The notes below the pieces were generated by a model. It saw only the letters and a list, made by a program, of their open reading frames with translations, did not search any database and was not told the DNA's origin. A stretch of 64,000 nucleotides of DNA, from NCBI GenBank assembly GCA_964441745.1, contig CAYTYR010000012.1:1-64000 (forward strand). Direction: 5' to 3'. The position numbers and the translations under genes were made by a program. Shown here piece after piece: positions 1 through 64,000 of this stretch; position 1 is the first letter of the stretch, and every line of letters begins with the position of its first letter. Source of the stretch: an uncultured Clostridia bacterium. GTDB lineage: Bacteria; CAYTYR01; UBA6262.

Positions 1-107
1 TGCCATAAGACAGGTTTGCCGCCAATTTCGACCATTGGTTTTGGTATAGTCTGGGTTTCCTCGCTAATTCTGGTTCCCAAGCCGCCTGCAAGTATTACGA
101 TTTTCAT
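1..107 (-). CDS. rfbF: Glucose-1-phosphate cytidylyltransferase, 5' part only (runs off the window)
   Basis: Hand translation [43 protein letters not shown] upstream; not in the ORF track. Confidence 0.85.
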
Positions 108-117
108 CTTCCGCCTC

Positions 118-1446
118 CTACTTAGATTCCAATTCGCTTCCTCTCCCCACACCGGTATAAACAAATCCGAGTTTTTTCATTTCTTCAGGATTATATATAT
201 TCCTGCCGTCAATAATGACAGGGGTTTTCATCAGTTTATTGATCCTGGACAAGTCCAGGTTCCTAAACTCATTCCACTCCGTAATGATCAGTAAGGCGTC
301 ACAGTTTTTTGCTGTCTGGTAGGCATCAAGGCAAAAAGTAACATCTTTAATGCTTTTCCTGGCACTAGTCAAAGCAATTGGATCAAAAACCTTGATCACT
401 GCCTTTTTTCGCTTCAGGAAATCGATCACTGCCAACGCCGGCGCTTCCCGCAGATCATCAGTATTGGGTTTAAATGATAATCCTAATATACCGATCGTTT
501 TATCTTCGATTGACCCTAGTTTGGCGGTTATTTTCCGGCAGAACCTTTGTACCTGTTCTTCGTTCACCTTGATCGCCGCGGACACGATTTTCATATCATA
601 ACCTACCAGGCCTGATTGATACACCAAGCCATGGGTATCCTTGGGGAAGCAACTCCCGCCATAACCAATGCCTGAATGCAGGAATTTGCCGCCAATACGA
701 TTATCATAGCTCATGGCTTTAGCGATATCTTTGACATCTGCCCCCACTATTTCACAGACATTGGCAATCTCATTGATAAAAGAAATCTTAGTGGCCAAAA
801 AAGCATTGGCTGCGTATTTGGCTAATTCCGCAGTCTGGCAATTCGTAAAGACCATCGGCGTGCCGAGCAGGTAAAGCGGCCGGTAAAGCTCGCTCATCAC
901 CTGACGGACCGTGGCGCTTTCTGTTCCTACTATGATCCGGTTAGGATGGGTCGCATCAAAAACAGCTGCTCCCTCTCTCAGGAATTCAGGATTGGAAACA
1001 ACGTCAAATTTCACTTTTTTCTTTCTTTTTTTCAATGATTCATTAATAATTTTTGTGATCTTTTTACTGGTACCTACCGGGACAGTACTTTTGGTAACTA
1101 TGATCTTATAACCGTCAATACTCTCGCCTATATCCCTGGAAGCCTGTTCTATATAGGAGAGATCAATACTCCCGTCACGATGCGTTGGTGTGCCTACACA
1201 AATAAAGATCATATCATGGTTATTGATAACTTTTTTCAGATCTGAAGTAAAGGTAAGGCGGCCGTCTTTAATATTATTCTTAATAAGCTCATCAAGGCCT
1301 GGTTCATAGAATGGGACTTTACCTTTTTTAAGCTGCTTTACTTTTTCCTGGTCAATATCTACTCCGATCACCGTATTGCCGAAATCCGCAAAACAGGCGC
1401 TGGTCACTAAGCCAACATATCCTGAACCAATGACACAAATTTTCAT
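118..1446 (-). CDS. ugd: UDP-glucose/GDP-mannose 6-dehydrogenase
   Basis: GSGYVG NAD motif, [33 protein letters not shown]. Confidence 0.95.
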
Positions 1447-2762
1447 TTATTCTTTCCCTCCATGCTCAGCGCGGCATATCCACCTAAGACCAGGCTGATC
1501 ACCAGAGCTACCAGCACATTCAACTTCTTTTTAGGTAAATACGGCTGTAGCGGGACAGAGGCAGCCTTTATTATCCTTAACTGCCCCATTTTAGTACCGG
1601 CTGCCACTTTAATTTCCGCTTCCTTCTGGGTTAAAATCATATAGGTATTTTTAGCTGTTTCAGAAAGTCTCTTCAATTCAGCTTTTTTGAGGTTTTCCTG
1701 GCTGTATTTGCCTTTCAGCTGGGAAATCTGGGGTTTAAGCACAGGCAGGTAACCAAGCAGATATTCTTTCCTGCTGTTTAGATTATCCCTGATCATTTTT
1801 AATGCTGCTACTTGCTGGGTGAAATTCTGCGGTAAGTTGTCAAGCTGAAGGATTTGGCTGGAATAGTAATTGGAGCTGGTTTGTGTAGGACTATTGTCAG
1901 TCTCGGTTTTCCAATCTTCATCTAGTTTAATCTCACCGGAAATAGAATTGCTTTCCAATAGCCTTTTTTGCACATCCTGCAGGAACATTCTATTGGCTAA
2001 TTCAAGCGCGGCAGTACTTTCGCCTTGTTCTTTCGTTTTCAGCTCAAGCTGATTTAGATAATTATTGATTTCACCGGCGATCACTGCCGCCTTTTCTGCT
2101 TTTTGTTCCAACTCTGCAACCAGGTTTATTTTAGCTGATAACTCTTTTTGGTATAATTCAAGGTTGCTGCCGCTATCAAACTTCGTTAAGTTAGTGTTTA
2201 CCTGGGTCATGGTTGATTTAGCTTGCTCTAACTCTTTAGCCACAAATGTACCCGCATCCCTGTTGTCTAAGCTGTTCAATTCCTCTACCTGGTCGATCAG
2301 GTATTGGCTCCATAAATTGGCTATTTCTGCGGACTCGACTGGATCGGTATCATCAATTTTAAGGTCCAGTAATCCGGTATCCTTATCCATCCGAACATTC
2401 ACTTTACCTTGCAAATCACCGGGCTTCAATTTTGCGTATTGTTCCCCTCTGGCCTGCAGGGCAGCTAATACTTTTTGGACCAGGTTCCCGTCTTTTACAA
2501 TGCTTTCCAGCACTTCCACAGATTGTAAAGGCAAGGGAGTGGTTTCAATTTTAGGATCCCCAGGCTTATAAAAATTAATATTGTATGCTGGCTTGCTTAA
2601 CAACAAAGAAACTGAAGACCGGTAAACCGGTTTCATCATACTATTCAGAACCACAGCTAAGGCCAGTGCTATAACCACAAACAATAGCATTAGGACTTTA
2701 CGGCGCCATAAAATTCCCAGTATATCAATTAAGTTGAGTTCTTGCTCTCTGAACGAGGACAT
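1443..2762 (-). CDS. Polysaccharide chain-length determinant (Wzz/GumC-like)
   Basis: N-terminal 'ELNLIDILGILWRRK' plus TM, coiled-coil middle, C-terminal P-rich PKKK plus TM. Confidence 0.85.
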   Translation of the reverse strand: MSSFREQELNLIDILGILWRRKVLMLLFVVIALALAVVLNSMMKPVYRSSVSLLLSKPAYNINFYKPGDPKIETTPLPLQSVEVLESIVKDGNLVQKVLAALQARGEQYAKLKPGDLQGKVNVRMDKDTGLLDLKIDDTDPVESAEIANLWSQYLIDQVEELNSLDNRDAGTFVAKELEQAKSTMTQVNTNLTKFDSGSNLELYQKELSAKINLVAELEQKAEKAAVIAGEINNYLNQLELKTKEQGESTAALELANRMFLQDVQKRLLESNSISGEIKLDEDWKTETDNSPTQTSSNYYSSQILQLDNLPQNFTQQVAALKMIRDNLNSRKEYLLGYLPVLKPQISQLKGKYSQENLKKAELKRLSETAKNTYMILTQKEAEIKVAAGTKMGQLRIIKAASVPLQPYLPKKKLNVLVALVISLVLGGYAALSMEGKNK

Positions 2763-2785
2763 TTTATTACCCCCTTTTGTAAAAC

Positions 2786-2828
2786 AAATTCAAAATTCTA
2801 AGTTCTAAATTCTAAACAAGTCAATTCT
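2786..2828. repeat. Heptamer array half-site, AAATTCT type (family C)
   Basis: aaattc aaaattct aagttct aaattct aaacaa. Confidence 0.6.
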
Positions 2829-3779
2829 TTATAATTCCTGATCTAAGATTGCCTTAAAACTTCTGGCATTAAAATCAAGGATGACCTTGTTGCCTTGTAC
2901 CGTTACCGTATGTTTATACACTAATTGGGAATAAGCATACTTACGCTTGACCACTTCACCCAGGAACTGGGCATCATTTTGCATCAACTTTACCTTAGAC
3001 GGGTCGCTGCATTTGAAAAACAGCTTACCCTTAACCTCGTCATCAGTTACCAGGGTAAAAGTCAGCAGTAATGATTCCAGCCATTGGCTGGACATAAGCG
3101 CTACCATCTTATTATCTGTTTCCCATTTTTTCAGCTCTTGCGAAAACCGGCGGCTTTTATTGTTGATAAATATATAACCTTCATAACCTTTGGGTATTGC
3201 GCTTGATAACTCTTTAAAAGCAGGAGTCGTGACAATATTGCTTCCGGTCTGTTTTGCTTCCAGGCAGGTAGAAACAAGTCCGCTATTACTTGCTAATATG
3301 ACCCGGTCACCTTGCACGGAAAATGCGGTTAAATGGTTATTACTTTCTGCCTGGCTGTCAAAATAAACATTCTGCCGGGCCGCCTCTTTCTTTTGCCAGC
3401 CAGGATTAATGCTGACAAAATTCCCTAAATTATCGATCAGGAACTTGTTAAATCTTTCTTTTTCTCCTTCCAAGTCTGGGAACACCGCCAATATATTTTT
3501 CCAGCCTGCCTCTGTTGGAAAACTCCCTCCGGCGATCTGTTTAAAAGTAAATTGCTTGAATAAGTATGCTATCAACAGGTAATTCGGGTCATCCTGATGC
3601 TGAGCTATTTTTCCCTGATAAGTCTTGATCAAGGAGCGCCAAGCGGTACTGGTGTTCAAATTCTTCAGGCTAAAGATGACCTCGGCATTCTTTGGGACAT
3701 AGCCGACCAATTCCTCAGCCTGAACGGGAGAAGCGCTAAGCAAACAATATAAGACTAGTAACCAGAGAGACTTCTTCAT
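2829..3779 (-). CDS. Exported hypothetical protein, paralog of 3779..4669
   Basis: ATG 3779 overlaps the upstream TAA (TAATG); signal peptide MKKSLWLLVLYCLLSASPVQA; C-terminal similarity to the neighbour. Confidence 0.75.
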   Translation of the reverse strand: MKKSLWLLVLYCLLSASPVQAEELVGYVPKNAEVIFSLKNLNTSTAWRSLIKTYQGKIAQHQDDPNYLLIAYLFKQFTFKQIAGGSFPTEAGWKNILAVFPDLEGEKERFNKFLIDNLGNFVSINPGWQKKEAARQNVYFDSQAESNNHLTAFSVQGDRVILASNSGLVSTCLEAKQTGSNIVTTPAFKELSSAIPKGYEGYIFINNKSRRFSQELKKWETDNKMVALMSSQWLESLLLTFTLVTDDEVKGKLFFKCSDPSKVKLMQNDAQFLGEVVKRKYAYSQLVYKHTVTVQGNKVILDFNARSFKAILDQEL

Positions 3780-4669
3780 TATATCTGCTGCCAAATCTTA
3801 TTTAATTCCTTTACCTGGTAATTGATCTCTACAAAATTAGCCAGGGAGCTCGCCTCTCCTTCATAGGTCAGGCTATACCCCAGGAGCAATCTCATCAGCA
3901 AATTATTCAGGAAAAATGCGTCTAAGCCTATTTTATCGACATCAGCAATGTTCTTGGAGGCAAAAGACATCTTACCCTTGACCATATCAGCGCTGACCAA
4001 AGTACCGTTTACCTGGACATAATCAACTAAATCAATGGAAGGGAAAAAAGCAAAACTGTTTTTGCTTTCCATTAACTTGACCAGGGCGCTTAATTCCTTT
4101 TTTTTGTTAGGCAGGTAGATGTTCAATTCTTCCCGGGCAGACTGTTTAAAAAGAGCTTTTAAACTGGCTAAGCCATCTGCCAGCACAGGTTCATTATTAC
4201 TATTTGCCGCCTTGAGGATCACCAGGTTATTGATTATTTTGAATTGCTTATTCTCCTTAAAACCACGATAAGAAGCTATGCTAGCAGCGAGACTAACTAA
4301 CCGCGTTTTTTTACCCAGATCAATAATAATACTATAATCAGGTTCTTTGCTTAAGCGCGCATCTTCACCACTGTATATTACCCCGAACAATATATCTTGC
4401 GGGAGCAAGTAAAGGACTAGTTTTTTTATCAAACTATTATTCAATTGGGGATTAGCCGCGATCGTTTTTCGCCAAAAAACATCAAAGAGCTGAGCTGGCC
4501 CTTTTTGGTCCCAGTCAACACTTAGTTGTCCATAAAGCAGTGAATCTGCCGGCAAAAACTGGAATCTATCTTCCTGCTTTTGCGGCCAGTTATACCAAAT
4601 CACGGCAATTAGCAGTATAACAAGCAGTCCTATACTAATAAAACGGAGGGTTTTCTTTATTTTCTTCAT
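3779..4669 (-). CDS. Membrane-anchored hypothetical protein, paralog of 2829..3779
   Basis: 296-aa ORF, N-terminal TM anchor, overlaps the rfbD stop. Confidence 0.75.
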   Translation of the reverse strand: MKKIKKTLRFISIGLLVILLIAVIWYNWPQKQEDRFQFLPADSLLYGQLSVDWDQKGPAQLFDVFWRKTIAANPQLNNSLIKKLVLYLLPQDILFGVIYSGEDARLSKEPDYSIIIDLGKKTRLVSLAASIASYRGFKENKQFKIINNLVILKAANSNNEPVLADGLASLKALFKQSAREELNIYLPNKKKELSALVKLMESKNSFAFFPSIDLVDYVQVNGTLVSADMVKGKMSFASKNIADVDKIGLDAFFLNNLLMRLLLGYSLTYEGEASSLANFVEINYQVKELNKIWQQI

Positions 4670-5580
4670 TGTTTTAGATACCGTTTTAGCGCATCCTGCC
4701 AGGTTGGCAGAAGCGGGAAATTATGCAGTTTCCAATTAAAATTACCCAACACCGAGTTGGTAGGCCGGGGAGCAAGCCGGTTTACCTGTTGTGTACTGAC
4801 CGGCTCGACATTATCTTTGGCTCCGCTTTGTTTTACTATCTCCCTGGCAAAATCAAACCAGGAACAAGAACCACTGTTGGTAATATGCCAGATACCGTAC
4901 AAGCCAGTTGATAGTTCCCGCCCAACAAACTTTGGCGGGCAGGGATTATTGATAGTTAATAACTGCTTAATAGCGTTTGCCAAGTCTACAGTATAAGTTG
5001 GGGAACCGAACTGGTCATTAACTACTTTCAAGTCATGTTTATTCTGTACTTGCGATTGGATAGCCGCGACAAAGTTTTTGCCATGCTTACCAAAAAGCCA
5101 GCTGGAGCGGATGATCATAAACCTGTTGATCAGCCATTGGGTGTATAACTCCCCCCAATACTTGCTTTTAGCGTAGGTTCCCAAGGGATCAGGTTGATCT
5201 ATTTCCAAGTAAGGCTCTTTTTTCTGCCCGTTAAATACATAATCAGTACTGATATAGATCAAAGCTGAATCAAACCTCTGGCAGGCTAATGCTACATTCC
5301 TGGTGCCCAGGGAATTTATCCGGTAAGCTTGTTCTGGCTCGTTTTCCGCCCCATCCACATTTGTGTAGGCAGCAGCGTGTATCACTAATTCCGGATTAAG
5401 CCTGGTGATAACATCATAGGTTGCTTTCGTATCAGTAATGTCCAGCAACTGGTATTTAGTATTAGGTATCTCTATGAGGGGCTTCCTGATGTCCAGTCCA
5501 AAAAGTTCATGTTCTCCGGCCAGTGTCTGTAATAAGTCAGTCCCCAGCATACCGCTAGCTCCAGTTATGGCAATCCTCAT
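4666..5580 (-). CDS. rfbD: dTDP-4-dehydrorhamnose reductase, with an in-frame repeat/hairpin insert
   Basis: TGASGMLG, HAAAYTNVDGAE, ISTDYVF, YAKSK, DQFGSPT. Confidence 0.95.
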   Translation of the reverse strand: MRIAITGASGMLGTDLLQTLAGEHELFGLDIRKPLIEIPNTKYQLLDITDTKATYDVITRLNPELVIHAAAYTNVDGAENEPEQAYRINSLGTRNVALACQRFDSALIYISTDYVFNGQKKEPYLEIDQPDPLGTYAKSKYWGELYTQWLINRFMIIRSSWLFGKHGKNFVAAIQSQVQNKHDLKVVNDQFGSPTYTVDLANAIKQLLTINNPCPPKFVGRELSTGLYGIWHITNSGSCSWFDFAREIVKQSGAKDNVEPVSTQQVNRLAPRPTNSVLGNFNWKLHNFPLLPTWQDALKRYLKQ

Positions 5581-5606
5581 TACAACTCCAATTCGCTAAT
5601 AGAATT

Positions 5607-5731
5607 AAGTGCGCTTATAGCATATGGCTTATTGCTTATGGCAGAAGCATTTTCGGTTTGGTCTTTGCTATAGGCTATATGCCATTCGCTATTTGCGTCT
5701 TTTTCTTTATGGCCATTTGCTATATGCTATC
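5607..5731. repeat. Palindromic heptamer-arm element, family B (empty)
   Basis: Left arm gcttata gcatatg gcttatt gcttatg gc; right arm gctatag gctatat gccattc gctattt gc plus a second right-arm unit. Confidence 0.85.
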
Positions 5732-7796
5732 AGCGCTCCTGTTTTTGCGTCTTTAATTTTCCCCACCACTGCTGATTTTCCTTATACCAGGTGATAGTGT
5801 CTTGAAGCGCCTGATTAAAATCATGTTGCGGTTTCCAGCCCAATTCACTTCTGAGCTTGAAGCAATCCAGAGCATAACGGCGGTCATGACCCAGACGGTC
5901 AGTAACTACCTTAATAAATTCATCACCCTTGCCCAACAGATCCAGGATCTTTTTAGTTAACTCAATATTAGACAGCTCATTGCTGCCCCCAATATTATAA
6001 ATCTCTCCTGTTTTTCCTTTATGCATCACCTGGTCGATAGCCTCGCAATTATCCAGCACATAAACCCAATCACGTACATTCTTGCCATCACCATAAAGAG
6101 GCACTGGTTTGTCTTCCAGGATATTGGTAATAAAAAGAGGCATTACTTTTTCCGGGAACTGGTATGGCCCAAAATTATTGCTGGAACGAGTGATGATTAC
6201 TGGCAACTGGTAGGTAGTATAATACGACATAGCCAATAGGTCCGCGCTCGCTTTAGAAGCTGAATATGGGCTTGAAGGCTTCAGGTTATCAGCTTCTTTG
6301 AATGCCCCTTTTTCGATAGATCCGTAAACTTCATCCGTATTACCACAAAAATCAAATCTACCATTCCTTTCCACTAAAAAATTTTTATTATCTTTGACTT
6401 TCAAGCACCAGACATCTCCATTATAATCAACTATTTTATTTCTATGACGGCTTATTGATTTAGTAGTATTAGCAATGAAAATATAATATGCACTACCCTC
6501 TATCTTTCTTCCATCTATAAAAGATGTTGTGTATCTGTTGTGTATGCTTGGTTTAAGATTTAACTTTATGCAAAGTTCACAAATATCCGCAACCAATTTT
6601 TTAGAAACAGTATGGTATATAACTCCGCGAGAACCATCAGCATCCAATAAGCCTTCCAATAAATGTTTTAAGTATTTTGGTGAATAATCTAATGCCCATC
6701 GAGGAATATGTTTATTATATGCTCCTTTCCCACATTGAGCAAAAAACTCCATAAATATTTTTGAAGTAAAATACAAATGCGTACCTGCTTTCCCTTGGTG
6801 ATAATGATATTTTATGCCTAAATTACACAAAGCCTCTTCAACCTTTTTGCGGCATTTATCATTTTCTGGGATATCAAAAAATATTCTATAGCTATGGCAT
6901 GTGGATTTATGGTTATCTTGCTTCTCTATTTTTTTAAATCTACCGTTAATTATATCTCTTGAATTTTTGAGAAATTCTTCTCTTGCTAAACCTGTTTTTG
7001 TCTCAACTTCCTTTTCCTGATAAGCAATAAATCCATCGCCAATAAAAACACCCAAAATATACATTAAATCTTTTGTTTTAACTTTCCCATAACCTCTTAT
7101 ATTAAAATGTTTTTTACTTTTACCCTTCCAATAGCCTTCTGGCATATAAAATATACTTCTTTTTGAAGAATTTTCAGCAATCTCAATAATTAATTTCTTT
7201 TTAGTATTAAAAATAAACATATTATGATTAGGAGTTACAAGTAAATCAATTCGTTGATTATTAAAATGAATCATTTTCCCCTTATAAGGTTGAACAATAA
7301 CTTTTTCAATAGGTTTAATCTCTATTTCTTGCGTAACAGGATTCAGTGAAAAAACAAGATCTCCATCCTGTAATTCTTTATATGTCTTTATTCCCTCTGT
7401 AGTTAAAGCTCTTGTTTTTTCATCATAACAACTAACCTGGATATATTTGCCGATATTATTCTTCTTAGCCGCTTCCAACAAGGTATAGGTCCCGAACACG
7501 TTGGTCTTAACAAAATCTCCCGCATTGACGATAGAACGGTCAACATGGGTTTCCGCGGCAAAATTAACAATAATCTGGGCTTTTTTGACGCATTTAGCGA
7601 CTATTTTCGGATCAGCGATATCTCCTTTGACAAATTCATACCGTTTGTTTTTTTCCAGATCCGCCAGATTTTCCAGATTTCCCGCGTAAGTTAATTTGTC
7701 CAAATTAATAATTTCATAATCAGGATATTTTTTCAGCATCTGCCTGATAAAATTAGATCCGATAAAACCCGCCCCGCCTGTCACTAAAATCTTCAC
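5730..7796 (-). CDS. rfbB: dTDP-glucose 4,6-dehydratase precursor containing an intein
   Basis: TGGAGFIGS, AAETHVDRS, VS|TDEVYG split by a 364-aa insert, YSASKA, DRLGHDRRY; 324 aa after removing the insert. Confidence 0.95.
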   Translation of the reverse strand: MKILVTGGAGFIGSNFIRQMLKKYPDYEIINLDKLTYAGNLENLADLEKNKRYEFVKGDIADPKIVAKCVKKAQIIVNFAAETHVDRSIVNAGDFVKTNVFGTYTLLEAAKKNNIGKYIQVSCYDEKTRALTTEGIKTYKELQDGDLVFSLNPVTQEIEIKPIEKVIVQPYKGKMIHFNNQRIDLLVTPNHNMFIFNTKKKLIIEIAENSSKRSIFYMPEGYWKGKSKKHFNIRGYGKVKTKDLMYILGVFIGDGFIAYQEKEVETKTGLAREEFLKNSRDIINGRFKKIEKQDNHKSTCHSYRIFFDIPENDKCRKKVEEALCNLGIKYHYHQGKAGTHLYFTSKIFMEFFAQCGKGAYNKHIPRWALDYSPKYLKHLLEGLLDADGSRGVIYHTVSKKLVADICELCIKLNLKPSIHNRYTTSFIDGRKIEGSAYYIFIANTTKSISRHRNKIVDYNGDVWCLKVKDNKNFLVERNGRFDFCGNTDEVYGSIEKGAFKEADNLKPSSPYSASKASADLLAMSYYTTYQLPVIITRSSNNFGPYQFPEKVMPLFITNILEDKPVPLYGDGKNVRDWVYVLDNCEAIDQVMHKGKTGEIYNIGGSNELSNIELTKKILDLLGKGDEFIKVVTDRLGHDRRYALDCFKLRSELGWKPQHDFNQALQDTITWYKENQQWWGKLKTQKQER
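6339..7430 (-). mobile_element. Intein with LAGLIDADG homing endonuclease in rfbB
   Basis: Starts CYDEKT, block B VTPNH, LAGLIDADG-like ILGVFIGDG and LLEGLLDADG, block F VWCLKV, ends CGN followed by Thr; visibly more AT-rich than the flanks. Confidence 0.93.
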
Positions 7797-7816
7797 TGCT
7801 CTTCCCTCCGTTTTTC

Positions 7817-7840
7817 TGTACGCTGTACGCTGAACGCTGT
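7817..7840. repeat. Heptamer array half-site (TACGCTG type)
   Basis: tgtacgc tgtacgc tgaacgc tgt between rfbC stop and rfbB RBS. Confidence 0.65.
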
Positions 7841-7848
7841 TCCCTGAA

Positions 7849-8310
7849 CTACCATCCTTTTTTCCCCTGCCAGGGTTTGTAAGGCACTTCTTTAGAATCC
7901 AGAGTTAGGCGGCGCTCATCTGGCTGATTATAATTATACAATTGGTTTGGTATGTTCATGATCCAGGCTTCATCCGCCGAAAGGCACTCAAAACCATGGA
8001 CTACGCCTACCGGGATAACTAACGCCTGCGGTTTTTCTGCGCTCAGTTCAAATTCATTGATTTCATTTTTTGTTGCCGATTCTTCCCTCCGGTCAAAGAG
8101 CACGATCTTAGCCTTACCGCGTAAAACACAGAAATAATCCTGCTGTTTCAAGTGATAATGCCAGCCCTTGACCCAGCCGGGATGGCAAACAGTGATATAA
8201 GTCTGTCCAAAAGCCTTAAACTCCGGGTAATCACTGCGCAGTATCTCAAATAAAGCTCCCCGTTCATCCTTATGCACTACCAAGTCTTTCAGCACTACCC
8301 CTGCTATCAT
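7849..8310 (-). CDS. rfbC: dTDP-4-dehydrorhamnose 3,5-epimerase family (cupin)
   Basis: HKDERG, KGWHYH, IPVGVVHGF; ATG 8310 with GGAGG RBS. Confidence 0.85.
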   Translation of the reverse strand: MIAGVVLKDLVVHKDERGALFEILRSDYPEFKAFGQTYITVCHPGWVKGWHYHLKQQDYFCVLRGKAKIVLFDRREESATKNEINEFELSAEKPQALVIPVGVVHGFECLSADEAWIMNIPNQLYNYNQPDERRLTLDSKEVPYKPWQGKKGW

Positions 8311-8335
8311 AATCAAATCCTCCTTTCTTTCTCTC

Positions 8336-8369
8336 TATACGCTATCCGCTACACGCTTTACGCCGATTT
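8336..8369. repeat. Family A heptamer right arm only
   Basis: tacgcta tccgcta cacgctt tacgccg atttt; the end 'gctttacgccgatttt' recurs at 45471-45486. Confidence 0.8.
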
Positions 8370-9431
8370 TTAAAGCACTTCAATCTTTGAACTGTCCCCT
8401 ACCATGATGCGGTAGGCTTGCGGCCGGGAATGTGATTTCTTTACTTCCACATTCTGCCCGATCAAACTATCTTCAATTCTTTTAATATCGATAATATGGC
8501 TGTTTTCCAGGACAATACTATGCTCGATCTCGCTTGATTCAATGCAGGCGCCAAAATATATTGCTGAGTAGGGGCCAATGTAAGAATTAATGATCTTAGC
8601 ATTTTCACCGATTATCGCTGGTCCGCGGACAACGCTATTTTCGATGATCGCTCCCTTTTCAATAACTACTTTGCCTTCAATTTTTGATTTTTCATCAATC
8701 CGGCCATCATTTTTGAACATAAAGGTATCCAGGATAATGCTATTAGCTTCCAGCATATCTTCCAGCTTGCCGGTATCTTTCCACCAGCCGGTGATGATAT
8801 GCGGATGGACCTTCATTTTTGTATCAATGAGGTATTGGATAGCATCGGTAATTTCTAATTCATTCCTGACGCTTGGCTTGATATTGTCAACAGCCTCGAA
8901 AATCGACTGATCAAACATATATACGCCGCATAAAGCCAGGTCACTCCGGGGATGCTGTGGTTTCTCTACCAACCGGATCACCCGGCCTTCCAATAGCTCC
9001 GCGACTCCAAATTGTTCCGGATGAGGCACATGAGCCAGAAGTATCTGGGCATTTGGCTTTTTAGCTTTAAATTCTTCAACCAGGGATTTGATACCATCCT
9101 TTATCAGGTTATCACCCAGATACAGGACAAAACTTTCCTGGCCGATAAATCCCTGTGAGATCTTGACTGCATGGGCTAATCCTAAAGGTTCATCTTGCTC
9201 AATATAGGTGATCTTTACGCCCCATTTGCTGCCATCGCCGACTGCCTGCCTGATCTCATCCTTGGTCTCACCGATCACAATACCTATTTCAGTAATCCCC
9301 GCTTCCTTGATCGCTTCAATGCCATAAAATAGTATTGGTTTATTGGCGATCGGGATCAGTTGTTTGGCATTGGTGTGGGTGATGGGCCGAAGCCTGGTCC
9401 CTTTGCCGCCGCTAAGAATAAGCGCTTTCAT
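8370..9431 (-). CDS. rfbA: Glucose-1-phosphate thymidylyltransferase (long form)
   Basis: LSGGKGTRLRPIT, KQLIPIANKP, GLAHAV, ELEITDA, WWKDTG. Confidence 0.93.
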   Translation of the reverse strand: MKALILSGGKGTRLRPITHTNAKQLIPIANKPILFYGIEAIKEAGITEIGIVIGETKDEIRQAVGDGSKWGVKITYIEQDEPLGLAHAVKISQGFIGQESFVLYLGDNLIKDGIKSLVEEFKAKKPNAQILLAHVPHPEQFGVAELLEGRVIRLVEKPQHPRSDLALCGVYMFDQSIFEAVDNIKPSVRNELEITDAIQYLIDTKMKVHPHIITGWWKDTGKLEDMLEANSIILDTFMFKNDGRIDEKSKIEGKVVIEKGAIIENSVVRGPAIIGENAKIINSYIGPYSAIYFGACIESSEIEHSIVLENSHIIDIKRIEDSLIGQNVEVKKSHSRPQAYRIMVGDSSKIEVL

Positions 9432-9444
9432 TTAAACCTCTCGT

Positions 9445-9560
9445 AAAGTTTGATAGTGGTAGAAGTACAGCAAGATGATCACGCTGGTGGTAAAGTGGCA
9501 TTAAAAATAATCATCTTCTACTTACCACTCTATCACTTACCACTTTAACACTTCTAACTT
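9445..9560. repeat. Palindromic short-period element, GTGGTAA/TTACCAC type (family D)
   Basis: Left agtggtag...gtggtaaagtgg; right acttaccactctatcacttaccactttaacac. Confidence 0.65.
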
Positions 9561-10516
9561 ACTTTCTCCCGCCAGTAATTCAGCAAGTCTTCCATCGTTT
9601 GCTTAAATGGGATCTCTGGTTTCCAGCCGGTTTGTTTCATGAATTTGGAGTTATCACCATACAGTATCATCACGTCGCTTGGGCGCAACCTGGCCGGGTC
9701 TTCTTTGACTTTAATCTTATCTTTCATGGTAGAAAAACCAATCAAAGTATTAAGCATATCCTTGATGCTAATGGTAGTATTGGAGCAGATATTGTAAACT
9801 TCTCCCGGTTCGCATTTTTCTGTAGCCAGCCAGTACCCTCGGACGATATCGCGCACATCAGTGAAGTCCCTCTTGGCATCAAGGTTACCGACATAAATAA
9901 CCGGCTCACGTTTGCCTTTTTCTATTTCCGCGATCTGCTTGGCAAAATTACTGGTCACAAAATTCTCACCACGCCGGGGTCCGGTATGGTTAAAAGCCCT
10001 GGTCCGCACAGTCTTTAATTTGTAACTCTGGCAATACTGGTATCCCAAAAGATCCTGGGCGACCTTGCTCACTGCATATGGTGATAAGGGCCGCAGCTGA
10101 TTAGTTTCCTTGATTGGCACCTCATCAGGATAGACCATCCCATATTCTTCACTGGAGCAGGCTAATTGAATCCAAGGATCAAGATGTAATTGACGGACTG
10201 CTTCAAAAATATTCAATTGCCCGAGAATATTAGTGTTGAGCGTCTCCGCCGGCGCATTCCAGCTAGTCGGCACAAAACTTTGGGCTGCCAAATGAAATAT
10301 TTTATCCGGCTTGGTGCGTTCCAGTACTTTCATCACTGAACTAAAATCAGTCATGTCAAATTCCTGGTAATCAAACTTCCCCATTAAATGACTAATATTA
10401 TCTTTTTTAGTATACCAGCGGTCCACACCGATGATTTCAACACCTTTCTGCTTAAGCAAAAATTCCACCATATGGCTGCCCACAAATCCTGCTACTCCGG
10501 TAATTAAGCATTTCAT
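9554..10516 (-). CDS. GDP-mannose 4,6-dehydratase/RMD-like extended SDR
   Basis: TGVAGFVGSH, HLAAQSFV, SSEEYG, SPYAVSK, FNHTGPRR, GNLDAKRDFTDVRD. Confidence 0.85.
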   Translation of the reverse strand: MKCLITGVAGFVGSHMVEFLLKQKGVEIIGVDRWYTKKDNISHLMGKFDYQEFDMTDFSSVMKVLERTKPDKIFHLAAQSFVPTSWNAPAETLNTNILGQLNIFEAVRQLHLDPWIQLACSSEEYGMVYPDEVPIKETNQLRPLSPYAVSKVAQDLLGYQYCQSYKLKTVRTRAFNHTGPRRGENFVTSNFAKQIAEIEKGKREPVIYVGNLDAKRDFTDVRDIVRGYWLATEKCEPGEVYNICSNTTISIKDMLNTLIGFSTMKDKIKVKEDPARLRPSDVMILYGDNSKFMKQTGWKPEIPFKQTMEDLLNYWREKVS

Positions 10517-10536
10517 GCTGATCTACTCCTTCTCGT

Positions 10537-12825
10537 TTATTTTCTCCTAATATTCCATTCTTCTTCCATCACATCACCAGATACCCGCTGGGAATGGAAG
10601 AAACTCATCTTCCGTTCCGGGAATACTTTCAGATTAAACCGCACAAATACTTCTTCTTCCAACTGATACTTAGTCCAGGATAACAACATTTCCCAGCAAT
10701 GCAGATCACGGAATAATTGCACACTACGCTCGGTGATCTTCGCTCCGGTTATTTTTAGCCGCTCATTACCTACACGATATTTCGTATGAAAATTAAGCTG
10801 CCAATTCTCAGACAGCCAGAACCCCACATCATTTTGGACATCCAAATTACCCGGATCATTTTTTAAATAGCTGGTCAAAAGCGACGCACTCCATCTATTT
10901 TTGGCCAAACGCAGATCGGTACCCAGCCGCTGGGTATTTTTATTAACGATATTATATTCTTCAGTCCCAGTGACCGTGACCCAGTCATTTGGGGTAATGG
11001 TCAAGGTATTGACCAAATTACTAAACCGCTCCTTCCGGTTAACCGGGAAATAACCATTGTGAATCAGATTATAGCTAATACTGGAGCGCAGCCGGATCAA
11101 TTGTTTCCGGGAGATCACAACTATTGGATCAGCCGTCGAATATTTTTGCAATATTGAATTAACATTAGATTTAGGAGCATATTGGCTTAATTCCTGACCC
11201 AGGAGATCTAACTGCGGACTATTTATAGTAATTGGCGACGGATTCCTCGGGCCGGAATCTGACTTCCGGTTTTGCCAGGGATATTTTTCCGGTCTTACCG
11301 GTAGAGCTTTGGTAGTTTTTATTTTCCTGGCAAACCTGAATTCGATCGCAGTCGAAGCCCGGTTAGCGAGCACTCCCTGGGCCTCATCCGGCCGGGACTT
11401 AAATTCCTCGGTATAATTATGCGCCAGGTCCCAATCTACATTATCAGTTACCCGGGTACGCAGGTTCAAATTCGTAAAGTATTGTGTCCGCAATACATTC
11501 TTGGTAACCAGCTTGTCAACCCGGTCCCGCCAGACCTCTGCTAAACCAACCTGCGGAGTCAAGGACATATTGCGGGTAAGACCAAGCCTGTTGGTCAGGG
11601 TAATATTGGTATTGCCATCCCAGAGATGATAATCATTGTTCCGGGTATATCCTGTTTTAGTATCCAGGTTATAGGTAAAATACAAAGGAGCTTTACGTGA
11701 ATAACTCCAGGGCAGCCGCATCTGGTTGGTACTAAAACTTAACCGCGGAGCATAGACATAATCTGGCTTATATTTTTGTTCTGCTTCGTTCCAAATATCG
11801 CGTCTTTCTCCTAAAATCCTGAACGTATAATTTTTTTCCAGCTTGCTTAGCGCTAAAAATGAAGTAATATCATTGTTCACCTGGCGCCAGGATTCTTCCT
11901 CATAACGCTTCTGGAAAGTCTCGTCGCTTTGCACTTTGGCCTTAGCCTGTACGATCCAGGTAGGATCCAGCCGCTGCCAGTGGGAAACTATGGCATTCCA
12001 GCGTGAGGCTTCCGGCAAAATAGGCGGCTCCAACCGCTCTCTCTGGCGAATATGATAGTAGTATAATGAACCAGTCATCCGGTCAGGATAATTATATTCG
12101 ACCTGCGCACCCTTACCCCAACCCAGATATTCCAGATAATCAAGATATAGTTTCCCGAATATATTATCAGTTAAATGATAACCATATACGATCTTGGCAA
12201 AATCACCTTCTGTGCTGTTATGACCGACATAAATATTCAAGGTATATTTCTTGTTTTTCAACGACTGGTAATAGACCGGAAAATATAATACCGGGAGATC
12301 GCCAATATAGAACCGGGCGTGGTGGCAGATCAAATATTTCTTGGGATACACAGCGATCCGGCTGGCCCTGATCTGGTAATGCGGCTGTTCCAAGTCGCAG
12401 GTAGTCATATAACCTGTGGGCAGGTACATTTTTTCCGGTCCCTGACGCTCCATTTTTGGCCCGGTGATGTACCATTTATACGAATATATTTTCCCGTAGG
12501 AAAGGATACCATGTTTGGTTTGCAGGTTATAGGTGACAGACTCCCCGCTCAAATCCTGGGTTTTATCTTTACCAATAACATGCCCCACCGCAGTCACAGT
12601 TTCTTCTTTTAAATTGTAAAAGATCTCATCAGCCTCCAGATACATATCCCCAGAGGTTACCTGGACATGGCCGGTACCGTAGACCAGATCTTTTTGCTTC
12701 TGGTATTCCAGGTAATCAGCCTTGATCTCAACACTGTCCTCTGCTTGTTCAGCTGCCGCCTCTACTAAAAAAAAAGAATTGAGGATTATTAAAAAGGCAA
12801 TTATGCCTCTTACCTTATTGGCCAT
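10537..12825 (-). CDS. lptD: LPS-assembly outer-membrane protein LptD-like
   Basis: Signal peptide, OstA-like N-terminus (IKADYLEY...G.V), TTC..PHY, C-terminal RDLHCWE. Confidence 0.8.
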   Translation of the reverse strand: MANKVRGIIAFLIILNSFFLVEAAAEQAEDSVEIKADYLEYQKQKDLVYGTGHVQVTSGDMYLEADEIFYNLKEETVTAVGHVIGKDKTQDLSGESVTYNLQTKHGILSYGKIYSYKWYITGPKMERQGPEKMYLPTGYMTTCDLEQPHYQIRASRIAVYPKKYLICHHARFYIGDLPVLYFPVYYQSLKNKKYTLNIYVGHNSTEGDFAKIVYGYHLTDNIFGKLYLDYLEYLGWGKGAQVEYNYPDRMTGSLYYYHIRQRERLEPPILPEASRWNAIVSHWQRLDPTWIVQAKAKVQSDETFQKRYEEESWRQVNNDITSFLALSKLEKNYTFRILGERRDIWNEAEQKYKPDYVYAPRLSFSTNQMRLPWSYSRKAPLYFTYNLDTKTGYTRNNDYHLWDGNTNITLTNRLGLTRNMSLTPQVGLAEVWRDRVDKLVTKNVLRTQYFTNLNLRTRVTDNVDWDLAHNYTEEFKSRPDEAQGVLANRASTAIEFRFARKIKTTKALPVRPEKYPWQNRKSDSGPRNPSPITINSPQLDLLGQELSQYAPKSNVNSILQKYSTADPIVVISRKQLIRLRSSISYNLIHNGYFPVNRKERFSNLVNTLTITPNDWVTVTGTEEYNIVNKNTQRLGTDLRLAKNRWSASLLTSYLKNDPGNLDVQNDVGFWLSENWQLNFHTKYRVGNERLKITGAKITERSVQLFRDLHCWEMLLSWTKYQLEEEVFVRFNLKVFPERKMSFFHSQRVSGDVMEEEWNIRRK

Positions 12826-12828
12826 TGC

Positions 12829-13779
12829 TCATTCGCTTAACGCCAGCATTGCCGCCCCAATCACTCCAGCTTCTTCACCCAGCTTCGCCCGTACGATCTT
12901 GACATCATGCAGTGACACGGCCAGAGCCCGCTCCTGAATGGTTTTCATCATAGGATCTAAGATTAACTTGCCGGCGTTGGCTACTCCTCCTCCGATAATG
13001 ATCTTATCCGGGTTAAAAACATTGATCAAACTGGCCACCCCTACCCCCAGGTACATCCCTGTTTCCTGCCATAGTTCCAGCGCCAAGGCATCTTTATAGA
13101 ACGCGGCTTCTTCCAGGACCTTAGGAGTAATTTTAGAAAGGCTCCCTTCGACGATCTTGGTAACAATGCTTTTTCGGCCGGCTTTTAATTTTTCAATACA
13201 ACGTTCCCTGATATGCGGAGCTCCGACATAGGCCTCCATGCAGCCGTGATTGCCGCAATTACATTTCCGGCCTTTGGATTCGACCGTAATATGGCCGATC
13301 TCCCCGGCTCCCCCGCCAGCGCCGCGGTAGATCTTGCCGTTAATGATTATGCCTCCGCCTACGCCTGTACCCAGGGTTACGCAAATGATACTGTTCGCCC
13401 CCTTACCTGCGCCGAACAAATATTCGCCGTAGCAGGCAACATTAGCGTCATTATCTATTAACACCGGCACCTTACATTCTTTTTTGAGTTCTTTCACAAT
13501 AGCGATATTGCGCCAGTGCAGGTTAGGAGAAAACTGGATCACGCCTTTAACGTGATCGATCTGCCCGGCCGCGCCGATACCTGCCCCGATAATTTGACTG
13601 CAGCTGATATTCCGGACCAGCGCCTTGATATTCTCGATGATAGTCTTAATAACAAAACTGGCATCCCTATCTGCCTGTGTGGAGATCTTTATTTTATCCT
13701 TGATCTTGCCTTTAAGGTCAACCAGAGCAATAGTGATATTCGTGCCACCCAAGTCAACGCCAATACAGTATTTGGACAT
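12829..13779 (-). CDS. ROK-family sugar kinase (glucokinase)
   Basis: GVDLGGT, DNDAN, LGTGVGGG, AGEIGH, CNCGNHGCME. Confidence 0.92.
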   Translation of the reverse strand: MSKYCIGVDLGGTNITIALVDLKGKIKDKIKISTQADRDASFVIKTIIENIKALVRNISCSQIIGAGIGAAGQIDHVKGVIQFSPNLHWRNIAIVKELKKECKVPVLIDNDANVACYGEYLFGAGKGANSIICVTLGTGVGGGIIINGKIYRGAGGGAGEIGHITVESKGRKCNCGNHGCMEAYVGAPHIRERCIEKLKAGRKSIVTKIVEGSLSKITPKVLEEAAFYKDALALELWQETGMYLGVGVASLINVFNPDKIIIGGGVANAGKLILDPMMKTIQERALAVSLHDVKIVRAKLGEEAGVIGAAMLALSE

Positions 13780-13791
13780 CAGCCACCCCAA

Positions 13792-13878
13792 TAAAATACA
13801 AATTCTAAATTACAAATTCTAAATTCGAAATTAATAGCATTAAATCGGTGTAATCTCTTTTTGTAATCGGTGTAATCT
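13792..13878. repeat. Family C heptamer array followed by two AATCGGTGTAATC (family E) units
   Basis: aaataca aattcta aattaca aattcta aattcga aatt; then aatcggtgtaatc twice. Confidence 0.75.
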
Positions 13879-13882
13879 TTTT

Positions 13883-15001
13883 CTAAATGATGGTTTTTTC
13901 CGTCTCCGCGTCAAAGATATGGATCTTGTTCATATTAAAGACCACTTCCAGGTCTTTTTCCACTTCTGCTTTCACATGTGAATCAAGTTTGGCCAGGAAC
14001 AGATTATTACCAGTGGATAGATGGACATTTAACTCGCTTCCCATCGGCTCGATCACATCTACTTTCATCTTGACCGGGCAACAACCAGGGATACTGCGGG
14101 CAAAGAATTTGTCGTAAATATCTTCCGGCCGGATTCCGAACACTACCTTCTTATCTACACAGTTTACCAACAGGTCTGAGATCGGGCTGTTGATCTTCAA
14201 GCTGAGTTTGCCTTCTTCCAGGTACAAACCATCACCTTTTTTCACTACGGTGCATTCTATGAAGTTCATCGGAGGACTGCCGATAAAGCCAGCCACAAAT
14301 TTATTCACTGGTTTATCATAAAGAGTCAAAGGATCAGCTATTTGCTGGATCAAACCGTCTTTCATGACGACGATCCTGTCACCCATAGTCATGGCTTCGA
14401 TCTGGTCGTGGGTTACATAGATAATGGTGGCATCCAGCTTGCGGTGTATTTTCTTAATTTCAGTCCGCATCTGCACCCGCAGTTTAGCATCCAGGTTACT
14501 GAGAGGTTCATCAAATAAAAACACTTTCGGCCTTCTGACAATAGCCCGGCCGACAGCTACTCGCTGTCTTTGTCCCCCTGACAGCGCTTTTGGCTTCCGG
14601 TTCAAGAGATGGGTAATGCTCAATATCTCGGCAGCTTCTTCCACTCTTTGTTTGATCTCATTTTTAGGCAATTTACGCAGTTTCAGGCCAAATGCCATAT
14701 TATTAAAAACAGTCATGTGCGGATACAGGGCATAGTTCTGGAAAACCATGGCAATGTTCCGGTCCTTGGGCTGCATATTATTGACCATCGTATCACCGAT
14801 CCAGATCTCTCCTTCAGTAGACTCTTCCAATCCTGCGACCATACGCAAGGTTGTGGTTTTGCCGCAGCCTGAAGGACCGACAAAGATACAAAACTCCTTA
14901 TCCTTGATCTCCAGGTTAAAATCTTTTACCGCCCAGACATCTTCGCCGCTTTTTTTGCTTTTAAATAGCTTCCCTACGTGTTTTAACACTACATCAGCCA
15001 T
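13883..15001 (-). CDS. Sugar ABC transporter ATP-binding protein (MsmX/UgpC/MalK family)
   Basis: GPSGCGKT, LSGGQRQRVA, FDEPLSNLD, VTHDQ, TOBE-type C-terminus. Confidence 0.95.
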   Translation of the reverse strand: MADVVLKHVGKLFKSKKSGEDVWAVKDFNLEIKDKEFCIFVGPSGCGKTTTLRMVAGLEESTEGEIWIGDTMVNNMQPKDRNIAMVFQNYALYPHMTVFNNMAFGLKLRKLPKNEIKQRVEEAAEILSITHLLNRKPKALSGGQRQRVAVGRAIVRRPKVFLFDEPLSNLDAKLRVQMRTEIKKIHRKLDATIIYVTHDQIEAMTMGDRIVVMKDGLIQQIADPLTLYDKPVNKFVAGFIGSPPMNFIECTVVKKGDGLYLEEGKLSLKINSPISDLLVNCVDKKVVFGIRPEDIYDKFFARSIPGCCPVKMKVDVIEPMGSELNVHLSTGNNLFLAKLDSHVKAEVEKDLEVVFNMNKIHIFDAETEKTII

Positions 15002-15048
15002 GTTTACTCTCCTTTTTAAAACGATTACACAGATTATAAATACAGATT

Positions 15049-16335
15049 CTATTCTTTACTATGGTCTAATAAAAGTATTTTACGGGCTTCACCGACAGTA
15101 TATAATGAACCGGTGACAGTCACCAGGTCTTTTTTGCCGGACAGTTTCAGCGCCTTTCTTATAGCTTGCGGGATAGAATCGGCTATTAATACCGGGATAT
15201 TGCCCGGCCATAATTTCTTAATTCTTTGCGGAACCAAAGCCCTATTTGAGCCGGGCCGCACCAGGATGACCTGCTCCGTTAATGGAGCGATGATCTTAAT
15301 CATCTGGTTATAATCTTTATCCTTCAAAACGCCAAAGACTAACACAACTTTGCCGCTGCCGGATTTCCAGTGTTCCAGATAAGCAGCCAAAGATCTCATC
15401 CCGGCTGGATTATGGGCGCCGTCAATAAGAACAGTTCGCAGATGGCGGTCGGCAGACGGCAGTTTAAAGACTTCCAATCTACCGGGCCAGAAAGCCCGCG
15501 CTAATCCCTGTTTCACTGACTTTTCTGATATTTTGAAACCTTGCTGGCGTAATTCCTTGATCACACCCACAGCGCAAGCGGCATTTACCTTCTGATGCGA
15601 TCCTTGGAGGCCGATTTTCCAGCCCGCCGGAATTTTTATAGTTTTGTCTGCCCTGACCAGCCTGGCTTTTTTCTTCCGGCATTGTTCTTTGAGTACGGCC
15701 AACACTTCAGGCTGCGTTACTGCTGTAACCACTATCCCGTCTGTTTTAATAATAGCCGCTTTTTCGCCGGCGATCTTTCTTAAAGTATTACCCAGATACT
15801 CAGTATGGTCATAATCCACATTAGTGATCACTGTTACCAGCGGGCTTTTTATTACATTAGTAGCGTCAAGCCGGCCGCCCATACCTGTTTCAATAATAGC
15901 CAGATCAACCTTTTCACGTTCAAAATATATATACGCAACCGCGGTAAGCAATTCAAAATAAGTCAGCTTTATCCGCCGAGAATCACAAACTTTTCTTACT
16001 TCACAGATCAAGCCGGCAAAAATGGCCTGGTTGATATTCTGCCCGTTTATCTGTATCCTTTCCGTCACCTCTGTTAAGTGCGGCGAGGTATATAATCCCA
16101 CCCTGTATCCGGCTGGCTGCAAGATACTGGATAAAAATGCGCAAACCGAACCTTTACCATTAGTCCCAGCTACATGGACCACTTTTAACCGGTCCTGGGG
16201 TATATCGAAAACCTCCAGTACTTTGGTTATTCTGGTCAAGTCAAATTTCACCCCGAGCACAGCCAGGCTTTCCAGATAGCGGATGGCGTCTTTAAAAGAA
16301 CTTATTTTTTTATAGTAACACATCGGATTACTCAA
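15049..16335 (-). CDS. folC: Folylpolyglutamate synthase/dihydrofolate synthase
   Basis: HVAGTNGKGS, YTSPHL, ETGMGGRLDATN, WPGRLE, DGAHN, GSLY. Confidence 0.95.
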   Translation of the reverse strand: MSNPMCYYKKISSFKDAIRYLESLAVLGVKFDLTRITKVLEVFDIPQDRLKVVHVAGTNGKGSVCAFLSSILQPAGYRVGLYTSPHLTEVTERIQINGQNINQAIFAGLICEVRKVCDSRRIKLTYFELLTAVAYIYFEREKVDLAIIETGMGGRLDATNVIKSPLVTVITNVDYDHTEYLGNTLRKIAGEKAAIIKTDGIVVTAVTQPEVLAVLKEQCRKKKARLVRADKTIKIPAGWKIGLQGSHQKVNAACAVGVIKELRQQGFKISEKSVKQGLARAFWPGRLEVFKLPSADRHLRTVLIDGAHNPAGMRSLAAYLEHWKSGSGKVVLVFGVLKDKDYNQMIKIIAPLTEQVILVRPGSNRALVPQRIKKLWPGNIPVLIADSIPQAIRKALKLSGKKDLVTVTGSLYTVGEARKILLLDHSKE

Positions 16336-16398
16336 CTACAATTCCTTTTATACTGCAGTTGCCAGTCAAAGTTAAAAACAGTTATTAGCTTTATGTTT

Positions 16399-16490
16399 TG
16401 GAAGTAAGTTTGGTCTAAGGTCTTTGGGTGTTAGGCTCCAAACCAAAAACTTCAGACTTACTTCCATACCTACTTCTACAACCTTCACCC
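16399..16490. repeat. Palindromic element with roughly 6-nt periodic arms
   Basis: tggaagtaagtttg (16399) versus cagacttacttcca (16453), 13/14 inverted match, followed by acctac ttctac aacctt. Confidence 0.6.
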
Positions 16491-16492
16491 TA

Positions 16493-17314
16493 TTACCCTT
16501 TATAAAGATAATCAAGCAATTTATCGATAGTATCTTTCAGGTTTCTCCGTTCTACAACCATATCTACCATGCCGTGAGTTACCAGGAATTCAGAACGCTG
16601 GAATCCCGGCGGTAATTGCTGACGAATAGTCTGTTCAATTACCCGGGGGCCGGCAAAACCGATCAGAGCTTTTGGTTCAGCCAAATTTATATCCCCCATC
16701 ATGGAAAAACTGGCAGTTACTCCGCCAGTCGTTGGGTTAGCCATGACTGATATATAGGGTAACTTATTTTCTCCCAGTTTGGCCAGGGCCGCGCAGGTTT
16801 TGGCCATCTGCATCAGCGACAAAATACTTTCCTGCATCCTGGCGCCGCCGCTTACTGAAACAATGACCACTGGCAGCCTTTTAGCAATCGCTTTTTCCAC
16901 CATCCGGGAGATCTTTTCCCCTACTACCGACCCCATACTGCCGCCCAAAAAACTAAAATCCAGCAGTCCAACTCCAACCCGATGGCGGCCAATATCACCG
17001 ATTCCGGTAATGATCGCTTCATTAAGGCCGCTCTTCTTGGTATTATCCCTGAGCCGGTCTTTGTATTTTTTCAGGTCATTGAATTCCAGCGGATCGCAGG
17101 GTTTCATATGCGCATCTAATTCAACAAAAGTCTTCTTTAGGCATAATTGCGCCAACCGGTCCCTGGCTGATAAGGTAAAATGATAATCGCATTTAGGGCA
17201 AACTTTCAGGTTTTTTTCCAAGTCTTTGTTAAAAATGATCTGGGTACAGCCTGGGCACTTGGTCCACAAACCTTCAGGCACATTTGTCTTTTTCTTTGGA
17301 TTTTTTACCGCCAT
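16493..17314 (-). CDS. accD: Acetyl-CoA carboxylase carboxyltransferase beta subunit
   Basis: LWTKCPGC...CPKC zinc finger, GGSMGSVVGE, SGGARMQE, PTTGGV. Confidence 0.95.
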   Translation of the reverse strand: MAVKNPKKKTNVPEGLWTKCPGCTQIIFNKDLEKNLKVCPKCDYHFTLSARDRLAQLCLKKTFVELDAHMKPCDPLEFNDLKKYKDRLRDNTKKSGLNEAIITGIGDIGRHRVGVGLLDFSFLGGSMGSVVGEKISRMVEKAIAKRLPVVIVSVSGGARMQESILSLMQMAKTCAALAKLGENKLPYISVMANPTTGGVTASFSMMGDINLAEPKALIGFAGPRVIEQTIRQQLPPGFQRSEFLVTHGMVDMVVERRNLKDTIDKLLDYLYKG

Positions 17315-17330
17315 GTTCACCTCATTAATC

Positions 17331-17435
17331 AAGTGCGCTTATAGCTTATAGCTTATAGCTTATAGCTTATGACATTTCAATTACTGCTCGCTTCCTTGCT
17401 TTTGCCATATGCTATATGCCATTAGCCATTTGCGC
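17331..17435. repeat. Family B element (empty); right arm contains the trpA stop
   Basis: aagtgc (gcttata)x4 gcttatg ... gccatat gctatat gccatta gccattt gc. Confidence 0.9.
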
Positions 17436-18216
17436 TTTTCAAACTATGGACAAACTTGCCAACTTTCGCGACTAAATCCTTTTTCCCGATATTCTTTTCA
17501 ATGATACTGACGATCGCGCTGCCGACTATGACCCCGTCAAACCAGGCGAAAAGTTGCTGCACCTGCCGGGCATTGGAAACGCCAAAACCAACAGCAACAG
17601 GTTGTTTAATATAGCGCCTAAGTTCCCGGGCATGATTAGCAATATCCTGCGGCAAACTAGCCCTGGCTCCGGTTATACCGGTAACTGACACATAATATAC
17701 AAAACCGGCAGATTCTTTACTTATTAATCCTAATCGTTTTCCGCTGGTGAGCGGCGAAACTAAATATATTGGATCAAGATGATGTTTTTTTAGTATCCTG
17801 CCGGCTTCCCTGCCGCTTTCCGGCAATAAGTCAGGAATAATAAAGCCATCTACTCCAGACTTCACTGCCGCTTGGGCCAGTTTTTCCAAGCCAAACTGGT
17901 AAACCGGATTAAAATAGGTCATTAATAATATCGGGATCTGGCTTTTTTGCCTGATCTTGCGTACCAAGCCAAGAATGTCGCCGAGAGAAGTACCGTTTTT
18001 TAATGAACGCAGCGCGGCCCGCTGGATAGTCGGGCCATCAGCGATCGGGTCACTGAAAGGGACACCCAATTCGATAATATCTGCCCCGTTCTTCTCCAGT
18101 TCAAGAACCAGCTCGCCTGTTGCGTGCAGGGTCGGGTCTCCGGCGCAAATATAGGTGATCAGCGCCTTCTTATGCTGTTTTTTTAATTCTTTGAATTTAG
18201 CTTCAATTCGGTTCAT
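17422..18216 (-). CDS. trpA: Tryptophan synthase alpha chain
   Basis: [32 protein letters not shown] 18216 overlaps the trpB TGA. Confidence 0.96.
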
Positions 18217-19433
18217 ACGCTTGCTCTCGACGCTCGACGTTCGACGCATACTTCTTGCGTTTCCCTTCGCATGATCTGTTCCATATCTTTATCCCCGCGG
18301 CCGGAAAGGCAGACAATGATGATCTTGTTCTTATCCAGTTTGGGAGCGATTTTTTTCAAATAAGCCAAAGCGTGAGAACTCTCTAACGCCGGCAAGATGC
18401 CTTCCTGCCTGGCCAGCAGGTCAAACGCAGTCAGCGCTTCCTGGTCTGTGGCGTTGACATATTCAGCCCGGCCGGTGTATTTATAATAACTGTGCTCCGG
18501 CCCCACACCCGGATAATCCAGTCCGGCGGCAATAGAATGTGTCGGAGAAACCTGACCATTCTTATCCTGTAATAAATAAGATTTAGAACCATGCAGGATA
18601 CCGATAGTGCCTTTAGCCATAGTCGCGGCAGTATGCGGTTTGTTCACCCCTGCTCCTGCTGCTTCCACGCCGATAAATTTTACTTTTTTATCATTATAAA
18701 ACGGATAAAACAGGCCAATGGCATTACTGCCGCCATTAACGCAAGCCAGTAAATAATCAGGTAACCGCTTTTCCGCTTTTAAGATCTGCTTTTTCGCTTC
18801 CCGTCCGATCACTGTCTGCAAATCCCTGACGATCATTGGAAATGGATGCGGCCCGGCACAAGACCCCAGCATATAATGCGTCGTACGCACATTAGCCACC
18901 CAATCTCTCAGGGCCTCATTCATTGCGTCTTTCAAGGTCTGGGTACCACTGGTCACGGAAATCACTTTTGTGCCCAGTTTTTGCATCCGGTACACATTCA
19001 GTTTCTGCCGTTCTATATCCTCCGCGCCCATATAGACTTCACCCTGTAATTTAAACAAAGCAGCGACAGTAGCCACGGCTACACCATGCTGCCCGGCGCC
19101 GGTCTCGGCAATGATTCTTTTCTTCCCCATGCGTAAAGTCAGCAGGGCTTGTCCGATCGTATTGTTGATTTTATGAGCGCCGGTATGGGCCAAGTCTTCC
19201 CGTTTTAAGTAAATCTTGGCGCCGCCATACAGGCTGGTCAGGTTCCGGGCAAAATACAATGGCGTGGGACGGCCGGCATATTCCGTCAGGTAATAAGCCA
19301 GTTCTTTTTTAAAGGCGGCATTGTTCTTAACCTGGCGGTAAATTGTTTCCAACTCAGCCAGCGCCGGCATCAATGTTTCCGGCACATACTGTCCGCCAAA
19401 AGGCCCAAAATATCCATTCTTGTCTGGTAACAT
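18213..19433 (-). CDS. trpB: Tryptophan synthase beta chain (TrpB1)
   Basis: [42 protein letters not shown]. Confidence 0.97.
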
Positions 19434-19444
19434 AGTTTAAACTC

Positions 19445-19530
19445 CGCTTATGGCATATAGCTTATTGCTTATGGCAAAAACAACGATCTTTGCTTCTGCC
19501 ATCTGCCATTAGCCATACGCTAAATTGCGC
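19445..19530. repeat. Family B element (empty); contains the trpF stop
   Basis: gcttatg gcatata gcttatt gcttatg gcaaaaac...tttgcttct gccatct gccatta gccatac gcta. Confidence 0.9.
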
Positions 19531-20158
19531 TCTTTGCTTTTGTGATGAAGTCTTTCATTTTATCGTAATCTTTGCGCTTCGGCGAGCGTTCTATCCCGCT
19601 GGCTACATCCACACCGAAAGGTTTGACTTTGTCCGCCGCTTCCTGCACATTGTCCGGGGTTAGCCCGCCAGCCAGGAAAACAGGTTTCCCTAATTCCTTG
19701 GCCTTCACTGCCAGGTCCCAGTTAAAAGCAGCGCCGGTCCCGCCGGCGATATCTTCGACATAGGCGTCCAATAAAAAATAATCAGCGATTTCCAGGTATG
19801 ATCTCATGGTTTCTAATACAGTTTCGTCCTTCACCCTAAAAGCTTTGATTATTTTTATTCCGGGTATTGCTTCTTTCAGTTGCTGGCAATATTCGATCGT
19901 TTCTTCCCCATGCAACTGGATCAGAGCCAAATTTAATTTTTTTATCAGCTTGGTTATATTTTTACTGTCTTCATTGACAAAAACCCCAACACTGGAAACA
20001 AAAGGAGGGATTTCCTTCAGTATCTCTATAGCATTTTGGGGCGAAACCTTTCTTGGACTATCTTTATAGAAGTTTAATCCAATGAAATCCGCCCCTAAAT
20101 TAGCCGCCCAGGTCGCATCCTGCGCACAGGTTATGCCGCAAATTTTAATTTTTACCAA
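19520..20158 (-). CDS. trpF: Phosphoribosylanthranilate isomerase
   Basis: KICGIT, SPR, QLHG.E, GGTG, LAGGL, DVASGIE. Confidence 0.95.
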   Translation of the reverse strand: MVKIKICGITCAQDATWAANLGADFIGLNFYKDSPRKVSPQNAIEILKEIPPFVSSVGVFVNEDSKNITKLIKKLNLALIQLHGEETIEYCQQLKEAIPGIKIIKAFRVKDETVLETMRSYLEIADYFLLDAYVEDIAGGTGAAFNWDLAVKAKELGKPVFLAGGLTPDNVQEAADKVKPFGVDVASGIERSPKRKDYDKMKDFITKAKSAI

Positions 20159-20188
20159 TATACCATCCTATAATTTAGTTATTTCTTT

Positions 20189-20230
20189 AATCTGTGCTGC
20201 GCCCGCCGACGCATTAGTGGCGGGTAATCA
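20189..20230. repeat. Family E unit AATCTGTG^TAATC interrupted by a 28-nt GC hairpin
   Basis: 41 nt identical to 59454-59494; related copy at 53364-53402. Confidence 0.9.
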
Positions 20231-20232
20231 CT

Positions 20233-21588
20233 TCAATCAACTTTTGGCAGGTGTTTCAATGCTTCTTTCACTTTTTCCGTAGGATATTCATAATCTTCCA
20301 GTTGCTTGCTGAAATATTTATCATAACTGGTCATATCAAAGTGGCCATGGCCGCTCAGGTTGAAGACGATACACTTGGCTTCATTGTTTTTCTTGCACTG
20401 CAAAGCCTCATCGATCGCCACCCTGATGGCATGGGATGATTCCGGAGCCGGGATAATGCCTTCGGTACGGGCAAACTGGACCGCTGCTTCAAAGCACGGA
20501 TTCTGGTGCACGGCCCTGGCTTCCACTAAACCGGTCTTCACGGCTAAACTTACTAATGGGGAACACCCGTGATATCTCAATCCACCGGCATGAATTCCCG
20601 GCGGCATGAAAGTATGTCCTAATGTATACATTTTTAATAAAGGGGTTAATCCGACAGTATCGCCGAAATCATAAGCGAACGGGCCTTTGGTCAGGGTCGG
20701 GCAACTATGCGGTTCAACCGCGATCATCTTAATATTCTGTCCCTTTTTCTTATCCGGGATGAAGGGGAAAGCAAAACCGCCGAAATTACTGCCGCCGCCG
20801 ACACAGGCGATCAGCACATCTGGCTTTTCTCCGGCTTTTTTCAGTTGTTCCCTGGTTTCCAACCCAATAATGGTTTGATGGAGAACCACATGGTTCAGCA
20901 CACTGCCCAGCGCATACTTGGCATCATCATGCGTGGCCGCATCTTCCACTGCTTCACTAATAGCCATACCAAGAGAGCCATTAGAATTCGGATCCTCTTT
21001 TAAAAAAGCCTTGCCGGAATTAGTCTTATCAGAAGGAGAAGCAAAAACTTCCCCACCCCAGGTTTGCATCATCAATTTGCGGTATGGTTTCTGGTCAAAA
21101 CTTACCTTGACCATATAAACCGTGCATTTCAGGTCAAAAAGACGGGTCGCAAAAGACAAAGCGCTGCCCCATTGGCCGGCGCCAGTCTCTGTACAGAGCC
21201 GCTTGATCCCGGCTTTTTTGTTATAGTAAGCTTGGGCCACAGCAGAATTTGGTTTATGACTGCCCGCCGGGCTGACACTTTCGTTTTTGTAATAGATCCT
21301 GGCCGGTGTTCCTAAGGCTTTTTCCAGGCGATGCGCCCGGACCAACGGAGTTGGCCGCCATATTTTTAATATATCGATCACTTCCTGCGGTATTTCTATC
21401 CACGGTTCCTGGGACATTTCCTGTTTGATCAGATCCATCGTGAAAATAGGCGCAAAATCAGCTGCTTCAGCCGGCTTCCCGGTCTTCGGATGTAAAGGCG
21501 GCGCTATTGGTCCCGGGAGATCCGGAGCCACATTATACCAGGCTTTCGGCATTTCACTTTCATTGAGCAAGATTTTGGTATCAGTCAT
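20233..21588 (-). CDS. TrpB-like PLP enzyme (TrpB2)
   Basis: [42 protein letters not shown]. Confidence 0.93.
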
Positions 21589-21615
21589 AGACGATACTCC
21601 TCTCAATTTGAAGAT

Positions 21616-21697
21616 GATTACACAGATTCGAAAATAGATTACACAGATTATATTCGTTTTAAATCTGCGTAATCTGATTCGCTAATCCGCGTAATCT
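21616..21697. repeat. Family E palindromic element (GATTACACAGATT ... AATCTGCGTAATC)
   Basis: Two gattacacagatt units, then aatctgcgtaatc and aatccgcgtaatc. Confidence 0.85.
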
Positions 21698-21700
21698 TAG

Positions 21701-22486
21701 CTACGATAGTAGCTCTTTTAAAGCCTTGCCAATATTGTCTTTTTTATTCAACAAATAATGTCCTATTAGTATAGCATTTATATCCATTGCTTTCAATAGT
21801 TTTATGTCTTCTTTTGACCCTATCCCGCTCTCGCTGACTACGATCTTCCCTTTTGGTATTTTTGGCCGTAACCGGGCTGTATTATTAAGATCAACTTTCA
21901 AGGTCGCCAGGCTCCGGTTATTAATGCCAATGATCTGGGCATCCGTATCCAGGACTTTTTTAAGATCTAGCTCAGTATGCACCTCCGTCAGGCAATACAA
22001 GCCCAAGCCCTTGGCGATATCCAGGAAACGCTGCAGCTCACTGGTGAATAAAAGGCTGGCTATGAGCAGGATCGCGTCAGCGCCATAAAACCTGGATTCA
22101 TAGATCTGGTATTCGTCAATAATAAAATCCTTGCGCAGGACCGGCAACGAGGTGACTTCCTTGACTACCGAGAGATGATAAATATCTCCCAAAAAATGCT
22201 TCTCTTCGGTCAAGATAGAAATAGCGTCCGCACCATACGTTTCATAGGTTCGGGCTATCTTCCCCGGACTATAATTCTCGACTATCAGACCAGCGCTGGG
22301 TGAAGCTTTCTTGACCTCGGCAATGACATGCAAGGTATCTTTAGGCACGGAAATAGCAGTTTTAAAGTTTCTCGTAGGAGTATGCTTATTGATCAATTTT
22401 CCCTGCAGCTCCCAGAGCGATAGCGTCTCTTTGGCTAAAGCAATGGATTTCTTTTTTGCATCGATGATATTCTGCATTAGGCCCAT
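21701..22486 (-). CDS. trpC: Indole-3-glycerol phosphate synthase
   Basis: IAEVKKASPS, LRKDFI, EVH, GINNR, SESGI. Confidence 0.95.
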   Translation of the reverse strand: MGLMQNIIDAKKKSIALAKETLSLWELQGKLINKHTPTRNFKTAISVPKDTLHVIAEVKKASPSAGLIVENYSPGKIARTYETYGADAISILTEEKHFLGDIYHLSVVKEVTSLPVLRKDFIIDEYQIYESRFYGADAILLIASLLFTSELQRFLDIAKGLGLYCLTEVHTELDLKKVLDTDAQIIGINNRSLATLKVDLNNTARLRPKIPKGKIVVSESGIGSKEDIKLLKAMDINAILIGHYLLNKKDNIGKALKELLS

Positions 22487-22489
22487 CTT

Positions 22490-23563
22490 CTAAATTTGAA
22501 CTCCCTTGTTAGTATTCGTATATTTTATTAGCAATTCCAGTTTGGCCATGGCTTTGCCTGAATCAATAGTATCACTGGCAATTTTAATACCAGCCGCCAG
22601 ATCTTGTACCAGGCCGCCCACATAGATGGCCGCCGCAGCGTTCAGCAGGACGATATCACGTTTTGGTCCTTTTTCACCTTTCAGTATATTCAAGATGATC
22701 TGGGCATTTTCCTGGGCATTGCCGCCGCGGATCTCAGCCATTGCCGCGGCTTTCAGGCCGAATTGTTCCGGACTGATATCATAACTTTTTACCTGGCCAG
22801 CTTTTAGCTCAGCTACCCTGGTCGGCCCGGTGATGGAGATCTCATCAATAGCATCCGTACCGTGTACCACCATGGCTCTTTTTACTCCCAGATTACCCAG
22901 GACTTTGGCCATGACTTCACAAAGATGCTCGCTATATACTCCCAGAACCTGGGCGGTAGCCTTGGCCGGATTAGCCAGCGGGCCCAGGATATTAAAGATC
23001 GTGCGGATACCGATCTGCTTCCTCGGCCCGGCCGCATATTTCATTGCCCCATGCAGAAGTTGGGCAAACAGAAAGCCAATACCCACTTCATTAAGACATT
23101 TTTCTACTTCCGCGGGTGGGATATTGAGGTTAACACCAAGAGTCTCGATCACATCAGCGCTGCCGCATAAGGAAGAAACTGAGCGGTTACCGTGTTTAGC
23201 CACTTTTAACCCCGCACCAGCGACGACAAAAGCGCTAGCCGTAGAAATATTAAAAGTATTGGTCTTATCCCCGCCGGTACCGCAGGTGTCAATGATCGTC
23301 TCACGGTCAATATTAATATCATCACGATCAAGGTCCACTACGCCATTATTCATCACTCTGATCGGGGTAGCATGTTCACGCATCACCTTGGCACAACCGG
23401 TGATCTCGTCCACACTTTCACCTTTGATGCGCAAAGCGGTAATAAAAGCGCCGATCTGCGCTTCAGTTGCCTCGCCGTTCATGATCTCGTTCATTACCTC
23501 AATTGATTCCTGCTCTGTCAGGTCCTTCTTTTCAACAATTTTTCCGATCGCTTCTTTGATCAT
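22490..23563 (-). CDS. trpD: Anthranilate phosphoribosyltransferase
   Basis: [32 protein letters not shown]. Confidence 0.96.
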
Positions 23564-23578
23564 TGGCTCCTCCCGGAG

Positions 23579-23676
23579 CGCGTATGGCATATGGCTTATT
23601 GCTAATGGTTAGTTGTAATTTAAGTAGTTCTTTCAAACCAGCCTTTGCTATATGCCATAAGCTATATGCTATCTGC
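23579..23676. repeat. Family B element (empty)
   Basis: gcgtatg gcatatg gcttatt gctaatg ... gctatat gccataa gctatat gctatct gc. Confidence 0.9.
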
Positions 23677-23681
23677 TTCTT

Positions 23682-23837
23682 TTATTCTGCCGCTTCTTCC
23701 ACCAGCATGACAGGTATGCCGTCCTTGACGGGATATTTCTTGCCGCATTTCTGGCAGACTATTTTATTGTCTTTTTCCTCAACATTACCTTTACAATCAG
23801 GGCAAGCCATAATTCCCAACAAGTTTTTATCGATCAT
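23682..23837 (-). CDS. Trm112/YcaR-family small zinc-ribbon protein (51 aa, below the ORF-track cutoff)
   Basis: Hand translation MIDKNLLGIMACPDCKGNVEEKDNKIVCQKCGKKYPVKDGIPVMLVEEAAE. Confidence 0.9.
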   Translation of the reverse strand: MIDKNLLGIMACPDCKGNVEEKDNKIVCQKCGKKYPVKDGIPVMLVEEAAE

Positions 23838-23862
23838 CCAAGAGACCTTTCTCATTCGGCTT

Positions 23863-24429
23863 TTATTCGCAATGTATAAAGTTCTCCAGGATCTTCTTGC
23901 CTTCTTTGGTTAAAATTGATTCCGGGTGAAATTGTACGCCATATACGGCATATTTCTTATGCCGCAGGCCCATGATCTCTTTTTCTTTGGTTTCAGCCGT
24001 GATCTCCAGGCAGGCTGGCAGGCTTTTGCGCTCCACCAGCAAGGAATGATACCTGGTAGCTTCAAAAGGATTGTTCAAGCCACGGAATATTTCCTTACCC
24101 TTGTGGTAGATCAATGAGGTTTTGCCATGCATCAACCGGCTGGCTCTCACGATCTTACCCCCAAAAGCATAACCAATCGCCTGATGTCCAAGACAGACAC
24201 CCAGTATCGGGATCTTGCCGGCATATTCCTGGATAACTCCTACAGAAACACCAGCTTCTGCCGGTGATCCTGGTCCCGGAGAAACCACGATCTTGCCAGG
24301 CTTTAGTTTTCTAATATCAGAAACCTTGATCTCGTCGTTACGGACCACTTTCAGTTCCTGACCCAGCTCACCCAGGTATTGCACCAGGTTATAAGTAAAA
24401 GAATCATAATTATCGATCATTAGAATCAT
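23863..24429 (-). CDS. trpG: Anthranilate synthase component II (glutamine amidotransferase)
   Basis: [34 protein letters not shown]. Confidence 0.95.
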
Positions 24430-24486
24430 TGGTTCCCTCCGGTCACGCATATAGCTTATGGCATATAGCGTATGGCAAAAACTAAA

Positions 24487-24837
24487 CTAATTAAGAGAAT
24501 TTTTAAAAGATGCTATCTTCTTTACTAATAATTCGGCTTTAATATACAAATCTTGCTTTATTTCTTCCTCTATAAAGCTCATCTTCTTGGCAAAAAGTAC
24601 TAAATTAACAGTTTCAAATACTGACTTCGTAGAAATATCTAGAAAATTTCTAAAGTCCTTTTTTGAGCTTGAGCCAGAACCTTCGGCAATATTATTTGAG
24701 ATTGAAACAGCCGCTCTTCTTAATTGACTTACTAACCCATATAATTCAGAGCTTGGGAATCGTTCTGTAATTTTGTAGATCTCTGCAGCATACTCCGTTG
24801 CCATTTTCCATATATCCAAACTTTCAAACCTAAACAT
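24487..24837 (-). CDS. Four helix bundle protein (23S rRNA-IVS protein/bAvd-like family)
   Basis: FESLDIWK, FPSSELYGLVSQLRRAAVSISNNIAEG, FLDIS..S..E family signature. Confidence 0.9.
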   Translation of the reverse strand: MFRFESLDIWKMATEYAAEIYKITERFPSSELYGLVSQLRRAAVSISNNIAEGSGSSSKKDFRNFLDISTKSVFETVNLVLFAKKMSFIEEEIKQDLYIKAELLVKKIASFKNSLN

Positions 24838-24867
24838 CAATTATCCTTTATACTATTTGCTTTTCCA

Positions 24868-25207
24868 GTTCCTGCCATACGCCATTAGCTATCTGCGTTT
24901 TCTTGTTCCTGCCATACGCTATTAGCTATCTGCGTTTTCTTGTTCCTGCCATACGCCATTAGCTATCTGCGTTTTCNNNNNNNNNNNNNNNNNNNNNNNN
25001 NNNNNNNNNNNNNNNNNNNNNNNNNNNNNNNNNNNNNNNNNNNNNNNNNNNNNNNNNNNNNNNNNNNNNNNNNNNNTTAGCTATCTGCGTTTTCTTGTTC
25101 CTGCCATACGCCATTAGCTATCTGCGTTTTCCTGTTCCTGCCATACGCCATTAGCTATCTGCGTTTTCCTGTTCCTGCCATACGCCATTAGCTATAAGCC
25201 ATTCGCG
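24868..25207. repeat. 37-bp tandem repeat spanning the assembly gap
   Basis: Unit gttcctgccatacgccattagctatctgcgttttc(t/c)t starting at 24868, 24905, 24942, 25097, 25134, 25171; no spacers. Confidence 0.9.
24977..25076. other. Scaffold gap (100 N)
   Basis: Run of N inside the tandem repeat. Confidence 1.
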
Positions 25208-25211
25208 TTTA

Positions 25212-26702
25212 CTATTCTAGTCCTTGTTCTGCCATTTCCACTGCCTTTACCATAGCCCTGGCCTTATTCACTGTTTCCTGGTACTCCTTAGCCGGGTCGC
25301 TGTCTGCCACGATACCGGCTCCAGCCTGCACGTAGGCGCTGTCACCCTTGATGATTATCGTCCGGATGGTAATACAGGCATCCAGATTGCCGCTGAAAGA
25401 AAAATAGCCGACACATCCGGCATAAGGACCGCGTTTTACCGGCTCCAGTTCATCAATGATCTCCATCGCCCGGATCTTCGGCGCCCCGGATACAGTACCG
25501 GCCGGGAAACAAGCTCTTAAGACATCAAAAGAGTTTTTCCCGCGGCTCAATTTGCCGATCACATCTGAGACGATATGCTGGACATGGGAATATTTCTCAA
25601 TTACCATTAACTCCGGCACTTTAACTGTATGATAATCACAAACCCGGCCAATATCGTTTCTCCCTAAATCAACCAGCATGATATGCTCAGCCCGTTCTTT
25701 CGGGTCAGCCAACAATTGTTTTTCCAGTAAGAGGTCTTCTGCTTCTGTTTTCCCCCGTGGCCGCGTGCCGGCAATGGGCCGCACTTCTACGGTACCCTCT
25801 TCTTCACGCACCAGGATCTCCGGAGATGTGCCGACCAGGTATTCCCCGCTGCATTTCAGGAAATACATATAACTGGACGGGTTTATCCGCCGCAAAGAGC
25901 GATAAATATCAAACGGGCTGGATTTGATCTTCATTTTGAACCGCTGTGACAACACCACCTGGATAATAGCGCCGGCTTTGATATATTCTTTGGCTTTAAT
26001 GATCATGTTCTTGAAGGCAGCCAAGGTAAAATTGGATTTCATTTTCAAGGCTGGTTTTTGAAGGGGTTTATAGAGGGGGATTTCCGCTGGTTTGCGTAAC
26101 AAAGCGATCAGCTTGTCTATCTTGGCGCAGGCCTCTTTATAAACTTTTTGTTCATTTTTTTCCACATGAGCGCAGGATACTACCTTGATGGTATGATTGA
26201 CATGGTCAAAAATAAGTATCGTATCAGTGAACATGAAAACGCTATCAGCTAGTTTCAGGTCATCCGGGTTTTGATCGGTTTTTTTGAGACAAGGTTCAAA
26301 GAACCTGACTGTATCATACCCCATATACCCGACTGCCCCGCCATAAAAACGCGGCAATCCACGGTGATGCACCGGCCGGTAATCCTTCATCATTTGCTGC
26401 AGGATGGATAATGGATCCTGGCCATCCAGGTCAATGTTTTTGGCTATACCCTTACTGATAAGCCTGGCCTGGTCACCCTTTGATTCCAGAATGATGGAAG
26501 GACTGGCAGAAATAAAGGAGTATCTTCCTAATTTCTCGCCCCCTTCCACGCTTTCCAGCAGATAAGCATATTTGGCGCCTTTGGATACTTTATAAAACGC
26601 GGACACTGGTGTTTCCATATCCGCCAGGATCTCTTTGTACACTGGTATTAAGTTATTTCGCCTCGATAATCTCTTAAACTCTGTTATATTTGGGTAGTAC
26701 AT
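25212..26702 (-). CDS. trpE: Anthranilate synthase component I
   Basis: LLESVEGG, RPIAGTRPRG, EHIMLVDLGRND, PAGTVSGAPK, AGAGIVADS. Confidence 0.96.
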   Translation of the reverse strand: MYYPNITEFKRLSRRNNLIPVYKEILADMETPVSAFYKVSKGAKYAYLLESVEGGEKLGRYSFISASPSIILESKGDQARLISKGIAKNIDLDGQDPLSILQQMMKDYRPVHHRGLPRFYGGAVGYMGYDTVRFFEPCLKKTDQNPDDLKLADSVFMFTDTILIFDHVNHTIKVVSCAHVEKNEQKVYKEACAKIDKLIALLRKPAEIPLYKPLQKPALKMKSNFTLAAFKNMIIKAKEYIKAGAIIQVVLSQRFKMKIKSSPFDIYRSLRRINPSSYMYFLKCSGEYLVGTSPEILVREEEGTVEVRPIAGTRPRGKTEAEDLLLEKQLLADPKERAEHIMLVDLGRNDIGRVCDYHTVKVPELMVIEKYSHVQHIVSDVIGKLSRGKNSFDVLRACFPAGTVSGAPKIRAMEIIDELEPVKRGPYAGCVGYFSFSGNLDACITIRTIIIKGDSAYVQAGAGIVADSDPAKEYQETVNKARAMVKAVEMAEQGLE

Positions 26703-26723
26703 TTTATTCTCCAATTTTCATGT

Positions 26724-26781
26724 GATTACGCAGATTCCAAGAACGGATTTCGCGGATTCAAGCGCATTTAATCCGCGTAAT
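26724..26781. repeat. Family E element
   Basis: gattacgcagatt ... gatttcgcggatt ... aatccgcgtaat. Confidence 0.75.
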
Positions 26782-27167
26782 TATTTCTTATAAATTTTAT
26801 CCGGGTCGAAAACTCGTTTACCCTTCACTTTAAGTTTGCCGTTAACTAATATGCGGTAAAAACAACTCTTAAACCCGGTATGGCAGGCGGCCCCGCCTAC
26901 CTGCTCGATCTTGATCACCAGCGCATCACCGTCGCAATCAAGGCAAACTTGCTTTACTTTCTGGATATTGCCGCTAGTCTCGCCTTTCAACCAGTATTTG
27001 TGCCGTGAGCGTGACCAGTACCAGCATTTTTTGTCGCGCAGGGTGCGCTTGAGCGCCTCTTTATCCATATAAGCCAGCATCAGGATCTCTCCTGTCTTGT
27101 AATCCTGCAATACTGCCGGCGCTAAACCATTCTGGTCAAACTTCACTTGCCTCATTAAAGATTTCAT
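26781..27167 (-). CDS. hisI: Phosphoribosyl-AMP cyclohydrolase
   Basis: WSRSR, WLKGETSG, DCDGD, ACHTG..SCF. Confidence 0.95.
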   Translation of the reverse strand: MKSLMRQVKFDQNGLAPAVLQDYKTGEILMLAYMDKEALKRTLRDKKCWYWSRSRHKYWLKGETSGNIQKVKQVCLDCDGDALVIKIEQVGGAACHTGFKSCFYRILVNGKLKVKGKRVFDPDKIYKK

Positions 27168-27187
27168 CCTTTACCTTTCCAGTTTTT

Positions 27188-27943
27188 TTATAATCTTATA
27201 GTCACTTTTTTCCTTTTTAGGTATTCTTTCACTTGTTTGATCGTCAATTCCTTGAAATGGAACAACGACGCGGCCAACGCGGCATCAGCCTTGCCTACGG
27301 CAAAAGCGTCATAAAAATGCTCCAGCTTTCCCGCCCCACCTGAAGCGATCACCGGAATATTCACTGATTCGGAAATTGCTTTGGTCAAGGCCAGGTCATA
27401 GCCATCCTTGGTCCCGTCACAATCCATACTAGTCAGCAGTATTTCCCCTGCTCCCAGCTGCTCCACGGTCTTGGCCCATTCTATCGCATCGAGATCAATA
27501 GGAGTCCGTCCGCCATGCGTATATACTTGCCAGCCTGGACCTTTGCGCTTGGCATCGATAGCCACCACAATGCACTGGCTGCCAAAACGGTCGCTAGCTT
27601 CTTTGACCAGCTTTGGATTCTCCACTGCCGCGGTATTCATGGAAACCTTATCGGCGCCGCTTTGCAGCATCATCCGGATATCATCCAAATTCCTGATGCC
27701 GCCGCCTACCGTCAAGGGCATAAAAACCTGCTCTGCTGTTTTTTTGACCACTTCCAGCATAATATTGCGTTTCTGATAGCTGGCGGTAATATCCAGGAAA
27801 ACGATCTCATCGGCGCCTTCGGCATCGTAGCGCTTGGCTACTTCCACCGGATCGCCGGCATCACGGATATTGATAAATTTTGTTCCCTTGACCACGCGTC
27901 CTGCGTCAACGTCGAGGCAAGGGATTATTCTTTTAGCTAACAT
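27188..27943 (-). CDS. hisF: Imidazole glycerol phosphate synthase cyclase subunit
   Basis: [34 protein letters not shown]. Confidence 0.97.
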
Positions 27944-27956
27944 AACAACCTCAAAT

Positions 27957-28033
27957 TAAGCGTTAAGCGGGTAGCGTTAAGCGTATAGAAAATCTTTTAA
28001 AACTACACGCTATACGCCATACGCTATACGCTG
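27957..28033. repeat. Family A palindromic heptamer element
   Basis: aagcgtt aagcggg tagcgtt aagcgta tagaaaatc...tacacgc tatacgc catacgc tatacgc tg. Confidence 0.9.
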
Positions 28034-28035
28034 AT

Positions 28036-28452
28036 TTAACTATGTACCCTTTCCCCCAGGTATCCGCCCAGAGTACTAAATACTACCATCAAGAACCAAT
28101 GCAGATAATCAAAGCTTTGGTTCTTAAGATAAGGAATTATCCTGTCTAAATTATTAAAAATAGTTTCCCCGGCTTTTAGCGTATTACTAAATCCTGAATA
28201 TTCACCCCAAAAAATAAAGACTATGCCAACCAGTAATCCCATCAGGATACCTTTTTCATTGGCAATGTAGCCGACAAAAAGTCCGCCCAGGAAATAAGCT
28301 ACAATACCCGGCATGATCTTGTAATATTTCATAATCGTTGATTTTTGCTTACTAAAGAATTCGAACATAAAGCCATTCAGGAGGTATACAACAAAAACGC
28401 CTAAACAAATTAAAAAAAGAATACGAAGGATCCCGCTTTTCTTTTTCGCCAT
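28036..28452 (-). CDS. Hypothetical 4-TM membrane protein between hisA and hisF
   Basis: 138-aa hydrophobic ORF ending LGGYLGER; AAGGGG RBS. Confidence 0.7.
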   Translation of the reverse strand: MAKKKSGILRILFLICLGVFVVYLLNGFMFEFFSKQKSTIMKYYKIMPGIVAYFLGGLFVGYIANEKGILMGLLVGIVFIFWGEYSGFSNTLKAGETIFNNLDRIIPYLKNQSFDYLHWFLMVVFSTLGGYLGERVHS

Positions 28453-28476
28453 ACTTTACCCCTTAATGAACAGACA

Positions 28477-28627
28477 GTTTATGGAGCTTAGTTTCTCAAG
28501 CGAACAGAAACTGTAGCCCACAGGGCGTCTGTGAATTAATCCCCGCGTACCTGTCCCCCCTGCCAGTTATGCGCAACAGAACTAGGGGGGATTGATTCGC
28601 AAAGCGAATCTGCAGGGGATATAAACT
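28477..28627. repeat. Cluster of nested hairpins (REP-like)
   Basis: agtttct..agaaact; cccccct..agtt..aactagggggg; gattcgc-aaa-gcgaatc; outer atcccc..ggggat. Confidence 0.65.
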
Positions 28628-28637
28628 TAATTTTTAT

Positions 28638-29360
28638 TTATCCCGCTAATTTAACCGCGTCTTCTAATTTTATAGTTTCCGTATATAAAGCTTTGCCGAT
28701 AACCATGCCCTCGACGCCAAATTCGGCAAGTTCATTGATCTTTTCCACATCTTTGATCGTGGAAATCCCGCCGGCAGCGATAACCGCCACACCGCCTTTC
28801 TGGGCAATGGTCTTAATTCCTTTTAGATTTGGCCCTTCCATCATCCCATCACGCGCTATATCGGTATAAAGGATCTCTTTGACCCCGGCTTCTTTCATTT
28901 TCTTAGCCAGGGCAACAGCATTGATTTCAGTGTCATCTTTCCAGCCGCCAATAGAGATCTTGCCTTTCTTGGCATCAATAGCCACAATAATCTTATCGCC
29001 ATACTTTTTAAGAGCCTCTTCCAATAATGGCGCATCGGTAATAGCAATAGTCCCTAGTAATACCTTGCTGGCCCCGGCCCCAATAACCCTGTCGATCATT
29101 TCCATTTTGCGCATCCCGCCGCCAACCTGGACCGGCATATTCACTTCCTTACAGATCTTCTCGATAATTTCCAGGTTTTGGACTGCCCCGGAAAAAGCGC
29201 CATCCAAATCTATTATATGCAGCCGTTTTGCCCCTTTAGCCTGAAACAACTTGGCAATAAATACCGGGTCCTTGGAATAGATCGTTTCCTGTTCAAGCTT
29301 ACCTTGCTCCAACCTTACACATTGTCCACCACGCAAGTCTATAGCCGGAATTATCATCAT
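28638..29360 (-). CDS. hisA: ProFAR isomerase
   Basis: IPAIDL, VRLEQG, DLDGA, QVGGG, TDIARDG. Confidence 0.95.
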   Translation of the reverse strand: MMIIPAIDLRGGQCVRLEQGKLEQETIYSKDPVFIAKLFQAKGAKRLHIIDLDGAFSGAVQNLEIIEKICKEVNMPVQVGGGMRKMEMIDRVIGAGASKVLLGTIAITDAPLLEEALKKYGDKIIVAIDAKKGKISIGGWKDDTEINAVALAKKMKEAGVKEILYTDIARDGMMEGPNLKGIKTIAQKGGVAVIAAGGISTIKDVEKINELAEFGVEGMVIGKALYTETIKLEDAVKLAG

Positions 29361-29389
29361 AAACAAACTCCTAAACGGTTCCATCGTTT

Positions 29390-29425
29390 ATCCCCCTGTT
29401 TAGTTTCGCTAGAAACTAGGGGGAT
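29390..29425. repeat. REP-like hairpin (tcccc-ctgtt-tagtttc..gaaacta-gggggat)
   Basis: Related to hairpins at 28555-28590 and 34351-34385. Confidence 0.7.
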
Positions 29426-29429
29426 CTCT

Positions 29430-30122
29430 TTATTCGCATATTTTCACAAAATTAGTTAGGATCTTTAGCCCAATTTTTTGGCTCTTCTCCGGGTGAAACT
29501 GGCAGGCAAAAAGATTCCCTTTGGCGATTGAAGAACAAAACTCAATACCATAATTCGTGGTCGTAGCGATTATATTTTTATCCTTGGGCTTTACATAATA
29601 CGAATGCACAAAATAGACATAACTATTATCTTTAATACCTTTTAAGATATTCTTATTCTTTACGCTTAACGCACGACATTCGACGCATGACTGTATCTGA
29701 TTCCACCCCATGTGAGGGATCTTTAAACCTGTCACGAATCCCTCCCGGCAAGCGTTGGCGGGCAGGCGCGGGTCGCGGGTCGCGGGTCTGGAAAAATTGA
29801 AGCGAGGAACAGAACCTTTAAAAATACCCAAACCTTTACAGCCGCCGCCTTCCTCACTGGTTTCAAACAACAGTTGTAAACCGAGGCAAATACCCAGAAA
29901 AGGCTTATCTTCAGCAATAACTTTTTTGATACTGCTGATCACCTTAGCTTTTTTCAGGGCTTTCATCGCATCCGGCATCGCTCCGACACCAGGCAGGACT
30001 ACGCCAGAAGCTTTTTCTATGATGTCAGGACTGGCAGTGATCTTAACCTCAGCCCCTAAATTTTCCAGGGCTTTGGCCACACTGCGCAAATTCCCCATTC
30101 CGTAATCTATAATAGCGATCAT
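29430..30122 (-). CDS. hisH: Imidazole glycerol phosphate synthase glutaminase subunit, with two in-frame repeat inserts
   Basis: DYGMGNL, LPGVGA, GICLGLQ, IPHMGWN, YFVHSY, QFHPEKS. Confidence 0.96.
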   Translation of the reverse strand: MIAIIDYGMGNLRSVAKALENLGAEVKITASPDIIEKASGVVLPGVGAMPDAMKALKKAKVISSIKKVIAEDKPFLGICLGLQLLFETSEEGGGCKGLGIFKGSVPRFNFSRPATRDPRLPANACREGFVTGLKIPHMGWNQIQSCVECRALSVKNKNILKGIKDNSYVYFVHSYYVKPKDKNIIATTTNYGIEFCSSIAKGNLFACQFHPEKSQKIGLKILTNFVKICE

Positions 30123-30134
30123 AATTTAACCCTC

Positions 30135-30210
30135 GCAAATGGCATATGGCTTATGGCATATAGTCTAAACCAAACTATTGCTTTTGCAATATGCTATAAG
30201 CTATATGCGC
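30135..30210. repeat. Family B element (empty); contains the hisB stop
   Basis: gcaaatg gcatatg gcttatg gcatata g..ctattgcttttgcaatat gctataa gctatat gc. Confidence 0.88.
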
Positions 30211-30803
30211 CCTTTTGTTGACGGTATTCCTTTAATTCTGGGATCAATCTTGGTTGCCGTATCCAGTGCCCGAGCCAATGCTTTAAAAAGCGCTTCCAGG
30301 ATATGATGCAGATCCTCACCAGCTAAAATATCAATATGAGCATTAACCCCGGCATGCTGGCAGAAGGAACGCAAAAAATGCTTGGCATCCTCAAAACTAT
30401 ATCCTTTTTTATCACGCCGCGGCAAGTTAACGTTTTTATCCACCGTGATATACAGCGACGGGCGGCCGCTAATATCCAGGGTGATCCTGGCCAAAGCTTC
30501 ATCCATTGGCACTCCCGCGCCGCCAAACCGTTTAATGCCTTTTTTATCCGCCAGAGCCCGGTCAAAAGCCTGTCCCAGGCAAATACCCACATCTTCATTA
30601 GTATGATGAATATCCACATCCAAGTCTCCCTTGGCTTTGATCTCCAGGTCAAACAAACCATGTTTAGCAAATAAGCCCAGCATATGATCCAGAAAAGCGA
30701 TGCCGGTTTTAATACTGTAATCCCCGCGGCCATCAATGTTCAGGTTAAGCTGGATCTTAGTTTCCTTGGTATCGCGTTTGATTGTAGAAGTGCGCTTATT
30801 CAT
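30201..30803 (-). CDS. hisB: Imidazoleglycerol-phosphate dehydratase
   Basis: RDTKET, FLDHML, DIHHTNED, PMDEAL, HHILEA, STKG. Confidence 0.96.
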   Translation of the reverse strand: MNKRTSTIKRDTKETKIQLNLNIDGRGDYSIKTGIAFLDHMLGLFAKHGLFDLEIKAKGDLDVDIHHTNEDVGICLGQAFDRALADKKGIKRFGGAGVPMDEALARITLDISGRPSLYITVDKNVNLPRRDKKGYSFEDAKHFLRSFCQHAGVNAHIDILAGEDLHHILEALFKALARALDTATKIDPRIKGIPSTKGRI

Positions 30804-31855
30804 TTTTTCCCTCTCATAAAGTTTTTGACTTCAGCCAGGAATTTCTTGTTTTCCTGCGGCGTTCCGATAGTCACTCTGAGATAATCCCTCAGGTAATTTT
30901 CACTAAAAGCTTTGATCAGAATTTTCTTTTTCAGCAGGTATTTATACAAGTCCTGCGCCTGGTTGCAGGAAAAAAGGATAAAATTAGTTTCACTGGGATA
31001 CGGAGTAACCATTTTTTTTAATTCCTCCATCATGGCTGCCCGTTCCGCTTTGATGATATCCACGGTTTTATTAATCCGCTTGCTGTTTTTTACGATGATC
31101 TCCCCTGCCGCCTGGCTCAGGGCATTTACATTATACGGCAGTTTTACCTTGCCTACTTCCTTAATGACTTCCCGGCTGCCTACCATGTATCCTACCCGCA
31201 AGCCAGCCAGGCCAAAAGCCTTGGACAGAGTCCTGAGGACAATAATATTTTCATATTCAGCGATCTGGTTGATAAATGACCGGTTGGAAAATTCAAAATA
31301 AGCCTCATCAATAACTACGATGCCCCTGGATTTTTCCGCTATCTCAAGAATCTCATCCTTGTTAAAACAGTTACTGGTAGGATTATTGGGATTGGCAATA
31401 AACACTACATCCGGATATTCTTTCAGGATCTTCCTGGCATTTAGCTGAAAGTCCTCTTCCAGGAACACTTCTCTCTTGATGCCCCCGGTTATTTGCGCCA
31501 AGAGGCCATATACAGAAAAGGTTGGGACCGGATACACTATCCGCTTGCCCCAACCACCAAACGTCAGCAATATTGCCAAAATCAATTCATCTGAACCATT
31601 GCCCAGCAGTACTTCTTCCGGCGAGATCTTCAAATATCCGGCAATAGCTTTGCGTAAAGCCATACCCTTCGCATCCGGATACCGGTTAAAAGATATTTGC
31701 TTGATCCTTTGCAAAATTTTCTTCTTCAGGTCTCCCGGCAGGTCATAGGGATTTTCCATCGCGTCAAGCTTGAGATCATAACTCACTTCCGGCACAAAAT
31801 ACGGTTCGAGCGTCCTGATCTCCGGCCGCACTAATCCTTGGATGCTTATTTTCAC
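30800..31855 (-). CDS. hisC: Histidinol-phosphate aminotransferase
   Basis: GNGSDE, NPNNPT, DEAY, RTLSKAFGLAGLRVG. Confidence 0.94.
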   Translation of the reverse strand: MKISIQGLVRPEIRTLEPYFVPEVSYDLKLDAMENPYDLPGDLKKKILQRIKQISFNRYPDAKGMALRKAIAGYLKISPEEVLLGNGSDELILAILLTFGGWGKRIVYPVPTFSVYGLLAQITGGIKREVFLEEDFQLNARKILKEYPDVVFIANPNNPTSNCFNKDEILEIAEKSRGIVVIDEAYFEFSNRSFINQIAEYENIIVLRTLSKAFGLAGLRVGYMVGSREVIKEVGKVKLPYNVNALSQAAGEIIVKNSKRINKTVDIIKAERAAMMEELKKMVTPYPSETNFILFSCNQAQDLYKYLLKKKILIKAFSENYLRDYLRVTIGTPQENKKFLAEVKNFMRGKK

Positions 31856-33012
31856 TTTTTGCCTCTTTGGATCACGCTGGAAGCATGGAACTTAAGGCCC
31901 TCTCTTTCAGCCAGGGCAACTATATTCTGGGCCGCCTTGCCCAATGCTTTCTGCGTATACTCAATGATACTGGAACGTTTCATGAAATCAGCGCTGGATA
32001 AGCCGCTGGAAAACCTGGCTGTACCGCCGGTTGGGAGTACATGGCTCGGGCCGGCATAATAATCACCTACTGCGGTCGGTGAATAATAACCGATAAAAAT
32101 AGCGCCGGCATTGATGATTTTCTTACTTAAGGTTCGCGCATCCCTGGTCAGCAGTTCTACGTGTTCAGGGGCCCGGGCATTGGTAAAGGCGATTATTTCG
32201 TCCATCGTTTTAAACATTTGTATTTTGACATTAGGAAATTTGCCGATCTTGTGTTTGACTATATCCGCCAGTTTTTTAGATTTTGTGCACAATAATGCTT
32301 CTGCGCCACTGGCATGCTCGGCCTGGGCCATCAGGTCAGAAACCACATATTCAGACCGGACCGAATCATCTGCTATTATGATCACTTCACTTGGACCGGC
32401 AATAGAATCAATACCCACTGTCCCGAAAACCAGTTTCTTGGCCATAGCTACATAAGAATTACCCGGGCCCACGATCATATCAACCTTCGGAATAGTTTCC
32501 GTGCCATAGGCTAAAGCAGCGATAGCCTGCGCGCCGCCAATTGAATAGACTTCCTTGATGCCGCACATAGCAGCAGTAGCCAGGACATCATGGGTCACAT
32601 TACCAGGAGGGGTCACCATGACTATCCGTTTCACCCCCGCTACCTGCGCCGGTATGGCGGTCATTAACACCGTAGAAGGATATGGGAATTTGCCGCCGGG
32701 AATATACAAGCCGGCGCTAGCGACGGGTGTGTATTTTTCACCCAGCGTCACGCCACGCCTGGTAATGGACCAGGATTTAGGCAACACTTTGCCTTGGAAA
32801 GTCTCAATATTCTTTTTGATCTTAATGATCGCTTGTTTAAACTCAACCGATACCCTATTTAGGCTTTCTTCCAGCGCTTCTTCAGGTATCCGCAGGGTTT
32901 TTGAGGTCAGGGAAAATCCGTCAAAAACCCTGGTAAATTTTAACAAGGCTTTGTCCCCGTCCTTTTGCACCTCTTCAAGTATGGCTTTCACCATTTTCTC
33001 AATATTTTCCAT
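31852..33012 (-). CDS. hisD: Histidinol dehydrogenase
   Basis: YIPGG, GGAQAIAA, GPGN, AGPSE, QAEH, APEH, SHVLPT. Confidence 0.95.
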   Translation of the reverse strand: MENIEKMVKAILEEVQKDGDKALLKFTRVFDGFSLTSKTLRIPEEALEESLNRVSVEFKQAIIKIKKNIETFQGKVLPKSWSITRRGVTLGEKYTPVASAGLYIPGGKFPYPSTVLMTAIPAQVAGVKRIVMVTPPGNVTHDVLATAAMCGIKEVYSIGGAQAIAALAYGTETIPKVDMIVGPGNSYVAMAKKLVFGTVGIDSIAGPSEVIIIADDSVRSEYVVSDLMAQAEHASGAEALLCTKSKKLADIVKHKIGKFPNVKIQMFKTMDEIIAFTNARAPEHVELLTRDARTLSKKIINAGAIFIGYYSPTAVGDYYAGPSHVLPTGGTARFSSGLSSADFMKRSSIIEYTQKALGKAAQNIVALAEREGLKFHASSVIQRGKK

Positions 33013-33041
33013 AGCAGCTCCATAAAAAATCAGGTTTATTC

Positions 33042-33050
33042 ATTATACCA
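33042..33050 (-). promoter_or_regulatory. Candidate extended -10 promoter (TGgTATAAT) for hisD
   Basis: Minus strand TGGTATAAT about 30 nt upstream of the hisD ATG. Confidence 0.5.
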
Positions 33051-33065
33051 TAAAATAGGTTAAAA

Positions 33066-34319
33066 CTACTCACTAATTCTCTTAATTTTTGCGCCCAATT
33101 TTGCCAATTTTACTTCAATCCGTTCATAGCCGCGGTCCAAATGATAGATACGGGATATTTCTGTTTCTCCCTTAGCTACTAAGCCAGCCAGGATCAAAGC
33201 CGCGCTGGCCCGCAAGTCTGTCGCCATCACCTGGGCTCCGCTTAAGGATTTCACTCCATTGACAAAAGCGCTGTTCCCCTTAAGAACAATGTCCGCCCCC
33301 ATCCTTTGCAGTTCGCCAACATGCATAAAACGGTTCTCAAAGATAGTTTCCGTAAAAATACTCGTACCAGGGGTAATACACATCAGGCTCATCACCTGGG
33401 CTTGCATATCTGTCGGGAAGCCAGGATACGGCATCGTCTCTACTTCCACGGGTTTAATTTTCGGTGAGCCATCTACCAGGATGTCGCCATCTCGTTCTTC
33501 TATCTCCACTCCGGTGCTCTTAAGTTTTTCTACCAAAGCCGCCAAATGGTCAAGACGGGCATTCTTGATCCGTATATCTCCTCCGGTAATAGCGCTGGCG
33601 ACCATAAATGTGCCAGTCTCGATCCGGTCAGGAATAACGGCATGGGTTCCACCACCCAATTCTTTTACCCCTTTGATAGTGATCACTCCAGCGCCTGCTC
33701 CTCTGACCTGCGCGCCCAGAGTATTCAGGAAATCAGCCAGGTCCACTATTTCCGGTTCACAGGCCGCGTTTTCAATCACCGTCCTGCCTTCAGCCAGGAC
33801 CGCGGCCATCATCAGGTTTTCAGTCGCGCCGACACTGGGGAAATCCATGATGATCCGGTTGCCGACCAGCTTTTTCGCTTTTAAAATAACATACCCTTCA
33901 CTGATTTCTACTTTAGCGCCTAGTTTCTTAAAACCATCAAGGTGGATATTGATCGGCCGCAGACCGATCGCACACCCGCCGGGCAAAGCTACCTTTGCTT
34001 CACCCAGCCTGGACAATAACGGGCCTACTACCAATACTGAAGCTCGCATGGTCTTGACTAAGTCATAAGGCGCCATATTTTTTAATTTACCTTTGGCCTG
34101 GTAAACAAAATTGCCTTTTTTCCCCTTAACCTTCATGCCAATAGCCTGGAGCACATCATTCATGGTCTTGATGTCCCGGAGCTGCGGCACATTAAGCAAG
34201 GTGCATTCAGCATCAGTCAGTAACGTGGCTACCTGTATCGGTAAAGTAGCATTCTTACTGCCGCTGATAATTACTTCGCCTTTTAGTTTTTTCCCGCCGG
34301 TAATGATTATTTTGTCCAT
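33066..34319 (-). CDS. murA: UDP-N-acetylglucosamine 1-carboxyvinyltransferase
   Basis: SGSKNA, MRAS, PGGCAIG, SVGATEN, GFPTDMQ, DLRA. Confidence 0.97.
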   Translation of the reverse strand: MDKIIITGGKKLKGEVIISGSKNATLPIQVATLLTDAECTLLNVPQLRDIKTMNDVLQAIGMKVKGKKGNFVYQAKGKLKNMAPYDLVKTMRASVLVVGPLLSRLGEAKVALPGGCAIGLRPINIHLDGFKKLGAKVEISEGYVILKAKKLVGNRIIMDFPSVGATENLMMAAVLAEGRTVIENAACEPEIVDLADFLNTLGAQVRGAGAGVITIKGVKELGGGTHAVIPDRIETGTFMVASAITGGDIRIKNARLDHLAALVEKLKSTGVEIEERDGDILVDGSPKIKPVEVETMPYPGFPTDMQAQVMSLMCITPGTSIFTETIFENRFMHVGELQRMGADIVLKGNSAFVNGVKSLSGAQVMATDLRASAALILAGLVAKGETEISRIYHLDRGYERIEVKLAKLGAKIKRISE

Positions 34320-34327
34320 AATTAACC

Positions 34328-34480
34328 CTAAGTTCTAATTTCGCCTGTTCTCCCTGTTAGTTTTGCCAAGCAAAACTAGGGAGGGAAACCCTAAACAATT
34401 CAAAATTCAGCAATCTTAAAATTCAAATGTTTTGATTTTTGGTAATTTAATATTGTTTAGAATTTCGTATTTAGGATTTG
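34328..34480. repeat. Family C palindromic element with a nested hairpin; contains the prmC stop
   Basis: ctaagtt ctaattt cg[cctgttctccctgttagttttgc-caa-gcaaaactagggaggg]aaacc ctaaacaa ... ttgtttag aatttcg tatttag gatttg. Confidence 0.75.
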
Positions 34481-35367
34481 CCCTTTCCTAATATTATTCT
34501 TTCAATGCCAGAGTAATCTTTCTTAACCTCTATGCTGTTGAAAAGCTTTTCTTTTTCCAGTAATTGCTTTATTTTCCCGGCTTGCCCATACCCAATCTCA
34601 AATGCCAGCAAGCCACCCGGCTGCAGGTAATACCTGGCCTGGGGAATGATCTTGCGATAAAAATCCAGTCCGTCTTTCCCGCCATAAAGAGCGGCTTTTG
34701 GTTCATATCCCACTTCCGGCGGCAGCGAAGAAAAATCTTTGGCATTGACATAAGGCGGATTAGACACGATATAATCGAATTTTTCTTTCAACTTGGCAAA
34801 TAAACTGCCTCTGATCAGCTTCACCTGGGCTTCTACCCGATATTTCTTAATATTTTTTCTGGCAATGCGCAGTGCTTTCGCCGAAGTATCTGTACCAATG
34901 ATTCTGGCTTGGTTAAGATTTTTAGCTAAAGCCACAACTATCGCCCCGCTCCCTACCCCGATCTCCAGTATCTTTGCTTTCCTATTTTCCACCCGCCAAT
35001 TCGTAACTTTTAACTCGCTGACTTCCTTGACTATTTCTTCTACTAACAACTCGGTTTCCGGCCGGGGAATAAGCGCTCCTTTATCAATGACCAGGTCCAG
35101 GCCATAAAATTGCGCGCTTTTTAAAATGTAGCTGGCTGGCATCCTCTGGCTGCGCAAAGCAATATATTTTTTAAAACAACTTAAGTCTTTTTTAGCTGTT
35201 TCTTTTTCTTTTTTTAGAAATAAGTCCAGTTTTTTCAGGCGCAGTACTTGGGAGAGCAACAATTGCGCCTCCAAGGCAGGCTCAGGGACCTTAGCCTGCG
35301 CCAATTGCTCTGTGCCCCAATCTAATAGTTCTCCAACCCGAGAACCGGTATTGGTTATAATTTTCAT
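34471..35367 (-). CDS. prmC: Release factor glutamine methyltransferase
   Basis: [31 protein letters not shown]; follows prfA. Confidence 0.94.
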
Positions 35368-36437
35368 ATTTCCTTGTGCTCACGCAATTGTTTTAGTTTC
35401 GCTTCTTTTTCCGCCGCCATCATTCCGTTAATCAATTCATCGATCTCGCCTTCCATGATCGCCGGGAGATTATGGCAGGACAATCCTATTCTGTGATCCG
35501 TGATCCGGTCCTGAGGGAAATTATAGGTCCGTATTTTCTCGCTGCGGTCACCGGAGCCGATCTGCGACTTGCGGTTCACGGATAAAGCTTTATCCTTTTC
35601 CTCCCGTTCCCTTTCCAATAACCTGGCCATCAGCACTTTCATGGCTTTAGCCCGGTTCTTGATCTGGGAACGTTCATCCTGGCACTGTACGATCAAGCCA
35701 GAAGGTATATGGATAATACGTACCGCGGAATAGGTGGTATTGACGCACTGGCCGCCAGGCCCGCCGGCACAATAGGTATCGATCCGCAAATCTTCAGGAT
35801 TTATTTTAATATCCACATCTTCAGCTTCCGGCAATACAGCTACAGTCACCGTAGAGGTATGGACCCGGCCGCTAGCCTCAGTTTCCGGCACCCGCTGTAC
35901 CCGGTGCACGCCGCTCTCAAATTTAAGATGCTTAAATACATCTGTGCCGCTGATATTGAAAATTACTTCTTTGAAACCATTCTTGTCAGTAGCATGGGAA
36001 TCCAAAACATCCACTTTCCAGCCCATCTTACTGGCGTATTTAGTATACATGCGGTATAATTCAGCCGCAAACAAGGCTGCTTCTTCCCCGCCGGCACCGG
36101 CCCGTATTTCCATGATGATATCTTTTGAGTCAGCCGGGTCAGCTGGTATCAGCAGCATCGTGAGCTCTTTTTCCAGGATTTCCCGCTGTTTATTTAGTTC
36201 AGGTAATTCTTCCTGCGCCAGGGCTTTCATCTCTGCATCCTGTCCCTGCAGTATTTCCTGCACATGCTTCAGCTCAGCCAAGACTTTCGTATATTCGGTA
36301 TACTTGACCACGGTTTTTTGCAAGCCCGCATGTTCTTTGGCCAATTTCTGAAAATCCTGCCCGCTCACTGTCCCATTGGACATTAACTGGCTCAGTTCCT
36401 CATATCTTTGCTTTATTTTTTCTAGTTTATCTAACAC
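35364..36437 (-). CDS. prfA: Peptide chain release factor 1
   Basis: [32 protein letters not shown]. Confidence 0.97.
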
Positions 36438-36454
36438 ATTGAACTCCTAAAAAT

Positions 36455-36572
36455 AATTCTAAATGCTAAATTCTATCGCTACGCTTATGCCAAATAATGG
36501 TAAGAATCTAACCTCAATTTATAATAAGTTCCGCAGGAACGATGTAATTTGGCATTTGTAATTTGGGCATTC
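36455..36572. repeat. Degenerate family C element with mini-hairpin gttcc-gca-ggaac
   Basis: aattcta aatgcta aattcta ... atttggc atttgta atttgg. Confidence 0.55.
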
Positions 36573-36581
36573 TACACCAAG

Positions 36582-37523
36582 CTAAGGGACAACTTCAATG
36601 TCATCGCTGCTTACTTCGACTCTTTCTGCTTCCAGGCGCAATACTTCCTTCAGCGCCGCGATCGCAACTTCTTGCTGTTTGTCATCCGGCGTTTTGGTAG
36701 TCAAATTCTGCAGCCACAATCCCGGAGCGATCAGCATTTTGGTAAATATATTCCTCTTCCGGTCCGCCCATTTAATAATCTCATAGCTAAATCCCGCAAT
36801 GAACGGGATAAAAACAATGCGGATTCCAACTTTTACCAGGGTCTGGTATAGTTTGGGCCATTCCTTGCTGACCGGCACAATAGAGAAGACGATGATCGCC
36901 ACTACCATCACTACCATTAAGAAGGCCGTACCGCAGCGCGGATGGAGCGGCGAATACTTCTGCGTATTTTCCACAGTCAACTCTTCCTTGGCTTCATGGG
37001 CAAAAACAGCTTTATGTTCCGCGCCGTGATACTGGAATACCCTCTTGATATCAGCCATCATGCTAATAACATAGATATAGCCGATAAAGAAAATTATCCT
37101 GATGATACCGTCTATCACATTAAACCAGAATCCGTAACTTACCAGCTTGGCAGTGAGAAAATAAGGGACAATCACGAACAGGCCGATGCCAAAGGTAAAG
37201 GCAAACGCAAAGGTGCTAACCCACATCCAGGTGTTATCTTTCTTTTTTTCTTGCTCTTTCTGCAGTTCCACCATCTGGACATCAGCGGAATAATTCAGGG
37301 CTTTGACCCCCAGGACCAGGCTTTCGACCAATACGACGATGCCCCGCAAAAGGAATTTCTTGAATATGGGGTATTTTTTAGTAATGGATTTTACTTCGTC
37401 AGCTTTAATGACGATCTCACCCTGCGGATTACGGACAGCCACAGCATAGTAATGCGGTGACCGCATCATAACGCCCTCTAAGACAGCCTGGCCGCCTATT
37501 TTAATTTCCTTTGTATCTGCCAA
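36582..37523 (-). CDS. DUF1385 family membrane protein
   Basis: GGQAVLEGVMMR, FQYHGAEHK, HPRCGT; typical rpmE-prfA neighbour; TTG start with GAGGAG RBS. Confidence 0.9.
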   Translation of the reverse strand: MADTKEIKIGGQAVLEGVMMRSPHYYAVAVRNPQGEIVIKADEVKSITKKYPIFKKFLLRGIVVLVESLVLGVKALNYSADVQMVELQKEQEKKKDNTWMWVSTFAFAFTFGIGLFVIVPYFLTAKLVSYGFWFNVIDGIIRIIFFIGYIYVISMMADIKRVFQYHGAEHKAVFAHEAKEELTVENTQKYSPLHPRCGTAFLMVVMVVAIIVFSIVPVSKEWPKLYQTLVKVGIRIVFIPFIAGFSYEIIKWADRKRNIFTKMLIAPGLWLQNLTTKTPDDKQQEVAIAALKEVLRLEAERVEVSSDDIEVVP

Positions 37524-37625
37524 TATATTCTCCTCTACCTGGTACCCGGAACAGGTTTTTTGGTATGTACTAAACAACAAGGACAGAGTTCATCTGTCCT
37601 TGTTGTTGGTACGTATTTAAATAAG

Positions 37626-37943
37626 CTAAGAGTTCTTTTTTTCGGTTTCAGCTGCCGGCGCTTCTTTTTTTGTTTTCTTAGTACTGGCTTTTTCCTTGGC
37701 CGCGGCTTTGGCCTTTTTACCTTTTGCTCTCTTGACCTCACCGGTCTTCTTAGCCATTTTCTTCTGGAATTTTTCCACCATTCCAGCGGTGTCCACCAAC
37801 TTCTGCTTACCGGTATAGAACGGGTGGCAAGCGGAACAGATTTCTACGTGAATGTTTTGCTTGGTTGACCGTGTCGGGTAAGTTGCTCCGCAGGCGCACT
37901 TGATCACAGTCTCCTTATACTCTGGATGTATTCCCTCTTTCAT
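37626..37943 (-). CDS. rpmE: 50S ribosomal protein L31 (Cys-containing type) with Lys/Ala-rich tail
   Basis: [26 protein letters not shown]. Confidence 0.95.
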
Positions 37944-37960
37944 GAACTTCCTCCTCTTTT

Positions 37961-38040
37961 TAGCGGGTAGCGTTAAGCGGGTAGCGTATAGAAAATCAAC
38001 TTGCTTTTCCTATCCGCTATACGCCATACGCTATACGCTA
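37961..38040. repeat. Family A element
   Basis: tagcggg tagcgtt aagcggg tagcgta tagaaaatcaacttgcttttcc tatccgc tatacgc catacgc tatacgc ta. Confidence 0.92.
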
Positions 38041-38047
38041 TTTTATG

Positions 38048-39322
38048 TTATTTTCCATTAAACTCCATCGATTTCAGGAATTCTTTATTGGACTTTGTTT
38101 TGCGTGTTTTCTCCGAGACCAGCTCCATCGCTTCCACCACATTGAGCGGGCTGAGCACTTTCCGCAGGATCCATACTTTGTTCAGTTCTTCTTCACTAAG
38201 CAGTAATTCCTCGCGGCGGGTACCGGAGCGATTGATGTCCAGGGCTGGGAACACGCGCTTGTCCACCAGCCGGCGGTCCAGGATCATTTCCATATTGCCA
38301 GTACCCTTAAATTCTTCAAAAATAACTTCATCCATCCGGGAACCTGTTTCTACCAGCGCCGTCGCTATAATAGTTAAACTGCCCCCTTCTTCAATATTGC
38401 GGGCAGCACCGAAGAATCTTTTAGGCCTTTGCAGGGCATTGGAGTCAACGCCGCCGCTCAGGACCTTGCCGCTTGGCGGCACCGTGGCATTGTACGCCCG
38501 CGCCAGCCTGGTTATGCTGTCTAGTAATATTACCACATCTTTCTTCTGTTCGACAAGCCTTTTCGCTTTCTCTATGACCATTTCCGCTACCTGGATGTGC
38601 CGTTCGCCTGGTTCATCAAAGGTGGAAGAGATCACTTCACCTTTGACCGAGCGCTGCATATCTGTCACTTCTTCCGGCCGTTCGTCGATCAAAAGCACGA
38701 TTAAGACCACTTCCGGATGGTTAGTACTGATGGCGTTGGCTATTTTTTGCAGCAGGATGGTCTTACCGGCACGCGGCGGCGAGACGATCAAACCTCTCTG
38801 CCCTTTGCCAATCGGGGTGAACATATCCATAATACGCATGGATATTTCTTCCTGCTTAGTTTCCAGCGTAAGCTTAGCTTGCGGATAAAGCGGGGTCAGG
38901 TTATCAAATAAGATCCTTTTCTTTATATCATCCGGGTTAGCGCCGTTAACAGCTTCGATCTTGAGCAAGGCAAAATACCGCTCGCCTTCCTTGGGCGGGC
39001 GTACTTGGCCGCTGATAGTATCGCCTTTACGCAGGTCAAACCGGCGGATCTGGCTGGGAGAGACATAAATATCATCCGGCCCAGATAAATAGTTATACTG
39101 GGGAGAACGTAAAAAACCAAAGCCATCTGGTAATATCTCCAGGGTGCCTTCGTCAAACACCAGGCCATTCTTCTCAGTCTGTGCCTGCAGGATCTTAAAG
39201 ATGATCTCCTGCTTTTTCAGTCCGCTGACTGATTCAAGCTTTAGTTCTTTGGCTATGTCCGTCAAATCGGATATAGTCTTTTTTCCCAAGGCAGCCATAT
39301 CTAAAGCGGCGCCATTTTCCAT
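38048..39322 (-). CDS. rho: Transcription termination factor Rho
   Basis: [37 protein letters not shown]. Confidence 0.98.
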
Positions 39323-39473
39323 AAATACATCCTCCTATAATACGTGCAAATAAACCTATATTTGCTAGAATAGGTTGTCGATTAAACATTGTTTTTGGGA
39401 TTTGAAACTTGCTTGCAAATGGGGAGAACTCCTGTAGGTGAATAAAGCAGTATTGCCATTTGTATTTATATAA

Positions 39474-39502
39474 AGTATACCTGAAAAACCCTTATTCGTC
39501 AA
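39474..39502 (-). promoter_or_regulatory. Sigma70-type promoter for rho (TTGACG-N17-TATACT)
   Basis: -35 at 39497-39502, -10 at 39474-39479, about 145-nt leader. Confidence 0.7.
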
Positions 39503-40080
39503 GCTAATTTTATAAATAATTCTTTGGCAGCAGTCTTAAAGGCAGCCAAGGCCTGGTCGCCGTCAAGCATATAGTCACAGGAAGATATCTTCTCCCCATG
39601 GAAGGGCATGGAATTGATCCGGTCCATCGCCTGCTCCCGGGAGAGATTACGCTCTTCGGTCAGGCGCTTGAGCTGGTTATACTGGGATACCCGCACCACC
39701 ACGATCTGATCAAACAACTTTTCAGCCTTGGCCTCAAACAATACGGCCATATCAGCTACCACTACTTTACTTTTGGCAGCTGCCAGCTGTTTTCCCAGCT
39801 CTTTTACTATCGCCGGATACATGATCTTGTCCAATTTCACCAGTTTTTTCTTATCGGCAAAAACCATGGACCCTAATGCCGCCCGGGAGATAGTATTATT
39901 ATCATTCAATATATCCTTTCCAAAAACCTTGACTACCTGCTGCCAGATCCTGGTCTTGGGATGGTACAGGTCATGCGCCAATTCATCCACATCAATGACC
40001 TTAGCTCCCATCTTTTTCCATACTTCAGCTACAGTCGTCTTCCCTGAAGCAATATTCCCTGTTAAACCTATTTTAATCAT
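39499..40080 (-). CDS. coaE: Dephospho-CoA kinase
   Basis: IGLTGNIASGKTTV, LFE; polA-mutM-coaE synteny. Confidence 0.92.
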   Translation of the reverse strand: MIKIGLTGNIASGKTTVAEVWKKMGAKVIDVDELAHDLYHPKTRIWQQVVKVFGKDILNDNNTISRAALGSMVFADKKKLVKLDKIMYPAIVKELGKQLAAAKSKVVVADMAVLFEAKAEKLFDQIVVVRVSQYNQLKRLTEERNLSREQAMDRINSMPFHGEKISSCDYMLDGDQALAAFKTAAKELFIKLA

Positions 40081-40096
40081 GCTAACCCTTCCTGAT

Positions 40097-40173
40097 GCGG
40101 ATAGCGTTTAGCGGGTAGCGTATAGAAAATCAATTGCTCTTCCTATCCGCTATACGCCATACGCTATACGCTA
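40097..40173. repeat. Family A element
   Basis: Arms identical to the reverse complement of 50613-50691. Confidence 0.92.
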
Positions 40174-40176
40174 AAA

Positions 40177-40998
40177 TTATTTCTGGCATTTCGGGCAATA
40201 GTGGGTGCCGCGGCCGGCAACAACGATTCGCTTAATCTCCCCCTTGCACCTCAGACACTTATTCCCCTTCTTGCCATATACCTTCAAGTGATTCTGAAAA
40301 TCCCCGCCTTGGCCTTCTGGAGTAGTAAAATTCACTACAGTTGTTCCGCAAAATTCAATGGCTTTGGCCAGGATTTTCCTGATCGCTTCAAAAATCCGCT
40401 TTTTTTCAGCTGTTCTCAGCCGGTTCGCCGGCCGATTAGGACTGACTCCGGCAGCATACAATACTTCATCTACATATATATTGCCCAAACCAGCTACTAC
40501 CTGCTGGTTTAAAAGTACTACTTTGATCTTGCCCTTATTTCTGGCCAGTGCCTGGCTGAACTCCTGGAAAACAAATTTATCTTCCAATGGTTCTGGTCCC
40601 AGTTTCATGATCGGTTTAAAGCATTCCATATTTTTAGAATCGATCAGCCACACTTTCCCGAATTTCCTGATATCTGAATAGACCATTTCCAGGCCACCGG
40701 AGAGCTGGAAGATAAGATGCATGAATTTATTTTTCTCTATTTTTGGCCCGACCAGCCAGTGTCCGGTCATCCGCAGGTGCGATACCATTATTTTACCGCC
40801 GCTTAAATGAAAGAGCAGGAATTTTCCCCGGCGGGACATTGATTCTATTTTCTTCCCAATAATATCTTCACGAAATGTTTTAAAAACAGGATACGCAACT
40901 ATTTTCTCAAAGTTACTTTCAACTTTTAGTATGGCCTTACCTAATATTTTCCTGGACAGGGCTCTTTTTACTGTTTCCACTTCCGGCAGTTCAGGCAT
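40177..40998 (-). CDS. mutM: Formamidopyrimidine-DNA glycosylase
   Basis: MPELPEVE, RRGK, HLRMTG, GLGNIY, C-terminal zinc finger. Confidence 0.97.
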   Translation of the reverse strand: MPELPEVETVKRALSRKILGKAILKVESNFEKIVAYPVFKTFREDIIGKKIESMSRRGKFLLFHLSGGKIMVSHLRMTGHWLVGPKIEKNKFMHLIFQLSGGLEMVYSDIRKFGKVWLIDSKNMECFKPIMKLGPEPLEDKFVFQEFSQALARNKGKIKVVLLNQQVVAGLGNIYVDEVLYAAGVSPNRPANRLRTAEKKRIFEAIRKILAKAIEFCGTTVVNFTTPEGQGGDFQNHLKVYGKKGNKCLRCKGEIKRIVVAGRGTHYCPKCQK

Positions 40999-41008
40999 AT
41001 TTAAATAC

Positions 41009-41072
41009 AGTGGTAAGTTAAAAGTGGTAAGTGGTAAGTTTAAAAATACTTTAGACTTTTAACTGGTAACTG
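41009..41072. repeat. Family D heptamer element; right arm encodes the C-terminus and stop of the 41051 ORF
   Basis: agtggta agttaaa agtggta agtggta agtttaa ... actttta actggta actg. Confidence 0.75.
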
Positions 41073-41440
41073 TTCTCCTGTTCTTTTGGTATTTCTAAAG
41101 GTGATATTTGAGTATATCCACGTTGCGAAAACAGGAATAATAAGGCAATCAACATGGGAACAAGCCCATTAAATAAATTAATGCTGGATAGCCTCCCCAG
41201 ATAGTAGCAAAAAAGCACAAAAATGAATCCTTCAGCAAAAAGCCAGGCCCCACCGGCCACTGGTTTACGTAAAGCGATCATGACGGTAAGAGTCAGTATC
41301 AAACCAGCTGCTAAATCCTGCAGGTAATTCCAAAAACTGGCATATTCCCCGTTCACAAACTGCCCGGTAATGATTACCAGCCAGATAATAGCGATGAACA
41401 ATCCGGAAAAACTCGCGATCCAATAGATTAGTTTACGCAC
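41051..41440 (-). CDS. Hypothetical 4-TM membrane protein between polA and mutM
   Basis: 129-aa hydrophobic ORF, GTG start with GAGG RBS. Confidence 0.7.
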   Translation of the reverse strand: MRKLIYWIASFSGLFIAIIWLVIITGQFVNGEYASFWNYLQDLAAGLILTLTVMIALRKPVAGGAWLFAEGFIFVLFCYYLGRLSSINLFNGLVPMLIALLFLFSQRGYTQISPLEIPKEQENSYQLKV

Positions 41441-41449
41441 AATAACCTC

Positions 41450-41585
41450 AAATTCTAAATTCTAATATCGAAATCCTAAACAATTTCAAAATCATAAATT
41501 TGAATATCTAAACAAGGACTTACTTGGTTTTGAAATTAATATATTAGAAATTGTTTAGAGTTTAGAAATTAGTGCTTCGTATTTG
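41450..41585. repeat. Family C palindromic element
   Basis: aaattct aaattct aatatcg aaatcct aaacaattt ... aaattgttt agagttt agaaatt agtgctt cgtattt. Confidence 0.8.
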
Positions 41586-41588
41586 TTC

Positions 41589-44249
41589 TTAATTTAGGTC
41601 TCTCCAGTTCGGGCCAGCGCTGACATTAGCTTCTAAAGGCACATCCAATTTTAGGGCTGTTTCCATTTCCTGTTTGATCATTTTTTCTAATTGCTTAACT
41701 TCGGCCTGAGGCGCTTCAAAGATCAGTTCATCATGAACTTGCAAGAGCATTTTAGATTGGAATTTTTCAAGTTTAAGTTTTTTATCTATATTAATCATCG
41801 CCAGCTTAATAATATCCGCCGCTGTTCCCTGGATCGGCATATTGATCGCTACCCGCTCGGCAAAGGAACGGATATTCCTGTCCTTGGCATTTATTTCCGG
41901 CAGATATCTCCGGCGGTTCAACAAGGTCGTGACAAAACCGTCATGCCTGGCTTTTTCCACGATCTTTTCCATATATTCTTTCACCCCACTGAAGCGGGCA
42001 AAGTATTTATCAATGTAATCCTTGGCAGTGGCGGCATCTATACCCAGCGCCTGGGATAAGCCGTACGGACTCATGCCATAGGACAGTCCAAAGTTCACCG
42101 TCTTGGCAATGCGCCGTTTTTCGTCATCCACCTCTTCCGGTTTCAAGCCGAATATTTCGCAGGCTGTATGGCTATGGATATCTTCATGGTTATGGAAAGC
42201 CTTTTTCATCTGCTCATCACCAGACATATGCGCCAATACCCGCAAGTCGATCTGCGAGTAATCAGCAGACACAAAGATACACCCCTCTTTGGGGATAAAC
42301 GAACGCCTGATGGACCGCCCTATTTCTGTACGGATCGGTATATTCTGCAGGTTCGGCTCGCTGGAGGACAATCTACCGGTTGTCGTCACGGTTTGGTTAA
42401 ACGAAGTATGCAGCCGGCCGGTTTTTGGATTGATCATCTCCGGTATCGGGTCGATGTAGGTGGATTTAAGCTTGGCCAATTCCCGGTACTCAATTATTCT
42501 CTTAGGCAGTTCATGCATGTTTTGCAGTTGGCGCAGGACTGATTCATTGGTTGACGCGCCGGTTTTAGTTTTTTCTATTATGGGCAGTCCTAATTTTTCA
42601 AAAAGTATCTTGGAAAGTTGCTGGGGTGAGTTAATATTAAACTCAGTCTCAGCTATTTTATAAATCACTTGCTCCAAAGTGGTAATTTTTCCATCGATCT
42701 CTTTGGATAATTCTTTCAGGTATGGCAAATCCACCAGGATCCCGGCATATTCCATCTCTGCCAGGATCTCTAGTACTGGCATCTCCACATCATAGAACAG
42801 TTTGTCCAATCCTTTTTCTGTCATCATCCCGGACAATTTTTGCTGCAACCGCCAAACCATATCCACCTGGGCACAGGCATATTCGCCTACTCTTTCCACC
42901 GGTACCTGATCCATAGTGATTTGCTTGGCCCCTTTGCCGATCAAGTCTGTGATCGGGATCATCTTGTATTGCATATATTCGGCAGAAATGTCTTCCAGGC
43001 TATGGTTGAGTTTGGACGGATTAATCAGGTAAGAGGCAATCATAGTATCAAAAGAGATACCGTTCAATATTAATCCTTCATTTTTCAGGACCAACAGGTC
43101 ATATTTCAGGTTTTGTCCGTACTTCTTTATCTTTTCTTCTTCAATAATAGGCTGGAGCAGGTCCAATACTCTTTTCTTATCCTGGACCGGAGCGCCCAGA
43201 TAGCTGTGCGCTACAGGTATATAATAGGCTTTCTTTTCCTCATGACAAAGCACGATACCTACTATCTTCGCCAGCATTGGCTCGCTGTTATTAGTCTCCA
43301 GATCAATGGATACTTCTTTTTTGTGTTTTATCGTATCAATGATCTTGGCCAACTCAGCCAGGTCAGTAACAACTTTGTAGGATGCATCTTTTTCCGCGCT
43401 CTGGTCGATTAATTCTGTAGTGAGAGATTTAAATTCATATTTACTAAACAAGGCCAGGGCTTTTTCCTGATCCAGCGGGACAGGTTTCAGATCCTCTAAG
43501 GTAAATTTAAGCGGTACATTTTCCACCAGGGTCACCAGTTCTTTTGATTTAAATGCCAGTTCCCGGCCAGCTTCCATTCTATTCTTCACTTTAGCTGGCA
43601 TCTGATCCAGGCGCTCATACATATTTTCAATGGTCCCGTATTCTTTTACTAGCTGTAAAGCTGTCTTTTCGCCTATCCCTGGGACCCCCGGTATATTATC
43701 GCTCGAATCGCCGCACAGGCCTAAATAATCCTTGATCTTATCCGCGCTAAATCCGAATTTTTCCTGTACTTCTTTACCTGTAAAAAGGATCCCCTTAGGT
43801 TCACTCAGTACTTTGATATTTTCATCTACTAGTTGGAGGATATCCTTATCCCCGCTGACGATCACCACATCCACATCCTGCTTTTCCGCCTGCCGGGCAA
43901 TAGTAGCGATCAGGTCATCAGCTTCATAGCCAGGCATCCGGAAAACCGGAATCTTAAAAGCTTCTACCATTTCCTGGACCATGGGTATCTGGGTTTTGAG
44001 CTCATCAGGAGTTTCCTTGCGGGTAGCCTTATACTGTTCAAAAGCTTTATGCCGGAAAGTCGGATGCGGGGAATCAAAGCAAACTGCCAAATAATCAGGC
44101 TGTTCACGTTTGATGATCTTAAGCAGCATGCGGGTAAAACCATAGACTGCGTTGATCACCAAGCCTTGGGAATTGGTGAGCATCGGGAGGGCATGGAACG
44201 CGCGGTGAATATAGGCATGTCCATCTATGATATATAGCTTTTTTTTCAA
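41589..44249 (-). CDS. polA: DNA polymerase I
   Basis: 5'-3' exonuclease (EADD, GDSSDNIPG), 3'-5' exonuclease domain, TGRLSS.EPNLQNIP, motif A DYSQIDLR, QVHDEL. Confidence 0.98.
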   Translation of the reverse strand: MKKKLYIIDGHAYIHRAFHALPMLTNSQGLVINAVYGFTRMLLKIIKREQPDYLAVCFDSPHPTFRHKAFEQYKATRKETPDELKTQIPMVQEMVEAFKIPVFRMPGYEADDLIATIARQAEKQDVDVVIVSGDKDILQLVDENIKVLSEPKGILFTGKEVQEKFGFSADKIKDYLGLCGDSSDNIPGVPGIGEKTALQLVKEYGTIENMYERLDQMPAKVKNRMEAGRELAFKSKELVTLVENVPLKFTLEDLKPVPLDQEKALALFSKYEFKSLTTELIDQSAEKDASYKVVTDLAELAKIIDTIKHKKEVSIDLETNNSEPMLAKIVGIVLCHEEKKAYYIPVAHSYLGAPVQDKKRVLDLLQPIIEEEKIKKYGQNLKYDLLVLKNEGLILNGISFDTMIASYLINPSKLNHSLEDISAEYMQYKMIPITDLIGKGAKQITMDQVPVERVGEYACAQVDMVWRLQQKLSGMMTEKGLDKLFYDVEMPVLEILAEMEYAGILVDLPYLKELSKEIDGKITTLEQVIYKIAETEFNINSPQQLSKILFEKLGLPIIEKTKTGASTNESVLRQLQNMHELPKRIIEYRELAKLKSTYIDPIPEMINPKTGRLHTSFNQTVTTTGRLSSSEPNLQNIPIRTEIGRSIRRSFIPKEGCIFVSADYSQIDLRVLAHMSGDEQMKKAFHNHEDIHSHTACEIFGLKPEEVDDEKRRIAKTVNFGLSYGMSPYGLSQALGIDAATAKDYIDKYFARFSGVKEYMEKIVEKARHDGFVTTLLNRRRYLPEINAKDRNIRSFAERVAINMPIQGTAADIIKLAMINIDKKLKLEKFQSKMLLQVHDELIFEAPQAEVKQLEKMIKQEMETALKLDVPLEANVSAGPNWRDLN

Positions 44250-44278
44250 GGTCGGGACCTCATTGTCTTTTTCCGTGT

Positions 44279-44491
44279 ATCAGTGAACTGTCACTATTTG
44301 TTCGCTCCGGTGTCGGTTTCCATGTCCGCTCACGCGGACCTGCGCCAAAGGTCATTTGACAACTCGGTGCCTGCGCAACTCGCCCCCTGGGCTCAAACAT
44401 GCTCGGCATCCAGCAGATACCCTCGTTGTCTGCAAGCTGCTTTGGGCTGAAACACGACAAGCTCGCTCAAAATAATGACCAGTTCCCTGAT
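44279..44491. mobile_element. Putative MITE with imperfect terminal inverted repeats
   Basis: Left atcagtgaactgtcactattt; reverse complement of right end atcagggaactggtcattattt; GC-richer non-coding interior. Confidence 0.55.
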
Positions 44492-44575
44492 CTAGACATT
44501 GGATAATAGGCGAAGCGCGGCTCCGACGTAACATCGGAGAATGACTCAGCGAGACAGTGAGTCTATTTAAATTTA

Positions 44576-45388
44576 TTAATATTTGTCAAATACGACGCGA
44601 CAGTGGAAGTCTTTGAGACGGCGCATAAGGATTCTGCTCATTTGCGCATGAAGCAAACCATTGGTGGCCAGGATTTCCTGGTCATAATGGGAATATTTAC
44701 TGCCGTTAAACTTGGACAGCTTCCCGCCAGCCTCAGTCACCACCAGGATAGCGGCTGCCGTATCCCAGGGCTTGAGCCCGATCTCCCAGAATCCGTCAAA
44801 GCGGCCGCAGGCTACATAACATAAGTCCAAAGCCGCAGAGCCCATCCTTCGTACTGCCTGAGCGGTCATCAGAAAATCCACGAAATGTTCGACATTGGAA
44901 TCCCGGGCATCTTTTATCTCATAGGCAAAACCGGTACACAGCAGGGACTTTTTCATGTCTTTTATCTTGGAAACTCTTATTTTCTTCTCATTAAGAAAAG
45001 CTCCGCCACCTTTGGTAGCATAAAAGAGTTCATCGTGCATCGGGTCGTAGACCACTCCTACTACCGGCTGGCAATTGATCTCCAATGCTATTGAAACGCT
45101 GAAATACGGAAAGTCATGGGCAAAATTGGTGGTGCCGTCTATGGGATCCACGATCCAGCGGTAGCCGCAACCTTCGCGTTTACCCCCGCCTTCCTCACCT
45201 AAAAAAAGATGCTTTGGGAACTTCCTTAATAAATGATTTTTGATCAATTGCTCAGAAGCCTTGTCCACGTCAGTAACCAGGTCAATGTCTCCTTTGTAAT
45301 CAATCTTTTTAGTTTTACCTACGCGGCGCCTGATCAATTCCCCGCTCTTCTTCGCCGCTATTATCGCTTCTTTTAAGAACTCCTGCAA
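44576..45388 (-). CDS. suhB: Inositol monophosphatase family protein
   Basis: GEE, WIVDPIDGTTNF, GSAALDL, PWDTAA. Confidence 0.92.
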   Translation of the reverse strand: MQEFLKEAIIAAKKSGELIRRRVGKTKKIDYKGDIDLVTDVDKASEQLIKNHLLRKFPKHLFLGEEGGGKREGCGYRWIVDPIDGTTNFAHDFPYFSVSIALEINCQPVVGVVYDPMHDELFYATKGGGAFLNEKKIRVSKIKDMKKSLLCTGFAYEIKDARDSNVEHFVDFLMTAQAVRRMGSAALDLCYVACGRFDGFWEIGLKPWDTAAAILVVTEAGGKLSKFNGSKYSHYDQEILATNGLLHAQMSRILMRRLKDFHCRVVFDKY

Positions 45389-45400
45389 AGTGATTCTCCG

Positions 45401-45486
45401 TAAGCGGATAGCGTTTAGCGGGTAGCGTATAGAAAATCAACTTGCTTTTCCTATCCGCCATACGCTATACGCTTTACGCCGATTTT
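45401..45486. repeat. Family A element
   Basis: Same spacer gaaaatcaacttgcttttcc as 37961-38040. Confidence 0.92.
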
Positions 45487-46006
45487 AAAGATTCATCCAG
45501 TTCCAGACCTGGCTTTCTTCTTCCGTGAACCAATCACTGGTCTGGGTCAGGTATAAATGGACATTAGCCAAGGCTTCATAATGGGCGTTTTCCTGTTTGA
45601 GCAATTCTTTATAGAACAGTTTTTCATTATTATCCGTAGCTTTGGCCAGGAATTTCTCATACATGACATAACCCTTTTTCTCTACCTCCATAGCCAATTC
45701 TAAACCCTTGATATTATCCGCTAAATGTATTGCCGGATCCTTTTTTACAGAATGGAAATATTCTTTTATGATATATTCCAGTTTTTCCCCTTCTTCCACG
45801 GTCCAGCGCGGCCATTTATTCTCGTGTTTCAGTTTTTCATAGATATCCTCAAACATAATAATATGCTGGATCTCCTGCTGGGCCAATTGGTAAAAAAGCC
45901 GGCGCGACAAGGGATTCTTGGTCTTGGCCGCAAGCTGCAGATACAAGCCTACCCCTCTTCTCTCAAAATCAAGGCTGATCTTCAATGCACTCGGTATCTT
46001 AGCCAT
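45485..46006 (-). CDS. Ferritin-like/rubrerythrin-domain protein
   Basis: Two E-x6-Y...ExxH helix pairs (ERRGVGLY..EIQH; EKKGYVMY..ENAH). Confidence 0.85.
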   Translation of the reverse strand: MAKIPSALKISLDFERRGVGLYLQLAAKTKNPLSRRLFYQLAQQEIQHIIMFEDIYEKLKHENKWPRWTVEEGEKLEYIIKEYFHSVKKDPAIHLADNIKGLELAMEVEKKGYVMYEKFLAKATDNNEKLFYKELLKQENAHYEALANVHLYLTQTSDWFTEEESQVWNWMNL

Positions 46007-46026
46007 ATCTTTCCTCCTGGAAATAA

Positions 46027-46103
46027 GATTACACAGATTAAATAAAAATCCGCCAGAGGCGGACAGGGATTACACAGATTAAAAACTCTAAACCTGCATA
46101 ATC
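46027..46103. repeat. Family E element with nested hairpin tccgcc-aga-ggcgga
   Basis: gattacacagatt ... [tccgccagaggcggacagg] gattacacagatt. Confidence 0.8.
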
Positions 46104-46112
46104 ATTCTCTCC

Positions 46113-46307
46113 CTATTGCTTAATTAATTCAAGCATTTCCTGGGCCAGTTGTATATGCTTGACCTCATCCTGCTTGATCTGCTCTAAGCGGGCAATAATA
46201 AATTCATCCTGTATCTGGCTGATTATCTGGGTGTACAGCTTTAGCGCAATTTTTTCCCGCTCCAGTATATCCTCAAATTTCTTTACGATATTTTCGCTAA
46301 TAGTCAT
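46113..46307 (-). CDS. Small half-ferritin-like (two-helix) protein
   Basis: EREKIALKLY ... DEVKH motif pair in 64 aa. Confidence 0.65.
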   Translation of the reverse strand: MTISENIVKKFEDILEREKIALKLYTQIISQIQDEFIIARLEQIKQDEVKHIQLAQEMLELIKQ

Positions 46308-46533
46308 TTTTTTGTCCTTGTTTGACCTGCTCTATGAGATCCTGGATCATGGTCTTATGCCTTAAACTGTCCTGCTCTAAGATCCTCAAGGAAGCATCGA
46401 TCTTTTTTAAGGAATTTGGGCCCAGGGAGAGATTATCAATTACATTTTGGAAAAAATAGCTCATTAGTGATACGAATTCTTCTTCTATGGTATTAGAGCT
46501 CTGCAGTTGTTTTAGGAGTTCATTCTTATTCAA
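46297..46533 (-). CDS. Small degenerate half-ferritin-like protein
   Basis: IEEE ... DSLRH; overlaps the next gene. Confidence 0.55.
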   Translation of the reverse strand: MNKNELLKQLQSSNTIEEEFVSLMSYFFQNVIDNLSLGPNSLKKIDASLRILEQDSLRHKTMIQDLIEQVKQGQKNDY

Positions 46534-46563
46534 GCCAAATACCTGCTCTTTCTATTAGATTGG

Positions 46564-48051
46564 CTATTTAGGCAAGGCTACTTTGGGCGGGTGTCCAAAT
46601 TCCTGTTCAAATATTTTAGGGAATTCATCCTTAGCGCCAATGAAAGTCATGGTTAACGGCATGGCGCGTTTGGCCTGGTCGCACATTTTGGCAGTTTTTT
46701 TCCTGATCTCCCACTGGGCATGTTCATCTTCGCGCAGGCGGGAGATGTGGTACAGCTCGCGGGCATTTACCTTCATCAGCGCCCGGCGCTTGTGGGCATT
46801 GGTCAGGATATACGGGGCGGCCATTGGGAAGTCAGCATTTATCCGGCGATAAATCTGGTTAGTCTTCTCGATTACTTCCTTAAACTCTTTATCCAGTCCT
46901 GCTTCCACAATAGAATCCGGTATTACCACTCCCAGGTCAGGATCATACTCCTGTGCGGTCATGGTCGCCATCCGATGCCTTTTCAGTTGGGCAAAACAGC
47001 TGGCAGAAACAAATAATTCATAGGTCAGTGAAGGGTATTCAAATTCGCGCAAAGTGGCATCATAGAATTGCAGATGTTGGCAGGCAGTCTTGACAAAATC
47101 TTTTTTTTGTTCGGGTTTCATCAGCCTGACGGATTGCAAACACTGGCGGTAATTAACTTTGGTGGTGGTATGGATCAATGCCGCTATCAATGAATCATCG
47201 GCATGCAGGCTGTATTCCACCAGGTTGACATCACCAGGATAGGACTCTGGCACGATCTGCTGGGAATTGAGGATTGCATGGCTCAGGCTCCTTAAAGCCG
47301 GATAAGTCTTCTGGTCATATTCATTGATATCAGTAAAGATAATTATAGAAGGAGCGACACTACTAACCAGGTTGTACATTTTCCGGCCCAGTTCCTGGAC
47401 TTCCTTAAGGGGATGGCTGGCAAAGCGGCGGATGACCAGCTCCAGGTTACGGGCATTCAGTGTTTCCCCTACCTGGCCGCAAGTCGCCAATGGCGTAATA
47501 TAGCGGGCATCTTCTTTGGCCCATCCATCCAGCAGGCTCTCCTTCTTGGGGTCAGCCGCTTCATTAGGATTTTTTTCCTTAACCTGCTTCTTCAGGGCAG
47601 CGTAACATTTTTTGTAGAAACCAAACTGCAGGCGCACAGTCTCGGAAAATTCCCGGACATGAGCGCTCATTTTAAGTTCTACCGGTATGACATAATCGTC
47701 TGCCAGCGTGATATAACGTTGTGATTTTTCGGTAAAGGAACAGAGCCGGAATTTCTCGATCTCTTCCAGCGCCAGACGGGACACGCCGATAATGTCAAAA
47801 TTGAACACGGCATGTTCAGCCACTGAATGGTGGCCCATTTTAAAAATAATGGCTTTGTTGGACTTACGGGCGCTTTCGACTTCCTGGCGGGCTATCTGCC
47901 GCAGCTCATCGATAGACCTGGGATCACGGCTGATCCTGGCATAAGCAGCAGATAAGGTTTCAGGAGTAACATCGGCTCTGGCTGGATTGCTTTTGGTGAG
48001 ATCTTTTATGACATCAGTATCAAGATTATAACCGGCAAGTAGGATTTTCAT
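46564..48051 (-). CDS. thyX: FAD-dependent thymidylate synthase, tandem-domain type
   Basis: GHHSVAEH, SQRY, EDARY, NARNL in domain 1; QLKRHR, NAREL, HAQWEIR in domain 2. Confidence 0.88.
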   Translation of the reverse strand: MKILLAGYNLDTDVIKDLTKSNPARADVTPETLSAAYARISRDPRSIDELRQIARQEVESARKSNKAIIFKMGHHSVAEHAVFNFDIIGVSRLALEEIEKFRLCSFTEKSQRYITLADDYVIPVELKMSAHVREFSETVRLQFGFYKKCYAALKKQVKEKNPNEAADPKKESLLDGWAKEDARYITPLATCGQVGETLNARNLELVIRRFASHPLKEVQELGRKMYNLVSSVAPSIIIFTDINEYDQKTYPALRSLSHAILNSQQIVPESYPGDVNLVEYSLHADDSLIAALIHTTTKVNYRQCLQSVRLMKPEQKKDFVKTACQHLQFYDATLREFEYPSLTYELFVSASCFAQLKRHRMATMTAQEYDPDLGVVIPDSIVEAGLDKEFKEVIEKTNQIYRRINADFPMAAPYILTNAHKRRALMKVNARELYHISRLREDEHAQWEIRKKTAKMCDQAKRAMPLTMTFIGAKDEFPKIFEQEFGHPPKVALPK

Positions 48052-48066
48052 AATATTGGCAGTCGC

Positions 48067-48447
48067 TTAAGTGGTTGGATTTTCATTAATTGGCTGCTCG
48101 GCCCCCCTCTTTTCCTGCAGTTCCAGATCTGACAGGAAATCAACCAGGACGCTGAGCTTTTTGATATCCATATTCATGAACATAACGCCCAATCGGGTAC
48201 CCTCACCTTCCTGGCCGTTGTAAATGACCCGGGCATTAACCAGGTCTAACAGCACTCCGTTGGGAAGGTGCATATTCATAACTACATAGTTTAAATTCGG
48301 GCACTCATCTTTCAAGAAGATCCTGGCGCCGCCCGCGCTGATATTAGTAACCATCCCGGAATAACCCTGTCCGGGGGCAAAAGCATTAAAAAATTTAACT
48401 GGCACACATGTAGCAAACCTAAAAAACTGCCTTTTTTCCATTGACAT
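48067..48447 (-). CDS. PilZ domain protein
   Basis: EKRQFFR (RxxxR) and NISAGG motifs. Confidence 0.85.
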   Translation of the reverse strand: MSMEKRQFFRFATCVPVKFFNAFAPGQGYSGMVTNISAGGARIFLKDECPNLNYVVMNMHLPNGVLLDLVNARVIYNGQEGEGTRLGVMFMNMDIKKLSVLVDFLSDLELQEKRGAEQPINENPTT

Positions 48448-48460
48448 GATCTACATCCTC

Positions 48461-48566
48461 AGATTACACAGATTTTTGAAAGCCCTGCCTGCCGCAGGCA
48501 GGGATTACACAGATTCAATCAAAAGCTTGTAATCGGTGTAATCTCCTTTAGAAATCGGTGTAATCA
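48461..48566. repeat. Complete family E palindromic element with nested cctgcc-gca-ggcagg hairpin
   Basis: gattacacagatt x2 then aatcggtgtaatc x2. Confidence 0.88.
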
Positions 48567-48569
48567 TTT

Positions 48570-49166
48570 CTATATTTTATACTGACTGCCGACTTCTTTT
48601 AATTTCAGGATCAGAGTTTTTAGCGTCTCTTCTGTTTGTTGTTTTTCCTGGGGAGTAATATTCGGTTTGTTAATGGTGATCAAAGTTTCTTCTACCTTCT
48701 GCTGGATATCCTTTACTTTCTGCCGGTCAGCATCAACCATCCCTTTCAGGCTGTGCATCATCTCGTTAAAATCATCCACCAGGTCCGTGAGTTCGTCCCC
48801 TTTTCTTAACCGCATTTCAAAACTAAGGTCGCCTTTGGCTACATCCAGCAAACATTTTTTCAAGCGGTATAACGGTCCGGCTATCTTGTGGCTCATGTAC
48901 ACGCTGACTATCATCATTAAAACAATGGAGATGGCTACTCCAAAAAATATTTGTTTATCAGTCTGGTCCTTCACCGCATTCAGGAAAGGGCTCCAATCAT
49001 TATACCGGGATTCATTAAGCAATACATTCCAAATGTTTTGATAGATAAAGTAACCTACCACCAGGGACACAAACAGCATGGCAAATAAAACACTGCCTAC
49101 GTAGCGGAATTGCAGGCCACTTGATATGATCAGTCTTTTTCTTCTGTTTTTTACTCTCATTTCCAC
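48570..49166 (-). CDS. HAMP-domain membrane protein
   Basis: Two TM segments, SHKIAGPLYR, GDL...LRKGDEL. Confidence 0.8.
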   Translation of the reverse strand: MEMRVKNRRKRLIISSGLQFRYVGSVLFAMLFVSLVVGYFIYQNIWNVLLNESRYNDWSPFLNAVKDQTDKQIFFGVAISIVLMMIVSVYMSHKIAGPLYRLKKCLLDVAKGDLSFEMRLRKGDELTDLVDDFNEMMHSLKGMVDADRQKVKDIQQKVEETLITINKPNITPQEKQQTEETLKTLILKLKEVGSQYKI

Positions 49167-49204
49167 GGTGTTTCCCCCTAAAATAGGTTAGCTCATTAAT
49201 CATC

Positions 49205-49621
49205 TTACCATTCGTTAATGATATTGCCCTCTTTATCCAAAGCGTTGCAGTCTATTTTCACTTCTCCGCTATTTTCATCATAATACCACATACCGCTGTC
49301 TACCATGACCCTGGTTACTTGCTTGGATGCACGATAGCCAGGGATCCCCAAACGCACACTGGGGAACGGATGTACATAATTTGGTTCCAAATCTTCCAGG
49401 CCGTAAGGATAGTGGCCTCTTTGCAAGTAAAAAAGATTCACGGCTTTGCGCAGGTTTTCCAAAGCGCCGCGGGTGGATTTTTGCTCAGCGTTGGATTGGA
49501 TTTTTAGATAACTGGGGATGATCCAGACAATCAGGACCAGGATGATGGCGATCAAGAAGGTAAAGGCCAGTGAAAAACCACGTTTGTTTCTTAACAACTT
49601 GGGAAGTTTCATTGTTTTCAT
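49205..49621 (-). CDS. Pilin/type II secretion pseudopilin-like protein
   Basis: KRGFSL prepilin-like site (no Glu at +5), hydrophobic helix, YP..LEDL.P.Y. Confidence 0.7.
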   Translation of the reverse strand: MKTMKLPKLLRNKRGFSLAFTFLIAIILVLIVWIIPSYLKIQSNAEQKSTRGALENLRKAVNLFYLQRGHYPYGLEDLEPNYVHPFPSVRLGIPGYRASKQVTRVMVDSGMWYYDENSGEVKIDCNALDKEGNIINEW

Positions 49622-49633
49622 ATCATTCCCTTC

Positions 49634-49805
49634 AAGCTCAAGAGCTGGGATTTGTTATAAGAACCGAGACGAAAAAGCTCAAGATATTTTTGCGCCTAAA
49701 ATATGCGAGCATACTCGCAGAAGTATGTAAGCAGATTTTAGATCACCCGCCACCGAACTTTGGCGGGTTGGCGAATTCCATAATCCAATCCCAGTTCTTG
49801 AGTTT
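49634..49805. mobile_element. Putative MITE with 20-bp terminal inverted repeats
   Basis: aagctcaagagctgggattt versus reverse complement aaactcaagaactgggattg (17/20); internal catact..agtatg and cccgcc..ggcggg hairpins. Confidence 0.6.
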
Positions 49806-49878
49806 AATAGGCTTTGCTGCTTTTTCATTTTAGCAGAATCCGTTTTATAAGTCAAAACATTTTAATTTTGATATTTAA

Positions 49879-50595
49879 CTATTGTTTCCCGATCAAGAGG
49901 CGAAAAAGATTAGTATGCCCCGGGACTTGCCGTGAGCCTGAGCTTTGCCCTACTGACTCAAGGGCCATTTTTGGCAGTGAGCCAAACCCCGAAGATAATT
50001 CCGCTATCAATACTGCTCCCGTCGGTGTAGCCAGCTCCTGTTTGACCGTTGACTGGTAGTAGGGAATTCTTTTCAGCAATTCGGCAGCAGCCGGAGCCGG
50101 CACTGAAAATAGGCCGTGGGCAATTTTGATCGTTCCTGACCCGACATTGACCGGGGAACAAAATAATTTCTTGATCCCCAGCTGGCGCAATCCCCAAACT
50201 ACGCCAACAACATCGATGATCGTATCTAAAGCCCCGATCTCATGAAAATGGACTTCATTGATTTTACAGCCGTGGACTTTAGCCTCGGCCCGGGCCAAAC
50301 TGGTAAATATCCCCTGGCATTTCTTCTTCACTGCCGGCAGCAGTGAGCTCTTACTGATGATTTGGCAAATATCCGGTAAATGCCGCAAATACTGCGGCCG
50401 GTTAACTTTGACCATCAGGCGCGAAGTACTGTTAGCTCCTACCTTGACTTGTTTTGCGGAAATAGAATAGCCGCTGACCGACAGCTTGGCTAATTCCCGT
50501 CTCAAATCCTTAAGATCTAATCCAGCATCAAGCAAAGCTGCCAGGAACATATCCCCGCTGACACCATTGCTGCAATCTAAGTAGGCGATTTTCAT
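49879..50595 (-). CDS. larC: Nickel insertion protein LarC, N-terminal domain only
   Basis: GVSGDMFLAAL, AEAKVHG, VHFHEIGALD, HG..VPAPA, ELATPTG; ends at about 238 aa. Confidence 0.85.
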   Translation of the reverse strand: MKIAYLDCSNGVSGDMFLAALLDAGLDLKDLRRELAKLSVSGYSISAKQVKVGANSTSRLMVKVNRPQYLRHLPDICQIISKSSLLPAVKKKCQGIFTSLARAEAKVHGCKINEVHFHEIGALDTIIDVVGVVWGLRQLGIKKLFCSPVNVGSGTIKIAHGLFSVPAPAAAELLKRIPYYQSTVKQELATPTGAVLIAELSSGFGSLPKMALESVGQSSGSRQVPGHTNLFRLLIGKQ

Positions 50596-50612
50596 TTGGA
50601 AAACCTTCAATG

Positions 50613-50691
50613 TAGCGTATAGCGTATGGCGTATAGCGGATAGGAAAGGCTCTTGATCTTCTATACGCTACCCGCTAAACGCTATCCGCTA
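50613..50691. repeat. Family A element in inverted orientation; contains the larB stop
   Basis: Reverse complement matches the arms of 40097-40173. Confidence 0.92.
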
Positions 50692-51431
50692 TTTTTATTT
50701 ATCAAGCTCGCTACTACTCCCGCACCGAAACCATCATCAATATTCACTACCGTCACATTAGGCGCGCAGCTGTTCAGCATCGCCAGTAAAGCCGCCACAC
50801 CGCCAAACGCCGCGCCATAACCGACGCTCGTGGGAACAGCGATTACCGGCTTATCCACCAACCCGCCTACAACGCTGGGCAAGGCCCCTTCCATACCAGC
50901 TACCACAATTATCACCCTGGCTTGTTTAATTTTTTCCGGTTCATTGAGCAGGCGGTGCACTCCAGCTACGCCCACGTCATAAAGCTTATCTGGTTTTTGG
51001 CCCAGTAGCGCACAGGTAACCGCTGCTTCCTCTGCCACAGGCAGGTCAGCAGTACCAGCGGTAATGATCAGTACGCCCTTTTTCTGGGCCTGCTTGGTAT
51101 GGCGGATAATAAGACACCGGGCCAGTTCATTATAGGCAGCTTCCTTGAATTTTTTCTTTACTGCCTTAAAAACTATCTTATCTGCCCGAGTGGCCAGTAT
51201 ATTTTCCTGATGTTTACACATCTGTTCGATTATTTTGACGATCTGGGGGATGGTCTTACCAGGACAATAGATAACTTCGGGGAATCCCTGCCGCAAATTG
51301 CGATGATGGTCTACTTTAGCGAATCCCAGGTCCCCGCAGGGGAAGTCTTTCAACGCAGCCAGGGCTTTAGCAGGAGAAGTGATGTGGTTTTTTACTTGCT
51401 GTAAAAGCATTTCCAGCTGTTTTCTATTCAT
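50682..51431 (-). CDS. larB: Nickel-pincer cofactor biosynthesis protein LarB
   Basis: AKVDHHR..GFPEVI, AGTAD, DVGVAG, AGMEGAL, PTSVGYG. Confidence 0.93.
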   Translation of the reverse strand: MNRKQLEMLLQQVKNHITSPAKALAALKDFPCGDLGFAKVDHHRNLRQGFPEVIYCPGKTIPQIVKIIEQMCKHQENILATRADKIVFKAVKKKFKEAAYNELARCLIIRHTKQAQKKGVLIITAGTADLPVAEEAAVTCALLGQKPDKLYDVGVAGVHRLLNEPEKIKQARVIIVVAGMEGALPSVVGGLVDKPVIAVPTSVGYGAAFGGVAALLAMLNSCAPNVTVVNIDDGFGAGVVASLINKNSG

Positions 51432-51437
51432 AGGTTA

Positions 51438-51466
51438 ATTATATTAGCTTTCAGGGCTATTGTCAA
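51438..51466 (-). promoter_or_regulatory. Perfect-consensus sigma70 promoter TTGACA-N17-TATAAT directly upstream of larB
   Basis: -35 at 51461-51466, -10 at 51438-51443, only 6 nt before the ATG. Confidence 0.8.
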
Positions 51467-51484
51467 ACTTTAAATTTCTTCGTT

Positions 51485-53332
51485 TTAGAAGTTAAGAACG
51501 ACTTCCAGGGCCCAAGTATCCTGGAAATAGGCATCCTCATCAGCGATCAAATCTGCTTCATCTTCAAACTCATAAACATCACTGTCCCCTAATATATAAG
51601 CAGTGACATAGCTCAGTTGTACTGATATGTTATTGAGAAATTTGTATTTTATCTTCCCATGATATTCCCTGATACCGTCAAAATCCCTATACTTCAGGAC
51701 ATTTTTGTATTTGCCGCCCCCTTCTATCCGGCAGGCCCGGCCTATTTGGTAATCCCCGCTGATAGCCGCATAATCATAAGGAGAGTAATCATTAGAGTCC
51801 TGCAGATAGGTTCGCAGATAATATTTCAGGATCAGATTCCCCCGGTCGTTAAAAGCATATCTTAACGTCCCACTCGTACTGATCTTTTCAGAGCCAGTGT
51901 CTTTCCCAATATTATTATCCTTATAGCGTGATTCCACTGTTAAACCAAGTTTTTGCTGGCCGCGCAGGATGCCGGCAAGAATTATCTCCCGGTCAGTTTC
52001 CTGTCGATTATCATAAACCTTGTAATTACCTGTACTTCTGCTCCAATATACCTGGGCCTGGTGCGTATATTGGTCAAATGAAGTTTTTATCCTGAAACTT
52101 TCCAATACTTGCCAATCTATTTTGCCTAATACCCCTCGTTCATCCCGGCAGCGGAAAACGCTTTGCGGATAATGAAGGGAATAGCTCCCGGCATGCGGGT
52201 TAAGATAATCCAGATCATACTTCCGGTAACTAAGCGCATAGCTTATCCGTCCCAGGTCAAGAGTACTGGCCGCTACTACCCCCTGGCCGTATTTTTGCAC
52301 CTGGCCGATCTCGCCGCACACATTGAGCTGTCCAATATACGAAGAAAAATGAGCGCCATATACCAAAAAGTCCGCATCATCCGTTGGATAGCGCCACGGA
52401 TCAGGGCCTTTTACCGCCCGCTGTGAATAATAACTGGTGATTCCCAATTCTGTCTCAGGCGCCAAATACGACATGATATCCATCCCGCTCACCTGTTCCC
52501 GGAAATACTCTTCCAATGGCTTCCTGATCTCAGCCCCGTTGATGTAAAAACCATAATATCCATTATTCTCATTGGAATAAAACAAGGTTTCCTTGAATCT
52601 ATCCTGTTCCAGGACTACGGCCAGTCCGCGAAAAGTTTTACTGCTTTTGTAGCTAAGCCCCTGCAATAAGGCCTGATGGCTGATCTTTGAGGTCTTATAT
52701 TCCAAAGCTTCTGTATCGCCAGGATAAATACCGGCAGGTTTAGCCTGGCCAGACAAATCTATTACTACCCCTTCCCCAAAACCAACCAGATAGTCGCCAG
52801 CCAGTATTTTTTGTACCACTGTTCCCGGTTCCCAGGAGAGATAATACTTATTCAGCATAAAGGTTTGGTTCCATATTCCCTGAGCCGCCTTACTCCCATC
52901 CACCCGGTAGCGTTCATAATGCGGATACCGTTCCAGCGCCAGAGCGCCGGACCAGCCTGGCTGGAAATTTTTCCAGCGCAGGTGCCATACCTGATAGTTC
53001 CCATTTTCCACATCACTGGTTTTTTTTACTTTTACTTTTAGCATTCCATCCGGTATCTTCACATTATCAGATGTTACCACGCTGATCAAACTGGACCAGG
53101 ATAGCACATCCTGCGCGGTGATCCCTTCCACTTTCAAGAGCTCATCCAGAGTCCGGAAAGAGCCGAATACTTTCCGGTATTCCATGATCTTGTACGCCTG
53201 ATACCGGTTAATACCCGGTAATTTCAGCAGTTCTTCATAAGAGGCTGTATTGATATCCTGCCCCCCTATTCCCGTTCCTGCCCAGTACAGTAAAAAACAT
53301 ATGGCCAAACTTAACCTGAGCCTGCTCTTCAT
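51485..53332 (-). CDS. ComEA-type helix-hairpin-helix domain fused to a probable outer-membrane beta-barrel
   Basis: Signal peptide; DINTASYEELLKLPGI...GSFRTLDELLKVEGI; aromatic-rich strands; C-terminal Phe. Confidence 0.75.
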   Translation of the reverse strand: MKSRLRLSLAICFLLYWAGTGIGGQDINTASYEELLKLPGINRYQAYKIMEYRKVFGSFRTLDELLKVEGITAQDVLSWSSLISVVTSDNVKIPDGMLKVKVKKTSDVENGNYQVWHLRWKNFQPGWSGALALERYPHYERYRVDGSKAAQGIWNQTFMLNKYYLSWEPGTVVQKILAGDYLVGFGEGVVIDLSGQAKPAGIYPGDTEALEYKTSKISHQALLQGLSYKSSKTFRGLAVVLEQDRFKETLFYSNENNGYYGFYINGAEIRKPLEEYFREQVSGMDIMSYLAPETELGITSYYSQRAVKGPDPWRYPTDDADFLVYGAHFSSYIGQLNVCGEIGQVQKYGQGVVAASTLDLGRISYALSYRKYDLDYLNPHAGSYSLHYPQSVFRCRDERGVLGKIDWQVLESFRIKTSFDQYTHQAQVYWSRSTGNYKVYDNRQETDREIILAGILRGQQKLGLTVESRYKDNNIGKDTGSEKISTSGTLRYAFNDRGNLILKYYLRTYLQDSNDYSPYDYAAISGDYQIGRACRIEGGGKYKNVLKYRDFDGIREYHGKIKYKFLNNISVQLSYVTAYILGDSDVYEFEDEADLIADEDAYFQDTWALEVVLNF

Positions 53333-53363
53333 TTTCCGACTTTCTTCTATATTCTTAGTTTTT

Positions 53364-53429
53364 AATCTGTGCTGCGCCCGCCCGGCTTTTTGGCGGGTAA
53401 TCAGAGATTGTTGGCAAGCCAACAATCTC
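53364..53429. repeat. Family E unit with GC hairpin insert plus a 12-bp perfect hairpin
   Basis: aatctgtg[ctgcgcccgcccggctttttggcggg]taatc; gagattgttggc-aa-gccaacaatctc. Confidence 0.8.
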
Positions 53430-53506
53430 AAATAAAAAACCATACTTAGCTCATCAAAGAGATGAATTAAATATGGTACTTCTTTCCCTATATATTTATT
53501 AGCTGC

Positions 53507-54163
53507 TTAATACGGCTTGTTCTTTTCCTGCAGCAGCCTGATGATCGCCCTATTCCTGTTCTCCGCGGCCAGCATCAAAGAGTTCTTGCCATCATTCGTT
53601 TTCACTCCCAGGTCAGCATCCCGATCCATCAGCAGTTTTACGCTTTCCACAGAATCAGCCTGAATCGCATACATCACCGGGGTAAAGCCTTTATAATCTT
53701 TGGCATTCACATCAGCGTAGTTCTTTAGCAAAAATTCAATTATATCCGTGTCAGATTCCCTGGCCGCGATCATCAGGGGAGTAGCCCCAACATTATTCTT
53801 GATATTCACATCAGCGCGATAGTTCACCAACAAGCGTACCACTCTCATCTGTCCGACTTTCACCGCCAGGATCAAAGCAGTATTGCCATCCGTATCCTTA
53901 ATATTTATATCCGCGCCTTTAGTGACCAGCAGTTTGACGACCTTATCCTGGGCCCTATTAATGGCAAACATTAAGGGGGTCCAACCATTGTCCCCTTGCA
54001 TATTAAGATCTGCCCGCTCAGCTACCAGCTGGCTGATCGCTTCATAATCATCGGTTTTGATAGCGTCGATCAGGTTCTTGCCCTTGAATTCAAGTCCATG
54101 TATGGCAATATAGCTTATCATGACTAAAATAATGCAGCCGACAAGATAGAATGCTTTTTTCAT
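53507..54163 (-). CDS. Ankyrin repeat protein with N-terminal anchor
   Basis: Repeated G.TPLM.A...ADVN motifs. Confidence 0.9.
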   Translation of the reverse strand: MKKAFYLVGCIILVMISYIAIHGLEFKGKNLIDAIKTDDYEAISQLVAERADLNMQGDNGWTPLMFAINRAQDKVVKLLVTKGADINIKDTDGNTALILAVKVGQMRVVRLLVNYRADVNIKNNVGATPLMIAARESDTDIIEFLLKNYADVNAKDYKGFTPVMYAIQADSVESVKLLMDRDADLGVKTNDGKNSLMLAAENRNRAIIRLLQEKNKPY

Positions 54164-54171
54164 TTTTACCT

Positions 54172-54963
54172 CTAAATTTTCTGTTCTTTGTGTAACGGGA
54201 AACTAAGCGCGATAGCCTCAAAGATCCCGGCTAAAATTGCTCCCAGGTAGTAAATCCACCATTGGTTGGGGATCTTCCAAATGACGACCATGAATCCGGT
54301 AAATAACATGCTCAAGCCAAAACTTAATACTGCCAATCCCTGAAAAATCAGTTTTTTCGGCATATTATCATAAACGCTGTCTTTGGGAAATACAATTGAC
54401 CGCCAAAAACAGAAGATACCCAACATAACCATCGCTAACACCGGATCATTCACCCTGATCAAAAACAAAATAGGCATCAGATTCGGGTCCGGATTACTAG
54501 GATGGAACCATTTGCCATCATAAAAAGCATAGCCGCCAATGCGGAAGATTTCCATCGAACCGCCGATCGCCCGGACATTGACAAAAACAAAAGCTATAGA
54601 TAGGAGTATCCCGATCCCAAAAGCCAGCCAGGTTGTGCTCTTTTTTATTTTTTCAAATCCCAGGGCAAAACTGGTTAAACCAATAAAAACTGCCGGGGCA
54701 AAAAGACCGATCATGATGAATTCCCGGATATTATTCACAATTAAGGGAGCGGGATGCGGCCCTAAACATATCTGCAATGGACGGGTCATCAAAAATATAC
54801 CAAAAAAAATAAATCCCCAATACGCGCCTTTATAGGTGATATCACCGGTCACCAGTTTGCGCAAAGGAGCAATATAAGCAATATACTTGGCCAGGAAAAA
54901 ATAGGTTAATCCCGCTATCACCGGCATGATCAGATTTTCTAACACCAGCCAAAAAATAGTCAC
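54172..54963 (-). CDS. Hypothetical polytopic membrane protein (about 7 TM)
   Basis: 263-aa hydrophobic ORF in operon. Confidence 0.75.
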   Translation of the reverse strand: MTIFWLVLENLIMPVIAGLTYFFLAKYIAYIAPLRKLVTGDITYKGAYWGFIFFGIFLMTRPLQICLGPHPAPLIVNNIREFIMIGLFAPAVFIGLTSFALGFEKIKKSTTWLAFGIGILLSIAFVFVNVRAIGGSMEIFRIGGYAFYDGKWFHPSNPDPNLMPILFLIRVNDPVLAMVMLGIFCFWRSIVFPKDSVYDNMPKKLIFQGLAVLSFGLSMLFTGFMVVIWKIPNQWWIYYLGAILAGIFEAIALSFPLHKEQKI

Positions 54964-54966
54964 TGC

Positions 54967-55584
54967 TTAGGGTTCCTCGCTTTGTACCACAGCATATTTA
55001 GTAATGATCGCTTTTTCTACAGCTTGTTTCAACGGCTGGCTAGTCAACTCAAATTGTTTCACCCAAACACCGTCTTTGGCTTTGCGTCCCGGCCAGGCTA
55101 TCCATAATCCGCTGGCTGAATCCATTACCCTGGCTTCTACTCTGACCGCATTATTAAAGATAATTGAGACAAAGGCTTTTAATTGGCTATCCTTGGCCCT
55201 GTATTTATTTATTTTAGCTATTTTATAAACAATGTCAACTGCTTTTTCAGTACTGGATCGCTGTTCGGCTGCAGCTTTCTTGATTTCCTCACCGAGTTTT
55301 TGGTTTTCTATGACTATTTGCGGTATCGCTCTTTCCTGTTTACTGACATATTCAGGATAAACCAGAGTGATGATTCCCGAGCGAGACTCCCGGTTCATTT
55401 TAATCTCCCGGATCACCAGGTTATTATTCAAGGTAACGGCTGCTGTCTGCTTACCATCCACTGTTTCCACAACCACTGCGGTAACCTTGGTCACTGGTTC
55501 AGCGGCAAACACAAAGACCGTTAGCAGTTGGCCGATCGCCGTTAGCAGTAATATATTAAATAATTTACTTTTTATCTTATACAT
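54967..55584 (-). CDS. Signal-peptide protein with two SpoVG-like domains
   Basis: AAVTLNNNLVIREIK and LKAFVSIIFNNAVRV..RVMDSASGLWIAWPGRK..DG resemble SpoVG. Confidence 0.65.
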   Translation of the reverse strand: MYKIKSKLFNILLLTAIGQLLTVFVFAAEPVTKVTAVVVETVDGKQTAAVTLNNNLVIREIKMNRESRSGIITLVYPEYVSKQERAIPQIVIENQKLGEEIKKAAAEQRSSTEKAVDIVYKIAKINKYRAKDSQLKAFVSIIFNNAVRVEARVMDSASGLWIAWPGRKAKDGVWVKQFELTSQPLKQAVEKAIITKYAVVQSEEP

Positions 55585-55586
55585 CT

Positions 55587-56456
55587 TTAATACTCGGTTT
55601 TCACCTGATAGCTGAGCCCATCAGTGCTGACCGTTATTGTTCCTTTCCTGGCAGTGGCCAAATATGGTATCCCTGCCCGTTTCAGCCGCTTCAACATTTC
55701 CGGATGCGGGTGACCAAAGGAATTGTTCCGGCCGTAGGAGATTATGGCCAGCTCCGGCTTGACCCCATTCAGGAAGCTGGCACAGGAAGAATTTCTTGAG
55801 CCATGGTGAGCAATTTTTAATATTGTTGAGTGCATCATCTCACTATGCCTGGACAGTATTTTCCGTTCTGCCGCCTGGCCGACATCAGCTGCCAGCAGGA
55901 AACTTACTTTCTTATAGGTGATCTTGATCACCATTGAATTGTCATTAGGATTATTAAATCTTTTTGGCGATGGATTGAGCGCCAGGACCTGCAAGGAAGG
56001 TCCGAAATCCAGTTTATCTCCGGCACTGGCCAGGCGATACCTGATATTTTTCTCCTTCACTATCTGCAACAGCTTAATATATTCATCATCTGTAACCCCG
56101 CCCCCGCCTTCCAAGGTATCGACAAATTCCCCTACTGGATAAGCAGATAGGACATCGATCAAACCATCCATGTGGTCGGTATGGCCATGAGTCAGGATCA
56201 CAATATCCAGTTTTTTGATTTTTTTCTTCTGCAGGAAGGGATTGACTATCCTGTCCCCAATACGATATGACAGCTTCCGGTAGGCTGGTACGCCGCCGCC
56301 GTCAATGAGGATATTTTTCCCATCAGGGGCCTCTACCAGAATACTGTCACCCTGGCCGACATCAATAAAAGATACGACCAGGTCCCGGGCAAAAGCAGAG
56401 GAGAAGTACAGGAGGGAAAGCAATACAGCGATCAGTAATTTATTTCTTCTGGGCAT
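55587..56456 (-). CDS. ComEC/Rec2-like metallo-beta-lactamase domain protein (exported)
   Basis: FIDVGQGDS, THGHTDH, NDNS, HHGS, FGHPH. Confidence 0.9.
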   Translation of the reverse strand: MPRRNKLLIAVLLSLLYFSSAFARDLVVSFIDVGQGDSILVEAPDGKNILIDGGGVPAYRKLSYRIGDRIVNPFLQKKKIKKLDIVILTHGHTDHMDGLIDVLSAYPVGEFVDTLEGGGGVTDDEYIKLLQIVKEKNIRYRLASAGDKLDFGPSLQVLALNPSPKRFNNPNDNSMVIKITYKKVSFLLAADVGQAAERKILSRHSEMMHSTILKIAHHGSRNSSCASFLNGVKPELAIISYGRNNSFGHPHPEMLKRLKRAGIPYLATARKGTITVSTDGLSYQVKTEY

Positions 56457-56676
56457 TTTTCTTCAGCAGTTCAGCTTGCAGGTCTTTGATTTTTTTCTTT
56501 TGCGTTTTTTCAACTTTTTTATTCAGGGCCATAGCGATATCAATACAAGCGCCCTCATAAACTCTTAAAGGCAGGTTAGCCACTGGAATTACCAGCTCTC
56601 CCCCGCCTCTGATCCTGATCACCGCTATTCTGCCGTCCTCTATCCGGTCAACAATGCCTAACACCTGGAACTCCAA
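56440..56676 (-). CDS. DUF3006-like small protein
   Basis: VDRIED..AVI...LP...EG pattern; adjacent to the ComEC-like MBL gene. Confidence 0.7.
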   Translation of the reverse strand: MEFQVLGIVDRIEDGRIAVIRIRGGGELVIPVANLPLRVYEGACIDIAMALNKKVEKTQKKKIKDLQAELLKKNAQKK

Positions 56677-56682
56677 TCCTGA

Positions 56683-56747
56683 GGCGTATAGCGTATAGCG
56701 TTTAGAAAGGCTTTCCTATACGCTTAACGCTACCCGCTAAACGCTTA
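56683..56747. repeat. Family A element, inverted orientation; contains the proB stop
   Basis: ggcgtat agcgtat agcgttt agaaaggctttcc tatacgc ttaacgc tacccgc taaacgc tta. Confidence 0.88.
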
Positions 56748-57851
56748 CAATATTACCAAATTGTCCCGGTGAATCACTTCATCGTAATCCTTGTGCCCGA
56801 TGATTTTCATGATCTCTGAAGTCTTCTTGCCTTTGATCTTCTCTATCTCATCGCTGGAGAAAGACACCAAGCCGCGGGCGATCTCATCCCCGTCCGCATC
56901 TACCACAGTGACCATATCTCCCAAATGGAAAGTTCCCTCTACATCAGTAATACCACTCGGCAGTAAGCTTTTGCCCATTTTCAATAGCGCTTTAGCTGCT
57001 CCGGCATCTATATATAACTTACCGCTGGCTTTATTGGCAAACGCGATCCACTTCTTCCGGCCGCTGATCTTTTCATGGCGCGGCAGGAACTTGGTCCCGA
57101 TATCGTCACCCTGGAATACTTCAGTCAGGATACCCGGTTTCATGCCATCAGCGATCACTACCATCACGCCGCTGGTCGTGGCAATTTTGGCTGCCTGGAT
57201 CTTGGTATACATGCCGCCAACACCGCGGGTACTGCCGGTGGATTTCAAAGCGATCTTTTCCACCTCTTCATCGATCACATCTACAGTGTGGATCATCTCT
57301 GCGTCTTTATCCTTGCGCGGGTCAGTGGTATATAAGCCAGCCACATCACTTAGGATGATCAGCAGGTCAGCCTCCACCTTGCTCGCCACCAAAGCTGACA
57401 AGGTGTCATTATCGCCAAATCGTATTTCATCCACCGCGACCGTATCGTTTTCATTGACGATCGGTATTACTTTATATTCCAGTAAGGTCATGATCGTATT
57501 GCGGACATTCAAGTAGCGTTCCCGGGTGCGCATATCTTCCTGGGTCAATAATATCTGCGCCACATTCAAGCCGTTTTCACTGAACAATTCCTCGTAATGA
57601 TGCATCAGATAAGTTTGCCCCACTGCAGCTGCCGCCTGTTTTTCGCGGACACTTTGCGGCCGGGTTTTCAATCCCAATTTGCCCATACCGGCGCCAACCG
57701 CGCCGCTGGTCACCAGGATGACTTCCCGTCCCTGGCGGGACATCTCCACCACTTGCTCCACCAGGATGCGCATATGCGGCAGGTTCAGATGCCCATTTTC
57801 ATCTGTCAATGTGCTCGTCCCTATTTTTATCACAACTCTTTTGTAATGCAT
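56745..57851 (-). CDS. proB: Glutamate 5-kinase
   Basis: VIKIGTS, SGAV, NENDTV, FGDNDTL, GGMYTK, PUA domain. Confidence 0.96.
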   Translation of the reverse strand: MHYKRVVIKIGTSTLTDENGHLNLPHMRILVEQVVEMSRQGREVILVTSGAVGAGMGKLGLKTRPQSVREKQAAAAVGQTYLMHHYEELFSENGLNVAQILLTQEDMRTRERYLNVRNTIMTLLEYKVIPIVNENDTVAVDEIRFGDNDTLSALVASKVEADLLIILSDVAGLYTTDPRKDKDAEMIHTVDVIDEEVEKIALKSTGSTRGVGGMYTKIQAAKIATTSGVMVVIADGMKPGILTEVFQGDDIGTKFLPRHEKISGRKKWIAFANKASGKLYIDAGAAKALLKMGKSLLPSGITDVEGTFHLGDMVTVVDADGDEIARGLVSFSSDEIEKIKGKKTSEIMKIIGHKDYDEVIHRDNLVIL

Positions 57852-57880
57852 GGAAAACTCCTCGGCAACGACTCGAGACT

Positions 57881-59143
57881 CTATTCGCTATATTCAAATT
57901 CTATCTTGCCAATATGCACCATATCACCTGGCTTGATCCCTTTATCCTGCAGGGCCTTTTCCAAGCCGATCTTCTTAAAGATATTATGCATCCGCACCAG
58001 GGCTTCTTCCTCTTCCTTCCAGGTCATGGCGGCTATCTTTTCTATATGCTTGCCGCTGATCACAAATTCACCATCGACTATTTTAATGGTAAAGGAATGC
58101 GTCGGGGTAAATTCCTGCACTCGTTCCGTCATTACTATTGGCTCAGGTTCAGGAGCATTTTCCAGCTCTTTATTGACTGCCCCCATAAGCTCTTTCAGGC
58201 CAATGCCAGCCATAGCTGAAATAACATATATTGGCTTTTTTTTCAAATGTTTTTTAAACTGTTTGATTTGTTCATCAGCTTCCGGCAGGTCTGACTTATT
58301 CAGAGCTATCACTTGCGGCTTCTTGGCCAGTTTTGGGCTGTATAATTTCAATTCCTTGTTAATGGACTGGTAATTTTCCCAGGCGCTTTTGTTATCAAAA
58401 CCAAACACATCAATAATATGGACTACTACTTTGGTGCGTTCAATATGCCGCAAAAACTCATCACCCAGGCCGACGCCGCTATGCGCGCCATCGATCAAGC
58501 CGGGAATATCTGCTACGACAAAACTGGATCCGGCGCCGAAACTCACGACGCCTAAGTTGGGAGTGATGGTAGTAAAAGGATAATCTGCGATTTTTGGTTT
58601 AGCTTTGGAAATACGGGAGAGCAGCGTGGATTTACCGGCATTGGGATACCCTACTAAGCCGACATCAGCCAGCAGTTTTAACTCGAGATTGAGGGTGATC
58701 TCAGCGCCAGGTTCACCGCGTTCGGCTATCCTGGGAGCCTGGCGGTTGGCAGATTTAAATTTGGCATTGCCCCGGCCGCCGCGGCCGCCACGGGCGACCA
58801 GTAATTCCTGTCCGTCTTCTGCCAGGTCAGCTAAGACTTGGCCAGTACTAGTATCCTGGACCACTGTCCCGATGGGCACATAAATAAATAAAGGCGGAGC
58901 ACTCCTGCCATATCTGTTATTACCTTGTCCGTTCTTACCGCTCTCAGCCTCATAATGCGGCCGGATCTTCAGGTCAAACAAGGTACGCAAGGTTGCCCTT
59001 GCTTTAACAATGACATCTCCACCTTTACCGCCATCGCCGCCGTCCGGCCCACCCAGGGGCACAAACTTCTCGCGATGGAAACATATACAGCCATCGCCGC
59101 CGTTCCCGGCTTTGACGAATATTTTACTATGGTCAACAAACAT
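57881..59143 (-). CDS. obgE: GTPase ObgE/CgtA
   Basis: Gly-rich Obg fold, GYPNAGKS, DIPG, NKSD, C-terminal DUF1967-like domain. Confidence 0.97.
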   Translation of the reverse strand: MFVDHSKIFVKAGNGGDGCICFHREKFVPLGGPDGGDGGKGGDVIVKARATLRTLFDLKIRPHYEAESGKNGQGNNRYGRSAPPLFIYVPIGTVVQDTSTGQVLADLAEDGQELLVARGGRGGRGNAKFKSANRQAPRIAERGEPGAEITLNLELKLLADVGLVGYPNAGKSTLLSRISKAKPKIADYPFTTITPNLGVVSFGAGSSFVVADIPGLIDGAHSGVGLGDEFLRHIERTKVVVHIIDVFGFDNKSAWENYQSINKELKLYSPKLAKKPQVIALNKSDLPEADEQIKQFKKHLKKKPIYVISAMAGIGLKELMGAVNKELENAPEPEPIVMTERVQEFTPTHSFTIKIVDGEFVISGKHIEKIAAMTWKEEEEALVRMHNIFKKIGLEKALQDKGIKPGDMVHIGKIEFEYSE

Positions 59144-59165
59144 CTAAAGTCCCTTGGAAGCCTTA

Positions 59166-59429
59166 CTATTTCGACAAGGGGAGGACGGAAATCTGTCTGG
59201 CTCCGCCTTTAGTATACTTGAATTCCACTTTACCATCGATCAAGGCAAAAAGAGTATCATCTTTGCCAATACCCACGTTCAAGCCGGGATAAAACCTGGT
59301 GCCACGCTGCCTGACTAAAATATTGCCACCCTTGACTATTTGCCCGTCTCCTCTTTTTACGCCTAACCGCTTGCCGGACGAATCCCGGCCGTTTACGGCT
59401 GAACCGCCGCCACTCTTATTCCCTGACAT
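59166..59429 (-). CDS. rpmA: 50S ribosomal protein L27
   Basis: [25 protein letters not shown]. Confidence 0.95.
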
Positions 59430-59453
59430 TTAATTCACCTCTAATTTTTTATT

Positions 59454-59494
59454 ATCTGTGCTGCGCCCGCCGACGCATTAGTGGCGGGTAATCA
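59454..59494. repeat. Family E unit with GC hairpin insert
   Basis: Identical to 20190-20230. Confidence 0.9.
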
Positions 59495-59497
59495 GTT

Positions 59498-59809
59498 TTA
59501 CAAAGATATTCCGGTTATTTTTAATCTCGTAAAATCCTGCCTGTGCCCTTTCATTAAGGCATAGGATTTCTTGGATTTGTACTTATAGACCACTACTTTT
59601 TTCTTCCGGTCGTCTAATACGACTTCCGCGTTTACCGTAGCTTTATCCAAAGAAGGTTTGCCAACGCTGATCTTGTCCCCGTCAGCTACCATTAATACTT
59701 TGGCCAGTTTGATTTTGTCGCCTGGTTTTTTTTGCATTCTGGGCACATCAACAATATCGCCTTCTTTGACGCGATACTGGAATCCAGCTTCTTCAATAAT
59801 TGCGTACAT
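59498..59809 (-). CDS. rplU: 50S ribosomal protein L21
   Basis: MYAII...QYRV.EGD, GHRQ. Confidence 0.95.
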   Translation of the reverse strand: MYAIIEEAGFQYRVKEGDIVDVPRMQKKPGDKIKLAKVLMVADGDKISVGKPSLDKATVNAEVVLDDRKKKVVVYKYKSKKSYALMKGHRQDFTRLKITGISL

Positions 59810-59828
59810 GTCTTGCTCCTCTCATTTT

Positions 59829-59885
59829 TAATCTGTGTAATCAGCTTTTTAATCTGTGTAATCAGCTTTTTAATCTGTGTAATCA
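59829..59885. repeat. Three-copy 21-bp tandem of family E unit taatctgtgtaatcagctttt
   Basis: Direct reading of the sequence. Confidence 0.9.
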
Positions 59886-59948
59886 TTTGCTATGCTAAGC
59901 ATAGCAAATAAATAAAAGCAATAAGAGAGCCTCTTATTGCTCTGTATA

Positions 59949-59977
59949 TATATATCCTATTTAACCGTTTTTGTCAA
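59949..59977 (-). promoter_or_regulatory. Candidate sigma70 promoter for rplU-rpmA (TTGACA-N17-TATATA)
   Basis: -35 at 59972-59977, -10 at 59949-59954. Confidence 0.6.
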
Positions 59978-59998
59978 TAACAAACTTCAACCAAAAAA

Positions 59999-62900
59999 TT
60001 ACCTTAAACGGGCCATTTTCTTCTTGATTACCTTTTCCTGGCCATTACCACGGATGATCAAACGATATATATATACTCCATTGGCTATATCTTCGCCATA
60101 TCTGTTCTTACCATTCCAGAAGGTTTCATTATAGCCAGCTTCCCTGGCTCCATCTCCTGTTTCATATATAAGCTCACCATTAAGATCATACACTTCTATT
60201 CGTACTTCATCGGCAGTACTGGGAAGGACATAAGTAAATTTAGTATCTTCTTTGAACGGATTAGGATAGTTAATAACTTTTTCAGCGTTAATCTCATCTG
60301 AAACCAGGAAAATTATCTCTTGGCTGACAGTTTTATTATTGGCCCGGTCATAAGCTTCTACTTTAGCAGAGTATGTGCCATTAGGTAACTCATTATCAGG
60401 ACAATAACTGCCCTTCCAATCAGGTGCGGCTATTTCCTGCACTAAGCAAGTTTTGGCTTCACTATTTAATATAACCTTTACCTGATTAACATCAATACCG
60501 CTGGTCTGGTCAAACAAACCAAATTTAAGCTCCGGCCTGGCGGAAACATAATCACCATTTATAAAGTTATCCTGTATTTTAACATTACTGATAGCCGGAG
60601 CAACTGTATCGATCAGGAACGACCAGCTAACCGCTGCCTGGTTGCCATTCAAATCCTTTACCTGTATTTCTGCAGTATGCCAGCCTTCGCTCCAGCCGCT
60701 CGCCAATTGCCCTTTTACTTTTTTAATATTACTTAGTACTGTATTAACCTTCTCCACTGATTTATCATAGGCAAAAGCATTAGCTTTACCGTCAATTTTC
60801 AAAGATACGCTGGTCAAATCGATCCCAACGCCGGTATCCTGAATGAGCGCGCTAATATCAGGATTGGGATTATTTAGGAATACCCCATTAGCCGGAGTAA
60901 TCTCGCTTATTACCGGCGGAGTAGTATCAACTGCTGTATTTTTATCAAAGGAAGCTGTATTCCCGGCTATATCCTGTACGGTAATAGTGAACTTAAGGAT
61001 ACCATTAACCAAAGTTTCTGTTGGTTGATACAGCAATTGCCCGGTAGCTGTTTCATAAGAGCAAGTGATTGGCTGATCATTGTATTTTACCTTTATGGTC
61101 TTAGGATCAATACCGCTAAATGAATCAGTCAAACTGAAAAGCAGGATTGGCTTATCGACAGCTATGCTGATCCCGTCTTCATTGACCAAGTTGGATATAG
61201 CCGGAGGTGTAAGATCGACCTTAAATGACCACTTTAATGCAGAAGTATTCCCGGCATTATCCTGGCATAGTACGATAAATTCGTGGTTCCCTTCCTGCCA
61301 GGTCACGGCATTGCTCAAAGTCACAGTCCCGTTATTGTCATAAGTGCAATCGATTGGATTACCATCGAGTTTGGCCTGTAATCCGGTTCCCGTTGTACCG
61401 CTAATACTATCTGTAATTCTGACAAAAGCAGCCTTCGCGCCATTATAGAAGCTATCCGGCAGCGGATAATATTGCTCTGCTACCGGCCCTTGTGTATCTA
61501 TACTGAATTTCCAATCTACAGTGATCTGTTCCCCTACTATATCTTTGCCCTTCAGCCTAACATTATGCAAGCCGTCTATCAGGCTATTGGGAATATAAAC
61601 CATCCGGCCGGAAAGTTCATCATAATGAGATGCCACTTTATTATTATCCAGATATAATTCGACAGTTTGTGGGTCTATTCCGCCGCCCACATCTGATAAT
61701 AAGCAGGAAATAACCGGTTTACTGACATTGGTAATAGTATTATCCGCCGGGGTTAGCGTGGTCACTTTCGGCGCTTCGTTATCTACGGTAAATTCCCATT
61801 TGAATTCAGTCTTATTTTCAACCACATCTTCGGCATAGACTGACACTGTATGCTTTCCCGGCGCCAGCATTTCAATCGGGGTATAATTTAATTGCCCGCG
61901 GAAATATTCTGAAGATGAGTAAATATGTTTGACTACCTGCCCATCCAGTTTCACAACTATGGTATCAGGATCGATACCAGTTCCCATATCTTCTACTGTG
62001 GCGCTGATTTCCGGCGTAAAATCTTTGGTAGCCGTATTTTGCTCAGGCTGTAATTTAATAATCTTAGGCGGATTCTGTTCTGCAAACACCGCAAATTTGC
62101 CTACCCTGGTCGGGACCGCTACCATGGCTTGCTTATCAGGATCGTAAAAACTGTCTTTCAAGACTTCCCACCGGCCAGGCTGTGTGACTGTGCCGTTGGC
62201 GTCTTTTTCTTCTTCAACAAACCCGTATACTTTCATTTTTGAAGTTACTATGGTGTACTTTTCATCAGGATCAAGGGTTTCTCCTCCGCCGCCATAACTC
62301 CGGTTCAACAAATTATCCAGCGCTGCCATATCAATACCCATTTCGAGGATAGGGGTACCGTTAAGAGTGACTTTGGACAGATCAAATCCCGGATCGTATC
62401 CCCCACCAGCAGTATTCCATATTTCCGGGGGCGGGCCTGTTCCCGTGTTTAAATTTATATTATAACTTTGTCCAACCATCACTATCCCAGGATGATACTT
62501 GCTCATATCTATGGTTACCGGCTGGACTGTCCCTTCGGAAACAACTGCCGGAACTTCTTCGTACTCATTGGTGACATAGTACAAATACCTGGGAGCTTCA
62601 ATAGTACTTGGAGCACCAGGCCCTTGCGGAATGACCGGCTGAACTCCAGCCGGAATGATAAGTTCAACTTTTTTATCGACACTGGTTACCTTGCCGCCTG
62701 TGGCCACTGGGATGTCCGCAACTGCTAAACCAGTCTTGGTCTCCACCACCTCACCGATGGTTAAATCCGGGCTAAACACAGTAATATTAACTTCCCCATT
62801 GTAATAAGAAAGCTGTTGAGGCAGGTAGGTAACATACTTAATTTCATTTTTCTGGGTGGTTGGATTATATACTTCCAAAGCATCAACGTTTACTGTCACC

Positions 62901-64000
62901 GGCGGCGGCATTACTCCTTCTGCATCAGGCGAAGCGCCAGGGAAATCAAGCACTAATTTGATAGTCTTGGGTGGAGTAAAATATGTTTTATTACTGGTGA
63001 AATTCTCCAGCATAATATAATCAGGATTAGGCACAGCTTTAAATTTGATCTCAGTTTTAATGGAATCAACAAAGATATCAGTATTGGCGGATAAACTGCT
63101 TTCGTTGCCAGCTGTGTCATAAGCTTTGGCAGCATAAAAATATTTGCCGTCAACGCCAGGAACATCCACTATGAATTTAGCATTTTCTGCCACATCATTA
63201 GATTGCGCTCCAATATTATTGGCTCTCGGATCCAGCGCAGTCATACCAGTAGTATTCAGGACTGGAGTTAAAGCTCTATAAACTTTATAAGAGCATCCGG
63301 TCTCTTGTTCCTCCCAATACACTTCCACTACTCCCAGTTTTAAGACCTTGGAACCTATGTTTTGCGGTGATGGCGGCGGAACCGTATCAACCACAAATTT
63401 GCCGCCCGTAGAAGCGTATGTAGCAGTAATTCTTTCGCCCAGGTAATGCTCCATATAACCGTCAGAGTATTCAGAGCTATGGTCATATTCATACCGCACG
63501 CCTTCTATTTCTGTAGATTCCACCCGTTGACGGTCAATCCCATGGAAATAGAAACTGCCTTCTCCATTGGCGCTATTTTCCTGTATCGTGATCTTTCCTT
63601 CCCAGGTATCACCGAAGCCGCTCATTTTGACCGGAATTACCAGCTGGTCATTAAGTTCATAGGATAATTCAGGTATATCGGAAAGAGGCCTGGAAGTTTT
63701 CAATAATATCCGGTAGTCTCCTGCTTTCAAAGCTTTGGTAACCAGTTTATTTTCCTCAAGATTTGGCACTTGCTTGTAAATTTCAGGAATTATAATAGTG
63801 GCAATTGCCCTGGTAGTATTGATAGTAAAAGTATGGCCATAAGCGATCTTATCGGAAGTATTATTGTTTTCATCCGTGCCCAGGTAGGAAAATTCCGCTA
63901 AACCATCACCAGTATCCTTGGTAATAGTCATTTTCCCCTGCCACAGACAGCCTGAGCCAGTTAATAACACTTCGATCGGCTCTTTACTTAGCGGTGTATA
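59999..64000 (-). CDS. Large secreted Ig-like repeat protein with FlgD-Ig/T9SS-like C-terminal domain (5' end outside the window)
   Basis: Repeated D..PP.I...D..SGID...G.H...D.AGN units; C-terminal VINYPNPF...WNGKN..G..IANGVYIY; frame open to 64000. Confidence 0.85.
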   Translation of the reverse strand, partial: YTPLSKEPIEVLLTGSGCLWQGKMTITKDTGDGLAEFSYLGTDENNNTSDKIAYGHTFTINTTRAIATIIIPEIYKQVPNLEENKLVTKALKAGDYRILLKTSRPLSDIPELSYELNDQLVIPVKMSGFGDTWEGKITIQENSANGEGSFYFHGIDRQRVESTEIEGVRYEYDHSSEYSDGYMEHYLGERITATYASTGGKFVVDTVPPPSPQNIGSKVLKLGVVEVYWEEQETGCSYKVYRALTPVLNTTGMTALDPRANNIGAQSNDVAENAKFIVDVPGVDGKYFYAAKAYDTAGNESSLSANTDIFVDSIKTEIKFKAVPNPDYIMLENFTSNKTYFTPPKTIKLVLDFPGASPDAEGVMPPPVTVNVDALEVYNPTTQKNEIKYVTYLPQQLSYYNGEVNITVFSPDLTIGEVVETKTGLAVADIPVATGGKVTSVDKKVELIIPAGVQPVIPQGPGAPSTIEAPRYLYYVTNEYEEVPAVVSEGTVQPVTIDMSKYHPGIVMVGQSYNINLNTGTGPPPEIWNTAGGGYDPGFDLSKVTLNGTPILEMGIDMAALDNLLNRSYGGGGETLDPDEKYTIVTSKMKVYGFVEEEKDANGTVTQPGRWEVLKDSFYDPDKQAMVAVPTRVGKFAVFAEQNPPKIIKLQPEQNTATKDFTPEISATVEDMGTGIDPDTIVVKLDGQVVKHIYSSSEYFRGQLNYTPIEMLAPGKHTVSVYAEDVVENKTEFKWEFTVDNEAPKVTTLTPADNTITNVSKPVISCLLSDVGGGIDPQTVELYLDNNKVASHYDELSGRMVYIPNSLIDGLHNVRLKGKDIVGEQITVDWKFSIDTQGPVAEQYYPLPDSFYNGAKAAFVRITDSISGTTGTGLQAKLDGNPIDCTYDNNGTVTLSNAVTWQEGNHEFIVLCQDNAGNTSALKWSFKVDLTPPAISNLVNEDGISIAVDKPILLFSLTDSFSGIDPKTIKVKYNDQPITCSYETATGQLLYQPTETLVNGILKFTITVQDIAGNTASFDKNTAVDTTPPVISEITPANGVFLNNPNPDISALIQDTGVGIDLTSVSLKIDGKANAFAYDKSVEKVNTVLSNIKKVKGQLASGWSEGWHTAEIQVKDLNGNQAAVSWSFLIDTVAPAISNVKIQDNFINGDYVSARPELKFGLFDQTSGIDVNQVKVILNSEAKTCLVQEIAAPDWKGSYCPDNELPNGTYSAKVEAYDRANNKTVSQEIIFLVSDEINAEKVINYPNPFKEDTKFTYVLPSTADEVRIEVYDLNGELIYETGDGAREAGYNETFWNGKNRYGEDIANGVYIYRLIIRGNGQEKVIKKKMARLR

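Follow-up and report, generated by a model that had tools for sequence, protein, structure and literature searches.

The window analysed here, a 64,000-nucleotide stretch of contig CAYTYR010000012.1 from an uncultured Clostridia bacterium (assembly GCA_964441745.1), carries on its reverse strand a small gene lodged inside a tryptophan operon. Upstream lies trpE, encoding anthranilate synthase component I (25212..26714, reverse strand; Pfam Chorismate_bind, E 2.5e-96), and downstream lies trpG, encoding the glutamine amidotransferase of anthranilate synthase (23863..24429, reverse strand; Pfam GATase, E 6e-64). The likely trpG start is the ATG at 24429, with GGAGGG 5' of it at 24435-24440, and the TrpG alignments of relatives begin at residue 6-7 of the longer listed trpG reading frame. 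Between the two sits a gene for a 117-residue four-helix-bundle (4HB) protein of the PF05635/TIGR02436 family (24487..24840, reverse strand), which has the orientation of its trp operon and is preceded by a leader (24841..24871, reverse strand) holding an AAAGGA ribosome-binding site and a GGAAAAGCAA-type motif. A comparison of loops found this leader motif again in hairpins that carry no gene.

The 4HB gene is bracketed by inverted arrays of heptamers. The arm on the 3' side of its sense strand (24446..24477; TRF period 14, or 7/14, with 2.2 copies of the 14-mer and 94% matches; inverted pairs I1-I14) consists of four heptamers with a 14-nt super-period, the units being of the TAGCNTA and TGGCATA types. 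On the 5' side is a 37-nt tandem array of at least 6.6 visible copies (24853..25195; TRF period 37, 3.4 plus 3.2 copies, 93-98% matches), in which each unit joins a three-heptamer copy of the 5'-side arm to a 14-nt spacer. The outermost arm copy (25171..25208, inverted pair I1) adjoins the trpE stop codon, and the best arm pair joins 24445-24482 to 25171-25208 over 38 nt with 76% complementarity. In the predicted RNA fold, whether minimum-energy or centroid, the arms are paired around the 4HB reading frame. A first-pass annotation made from the sequence had placed an arm at 24446-24476, a 4HB gene between trpE and trpG, and an inverted partner arm from 24872, and all three are present; absent from that reading were that the partner arm is one of the at least 6.6 array copies and that a 100-N scaffold gap (24977..25076) interrupts the array and hides its true copy number. 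The array breaks assembly: when contigs (Logan) of four DNA runs were aligned to 23600-25700, those from two runs ended inside it, short repeat contigs reached a depth of 25-50x versus 11-12x in the flanks, and no contig spanned the array and gap or skipped the 4HB gene. Genome-wide TRF revealed no second array of the 37-nt type. A CRISPR reading of the repeat was rejected, as its period, 37 nt, is no longer than the unit itself and successive units follow head-to-tail with no spacers. An Rfam search of the window found nothing at gathering scores.

The 4HB protein was matched by PF05635 at 114.2 bits (cut-off 33.8, E 4e-33) and by TIGR02436 at 108.3 bits (cut-off 24), and it matched PDB entry 2GSC with E 4e-19. 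Its AlphaFold model (pLDDT 96.8), with helices at residues 9-25, 36-55, 60-86 and 92-115, reaches a TM score of 0.92 to 2GSC and 0.78 to 2RLD, and the protein as modelled is an up-down four-helix bundle like both. Residues Q39, R42, S46, N50 and E53 make up a conserved helix face. Each of these two structures contains five chains, and a 2006 study by Lin and colleagues reportedly describes a homopentameric barrel for the family. The family is large and widespread, at least 596 relatives having been confirmed among the 600 pattern matches listed; to our knowledge, it has no known function outside the Avd proteins of DGRs. The modelled fold is also that of Avd (TM 0.79 to 4DWL) at a sequence identity of 8%. 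The Avd equivalog model NF033474 did not match the window's protein and scored 39.8 bits against a cut-off of 80 with a sister copy, PF00078 found no DGR reverse transcriptase in the 98%-complete genome, and we know of no heptamer arms flanking Avd. Four 4HB proteins examined with PADLOC matched no defence family, and a tblastn search of a phage collection gave no match.

The arrangement of arm, gene and arm is a general one. The 2-Mb genome of this bacterium holds seven PF05635 genes, six of which lie between inverted repeat arms (five sets heptameric and one, at C2:115658, with a 12-nt period), the seventh having an array on one side; the repeat unit, or heptamer family, differs from one copy to the next. 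Among 24 loci from 12 related genomes inspected by eye, arms were seen on both sides at 21, on one side at one and on neither at two. A broader survey covered 80 species of many phyla, found by a scan from a six-sequence alignment, and scored how well the two flanks of each locus, 220 nt long, match in inverted orientation, with flanks shifted by 500 nt as controls (n=75). A score of at least 14 was reached at 53/80 loci versus 0/75 controls and a score of at least 12 at 65/80 versus 3/75, counting 11 loci that represent one orthologous Flavobacterium-type junction and are not independent; no arm signal was detected at 10/80 loci of this survey. Period-7 arrays occurred in either flank at 46/80 loci and period-8 arrays at 9/80 (76% self-match) or 14/80 (75%), while arrays of periods 4, 5, 6, 9 and 10 were found at 2, 0, 1, 1 and 0 of the 80 loci. 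In cultured strains both arms were present at four of five loci (Calothrix, Nostoc edaphicum, Stanieria and Gemmatirosa plasmids), the Nostoc PCC 7120 locus having one arm, and an annotated integrase or transposase was located near two of five plasmid loci.

Measured over 70 cassettes, the arms have a median length of 31 nt, the 5' arm lies 23.5 nt from the start codon and the stop codon 13 nt from the 3' arm. The two arms of any one cassette always belong to a common heptamer family. The neighbours of the cassettes are ordinary operon genes; none of 150 neighbouring reading frames scanned at 77 loci in other species encodes a reverse transcriptase, transposase or integrase. Likewise, the first-pass statement that the window contains no transposase or reverse transcriptase stood, with no such gene among its 57 reading frames of at least 90 aa in a Pfam search, which found no integrase there either. 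Rfam gave no matches, at E up to 1, around a 50-nt motif adjoining another 4HB copy. Absence of enrichment for heptamer arms had been named as an outcome that would count against a cassette; instead, 4HB genes proved strongly enriched for flanking repeat arms, and the arm-gene-arm organization is a property of this protein family across phyla. Our full-text literature search found no paper linking heptamer repeats with the 4HB family.

Read inward, 50 of 64 heptamers contain AG and 14 of 64 contain CT, and the heptamers have a YAG core in common, pointing inward on both strands. The first position of this core is C in 36% of cassettes, so that what is conserved is not a stop codon. Heptamer and protein divergence are correlated across cassettes (Spearman -0.19, Mantel p 0.001), the correlation disappearing when the heptamers are read in the reverse-complement orientation, and the TAGCG-type heptamer occurs in the same orientation beside proteins 67-73% identical in Pirellulales, Omnitrophota and this genome. 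These sequence comparisons indicate that arms and gene are inherited together and that heptamer and protein co-diverge. AG polarity is weaker in hairpins without a gene (31 inward, 13 outward, 20 without AG), and the variants of individual units are weakly mirrored between the two arms of a locus (mean z 0.52; 2/35 loci at p<0.05).

Several such gene-less hairpins lie in the window itself. Those of family A occupy the spacer of two rhamnose-pathway genes (5611..5696; fold -40.9 kcal/mol; 13 nt of inner junction in common with the cassette), the accD-trpA junction (17331..17435; TRF 7-mer x4.9 with 100% matches, and fold), the trpB-trpF junction (19444..19525; TRF, fold and inner-junction comparison), the spacer between trpD and a Trm112-like reading frame (23579..23681; fold -38.2 kcal/mol; the neighbour matches Pfam Trm112p), and the hisH-hisB junction (30130..30208; fold -37.8 kcal/mol; the inner junction matches the cassette). 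Those of family B, the TAGCG type, were identified by fold and by alignment of the family at the rho-rpmE junction (37961..38049), at the fpg-coaE junction (40097..40179), at 45399..45480 and at 50606..50691, the last in the orientation opposite to the other three. A long hairpin of family C, the TAGAATT type, was delineated at the polA junction (41449..41595) by comparison of this junction among sister genomes. The sites near 5607, 17331, 19445, 23579 and 30135 had been proposed as empty siblings of the trpE-trpG cassette, and all of them fold as arm, loop and arm with energies of -24 to -41 kcal/mol. The accompanying proposal, that their spacers are the filled copy with the gene removed, holds for 10-15 nt in common at each inner junction and for nothing beyond those.

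Throughout the genome, 145 arrays of period 7 were counted versus 29, 11, 26 and 2 of periods 5, 6, 8 and 9; at a laxer threshold there were 373 period-7 arrays versus 11 after mononucleotide shuffling, an excess that exceeds chance. Outside long reading frames lie 317 of the 373, and for each of their four commonest heptamer groups (80, 49, 27 and 23 arrays) this genome has a 4HB cassette with matching arms. Short-loop hairpins built from heptamers of the cassette families occupy at least 66 operon spacers of this genome and were found inside no reading frame; in some lineages, operon spacers are largely built from cassette derivatives. Eighteen dispersed family-B copies have the same variant heptamers in the same order and the same loop, and alignment of whole elements places these gene-less hairpins in both orientations, 11 versus 7; a 9:1 sense bias obtained from the orientation of a loop motif was dropped because of this result. 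Orientation relative to the host genes carries little information, since 91.5% of adjacent reading-frame pairs in this genome are co-directional: the co-orientation of 60/66 gene-less hairpins with their host genes equals that baseline and was not used as evidence, and the co-orientation of neighbours with 4HB cassettes (95/109 upstream and 95/107 downstream positions) is weak evidence.

Orthologous junctions in sister genomes were compared for filled and empty states, and these do switch. At the junction of the family-B cassette, G000 and G004 show the filled state; in G003 a 258-nt internal deletion has left both arms and the 3' third of the gene; and in G001, G002 and G005 a 36-67 nt spacer without heptamers takes its place. 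The arms therefore bound a unit of gain and loss, as the first-pass annotation had suggested. Because the G003 copy is a cassette in decay that still bears its arms, internal deletion is one route by which gene-less hairpins can form, and some of them at least derive from cassettes. The trpE-trpG junction is different in every sister genome examined. G003 and G004 retain the rho-rpmE hairpin, where G002 has a different repeat element instead; the fpg-coaE hairpin is inverted as a whole element in G003 and G004, with another heptamer family in its place in G002; at the junction at 45399, G003 has another heptamer family and G001 a non-heptamer repeat; and the polA junction holds another family in G003, G004 and G005 and 12 nt only in G001 and G002. 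The flanks of junctions occupied by unrelated families or an inverted element are 77-95% identical. Gene-less hairpins turn over fast between sister species. Of the marks of a MITE or other DNA transposon, inverted arms were observed; no target-site duplication or sharp insertion boundary was seen against the empty sites, whose spacers have diverged.

Repeats and genes are unevenly matched among the genomes sampled. Period-7 arrays are densest, among the samples, in G006 (16.4 per 100 kb), a 95%-complete genome of the same family, and no 4HB gene was detected in it with PF05635 or a local profile. A family-B 4HB gene of at least 80% identity was found only in G004, with a remnant in G003, and family-B hairpins occur in G001 and G005 without that gene. 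G018 has four 4HB genes and no arrays in the 84 kb sampled, and G012 nine 4HB genes and 1.0 array per 100 kb.

The closest likeness to the trpE-trpG locus is found in the intervening sequences (IVSs) of 23S rRNA in Coxiella and Leptospira, which hold the same protein family in their loop. According to the accessible part of PMC4990558, IVSs have terminal inverted repeats that enclose the reading frame in a stem of about 28-36 bp (28 bp in Coxiella, where it is cut by RNase III), two to three tandem heptamers, GACAGAT, stand just 5' of the Coxiella reading frame and have a CAG core, comparable to the YAG of the arms described here, and the IVS has no promoter and is co-transcribed with its host gene, as we infer for the cassette. 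The same part of PMC4990558 cites Ralph and McClelland (1993) for a mobile origin suspected long ago. The present locus differs in lying in an mRNA operon spacer rather than in a 23S rRNA helix, in arms built as arrays of 4-5 heptamers whose mismatches are periodic, and in the many gene-less derivatives in other spacers. We consider it probable that the trpE-trpG locus is an IVS-type cassette living in an mRNA operon, and the 23S rRNA IVS is a special case of the general arm-gene-arm cassette. The cassette consists of a promoter-less 4HB gene tightly enclosed by inverted arrays of about 4-5 heptamers with the YAG core inward, set in the trpE-trpG intercistronic spacer in the orientation of the operon and probably expressed by read-through transcription. 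In the transcript, the arms would pair into a long stem enclosing the reading frame, with a mismatch pattern of period 7. Arms and gene are gained or lost together at orthologous junctions, and internal deletion converts a cassette into an arm-bearing remnant, with gene-less relatives dispersed in both orientations over operon spacers.

Such an mRNA-level, IVS-like stem-loop is plausible on the predicted fold and on the orientation of the gene, which is that of its operon. By analogy with rRNA IVSs, its arm stem may be cut by RNase III, a possibility to which we give somewhat less than an even chance; a gene for RNase III is present in the genome. In family B only 4-bp blocks pair, with 3-nt internal loops between them, and judged from this sequence the stem is a poor classical RNase III substrate. 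In the sense strand, G-U mismatches do not outnumber A-C mismatches (122 versus 141, p 0.27), and pairing of the sense RNA therefore shows no sign of selection. Pairing in family B showed no covariation, only changes from A-U to G-U, a result that is uninformative because the paired columns barely vary.

The accessible part of a preprint (bioRxiv 10.1101/2023.10.23.563531) describes the homologue Avd as a pentameric, positively charged barrel and reports an Avd-binding RNA element. By analogy with this RNA-binding barrel, a pentameric 4HB protein could recognise heptamer arrays, perhaps one heptamer per subunit, an idea that we regard as a serious candidate without favouring it. That the protein helps its own arm family to spread or to be maintained we hold to be rather doubtful, as we do a broader and tentative proposal, in which the 4HB pentamer and the heptamer arrays would form an unrecognised protein-repeat partnership: each subunit of the ring would read one YAG-N4 (sometimes N5) unit in the arms of its own cassette, and this reading would underlie the spread, homogenisation or upkeep of hairpins in operon spacers, a symbiosis like that of REPINs and RAYTs on a nuclease-less RNA/DNA-binding barrel. 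G006, and for family B also G001 and G005, are counter-examples to binding or mobilisation of the repeats by the protein. In the RNA-binding protein TRAP, an 11-subunit ring reads (G/U)AG repeats with a period of 5-6 nt, one repeat per subunit; its fold is unrelated to that of the 4HB protein, and it serves as a model only for a pentamer reading YAG-N4 arrays. If the partnership exists, it would account for what a very large "unknown" protein family does and for the surplus of heptanucleotide repeats (STRR and relatives) noted for decades in bacterial genomes.

Like the elements of REP/REPIN-RAYT systems, the hairpins are dispersed extragenic palindromes in operon spacers with many near-identical copies, a single-copy gene has inverted members of its own repeat family on either side, there are several gene-repeat pairs per genome, and repeats can outlive the gene. 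The arms differ from REPINs in being tandem heptamers, and the protein from RAYTs in being a 117-aa helical bundle without known nuclease motif, not an HUH Y1 enzyme. Membership in the REPIN-RAYT class was rejected: nine PF01797 match rows, two of them in one open frame, define eight Y1_Tnp places in the genome, and these are flanked by other repeats, not heptamers. Integron cassettes differ in having one attC each, where here there are arms on both sides of the gene.

Other accounts of the hairpins were weighed against the IVS-type cassette. They could be self-standing, REP-like spacer elements, used by the host or selfish (as signals of mRNA processing, stability or insulation), that spread and persist without the 4HB protein, whose reading frame would be a separate selfish passenger in hairpin loops, as in helices 25/45 of 23S rRNA. 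The array-rich G006, the family-B hairpins of G001 and G005 and the occurrence of gene-less copies in both orientations agree with this account, as do the frequency of solo arms (66 short-loop pairs among 317 intergenic arrays) and the 141/1652 co-directional spacers in which a hairpin fills the space from the stop codon to the next ribosome-binding site. We nevertheless think it unlikely: the arms travel with the gene, down to the TAGCG-type heptamer accompanying similar proteins in distant phyla, empty orthologous sites lack the arms as well as the gene, and a cassette has been caught decaying to an arm-bearing remnant.

The absence of transposase, integrase and reverse transcriptase among the 150 neighbouring reading frames scanned, the fact that no target-site duplication was seen against the empty sites and the different repeats around the Y1_Tnp genes make it very unlikely that the arms are terminal binding arrays of a trans-acting DNA enzyme, such as one of the Y1 HUH transposases of this genome or a host recombinase, with cassettes and hairpins as MITE-like non-autonomous elements and the 4HB protein as cargo or accessory factor. 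Near-identical dispersed copies, the inversion of a whole element at the same junction in sister genomes, the PF01797 matches themselves and the lack of sense-strand G-U bias, which fits constraint at the DNA level, speak for such an enzyme; it would, however, need many specificities or a YAG-only reading, as the heptamer varies between the cassettes of one genome.

Heptamer repeats themselves have a longer history. As far as the accessible parts of PMC4692102 and PMC4679880 go, long simple repeats in many bacteria are most commonly heptanucleotides, and the cyanobacterial STRR, Xanthomonas GGGAATC and Beggiatoaceae TAACTGA repeats form arrays, mostly of about four tandem heptamers, that are intergenic, often in operons, transcribed and patchily distributed in phylogeny; Xanthomonas has 70-75 convergent (inverted) pairs per genome, interpretations have invoked G-quadruplexes or translational signals, and those parts make no mention of the 4HB/S23 family. 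The arrays of the present genome resemble STRRs in being tandem 7-nt units, intergenic and over-represented relative to other periods. That arrays arise in place by polymerase slippage, as proposed in the accessible parts of PMC4692102 and PMC4679880, and are kept as punctuation of translation or transcription, 4HB genes merely tolerating or preferring such spacers, would suit the copy-number differences between Coxiella strains (accessible part of PMC4990558), the local amplification of the 37-nt array and the stops in all three frames given by TAG-containing units (accessible part of PMC4679880), but is highly improbable given 18 dispersed family-B copies with one order of variant units and one loop, unrelated families or an inverted element between sister flanks, a core that is not a conserved stop codon, and two arms always of one family.

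We conclude that the heptamer repeats and the PF05635/TIGR02436 family belong together, a link that is new as far as the literature was searched and that should help in annotating thousands of "hypothetical" spacers and in understanding assembly breaks like that at trpE-trpG. A 2008 paper by Elhai and colleagues reportedly locates small dispersed repeats within the tandem heptamers of Nostoc and could be relevant to priority. Arm pairs with long loops were also considered as carriers of other cargo and rejected: some are solo arms beside ordinary genes (HIT and DUF167, EtfB, an oxidoreductase), and others are neighbouring hairpins around tRNA genes.

Read along the minus strand, the locus comprises trpE (25212-26714), a 37-nt tandem array (24853-25195), a minus-strand four-helix-bundle (4HB) ORF of 117 aa (24487-24840; PF05635, E 4e-33; a TIGR02436 member), a heptamer arm (24446-24477) and minus-strand trpG (probable start 24429). 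The first-pass annotation had paired this arm with a motif from 24872. That complementarity is present, and the motif is part of the 37-nt unit, repeated head-to-tail at least 6.6 times; the best inverted arm pair is 24445-24482 with 25171-25208. The unit consists of three heptamers and a 14-nt spacer with AGGA, in the sole array of its kind genome-wide. This array is broken up by a 100-N scaffold gap, of which it is the cause; public contigs from two runs end within it, and unit depth is 2-4 times that of the flanks. The predicted fold of 24436-24900 pairs the arms around the ORF (−105.9 kcal/mol, z −1.65). Among sister genomes the cassette occupies this junction only in the genome of the window (G000); two sisters carry solo arrays of other families, and a third, G004, an unrelated 190-nt insert. 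Two PALP (TrpB-like) genes flank trpF in the trp cluster (20236-21606 and 18216-19433).

The genome (2.07 Mb, 98% complete, 44.6% G+C) contains seven PF05635 genes, and reading of their flanks revealed inverted repeat arms on both sides of six, heptameric in five and of 12-nt period in one; the seventh gene, short at its N-terminus, is accompanied by a single array, on one flank. The units vary by copy: TAGCG-type (family B), TAGCNTA/TGGCATA, TAGAATT (twice), GAGTTTT, GAGTTGC and the 12-nt unit. Tandem arrays of period 7 number 145, versus 29, 11, 26 and 2 at periods 5, 6, 8 and 9. Of the groups into which 317 intergenic arrays fall, the four largest (80, 49, 27 and 23 members) each match the arms of one cassette. 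A period-7 array is found in 141 of 1652 co-directional spacers, and in 39 of the 116 that are 80-100 nt long. From such arrays, 66 short-loop hairpins were identified, none within an ORF and most filling the interval from a stop codon to the ribosome-binding site that follows. All five window hairpins initially described as empty (near 5607, 17331, 19445, 23579 and 30135) exist and fold arm-loop-arm. Their loops had been read as the filled copy minus its gene, which holds for the 10-15 nt at each inner junction, the only part shared, and fails beyond. All 57 ORFs of at least 90 aa in window 1-59809 are minus-strand housekeeping genes; none encodes a transposase, integrase or reverse transcriptase (RT), in agreement with the annotation, and the whole genome lacks an RT.

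Comparison of sister genomes demonstrated that cassettes are gained and lost as units and decay into arm-bearing remnants. At one orthologous junction the family-B cassette is filled in G000 and G004; in G003 a 258-nt internal deletion has spared the two arms and, of the gene, its 3' third; and G001, G002 and G005 have spacers of 36-67 nt with no heptamer. The coexistence of filled, decayed and empty states at one junction bears out the earlier suggestion that the arms bound a gain/loss unit. The arm-gene-arm architecture is established. Four gene-less window junctions also vary among the sisters, with flanks 77-95% identical: a sister may have the same hairpin, an inversion of the entire element, another heptamer family, a non-heptamer repeat, or 12 nt only. 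Dispersal of the elements is equally clear. Eighteen family-B hairpins, lying in both orientations (11 to 7), carry the same ordered variants and are therefore copies of one master. A second class of spacer repeat, with 21-22-nt units and a AATCGGTGTAATC-type core, forms 23 arrays genome-wide (13843-13886 and 59825-59885 in the window); at the orthologues of junctions 37955-38045 and 45395-45485, G001 and G002 have such repeats instead of the heptamer hairpins. Downstream of polA lies a dispersed element of ~250 nt (44271-44522), without a match in Rfam, of which many copies (72-97% identity) occur across all five sister genomes.

The finding is real and extends far past the window. PF05635 was found in 14 of 31 related genomes; among 24 loci from 12 of these relatives, read by eye, arms flank both sides in 21, one side in one and neither in two. 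A multi-phylum scan, taking one genome per species, yielded 80 4HB loci from Planctomycetota, Elusimicrobiota, Patescibacteria, Acidobacteriota, Bacteroidota, Firmicutes, Proteobacteria, Nitrospirota and others. An inverted match (score ≥14) between the two 220-nt flanks was detected at 53 of the 80, versus 0 of 75 controls in which flank pairs were shifted by 500 nt. Flank arrays have period 7 at 46 loci and period 8 at 14, those of periods 4, 5, 6, 9 and 10 occurring at 2, 0, 1, 1 and 0; some arm signal is present at 70 loci and none at 10. Eleven loci represent a single Flavobacterium-type junction, between a PRiA4_ORF3-like gene and a nucleoid-associated NA37 gene (L061, L066, L072-L075, L081, L082, L086, L103, L110), leaving inverted matches at 44 of 69 when they are set aside; their arms have 8-nt units where read (L061, L082, L103), with period-8 arrays in 5 of the 11. 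Both arms occur on plasmids of cultured Calothrix, Nostoc edaphicum, Stanieria and Gemmatirosa, and one arm in Nostoc PCC 7120. The cassettes are compact: the median arm measures 31 nt, the start codon follows its arm after 23.5 nt, and the second arm comes 13 nt past the stop codon. The neighbours of the cassettes are everyday operon genes (leuA-leuC, ilvN-ilvC, sdhA-sdhB and pflB-pflA, among others), and none of 150 neighbour ORFs scanned at 77 loci is an RT, transposase or integrase. In Thiohalocapsa halophila (L069), pglZ and brxL of a BREX defence operon enclose a cassette whose arms are of the TAGTGGT unit.

Read inward, the heptamers have a common Y-A-G core followed by G/T-rich variable positions, with AG in 50 of 64 cassettes versus CT in 14; the inverted arrangement of the arms gives both strands the same polarity. 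Cassettes with more similar proteins tend to carry more similar heptamers (Spearman −0.19, Mantel p 0.001), an effect absent in the reverse-complement orientation, and TAGCG-type arms are common to 67-73% identical proteins from Pirellulales, Omnitrophota and G000. These results demonstrate that arms and gene are inherited together. Variant units are mirrored only weakly between arms (mean z 0.52; p<0.05 at 2 of 35 loci), the 18 aligned family-B hairpins pair in 4-bp blocks separated by 3-nt internal loops, and G-U pairs on the sense strand are not favoured over A-C mismatches (122 versus 141). These features mark the arms as quasi-palindromes built from a single motif family, not as optimised RNA helices.

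A simple model in which the protein drives the repeats meets contrary evidence. In samples of 60-100 kb, period-7 density was 3.3, 8.0, 1.0, 3.0, 0 and 8.4 per 100 kb in six 4HB-positive genomes and 0, 0, 0, 0, 1.0 and 16.4 in six 4HB-negative ones. The outlier, G006 of the same family, has clear heptamer hairpins, yet a search that included a local profile gave no 4HB match. G001 and G005 likewise contain family-B hairpins, and a family-B gene was found in neither; with assemblies 91-95% complete and liable to break at repeats, this does not prove the gene absent. The 4HB genes are co-oriented with their neighbours (95/109 and 95/107), as are 91.5% of all adjacent ORF pairs in the G000 lineage. 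The Y1 HUH transposase family has nine matches in G000, in unusually long ORFs of 246-334 aa (C1:182315-183265, C1:186341-187129, C8:5393-6343 and C22:25806-26810, among others); these genes are flanked by GACCCC-type direct repeats of their own, not heptamers.

Heptamers have been described before. Rehm 2015 (PMC4692102) reported their over-representation in Xanthomonas and Nostoc, mostly as four units and with 70-75 inverted pairs per genome, interpreted as G-quadruplexes, and MacGregor 2015 (PMC4679880) interpreted TAACTGA repeats in Beggiatoaceae, cyanobacteria and Bacteroidetes as translational signals. The 4HB family is absent from the text of both, and full-text literature searches returned no paper linking PF05635 to heptamer arms.

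The closest solved relative of the window protein is Xcc0516 (PDB 2GSC, five chains; E 4e-19). The AlphaFold model of the window protein (pLDDT 96.8) has four helices, with TM scores of 0.92 to 2GSC, 0.78 to 2RLD (Bacteroides 'S23 family') and 0.79 to Avd, the DGR accessory protein. The 4HB copy of the C13 cassette, elsewhere in G000, has a Candidatus Omnitrophota relative at 68% identity. The element belongs with the 23S rRNA intervening sequences (IVSs), as a variant that is both new and general. We propose that the apparently promoter-less gene would be expressed by read-through from trpE and that the arms, as modelled, would pair around the ORF in the transcript. RNase III, whose gene is present, may cut the arm stem by analogy with the Coxiella IVS, in which cleavage of a 28-bp stem falls at the first GACAGAT heptamer in a run of 2-3 (Warrier 2016, PMC4990558). 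The homologue Avd forms a positively charged barrel of five subunits that has its own RNA-binding site (DGR cryo-EM preprint, bioRxiv 10.1101/2023.10.23.563531; DGRs are surveyed in PMC10053308); given this and the five chains of 2GSC, a 4HB pentamer is proposed as a putative reader of YAG-N4 arrays, the median arm corresponding to about 4.4 heptamer units.

A conserved hairpin motif of ~50 nt, for which Rfam gave nothing at E values of 1 or below, occupies loops of hairpins of the TAGAATT family and also immediately precedes another 4HB gene (G000 C2:56080-56130, C17:6225-6275, C27:20020-20070, C2:120130-120180). A minus-strand dTDP-glucose/GDP-mannose dehydratase-like ORF of 688 aa (window 5733-7796) is split by an insert weakly matching an intein splicing domain (33.7 bits, just below the cut-off of 35.8). 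Family-A heptamer hairpins, the type of the five window hairpins above, lie between consecutive tRNA genes at C14:18520-18880 and C10:37800-38160, and solo family-B arms of outward polarity, complementary at 27 of 34 positions and perhaps placed by chance or by rearrangement, surround two ordinary genes, of the HIT family and DUF167, at C9:37868-38495.

What the first reader, a model, noticed from the sequence alone, without database searches (positions are those of the whole stretch)
27957..56747. Family A (TAGCGTA/TACGCTA) element: six related ~65-85-bp copies in both orientations
Seen: copies at 27957, 37961, 40097 and 45401 share arms and mostly the spacer gaaaatcaa(c)ttgct(t/c)ttcc. Copies at 50613 and 56683 are reverse complements, and the 50613 arms match 40097 base for base. 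All flanking genes are on one strand, so orientation is independent of transcription. Half-sites occur at 8336 and 7817. Inference: the heptamer order (GGA-GTT-GGG-GTA / CCG-CCA-CTA variants) is copied as a unit, which argues for recent copy/insert or inversion events rather than independent slippage.
Basis: partly seen in the sequence, partly recalled or inferred. Interest (0 to 1): 0.75.

Follow-up and report, generated by a model that had tools for sequence, protein, structure and literature searches.

The report
Gene-less copies of a heptamer-armed mini-cassette
The six repeats are real, and they appear to be gene-less miniatures of a small selfish cassette, bounded by inverted runs of 7-base repeats, that elsewhere carries a four-helix-bundle gene of the kind known from insertions in ribosomal RNA genes.

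Summary
Six ~65-81-bp copies lie at the stated sites, four in one orientation and two inverted. Their unit order and loops are more alike than a shuffled-heptamer model gives (0 of 5000 and 0 of 1000 shuffles).

The window's genome has 70 such loci, 31 of them full. Each full copy is (TAGCGNN)x3-5, TATAGRAAA, loop, (NNCGCTA)x3-5, and fills the gap between a stop codon and the next ribosome-binding site. Orientation is 19:11 relative to transcription.

The copies are not recent. Where they persist at orthologous sites in congeners they are 90-100% identical, against 75-94% for the flanks. Some are inverted in place, replaced by another heptamer family, or absent.

One family-A copy encloses a 118-aa PF05635 gene (23S-rRNA-intervening-sequence protein, Avd-like). 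All 7 such genes in this genome lie between repeat arrays, and 6 rank in the top 33 of 1909 genes for inverted flanks. In one congener the orthologous gene is internally deleted between intact arms.

TAGCG arms recur with a related protein subfamily in MAGs of other phyla. I read the six copies as ORF-less derivatives of an IVS-type cassette, probably forming RNase III-type hairpins in mRNA. How they spread and what they do remain untested.

The parts
27957..28034 (+). Family-A full element, ORF-less, between hisF-like (27188-27943) and a DUF3792-like gene (28036-28452). Its loop differs from that of the other copies.
   Evidence: 69.2 bits. Present in the same orientation in G003 at 73/77 identity. 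Replaced by another heptamer palindrome in G001 and G004. The site is a 25-bp empty gap in G002.
37961..38041 (+). Family-A full element, ORF-less, between rho (38048-39322) and rpmE (37626-37943).
   Evidence: 89.6 bits. Identity is 81/81 in G004, 74/79 in G003 and 75/78 in G005. Other repeat families occupy the site in G001 and G002.
40097..40173 (+). Family-A full element, ORF-less, between fpg (40177-40998) and coaE (39499-40080).
   Evidence: 91.5 bits. Inverted in place in G003 (71/76) and G004 (66/69). G002 has a GTTGATA-unit palindrome there.
45401..45479 (+). Family-A full element, ORF-less, between a rubrerythrin-like gene (45485-46006) and a suhB-like gene (44576-45388).
   Evidence: 89.3 bits. 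Same orientation in G004 (69/77). Other families or none in G001, G002 and G003.
50613..50691 (-). Family-A full element in the inverted orientation, between the AIRC-domain gene (50682-51431) and the Ni-insertion-domain gene (49879-50610). Its outer unit overlaps the end of the called ORF.
   Evidence: 89.7 bits on the minus strand. G004 has it in the opposite orientation (73/79). G003 keeps one arm only (30 bp). G002 has a 20-bp gap.
56683..56747 (-). Family-A full element in the inverted orientation, shorter (3+3 to 4 units), next to proB-like 56745-57851.
   Evidence: 63.6 bits. Same orientation in G004 (58/61) and G005 (60/62). Other heptamer families in G001 and G003.
8335..8363 (-). Family-A half element (one arm). 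On the transcribed strand it reads AGCG-type units followed by TATAG and the next gene's ribosome-binding site.
7816..7840 (-). Single arm of a sister heptamer family (CTGTACG units), not family A proper.
24487..24840 (-). PF05635 (23S_rRNA_IVP, four-helix-bundle) gene inside the window. It is flanked by arms of another heptamer family (TATGGCG / TATAGCT type) and by 37-bp tandem repeats. This is the ORF-bearing form of a sister family.
   Evidence: 114.2 bits; flank inverted-repeat rank 14 of 1909

Best explanation
The six copies belong to a genome-wide family of interrupted palindromes. Each is an array of 3-5 tandem heptamers TAGCGNN, the motif TATAGRAAA, a 14-22-nt loop, and the inverse array NNCGCTA.

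I read them as ORF-less miniatures of a small selfish cassette. [quoted passage not shown] That makes the cassette an IVS-type element living in mRNA spacers instead of rRNA helices.

Shown: the architecture; the copy number; the placement from stop codon to the next ribosome-binding site; both orientations; one ORF-bearing family-A copy; an internally deleted intermediate at the same locus in a congener; loop ends of the miniatures that match the 5' junction of the ORF-bearing copy; the same arm-protein pairing in other phyla; inversion in place; and presence/absence between species.

Inferred: the element spreads as a unit by a DNA-level copy or conversion process that leaves no target duplication. 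The four-helix-bundle protein is its nucleic-acid-binding factor. On the polycistronic mRNA the two arms pair into a ~30-bp duplex with regular 2x2 internal loops, which RNase III would cut, as it cuts rRNA IVS stems. The element would then be tolerated only in stop-to-RBS gaps.
For: Structure and census:
- nhmmer with alignment A1 gave 122 hits, which collapse to 70 loci. 31 are full copies at 40 bits or more, and 30 of those 31 lie between co-directional genes. The gap to the upstream stop is about 0 nt and to the next start about 10-20 nt.
- Both strands fold with z-scores of -2.8 to -5.7.
- Period-7 runs occur at 1.116 per kb in intergenic DNA against 0.02 per kb in coding DNA.

Link to an ORF:
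- G000:C13:21107-21516 is a family-A 5' arm, a 118-aa PF05635 ORF (140 bits) and a family-A 3' arm. It is the only clean case of an ORF bracketed by family-A arms. The only other arm pair 120-5000 bp apart is C6:52461-54962, with a degenerate left array.
- All 7 PF05635 genes of the genome have heptamer repeats beside them. They rank 2, 4, 14, 18, 21, 33 and 966 of 1909 genes for flank inverted-repeat score.
- With the same score at 24 or more: 14 of 19 PF05635 genes in five congeners against 0 of 15 control ORFs, and 8 of 15 in unrelated genomes against 0 of 29 controls.

Deletion path:
- At the orthologous locus G004 has the intact gene. G003 has both arms plus about 125 nt of the ORF's 3' part. 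G002 has a 36-bp empty gap.
- The 5' ~47 nt of the ORF-bearing copy, including the first ~12 nt of the miniatures' loop, aligns with the ORF-less copies.

Pairing of arm and protein:
- TAGCG arrays are followed directly by PF05635 ORFs in MAGs titled Omnitrophota (L111, and L084 by eye only), Planctomycetales (L142) and Kaiserbacteria (L100), and in G012.
- On a tree of 39 proteins the TAGCGNN label needs 2 changes against a shuffled mean of 5.8 (0 of 500 shuffles as low).

Literature (passages read):
- The Coxiella 23S IVS has terminal inverted repeats forming a 28-bp stem cut by RNase III, and tandem heptamers just upstream of its S23p ORF (PMC4990558).
- PF05635 is uncharacterised and resembles Avd (PMC10053308).
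- RNase III is encoded in G000.
Against: - No transposase or recombinase is associated with the element, no target-site duplication is seen, and the way it moves is unknown.
- The family-A-type PF05635 gene was found only in G000 and G004. G001, G003 and G005 carry 16-60 family-A arrays without it, though they are 91-94% complete. Any dependence on the protein is therefore not current, or was not detected.
- Elements are more conserved than their flanks, and one slot holds different families in different species. Both would also fit a host function for 'any hairpin here'.
- One of the 7 own PF05635 genes (rank 966), 5 of 19 in congeners and 7 of 15 in unrelated genomes fall below the flank score threshold.
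- The variable triplets of the two arms are less complementary than shuffled partners: 0.43/0.30/0.55 against 0.49/0.36/0.64. A perfect hairpin is therefore not what is kept.
- Half elements read AGCG-type units on the sense strand 29:7, an asymmetry this model does not explain.
- There are no RNA data: no RNA run was listed. RNase III cleavage and expression of the protein are untested. The Coxiella authors doubt that S23p is made in vivo.
- The heptamer family labels used on the tree were assigned by eye.
Confidence: 0.6

Rival explanations
1. Host-selected intercistronic RNA or DNA structures. The stop-to-RBS slots need some hairpin, for mRNA processing, end protection, attenuation, or blocking antisense transcription. 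Heptamer palindromes are kept for that purpose, and PF05635 genes merely prefer to land in, or are stabilised by, such palindromes. On this view the arrays are landing pads, not remnants.
For: - Elements retained at orthologous sites are 90-100% identical while flanks are 75-94%.
- The same slot carries unrelated heptamer families in different species.
- Half elements are strand-biased 29:7 relative to transcription.
- An A-rich run precedes the hairpin, so the antisense strand reads hairpin plus T-run.
Against: - G002 has short gaps with no repeat array at two of the six sites (27957: 25 bp; 50613: 20 bp), so the slots do not require a hairpin.
- The loops of ORF-less copies match the 5' junction of the ORF-bearing copy, and G003 shows an internal deletion of the ORF between intact arms.
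- The same arm sequence travels with a related protein subfamily across phyla.
- None of the 5 family-A sites scanned is terminator-like, and the sense-strand tail is the RBS, not a T-run.
Confidence: 0.2
2. REP/BIME-like elements mobilised by the genome's RAYT-type Y1 (IS200-like) transposases.
For: - Eight PF01797 matches in the genome.
- The elements are palindromic, intergenic, multi-copy, found in both orientations, and lack a target duplication, as REPs do.
Against: - The Y1 genes are flanked by their own, different repeats, and none has heptamer arrays beside it.
- They score at ranks 1, 3, 22 and 36 for flank inverted repeats, but with those other sequences.
- The only clean ORF bracketed by family-A arms is the PF05635 gene.
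Confidence: 0.08
3. An ordinary MITE of a DDE transposon, with terminal inverted repeats that happen to be heptamer arrays.
For: Short, multi-copy, found in both orientations, with presence/absence between species. The element ends TA...TA, which could hide a TA duplication.
Against: - No clear target duplication at 31 full copies or at filled-versus-empty sites.
- The number of units per arm varies.
- No transposase gene lies between such arms in G000.
- The arms are systematically non-complementary at the variable positions.
Confidence: 0.05
4. Independent replication slippage of a favoured 7-mer at each site, with no descent between copies.
For: The number of units varies between copies and species, and many different heptamer families exist in the genome.
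Against: Unit order and loops are shared far beyond shuffled models. Whole elements, loop included, are shared between loci and with other phyla.
Confidence: 0.03

Closest known systems
Intervening sequences (IVS) of bacterial 23S rRNA genes that carry an S23p / PF05635 ORF (Leptospira, Coxiella)
   Same: Terminal inverted repeats form a long stem. The element encloses one small PF05635 four-helix-bundle ORF. In Coxiella, tandem heptamers sit just upstream of the ORF and their number varies between strains. The authors regard the IVS as selfish and of unknown mobility (PMC4990558, passages; PMC11270868, passage).
   Different: Here the elements lie between protein-coding cistrons, not in rRNA helices. 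They are multi-copy (70 loci for one family). Most have lost the ORF. Both arms are whole arrays of heptamers. Many families with different heptamers coexist in one genome. RNase III cutting is not shown here.
REP / BIME / REPIN elements with RAYT transposases
   Same: Short imperfect palindromes that are multi-copy, intergenic within operons, found in both orientations, and occur as singlets and inverted doublets.
   Different: The arms are tandem heptamer arrays rather than a single 20-40-nt palindrome. The gene found between cognate arms is a four-helix-bundle protein, not a Y1 transposase. The RAYT-like genes of this genome have other repeats.
Cyanobacterial STRR (short tandemly repeated repetitive) heptamers
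   Same: Tandem heptamers confined to intergenic DNA, with several families per genome.
   Different: Different sequences and a different lineage. The paired inverted arrays and the link to PF05635 genes are not, as far as I recall, described for STRR, and I did not test cyanobacterial genomes.
Avd, the accessory protein of diversity-generating retroelements
   Same: Homologous fold family. PF05635 resembles Avd (PMC10053308, passages), and the G004 orthologue scores 35 bits on bAvd, below the cut-off of 40.
   Different: No reverse transcriptase (PF00078) was found in G000, which is 98% complete. There is no template/variable repeat pair.

Membership tests
IVS-type element with PF05635 ORF | Terminal inverted repeats able to form a long stem | tested here: met
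   All six copies fold on both strands at -26.5 to -37.2 kcal/mol, with z-scores of -2.8 to -5.7.
IVS-type element with PF05635 ORF | Encloses a PF05635 (S23p) ORF | tested here: not met
   The six window copies are ORF-less, with loops of 14-22 nt. One family-A copy elsewhere (G000:C13:21107-21516) encloses the ORF at 140 bits. The window copies are therefore filed as derivatives, not members in the strict sense.
IVS-type element with PF05635 ORF | Inserted in a 23S (or 16S) rRNA helix | tested here: not met
   All copies lie between protein-coding genes. No 23S rRNA gene is in the assembly.
IVS-type element with PF05635 ORF | Stem cut by RNase III | not testable with these tools
   An RNase III gene is present. 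No RNA run was listed.
IVS-type element with PF05635 ORF | Tandem heptamers next to the ORF (as in Coxiella) | tested here: met
   literature passage.
REP/BIME with RAYT | A Y1 (RAYT) gene flanked by the cognate repeats | tested here: not met
   8 PF01797 matches. The flanks of the intact genes hold other repeats, and none holds TAGCGNN arrays.
REP/BIME with RAYT | Short imperfect palindromes in intergenic DNA, in both orientations | tested here: met
MITE | Target-site duplication at the ends | tested here: not met
   No shared direct repeat at 31 full copies or at filled-versus-empty orthologous sites. A hidden TA cannot be excluded.
MITE | A related autonomous element with a transposase between the same ends | tested here: not met
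   The only clean ORF bracketed by family-A arms within 120-5000 bp is the PF05635 gene. The second pair, C6:52461-54962, has a degenerate left array around two ordinary ORFs.
Intrinsic terminator | G+C-rich hairpin with a short loop, followed by a T-run on the transcribed strand | tested here: not met
   None of the 5 family-A sites in 37400-57300 is flagged. The scan allows loops of only 3-8 nt, which these exceed. The sense-strand tail is the RBS.
Cyanobacterial STRR | Tandem heptamers restricted to intergenic DNA | tested here: met
   1.116 runs per kb in intergenic DNA against 0.02 per kb in coding DNA. The STRR sequences themselves are recalled only and are different.
Rfam RNA families | Match at gathering score | tested here: not met
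   0 matches in the window.

The most novel reading that the evidence does not exclude
PF05635 four-helix-bundle proteins are sequence-specific readers of tandem heptamers. Each protein subfamily recognises its own heptamer 'address', and the protein with its two inverted arrays forms a so far undescribed class of minimal mobile element. That class has seeded gene-less heptamer palindromes across the intergenic DNA of many phyla (Omnitrophota, Planctomycetota, Atribacterota and this lineage), and may also explain rRNA IVSs and cyanobacterial STRR heptamers.
Probability: 0.22. Interest if true: 0.88.

Novelty: new variant of a known kind. Interest (0 to 1): 0.72.

Why it matters
PF05635 / S23p proteins and rRNA intervening sequences have been known for some thirty years without a function or a way of moving. 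Tandem heptamers in bacterial intergenic DNA are likewise unexplained.

The link found here is that the gene sits between inverted heptamer arrays, that each protein subfamily keeps its own heptamer, and that gene-less copies fill stop-to-RBS gaps. This ties the two puzzles together and makes them testable: does the protein bind its cognate array, and does RNase III cut the arms in mRNA?

There is also a practical side. These repeats break metagenome assemblies: contigs of public runs ended at several repeat elements. They also mark a class of intercistronic sites that tolerates about 80 bp of foreign structured sequence.

Tried and rejected
- Rfam at gathering score over the window: no match.
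- Sequencing runs: no RNA holder listed. Eight runs were listed, all stored as contigs.
- Laying contigs of four runs on 37400-57300 gave no usable picture of insertion or inversion. Contigs stopped at several repeats, and single contigs gave joints such as 40173 to 50694 and one 'opposite strands' joint at 40011/40165, which I do not count as evidence.
- RAYT link: rejected because the Y1 genes have other flanking repeats.
- DGR link: no reverse transcriptase found in G000.
- IVS in the organism's own 23S rRNA: could not be examined, because no 23S gene is in the assembly.
- Intrinsic-terminator reading: none of 5 sites flagged, though the scan's loop limit excludes these elements by definition.
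- Selection for arm complementarity at the variable triplets: not found; it is lower than with shuffled partners.
How often close relatives of this protein carry TAGCG arms outside the genomes sampled therefore stays open.
- Literature: five searches found no paper in the library describing dispersed heptamer palindromes linked to PF05635 genes. The library lacks most subscription journals. Ralph and McClelland 1993 and the STRR papers are recalled or cited second-hand, not read.

Full report
**1. The observation**

Four copies (27957, 37961, 40097, 45401) share one orientation. The copies at 50613 and 56683 are reverse complements.

The arms of 50613 and 40097 are identical; their loops differ. 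The decamer TAGCGTATAG with up to one mismatch occurs 43 times in the window, against a mean of 2.8 and a maximum of 8 in 100 shuffles.

The order of the variable triplets in the arms is 0.661 identical between copies. Shuffling units within each arm gives 0.383, and drawing units from the pool gives 0.399; 0 of 5000 shuffles reach the observed value in either case. The loops score 0.605 against 0.357 (0 of 1000).

Two corrections. The loop of 27957 is its own, and 7816-7840 is an arm of a sister family with CTGTACG units.

**2. Anatomy and census**

The window is contig C12 of a 2.07-Mb, 39-contig, 44% G+C genome with an extreme gene-strand bias.

A profile built from A1 finds 122 hits, which collapse to 70 loci. 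31 are full copies at 40 bits or more.

Read in the direction of the flanking genes, every full copy has the same layout:
- the stop codon, followed by a few A-rich bases;
- 3-5 units of AGCGNNN;
- TATAG(A/G)AAA, then a loop, then TTTCTATA;
- 3-5 units of CGCTNNN;
- a few bases, then the ribosome-binding site and start codon of the next gene.

30 of the 31 lie between co-directional genes. The element starts within about 5 nt of the upstream stop and ends 10-20 nt before the next start.

Orientation relative to transcription is 19:11. By my own arithmetic the two-sided binomial p is about 0.2.

Both strands fold into hairpins with z-scores of -2.8 to -5.7. The stems are 4-5-bp AGCG/CGCU blocks separated by 2x2 internal loops.

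The variable triplets of the two arms are not complementary. They match less well than shuffled partners: 0.43/0.30/0.55 against 0.49/0.36/0.64. The two arms are therefore distinct ends rather than a drifting perfect palindrome.

Family A is one of many families. Strict period-7 runs occur 163 times in 146 kb of intergenic DNA and 36 times in 1.8 Mb of coding DNA. 129 of 1457 gaps hold at least one (families listed).

No Rfam family matches. None of the 5 sites scanned looks like an intrinsic terminator, although that scan's loop limit excludes these elements anyway.

**3. Relatives**

The pattern AGCGNNNAGCGNNNAGCGNATAG occurs 73 times in this genome. In four of five congeners it occurs 16, 60, 46 and 53 times. 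It occurs 0 times in the fifth congener (G002) and 0 times in the other genus of the family. In 34 more distant genomes it occurs only in G012 (3 times). The backwards-read control pattern gave 0 everywhere.

I compared the six sites with five congeners whose flanking genes are 75-94% identical. Of the 25 site-by-genome comparisons that could be made:
- 10 hold a full family-A element, at 90-100% identity (81/81 at site 37961 in G004);
- three of those ten are inverted as whole units, loop included (site 40097 in G003 and G004; site 50613 in G004);
- one keeps a single arm;
- the remaining 14 hold a palindrome of a different repeat family, other sequence, or a short gap with no array (20 and 25 bp in G002).

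So the copies are older than the species splits. They are better conserved than their flanks, and they are subject to inversion, replacement and loss. No target duplication is visible.

**4. The ORF-bearing form**

G000:C13:21107-21516 is a family-A 5' arm with TATAGAAAA, then a 118-aa ORF, then CCTATA and a family-A 3' arm in which the stop codon lies. [quoted passage not shown] The G004 orthologue scores 139 bits, plus 35 bits on bAvd, which is below that family's cut-off.

It is the only clean case among arm pairs 120-5000 bp apart. The one other pair has a degenerate left array around two ordinary ORFs.

All seven PF05635 genes of the genome have heptamer repeats beside them, and six are bracketed on both sides. 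They fall into six heptamer families: TAGCGNN, TATGGCN (this gene lies in the window, at 24487-24840), AACTCGC, AAATTCT (two genes), AAAACTC and GGAAGTA.

I scored the match between the 5' flank and the reverse complement of the 3' flank for all 1909 scorable genes. The seven PF05635 genes rank 2, 4, 14, 18, 21, 33 and 966. The RAYT genes, a natural positive control, rank 1, 3, 22 and 36. By my arithmetic, six of seven in the top 33 has a chance of about 2e-10.

The same score reaches the threshold of 24 in:
- 14 of 19 PF05635 genes of the five congeners, against 0 of 15 control ORFs in the same loci;
- 8 of 15 in unrelated genomes, against 0 of 29 controls.

**5. From ORF-bearing to ORF-less**

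At the orthologous locus of the C13 copy, G004 has the intact gene. G003 has both arms, but only about 125 nt of the ORF's 3' part joined directly to the other arm. G002 has a 36-bp gap without arrays. G001 and G005 have about 60 bp without arrays.

The first ~47 nt of the ORF-bearing copy align almost base for base with the ORF-less window copies. This stretch runs from the stop-proximal A-run through the arm and into what is the first ~12 nt of the loop in the miniatures (A2). By eye, the last bases before the 3' arm also resemble the second half of the loop.

This is the pattern expected if the miniatures arose by internal deletion.

**6. Across phyla**

Most titles are Omnitrophota MAGs. 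Others are Planctomycetota of several orders, Atribacterota, a Clostridia MAG, and the MAGs that by synteny belong to this genus (titled 'Elusimicrobia bacterium' or 'bacterium'). There are single hits in several other phyla.

Of 119 matches, 45 have a partner arm of three or more units within 90 nt (37 of 105 outside this genus). Many are followed by a ribosome-binding site and start codon.

Three matches are followed directly by an ORF that Pfam confirms as PF05635 (L100, L111 and L142: 115.6-123.9 bits). A fourth, L084, shows the same N-terminal stretch by eye only. G012, an unrelated genome, adds a further case.

On a quick maximum-likelihood tree of 39 PF05635 proteins, five of the six proteins with TAGCG arms fall in one clade of six (SH-aLRT 89). 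The label needs 2 changes against a shuffled mean of 5.8 (0 of 500 shuffles as low). The sixth member of that clade has arms of TAGCGAC-type units in the opposite polarity. The proteins with AT-rich heptamers form their own clade (99).

Caveats: the heptamer labels were assigned by eye, orthologues inflate the clustering, and only rows of about 85 aa or more were used. I left out the fragments L185 and L190, the broken genes L180, L181 and L196, and L207, L208 and L214.

**7. What is known**

Passages of PMC4990558 describe the Coxiella 23S IVS as a 428-nt selfish element. [quoted passage not shown] It carries an S23p ORF preceded by three tandem heptamers, whose number varies among strains. 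Origin and mobility are left open.

PMC10053308 states that PF05635 resembles Avd and is otherwise uncharacterised. PMC11270868 reports the domain in insertions of both 16S and 23S rRNA genes of CPR bacteria.

G000 encodes RNase III and no RVT_1 reverse transcriptase.

Five literature searches found nothing that links dispersed heptamer palindromes to PF05635 genes.

**8. Reading**

The six copies are ORF-less derivatives of an IVS-type cassette whose ends are inverted heptamer arrays.

Their confinement to stop-to-RBS gaps, together with the rRNA precedent, suggests that the transcribed arms pair and are processed or at least tolerated there. This step is inference.

Several things remain unexplained:
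- how the unit is copied;
- why retained copies are more conserved than coding flanks;
- why one slot holds different families in different species;
- why half elements read AGCG-type units on the sense strand 29:7. That bias cannot be separated from replication direction in a genome with such strand bias.

The main rival, a host-selected hairpin slot into which PF05635 genes insert, is not excluded. I give it 0.2.

Noticed in passing
window 24451-25211: The PF05635 gene at 24487-24840 has arms of a TATGGCG / TATAGCT-type heptamer family. Upstream of it are two blocks of a 37-bp tandem repeat (24853-24976 and 25077-25195, 93-98% matches) separated by the window's run of 100 N. The assembly probably broke inside this array.
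   Followed up: partly
window 44271-44521 (gap between polA 41589-44249 and 44576-45388): This ~250-bp non-coding stretch matches many places in all five congeners at 72-97% identity. It is a separate multi-copy element or RNA with no Rfam match at gathering score.
   Followed up: no
window 21607-21700, 26715-26780, 48448-48569, 59825-59885, 13843-13886: Another dispersed family built on GATTACACAGATT / AATCTGTGTAATC-like units, also arranged as inverted groups, with one 21-bp x 2.9 perfect tandem array at 59825-59885. G002 has this family at the rpmE-rho slot, where the window has family A.
   Followed up: no
window 5613-5729, 17337-17433, 19446-19519, 30135-30200; 2786-2816, 13792-13833, 41441-41588; 16399-16466: Further heptamer palindromes of other families (GCTTATA/TGCCATA, AAATTCT, GGAAGTA types) fill other intergenic gaps. 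13 of the window's 51 gaps hold a strict period-7 run.
   Followed up: partly
G000 genome-wide (half elements): Single-arm family-A arrays read AGCG-type units on the sense strand in 29 cases and CGCT-type in 7. A further 13 lie inside called ORFs and 2 between divergent or convergent genes. Some 'solos' are full copies with a degenerate partner arm. The bias is unexplained.
   Followed up: partly
G000:C8:5393-6343, C22:25806-26810, C1:182315-183265, C1:186341-187129, C6:4808-5548, C8:48189-48851: RAYT-like Y1 transposase genes (PF01797). Some are 260-335 aa long, and several are flanked by their own short repeats (GACCCCATTG-type, or a CCACC..GGTGG hairpin type). This is a second, classical REP-like system in the same small genome.
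   Followed up: partly
window 5730-7796: A 688-aa NAD-dependent epimerase/dehydratase ORF is split by an insert that scores on Intein_splicing (33.7 bits, below the cut-off of 35.8). It may be an intein.
   Followed up: no
window 1-64000 and whole genome: Nearly all genes of each contig lie on one strand; in my ORF calls for the window's contig C12, 61 of 62 are on the minus strand. This makes transcription direction and replication direction inseparable for any strand-bias argument.
   Followed up: no
L061, L079, L080, L086-L088, L101, L104, L122, L127, L131, L145, L156 (Atribacterota-titled MAGs): In these loci the TAGCGNN array plus TATAGRAAA abuts a second array of another heptamer (GTAATNA / GTGATAA type) rather than a simple loop. 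Arrays of different families can apparently be nested or juxtaposed.
   Followed up: no
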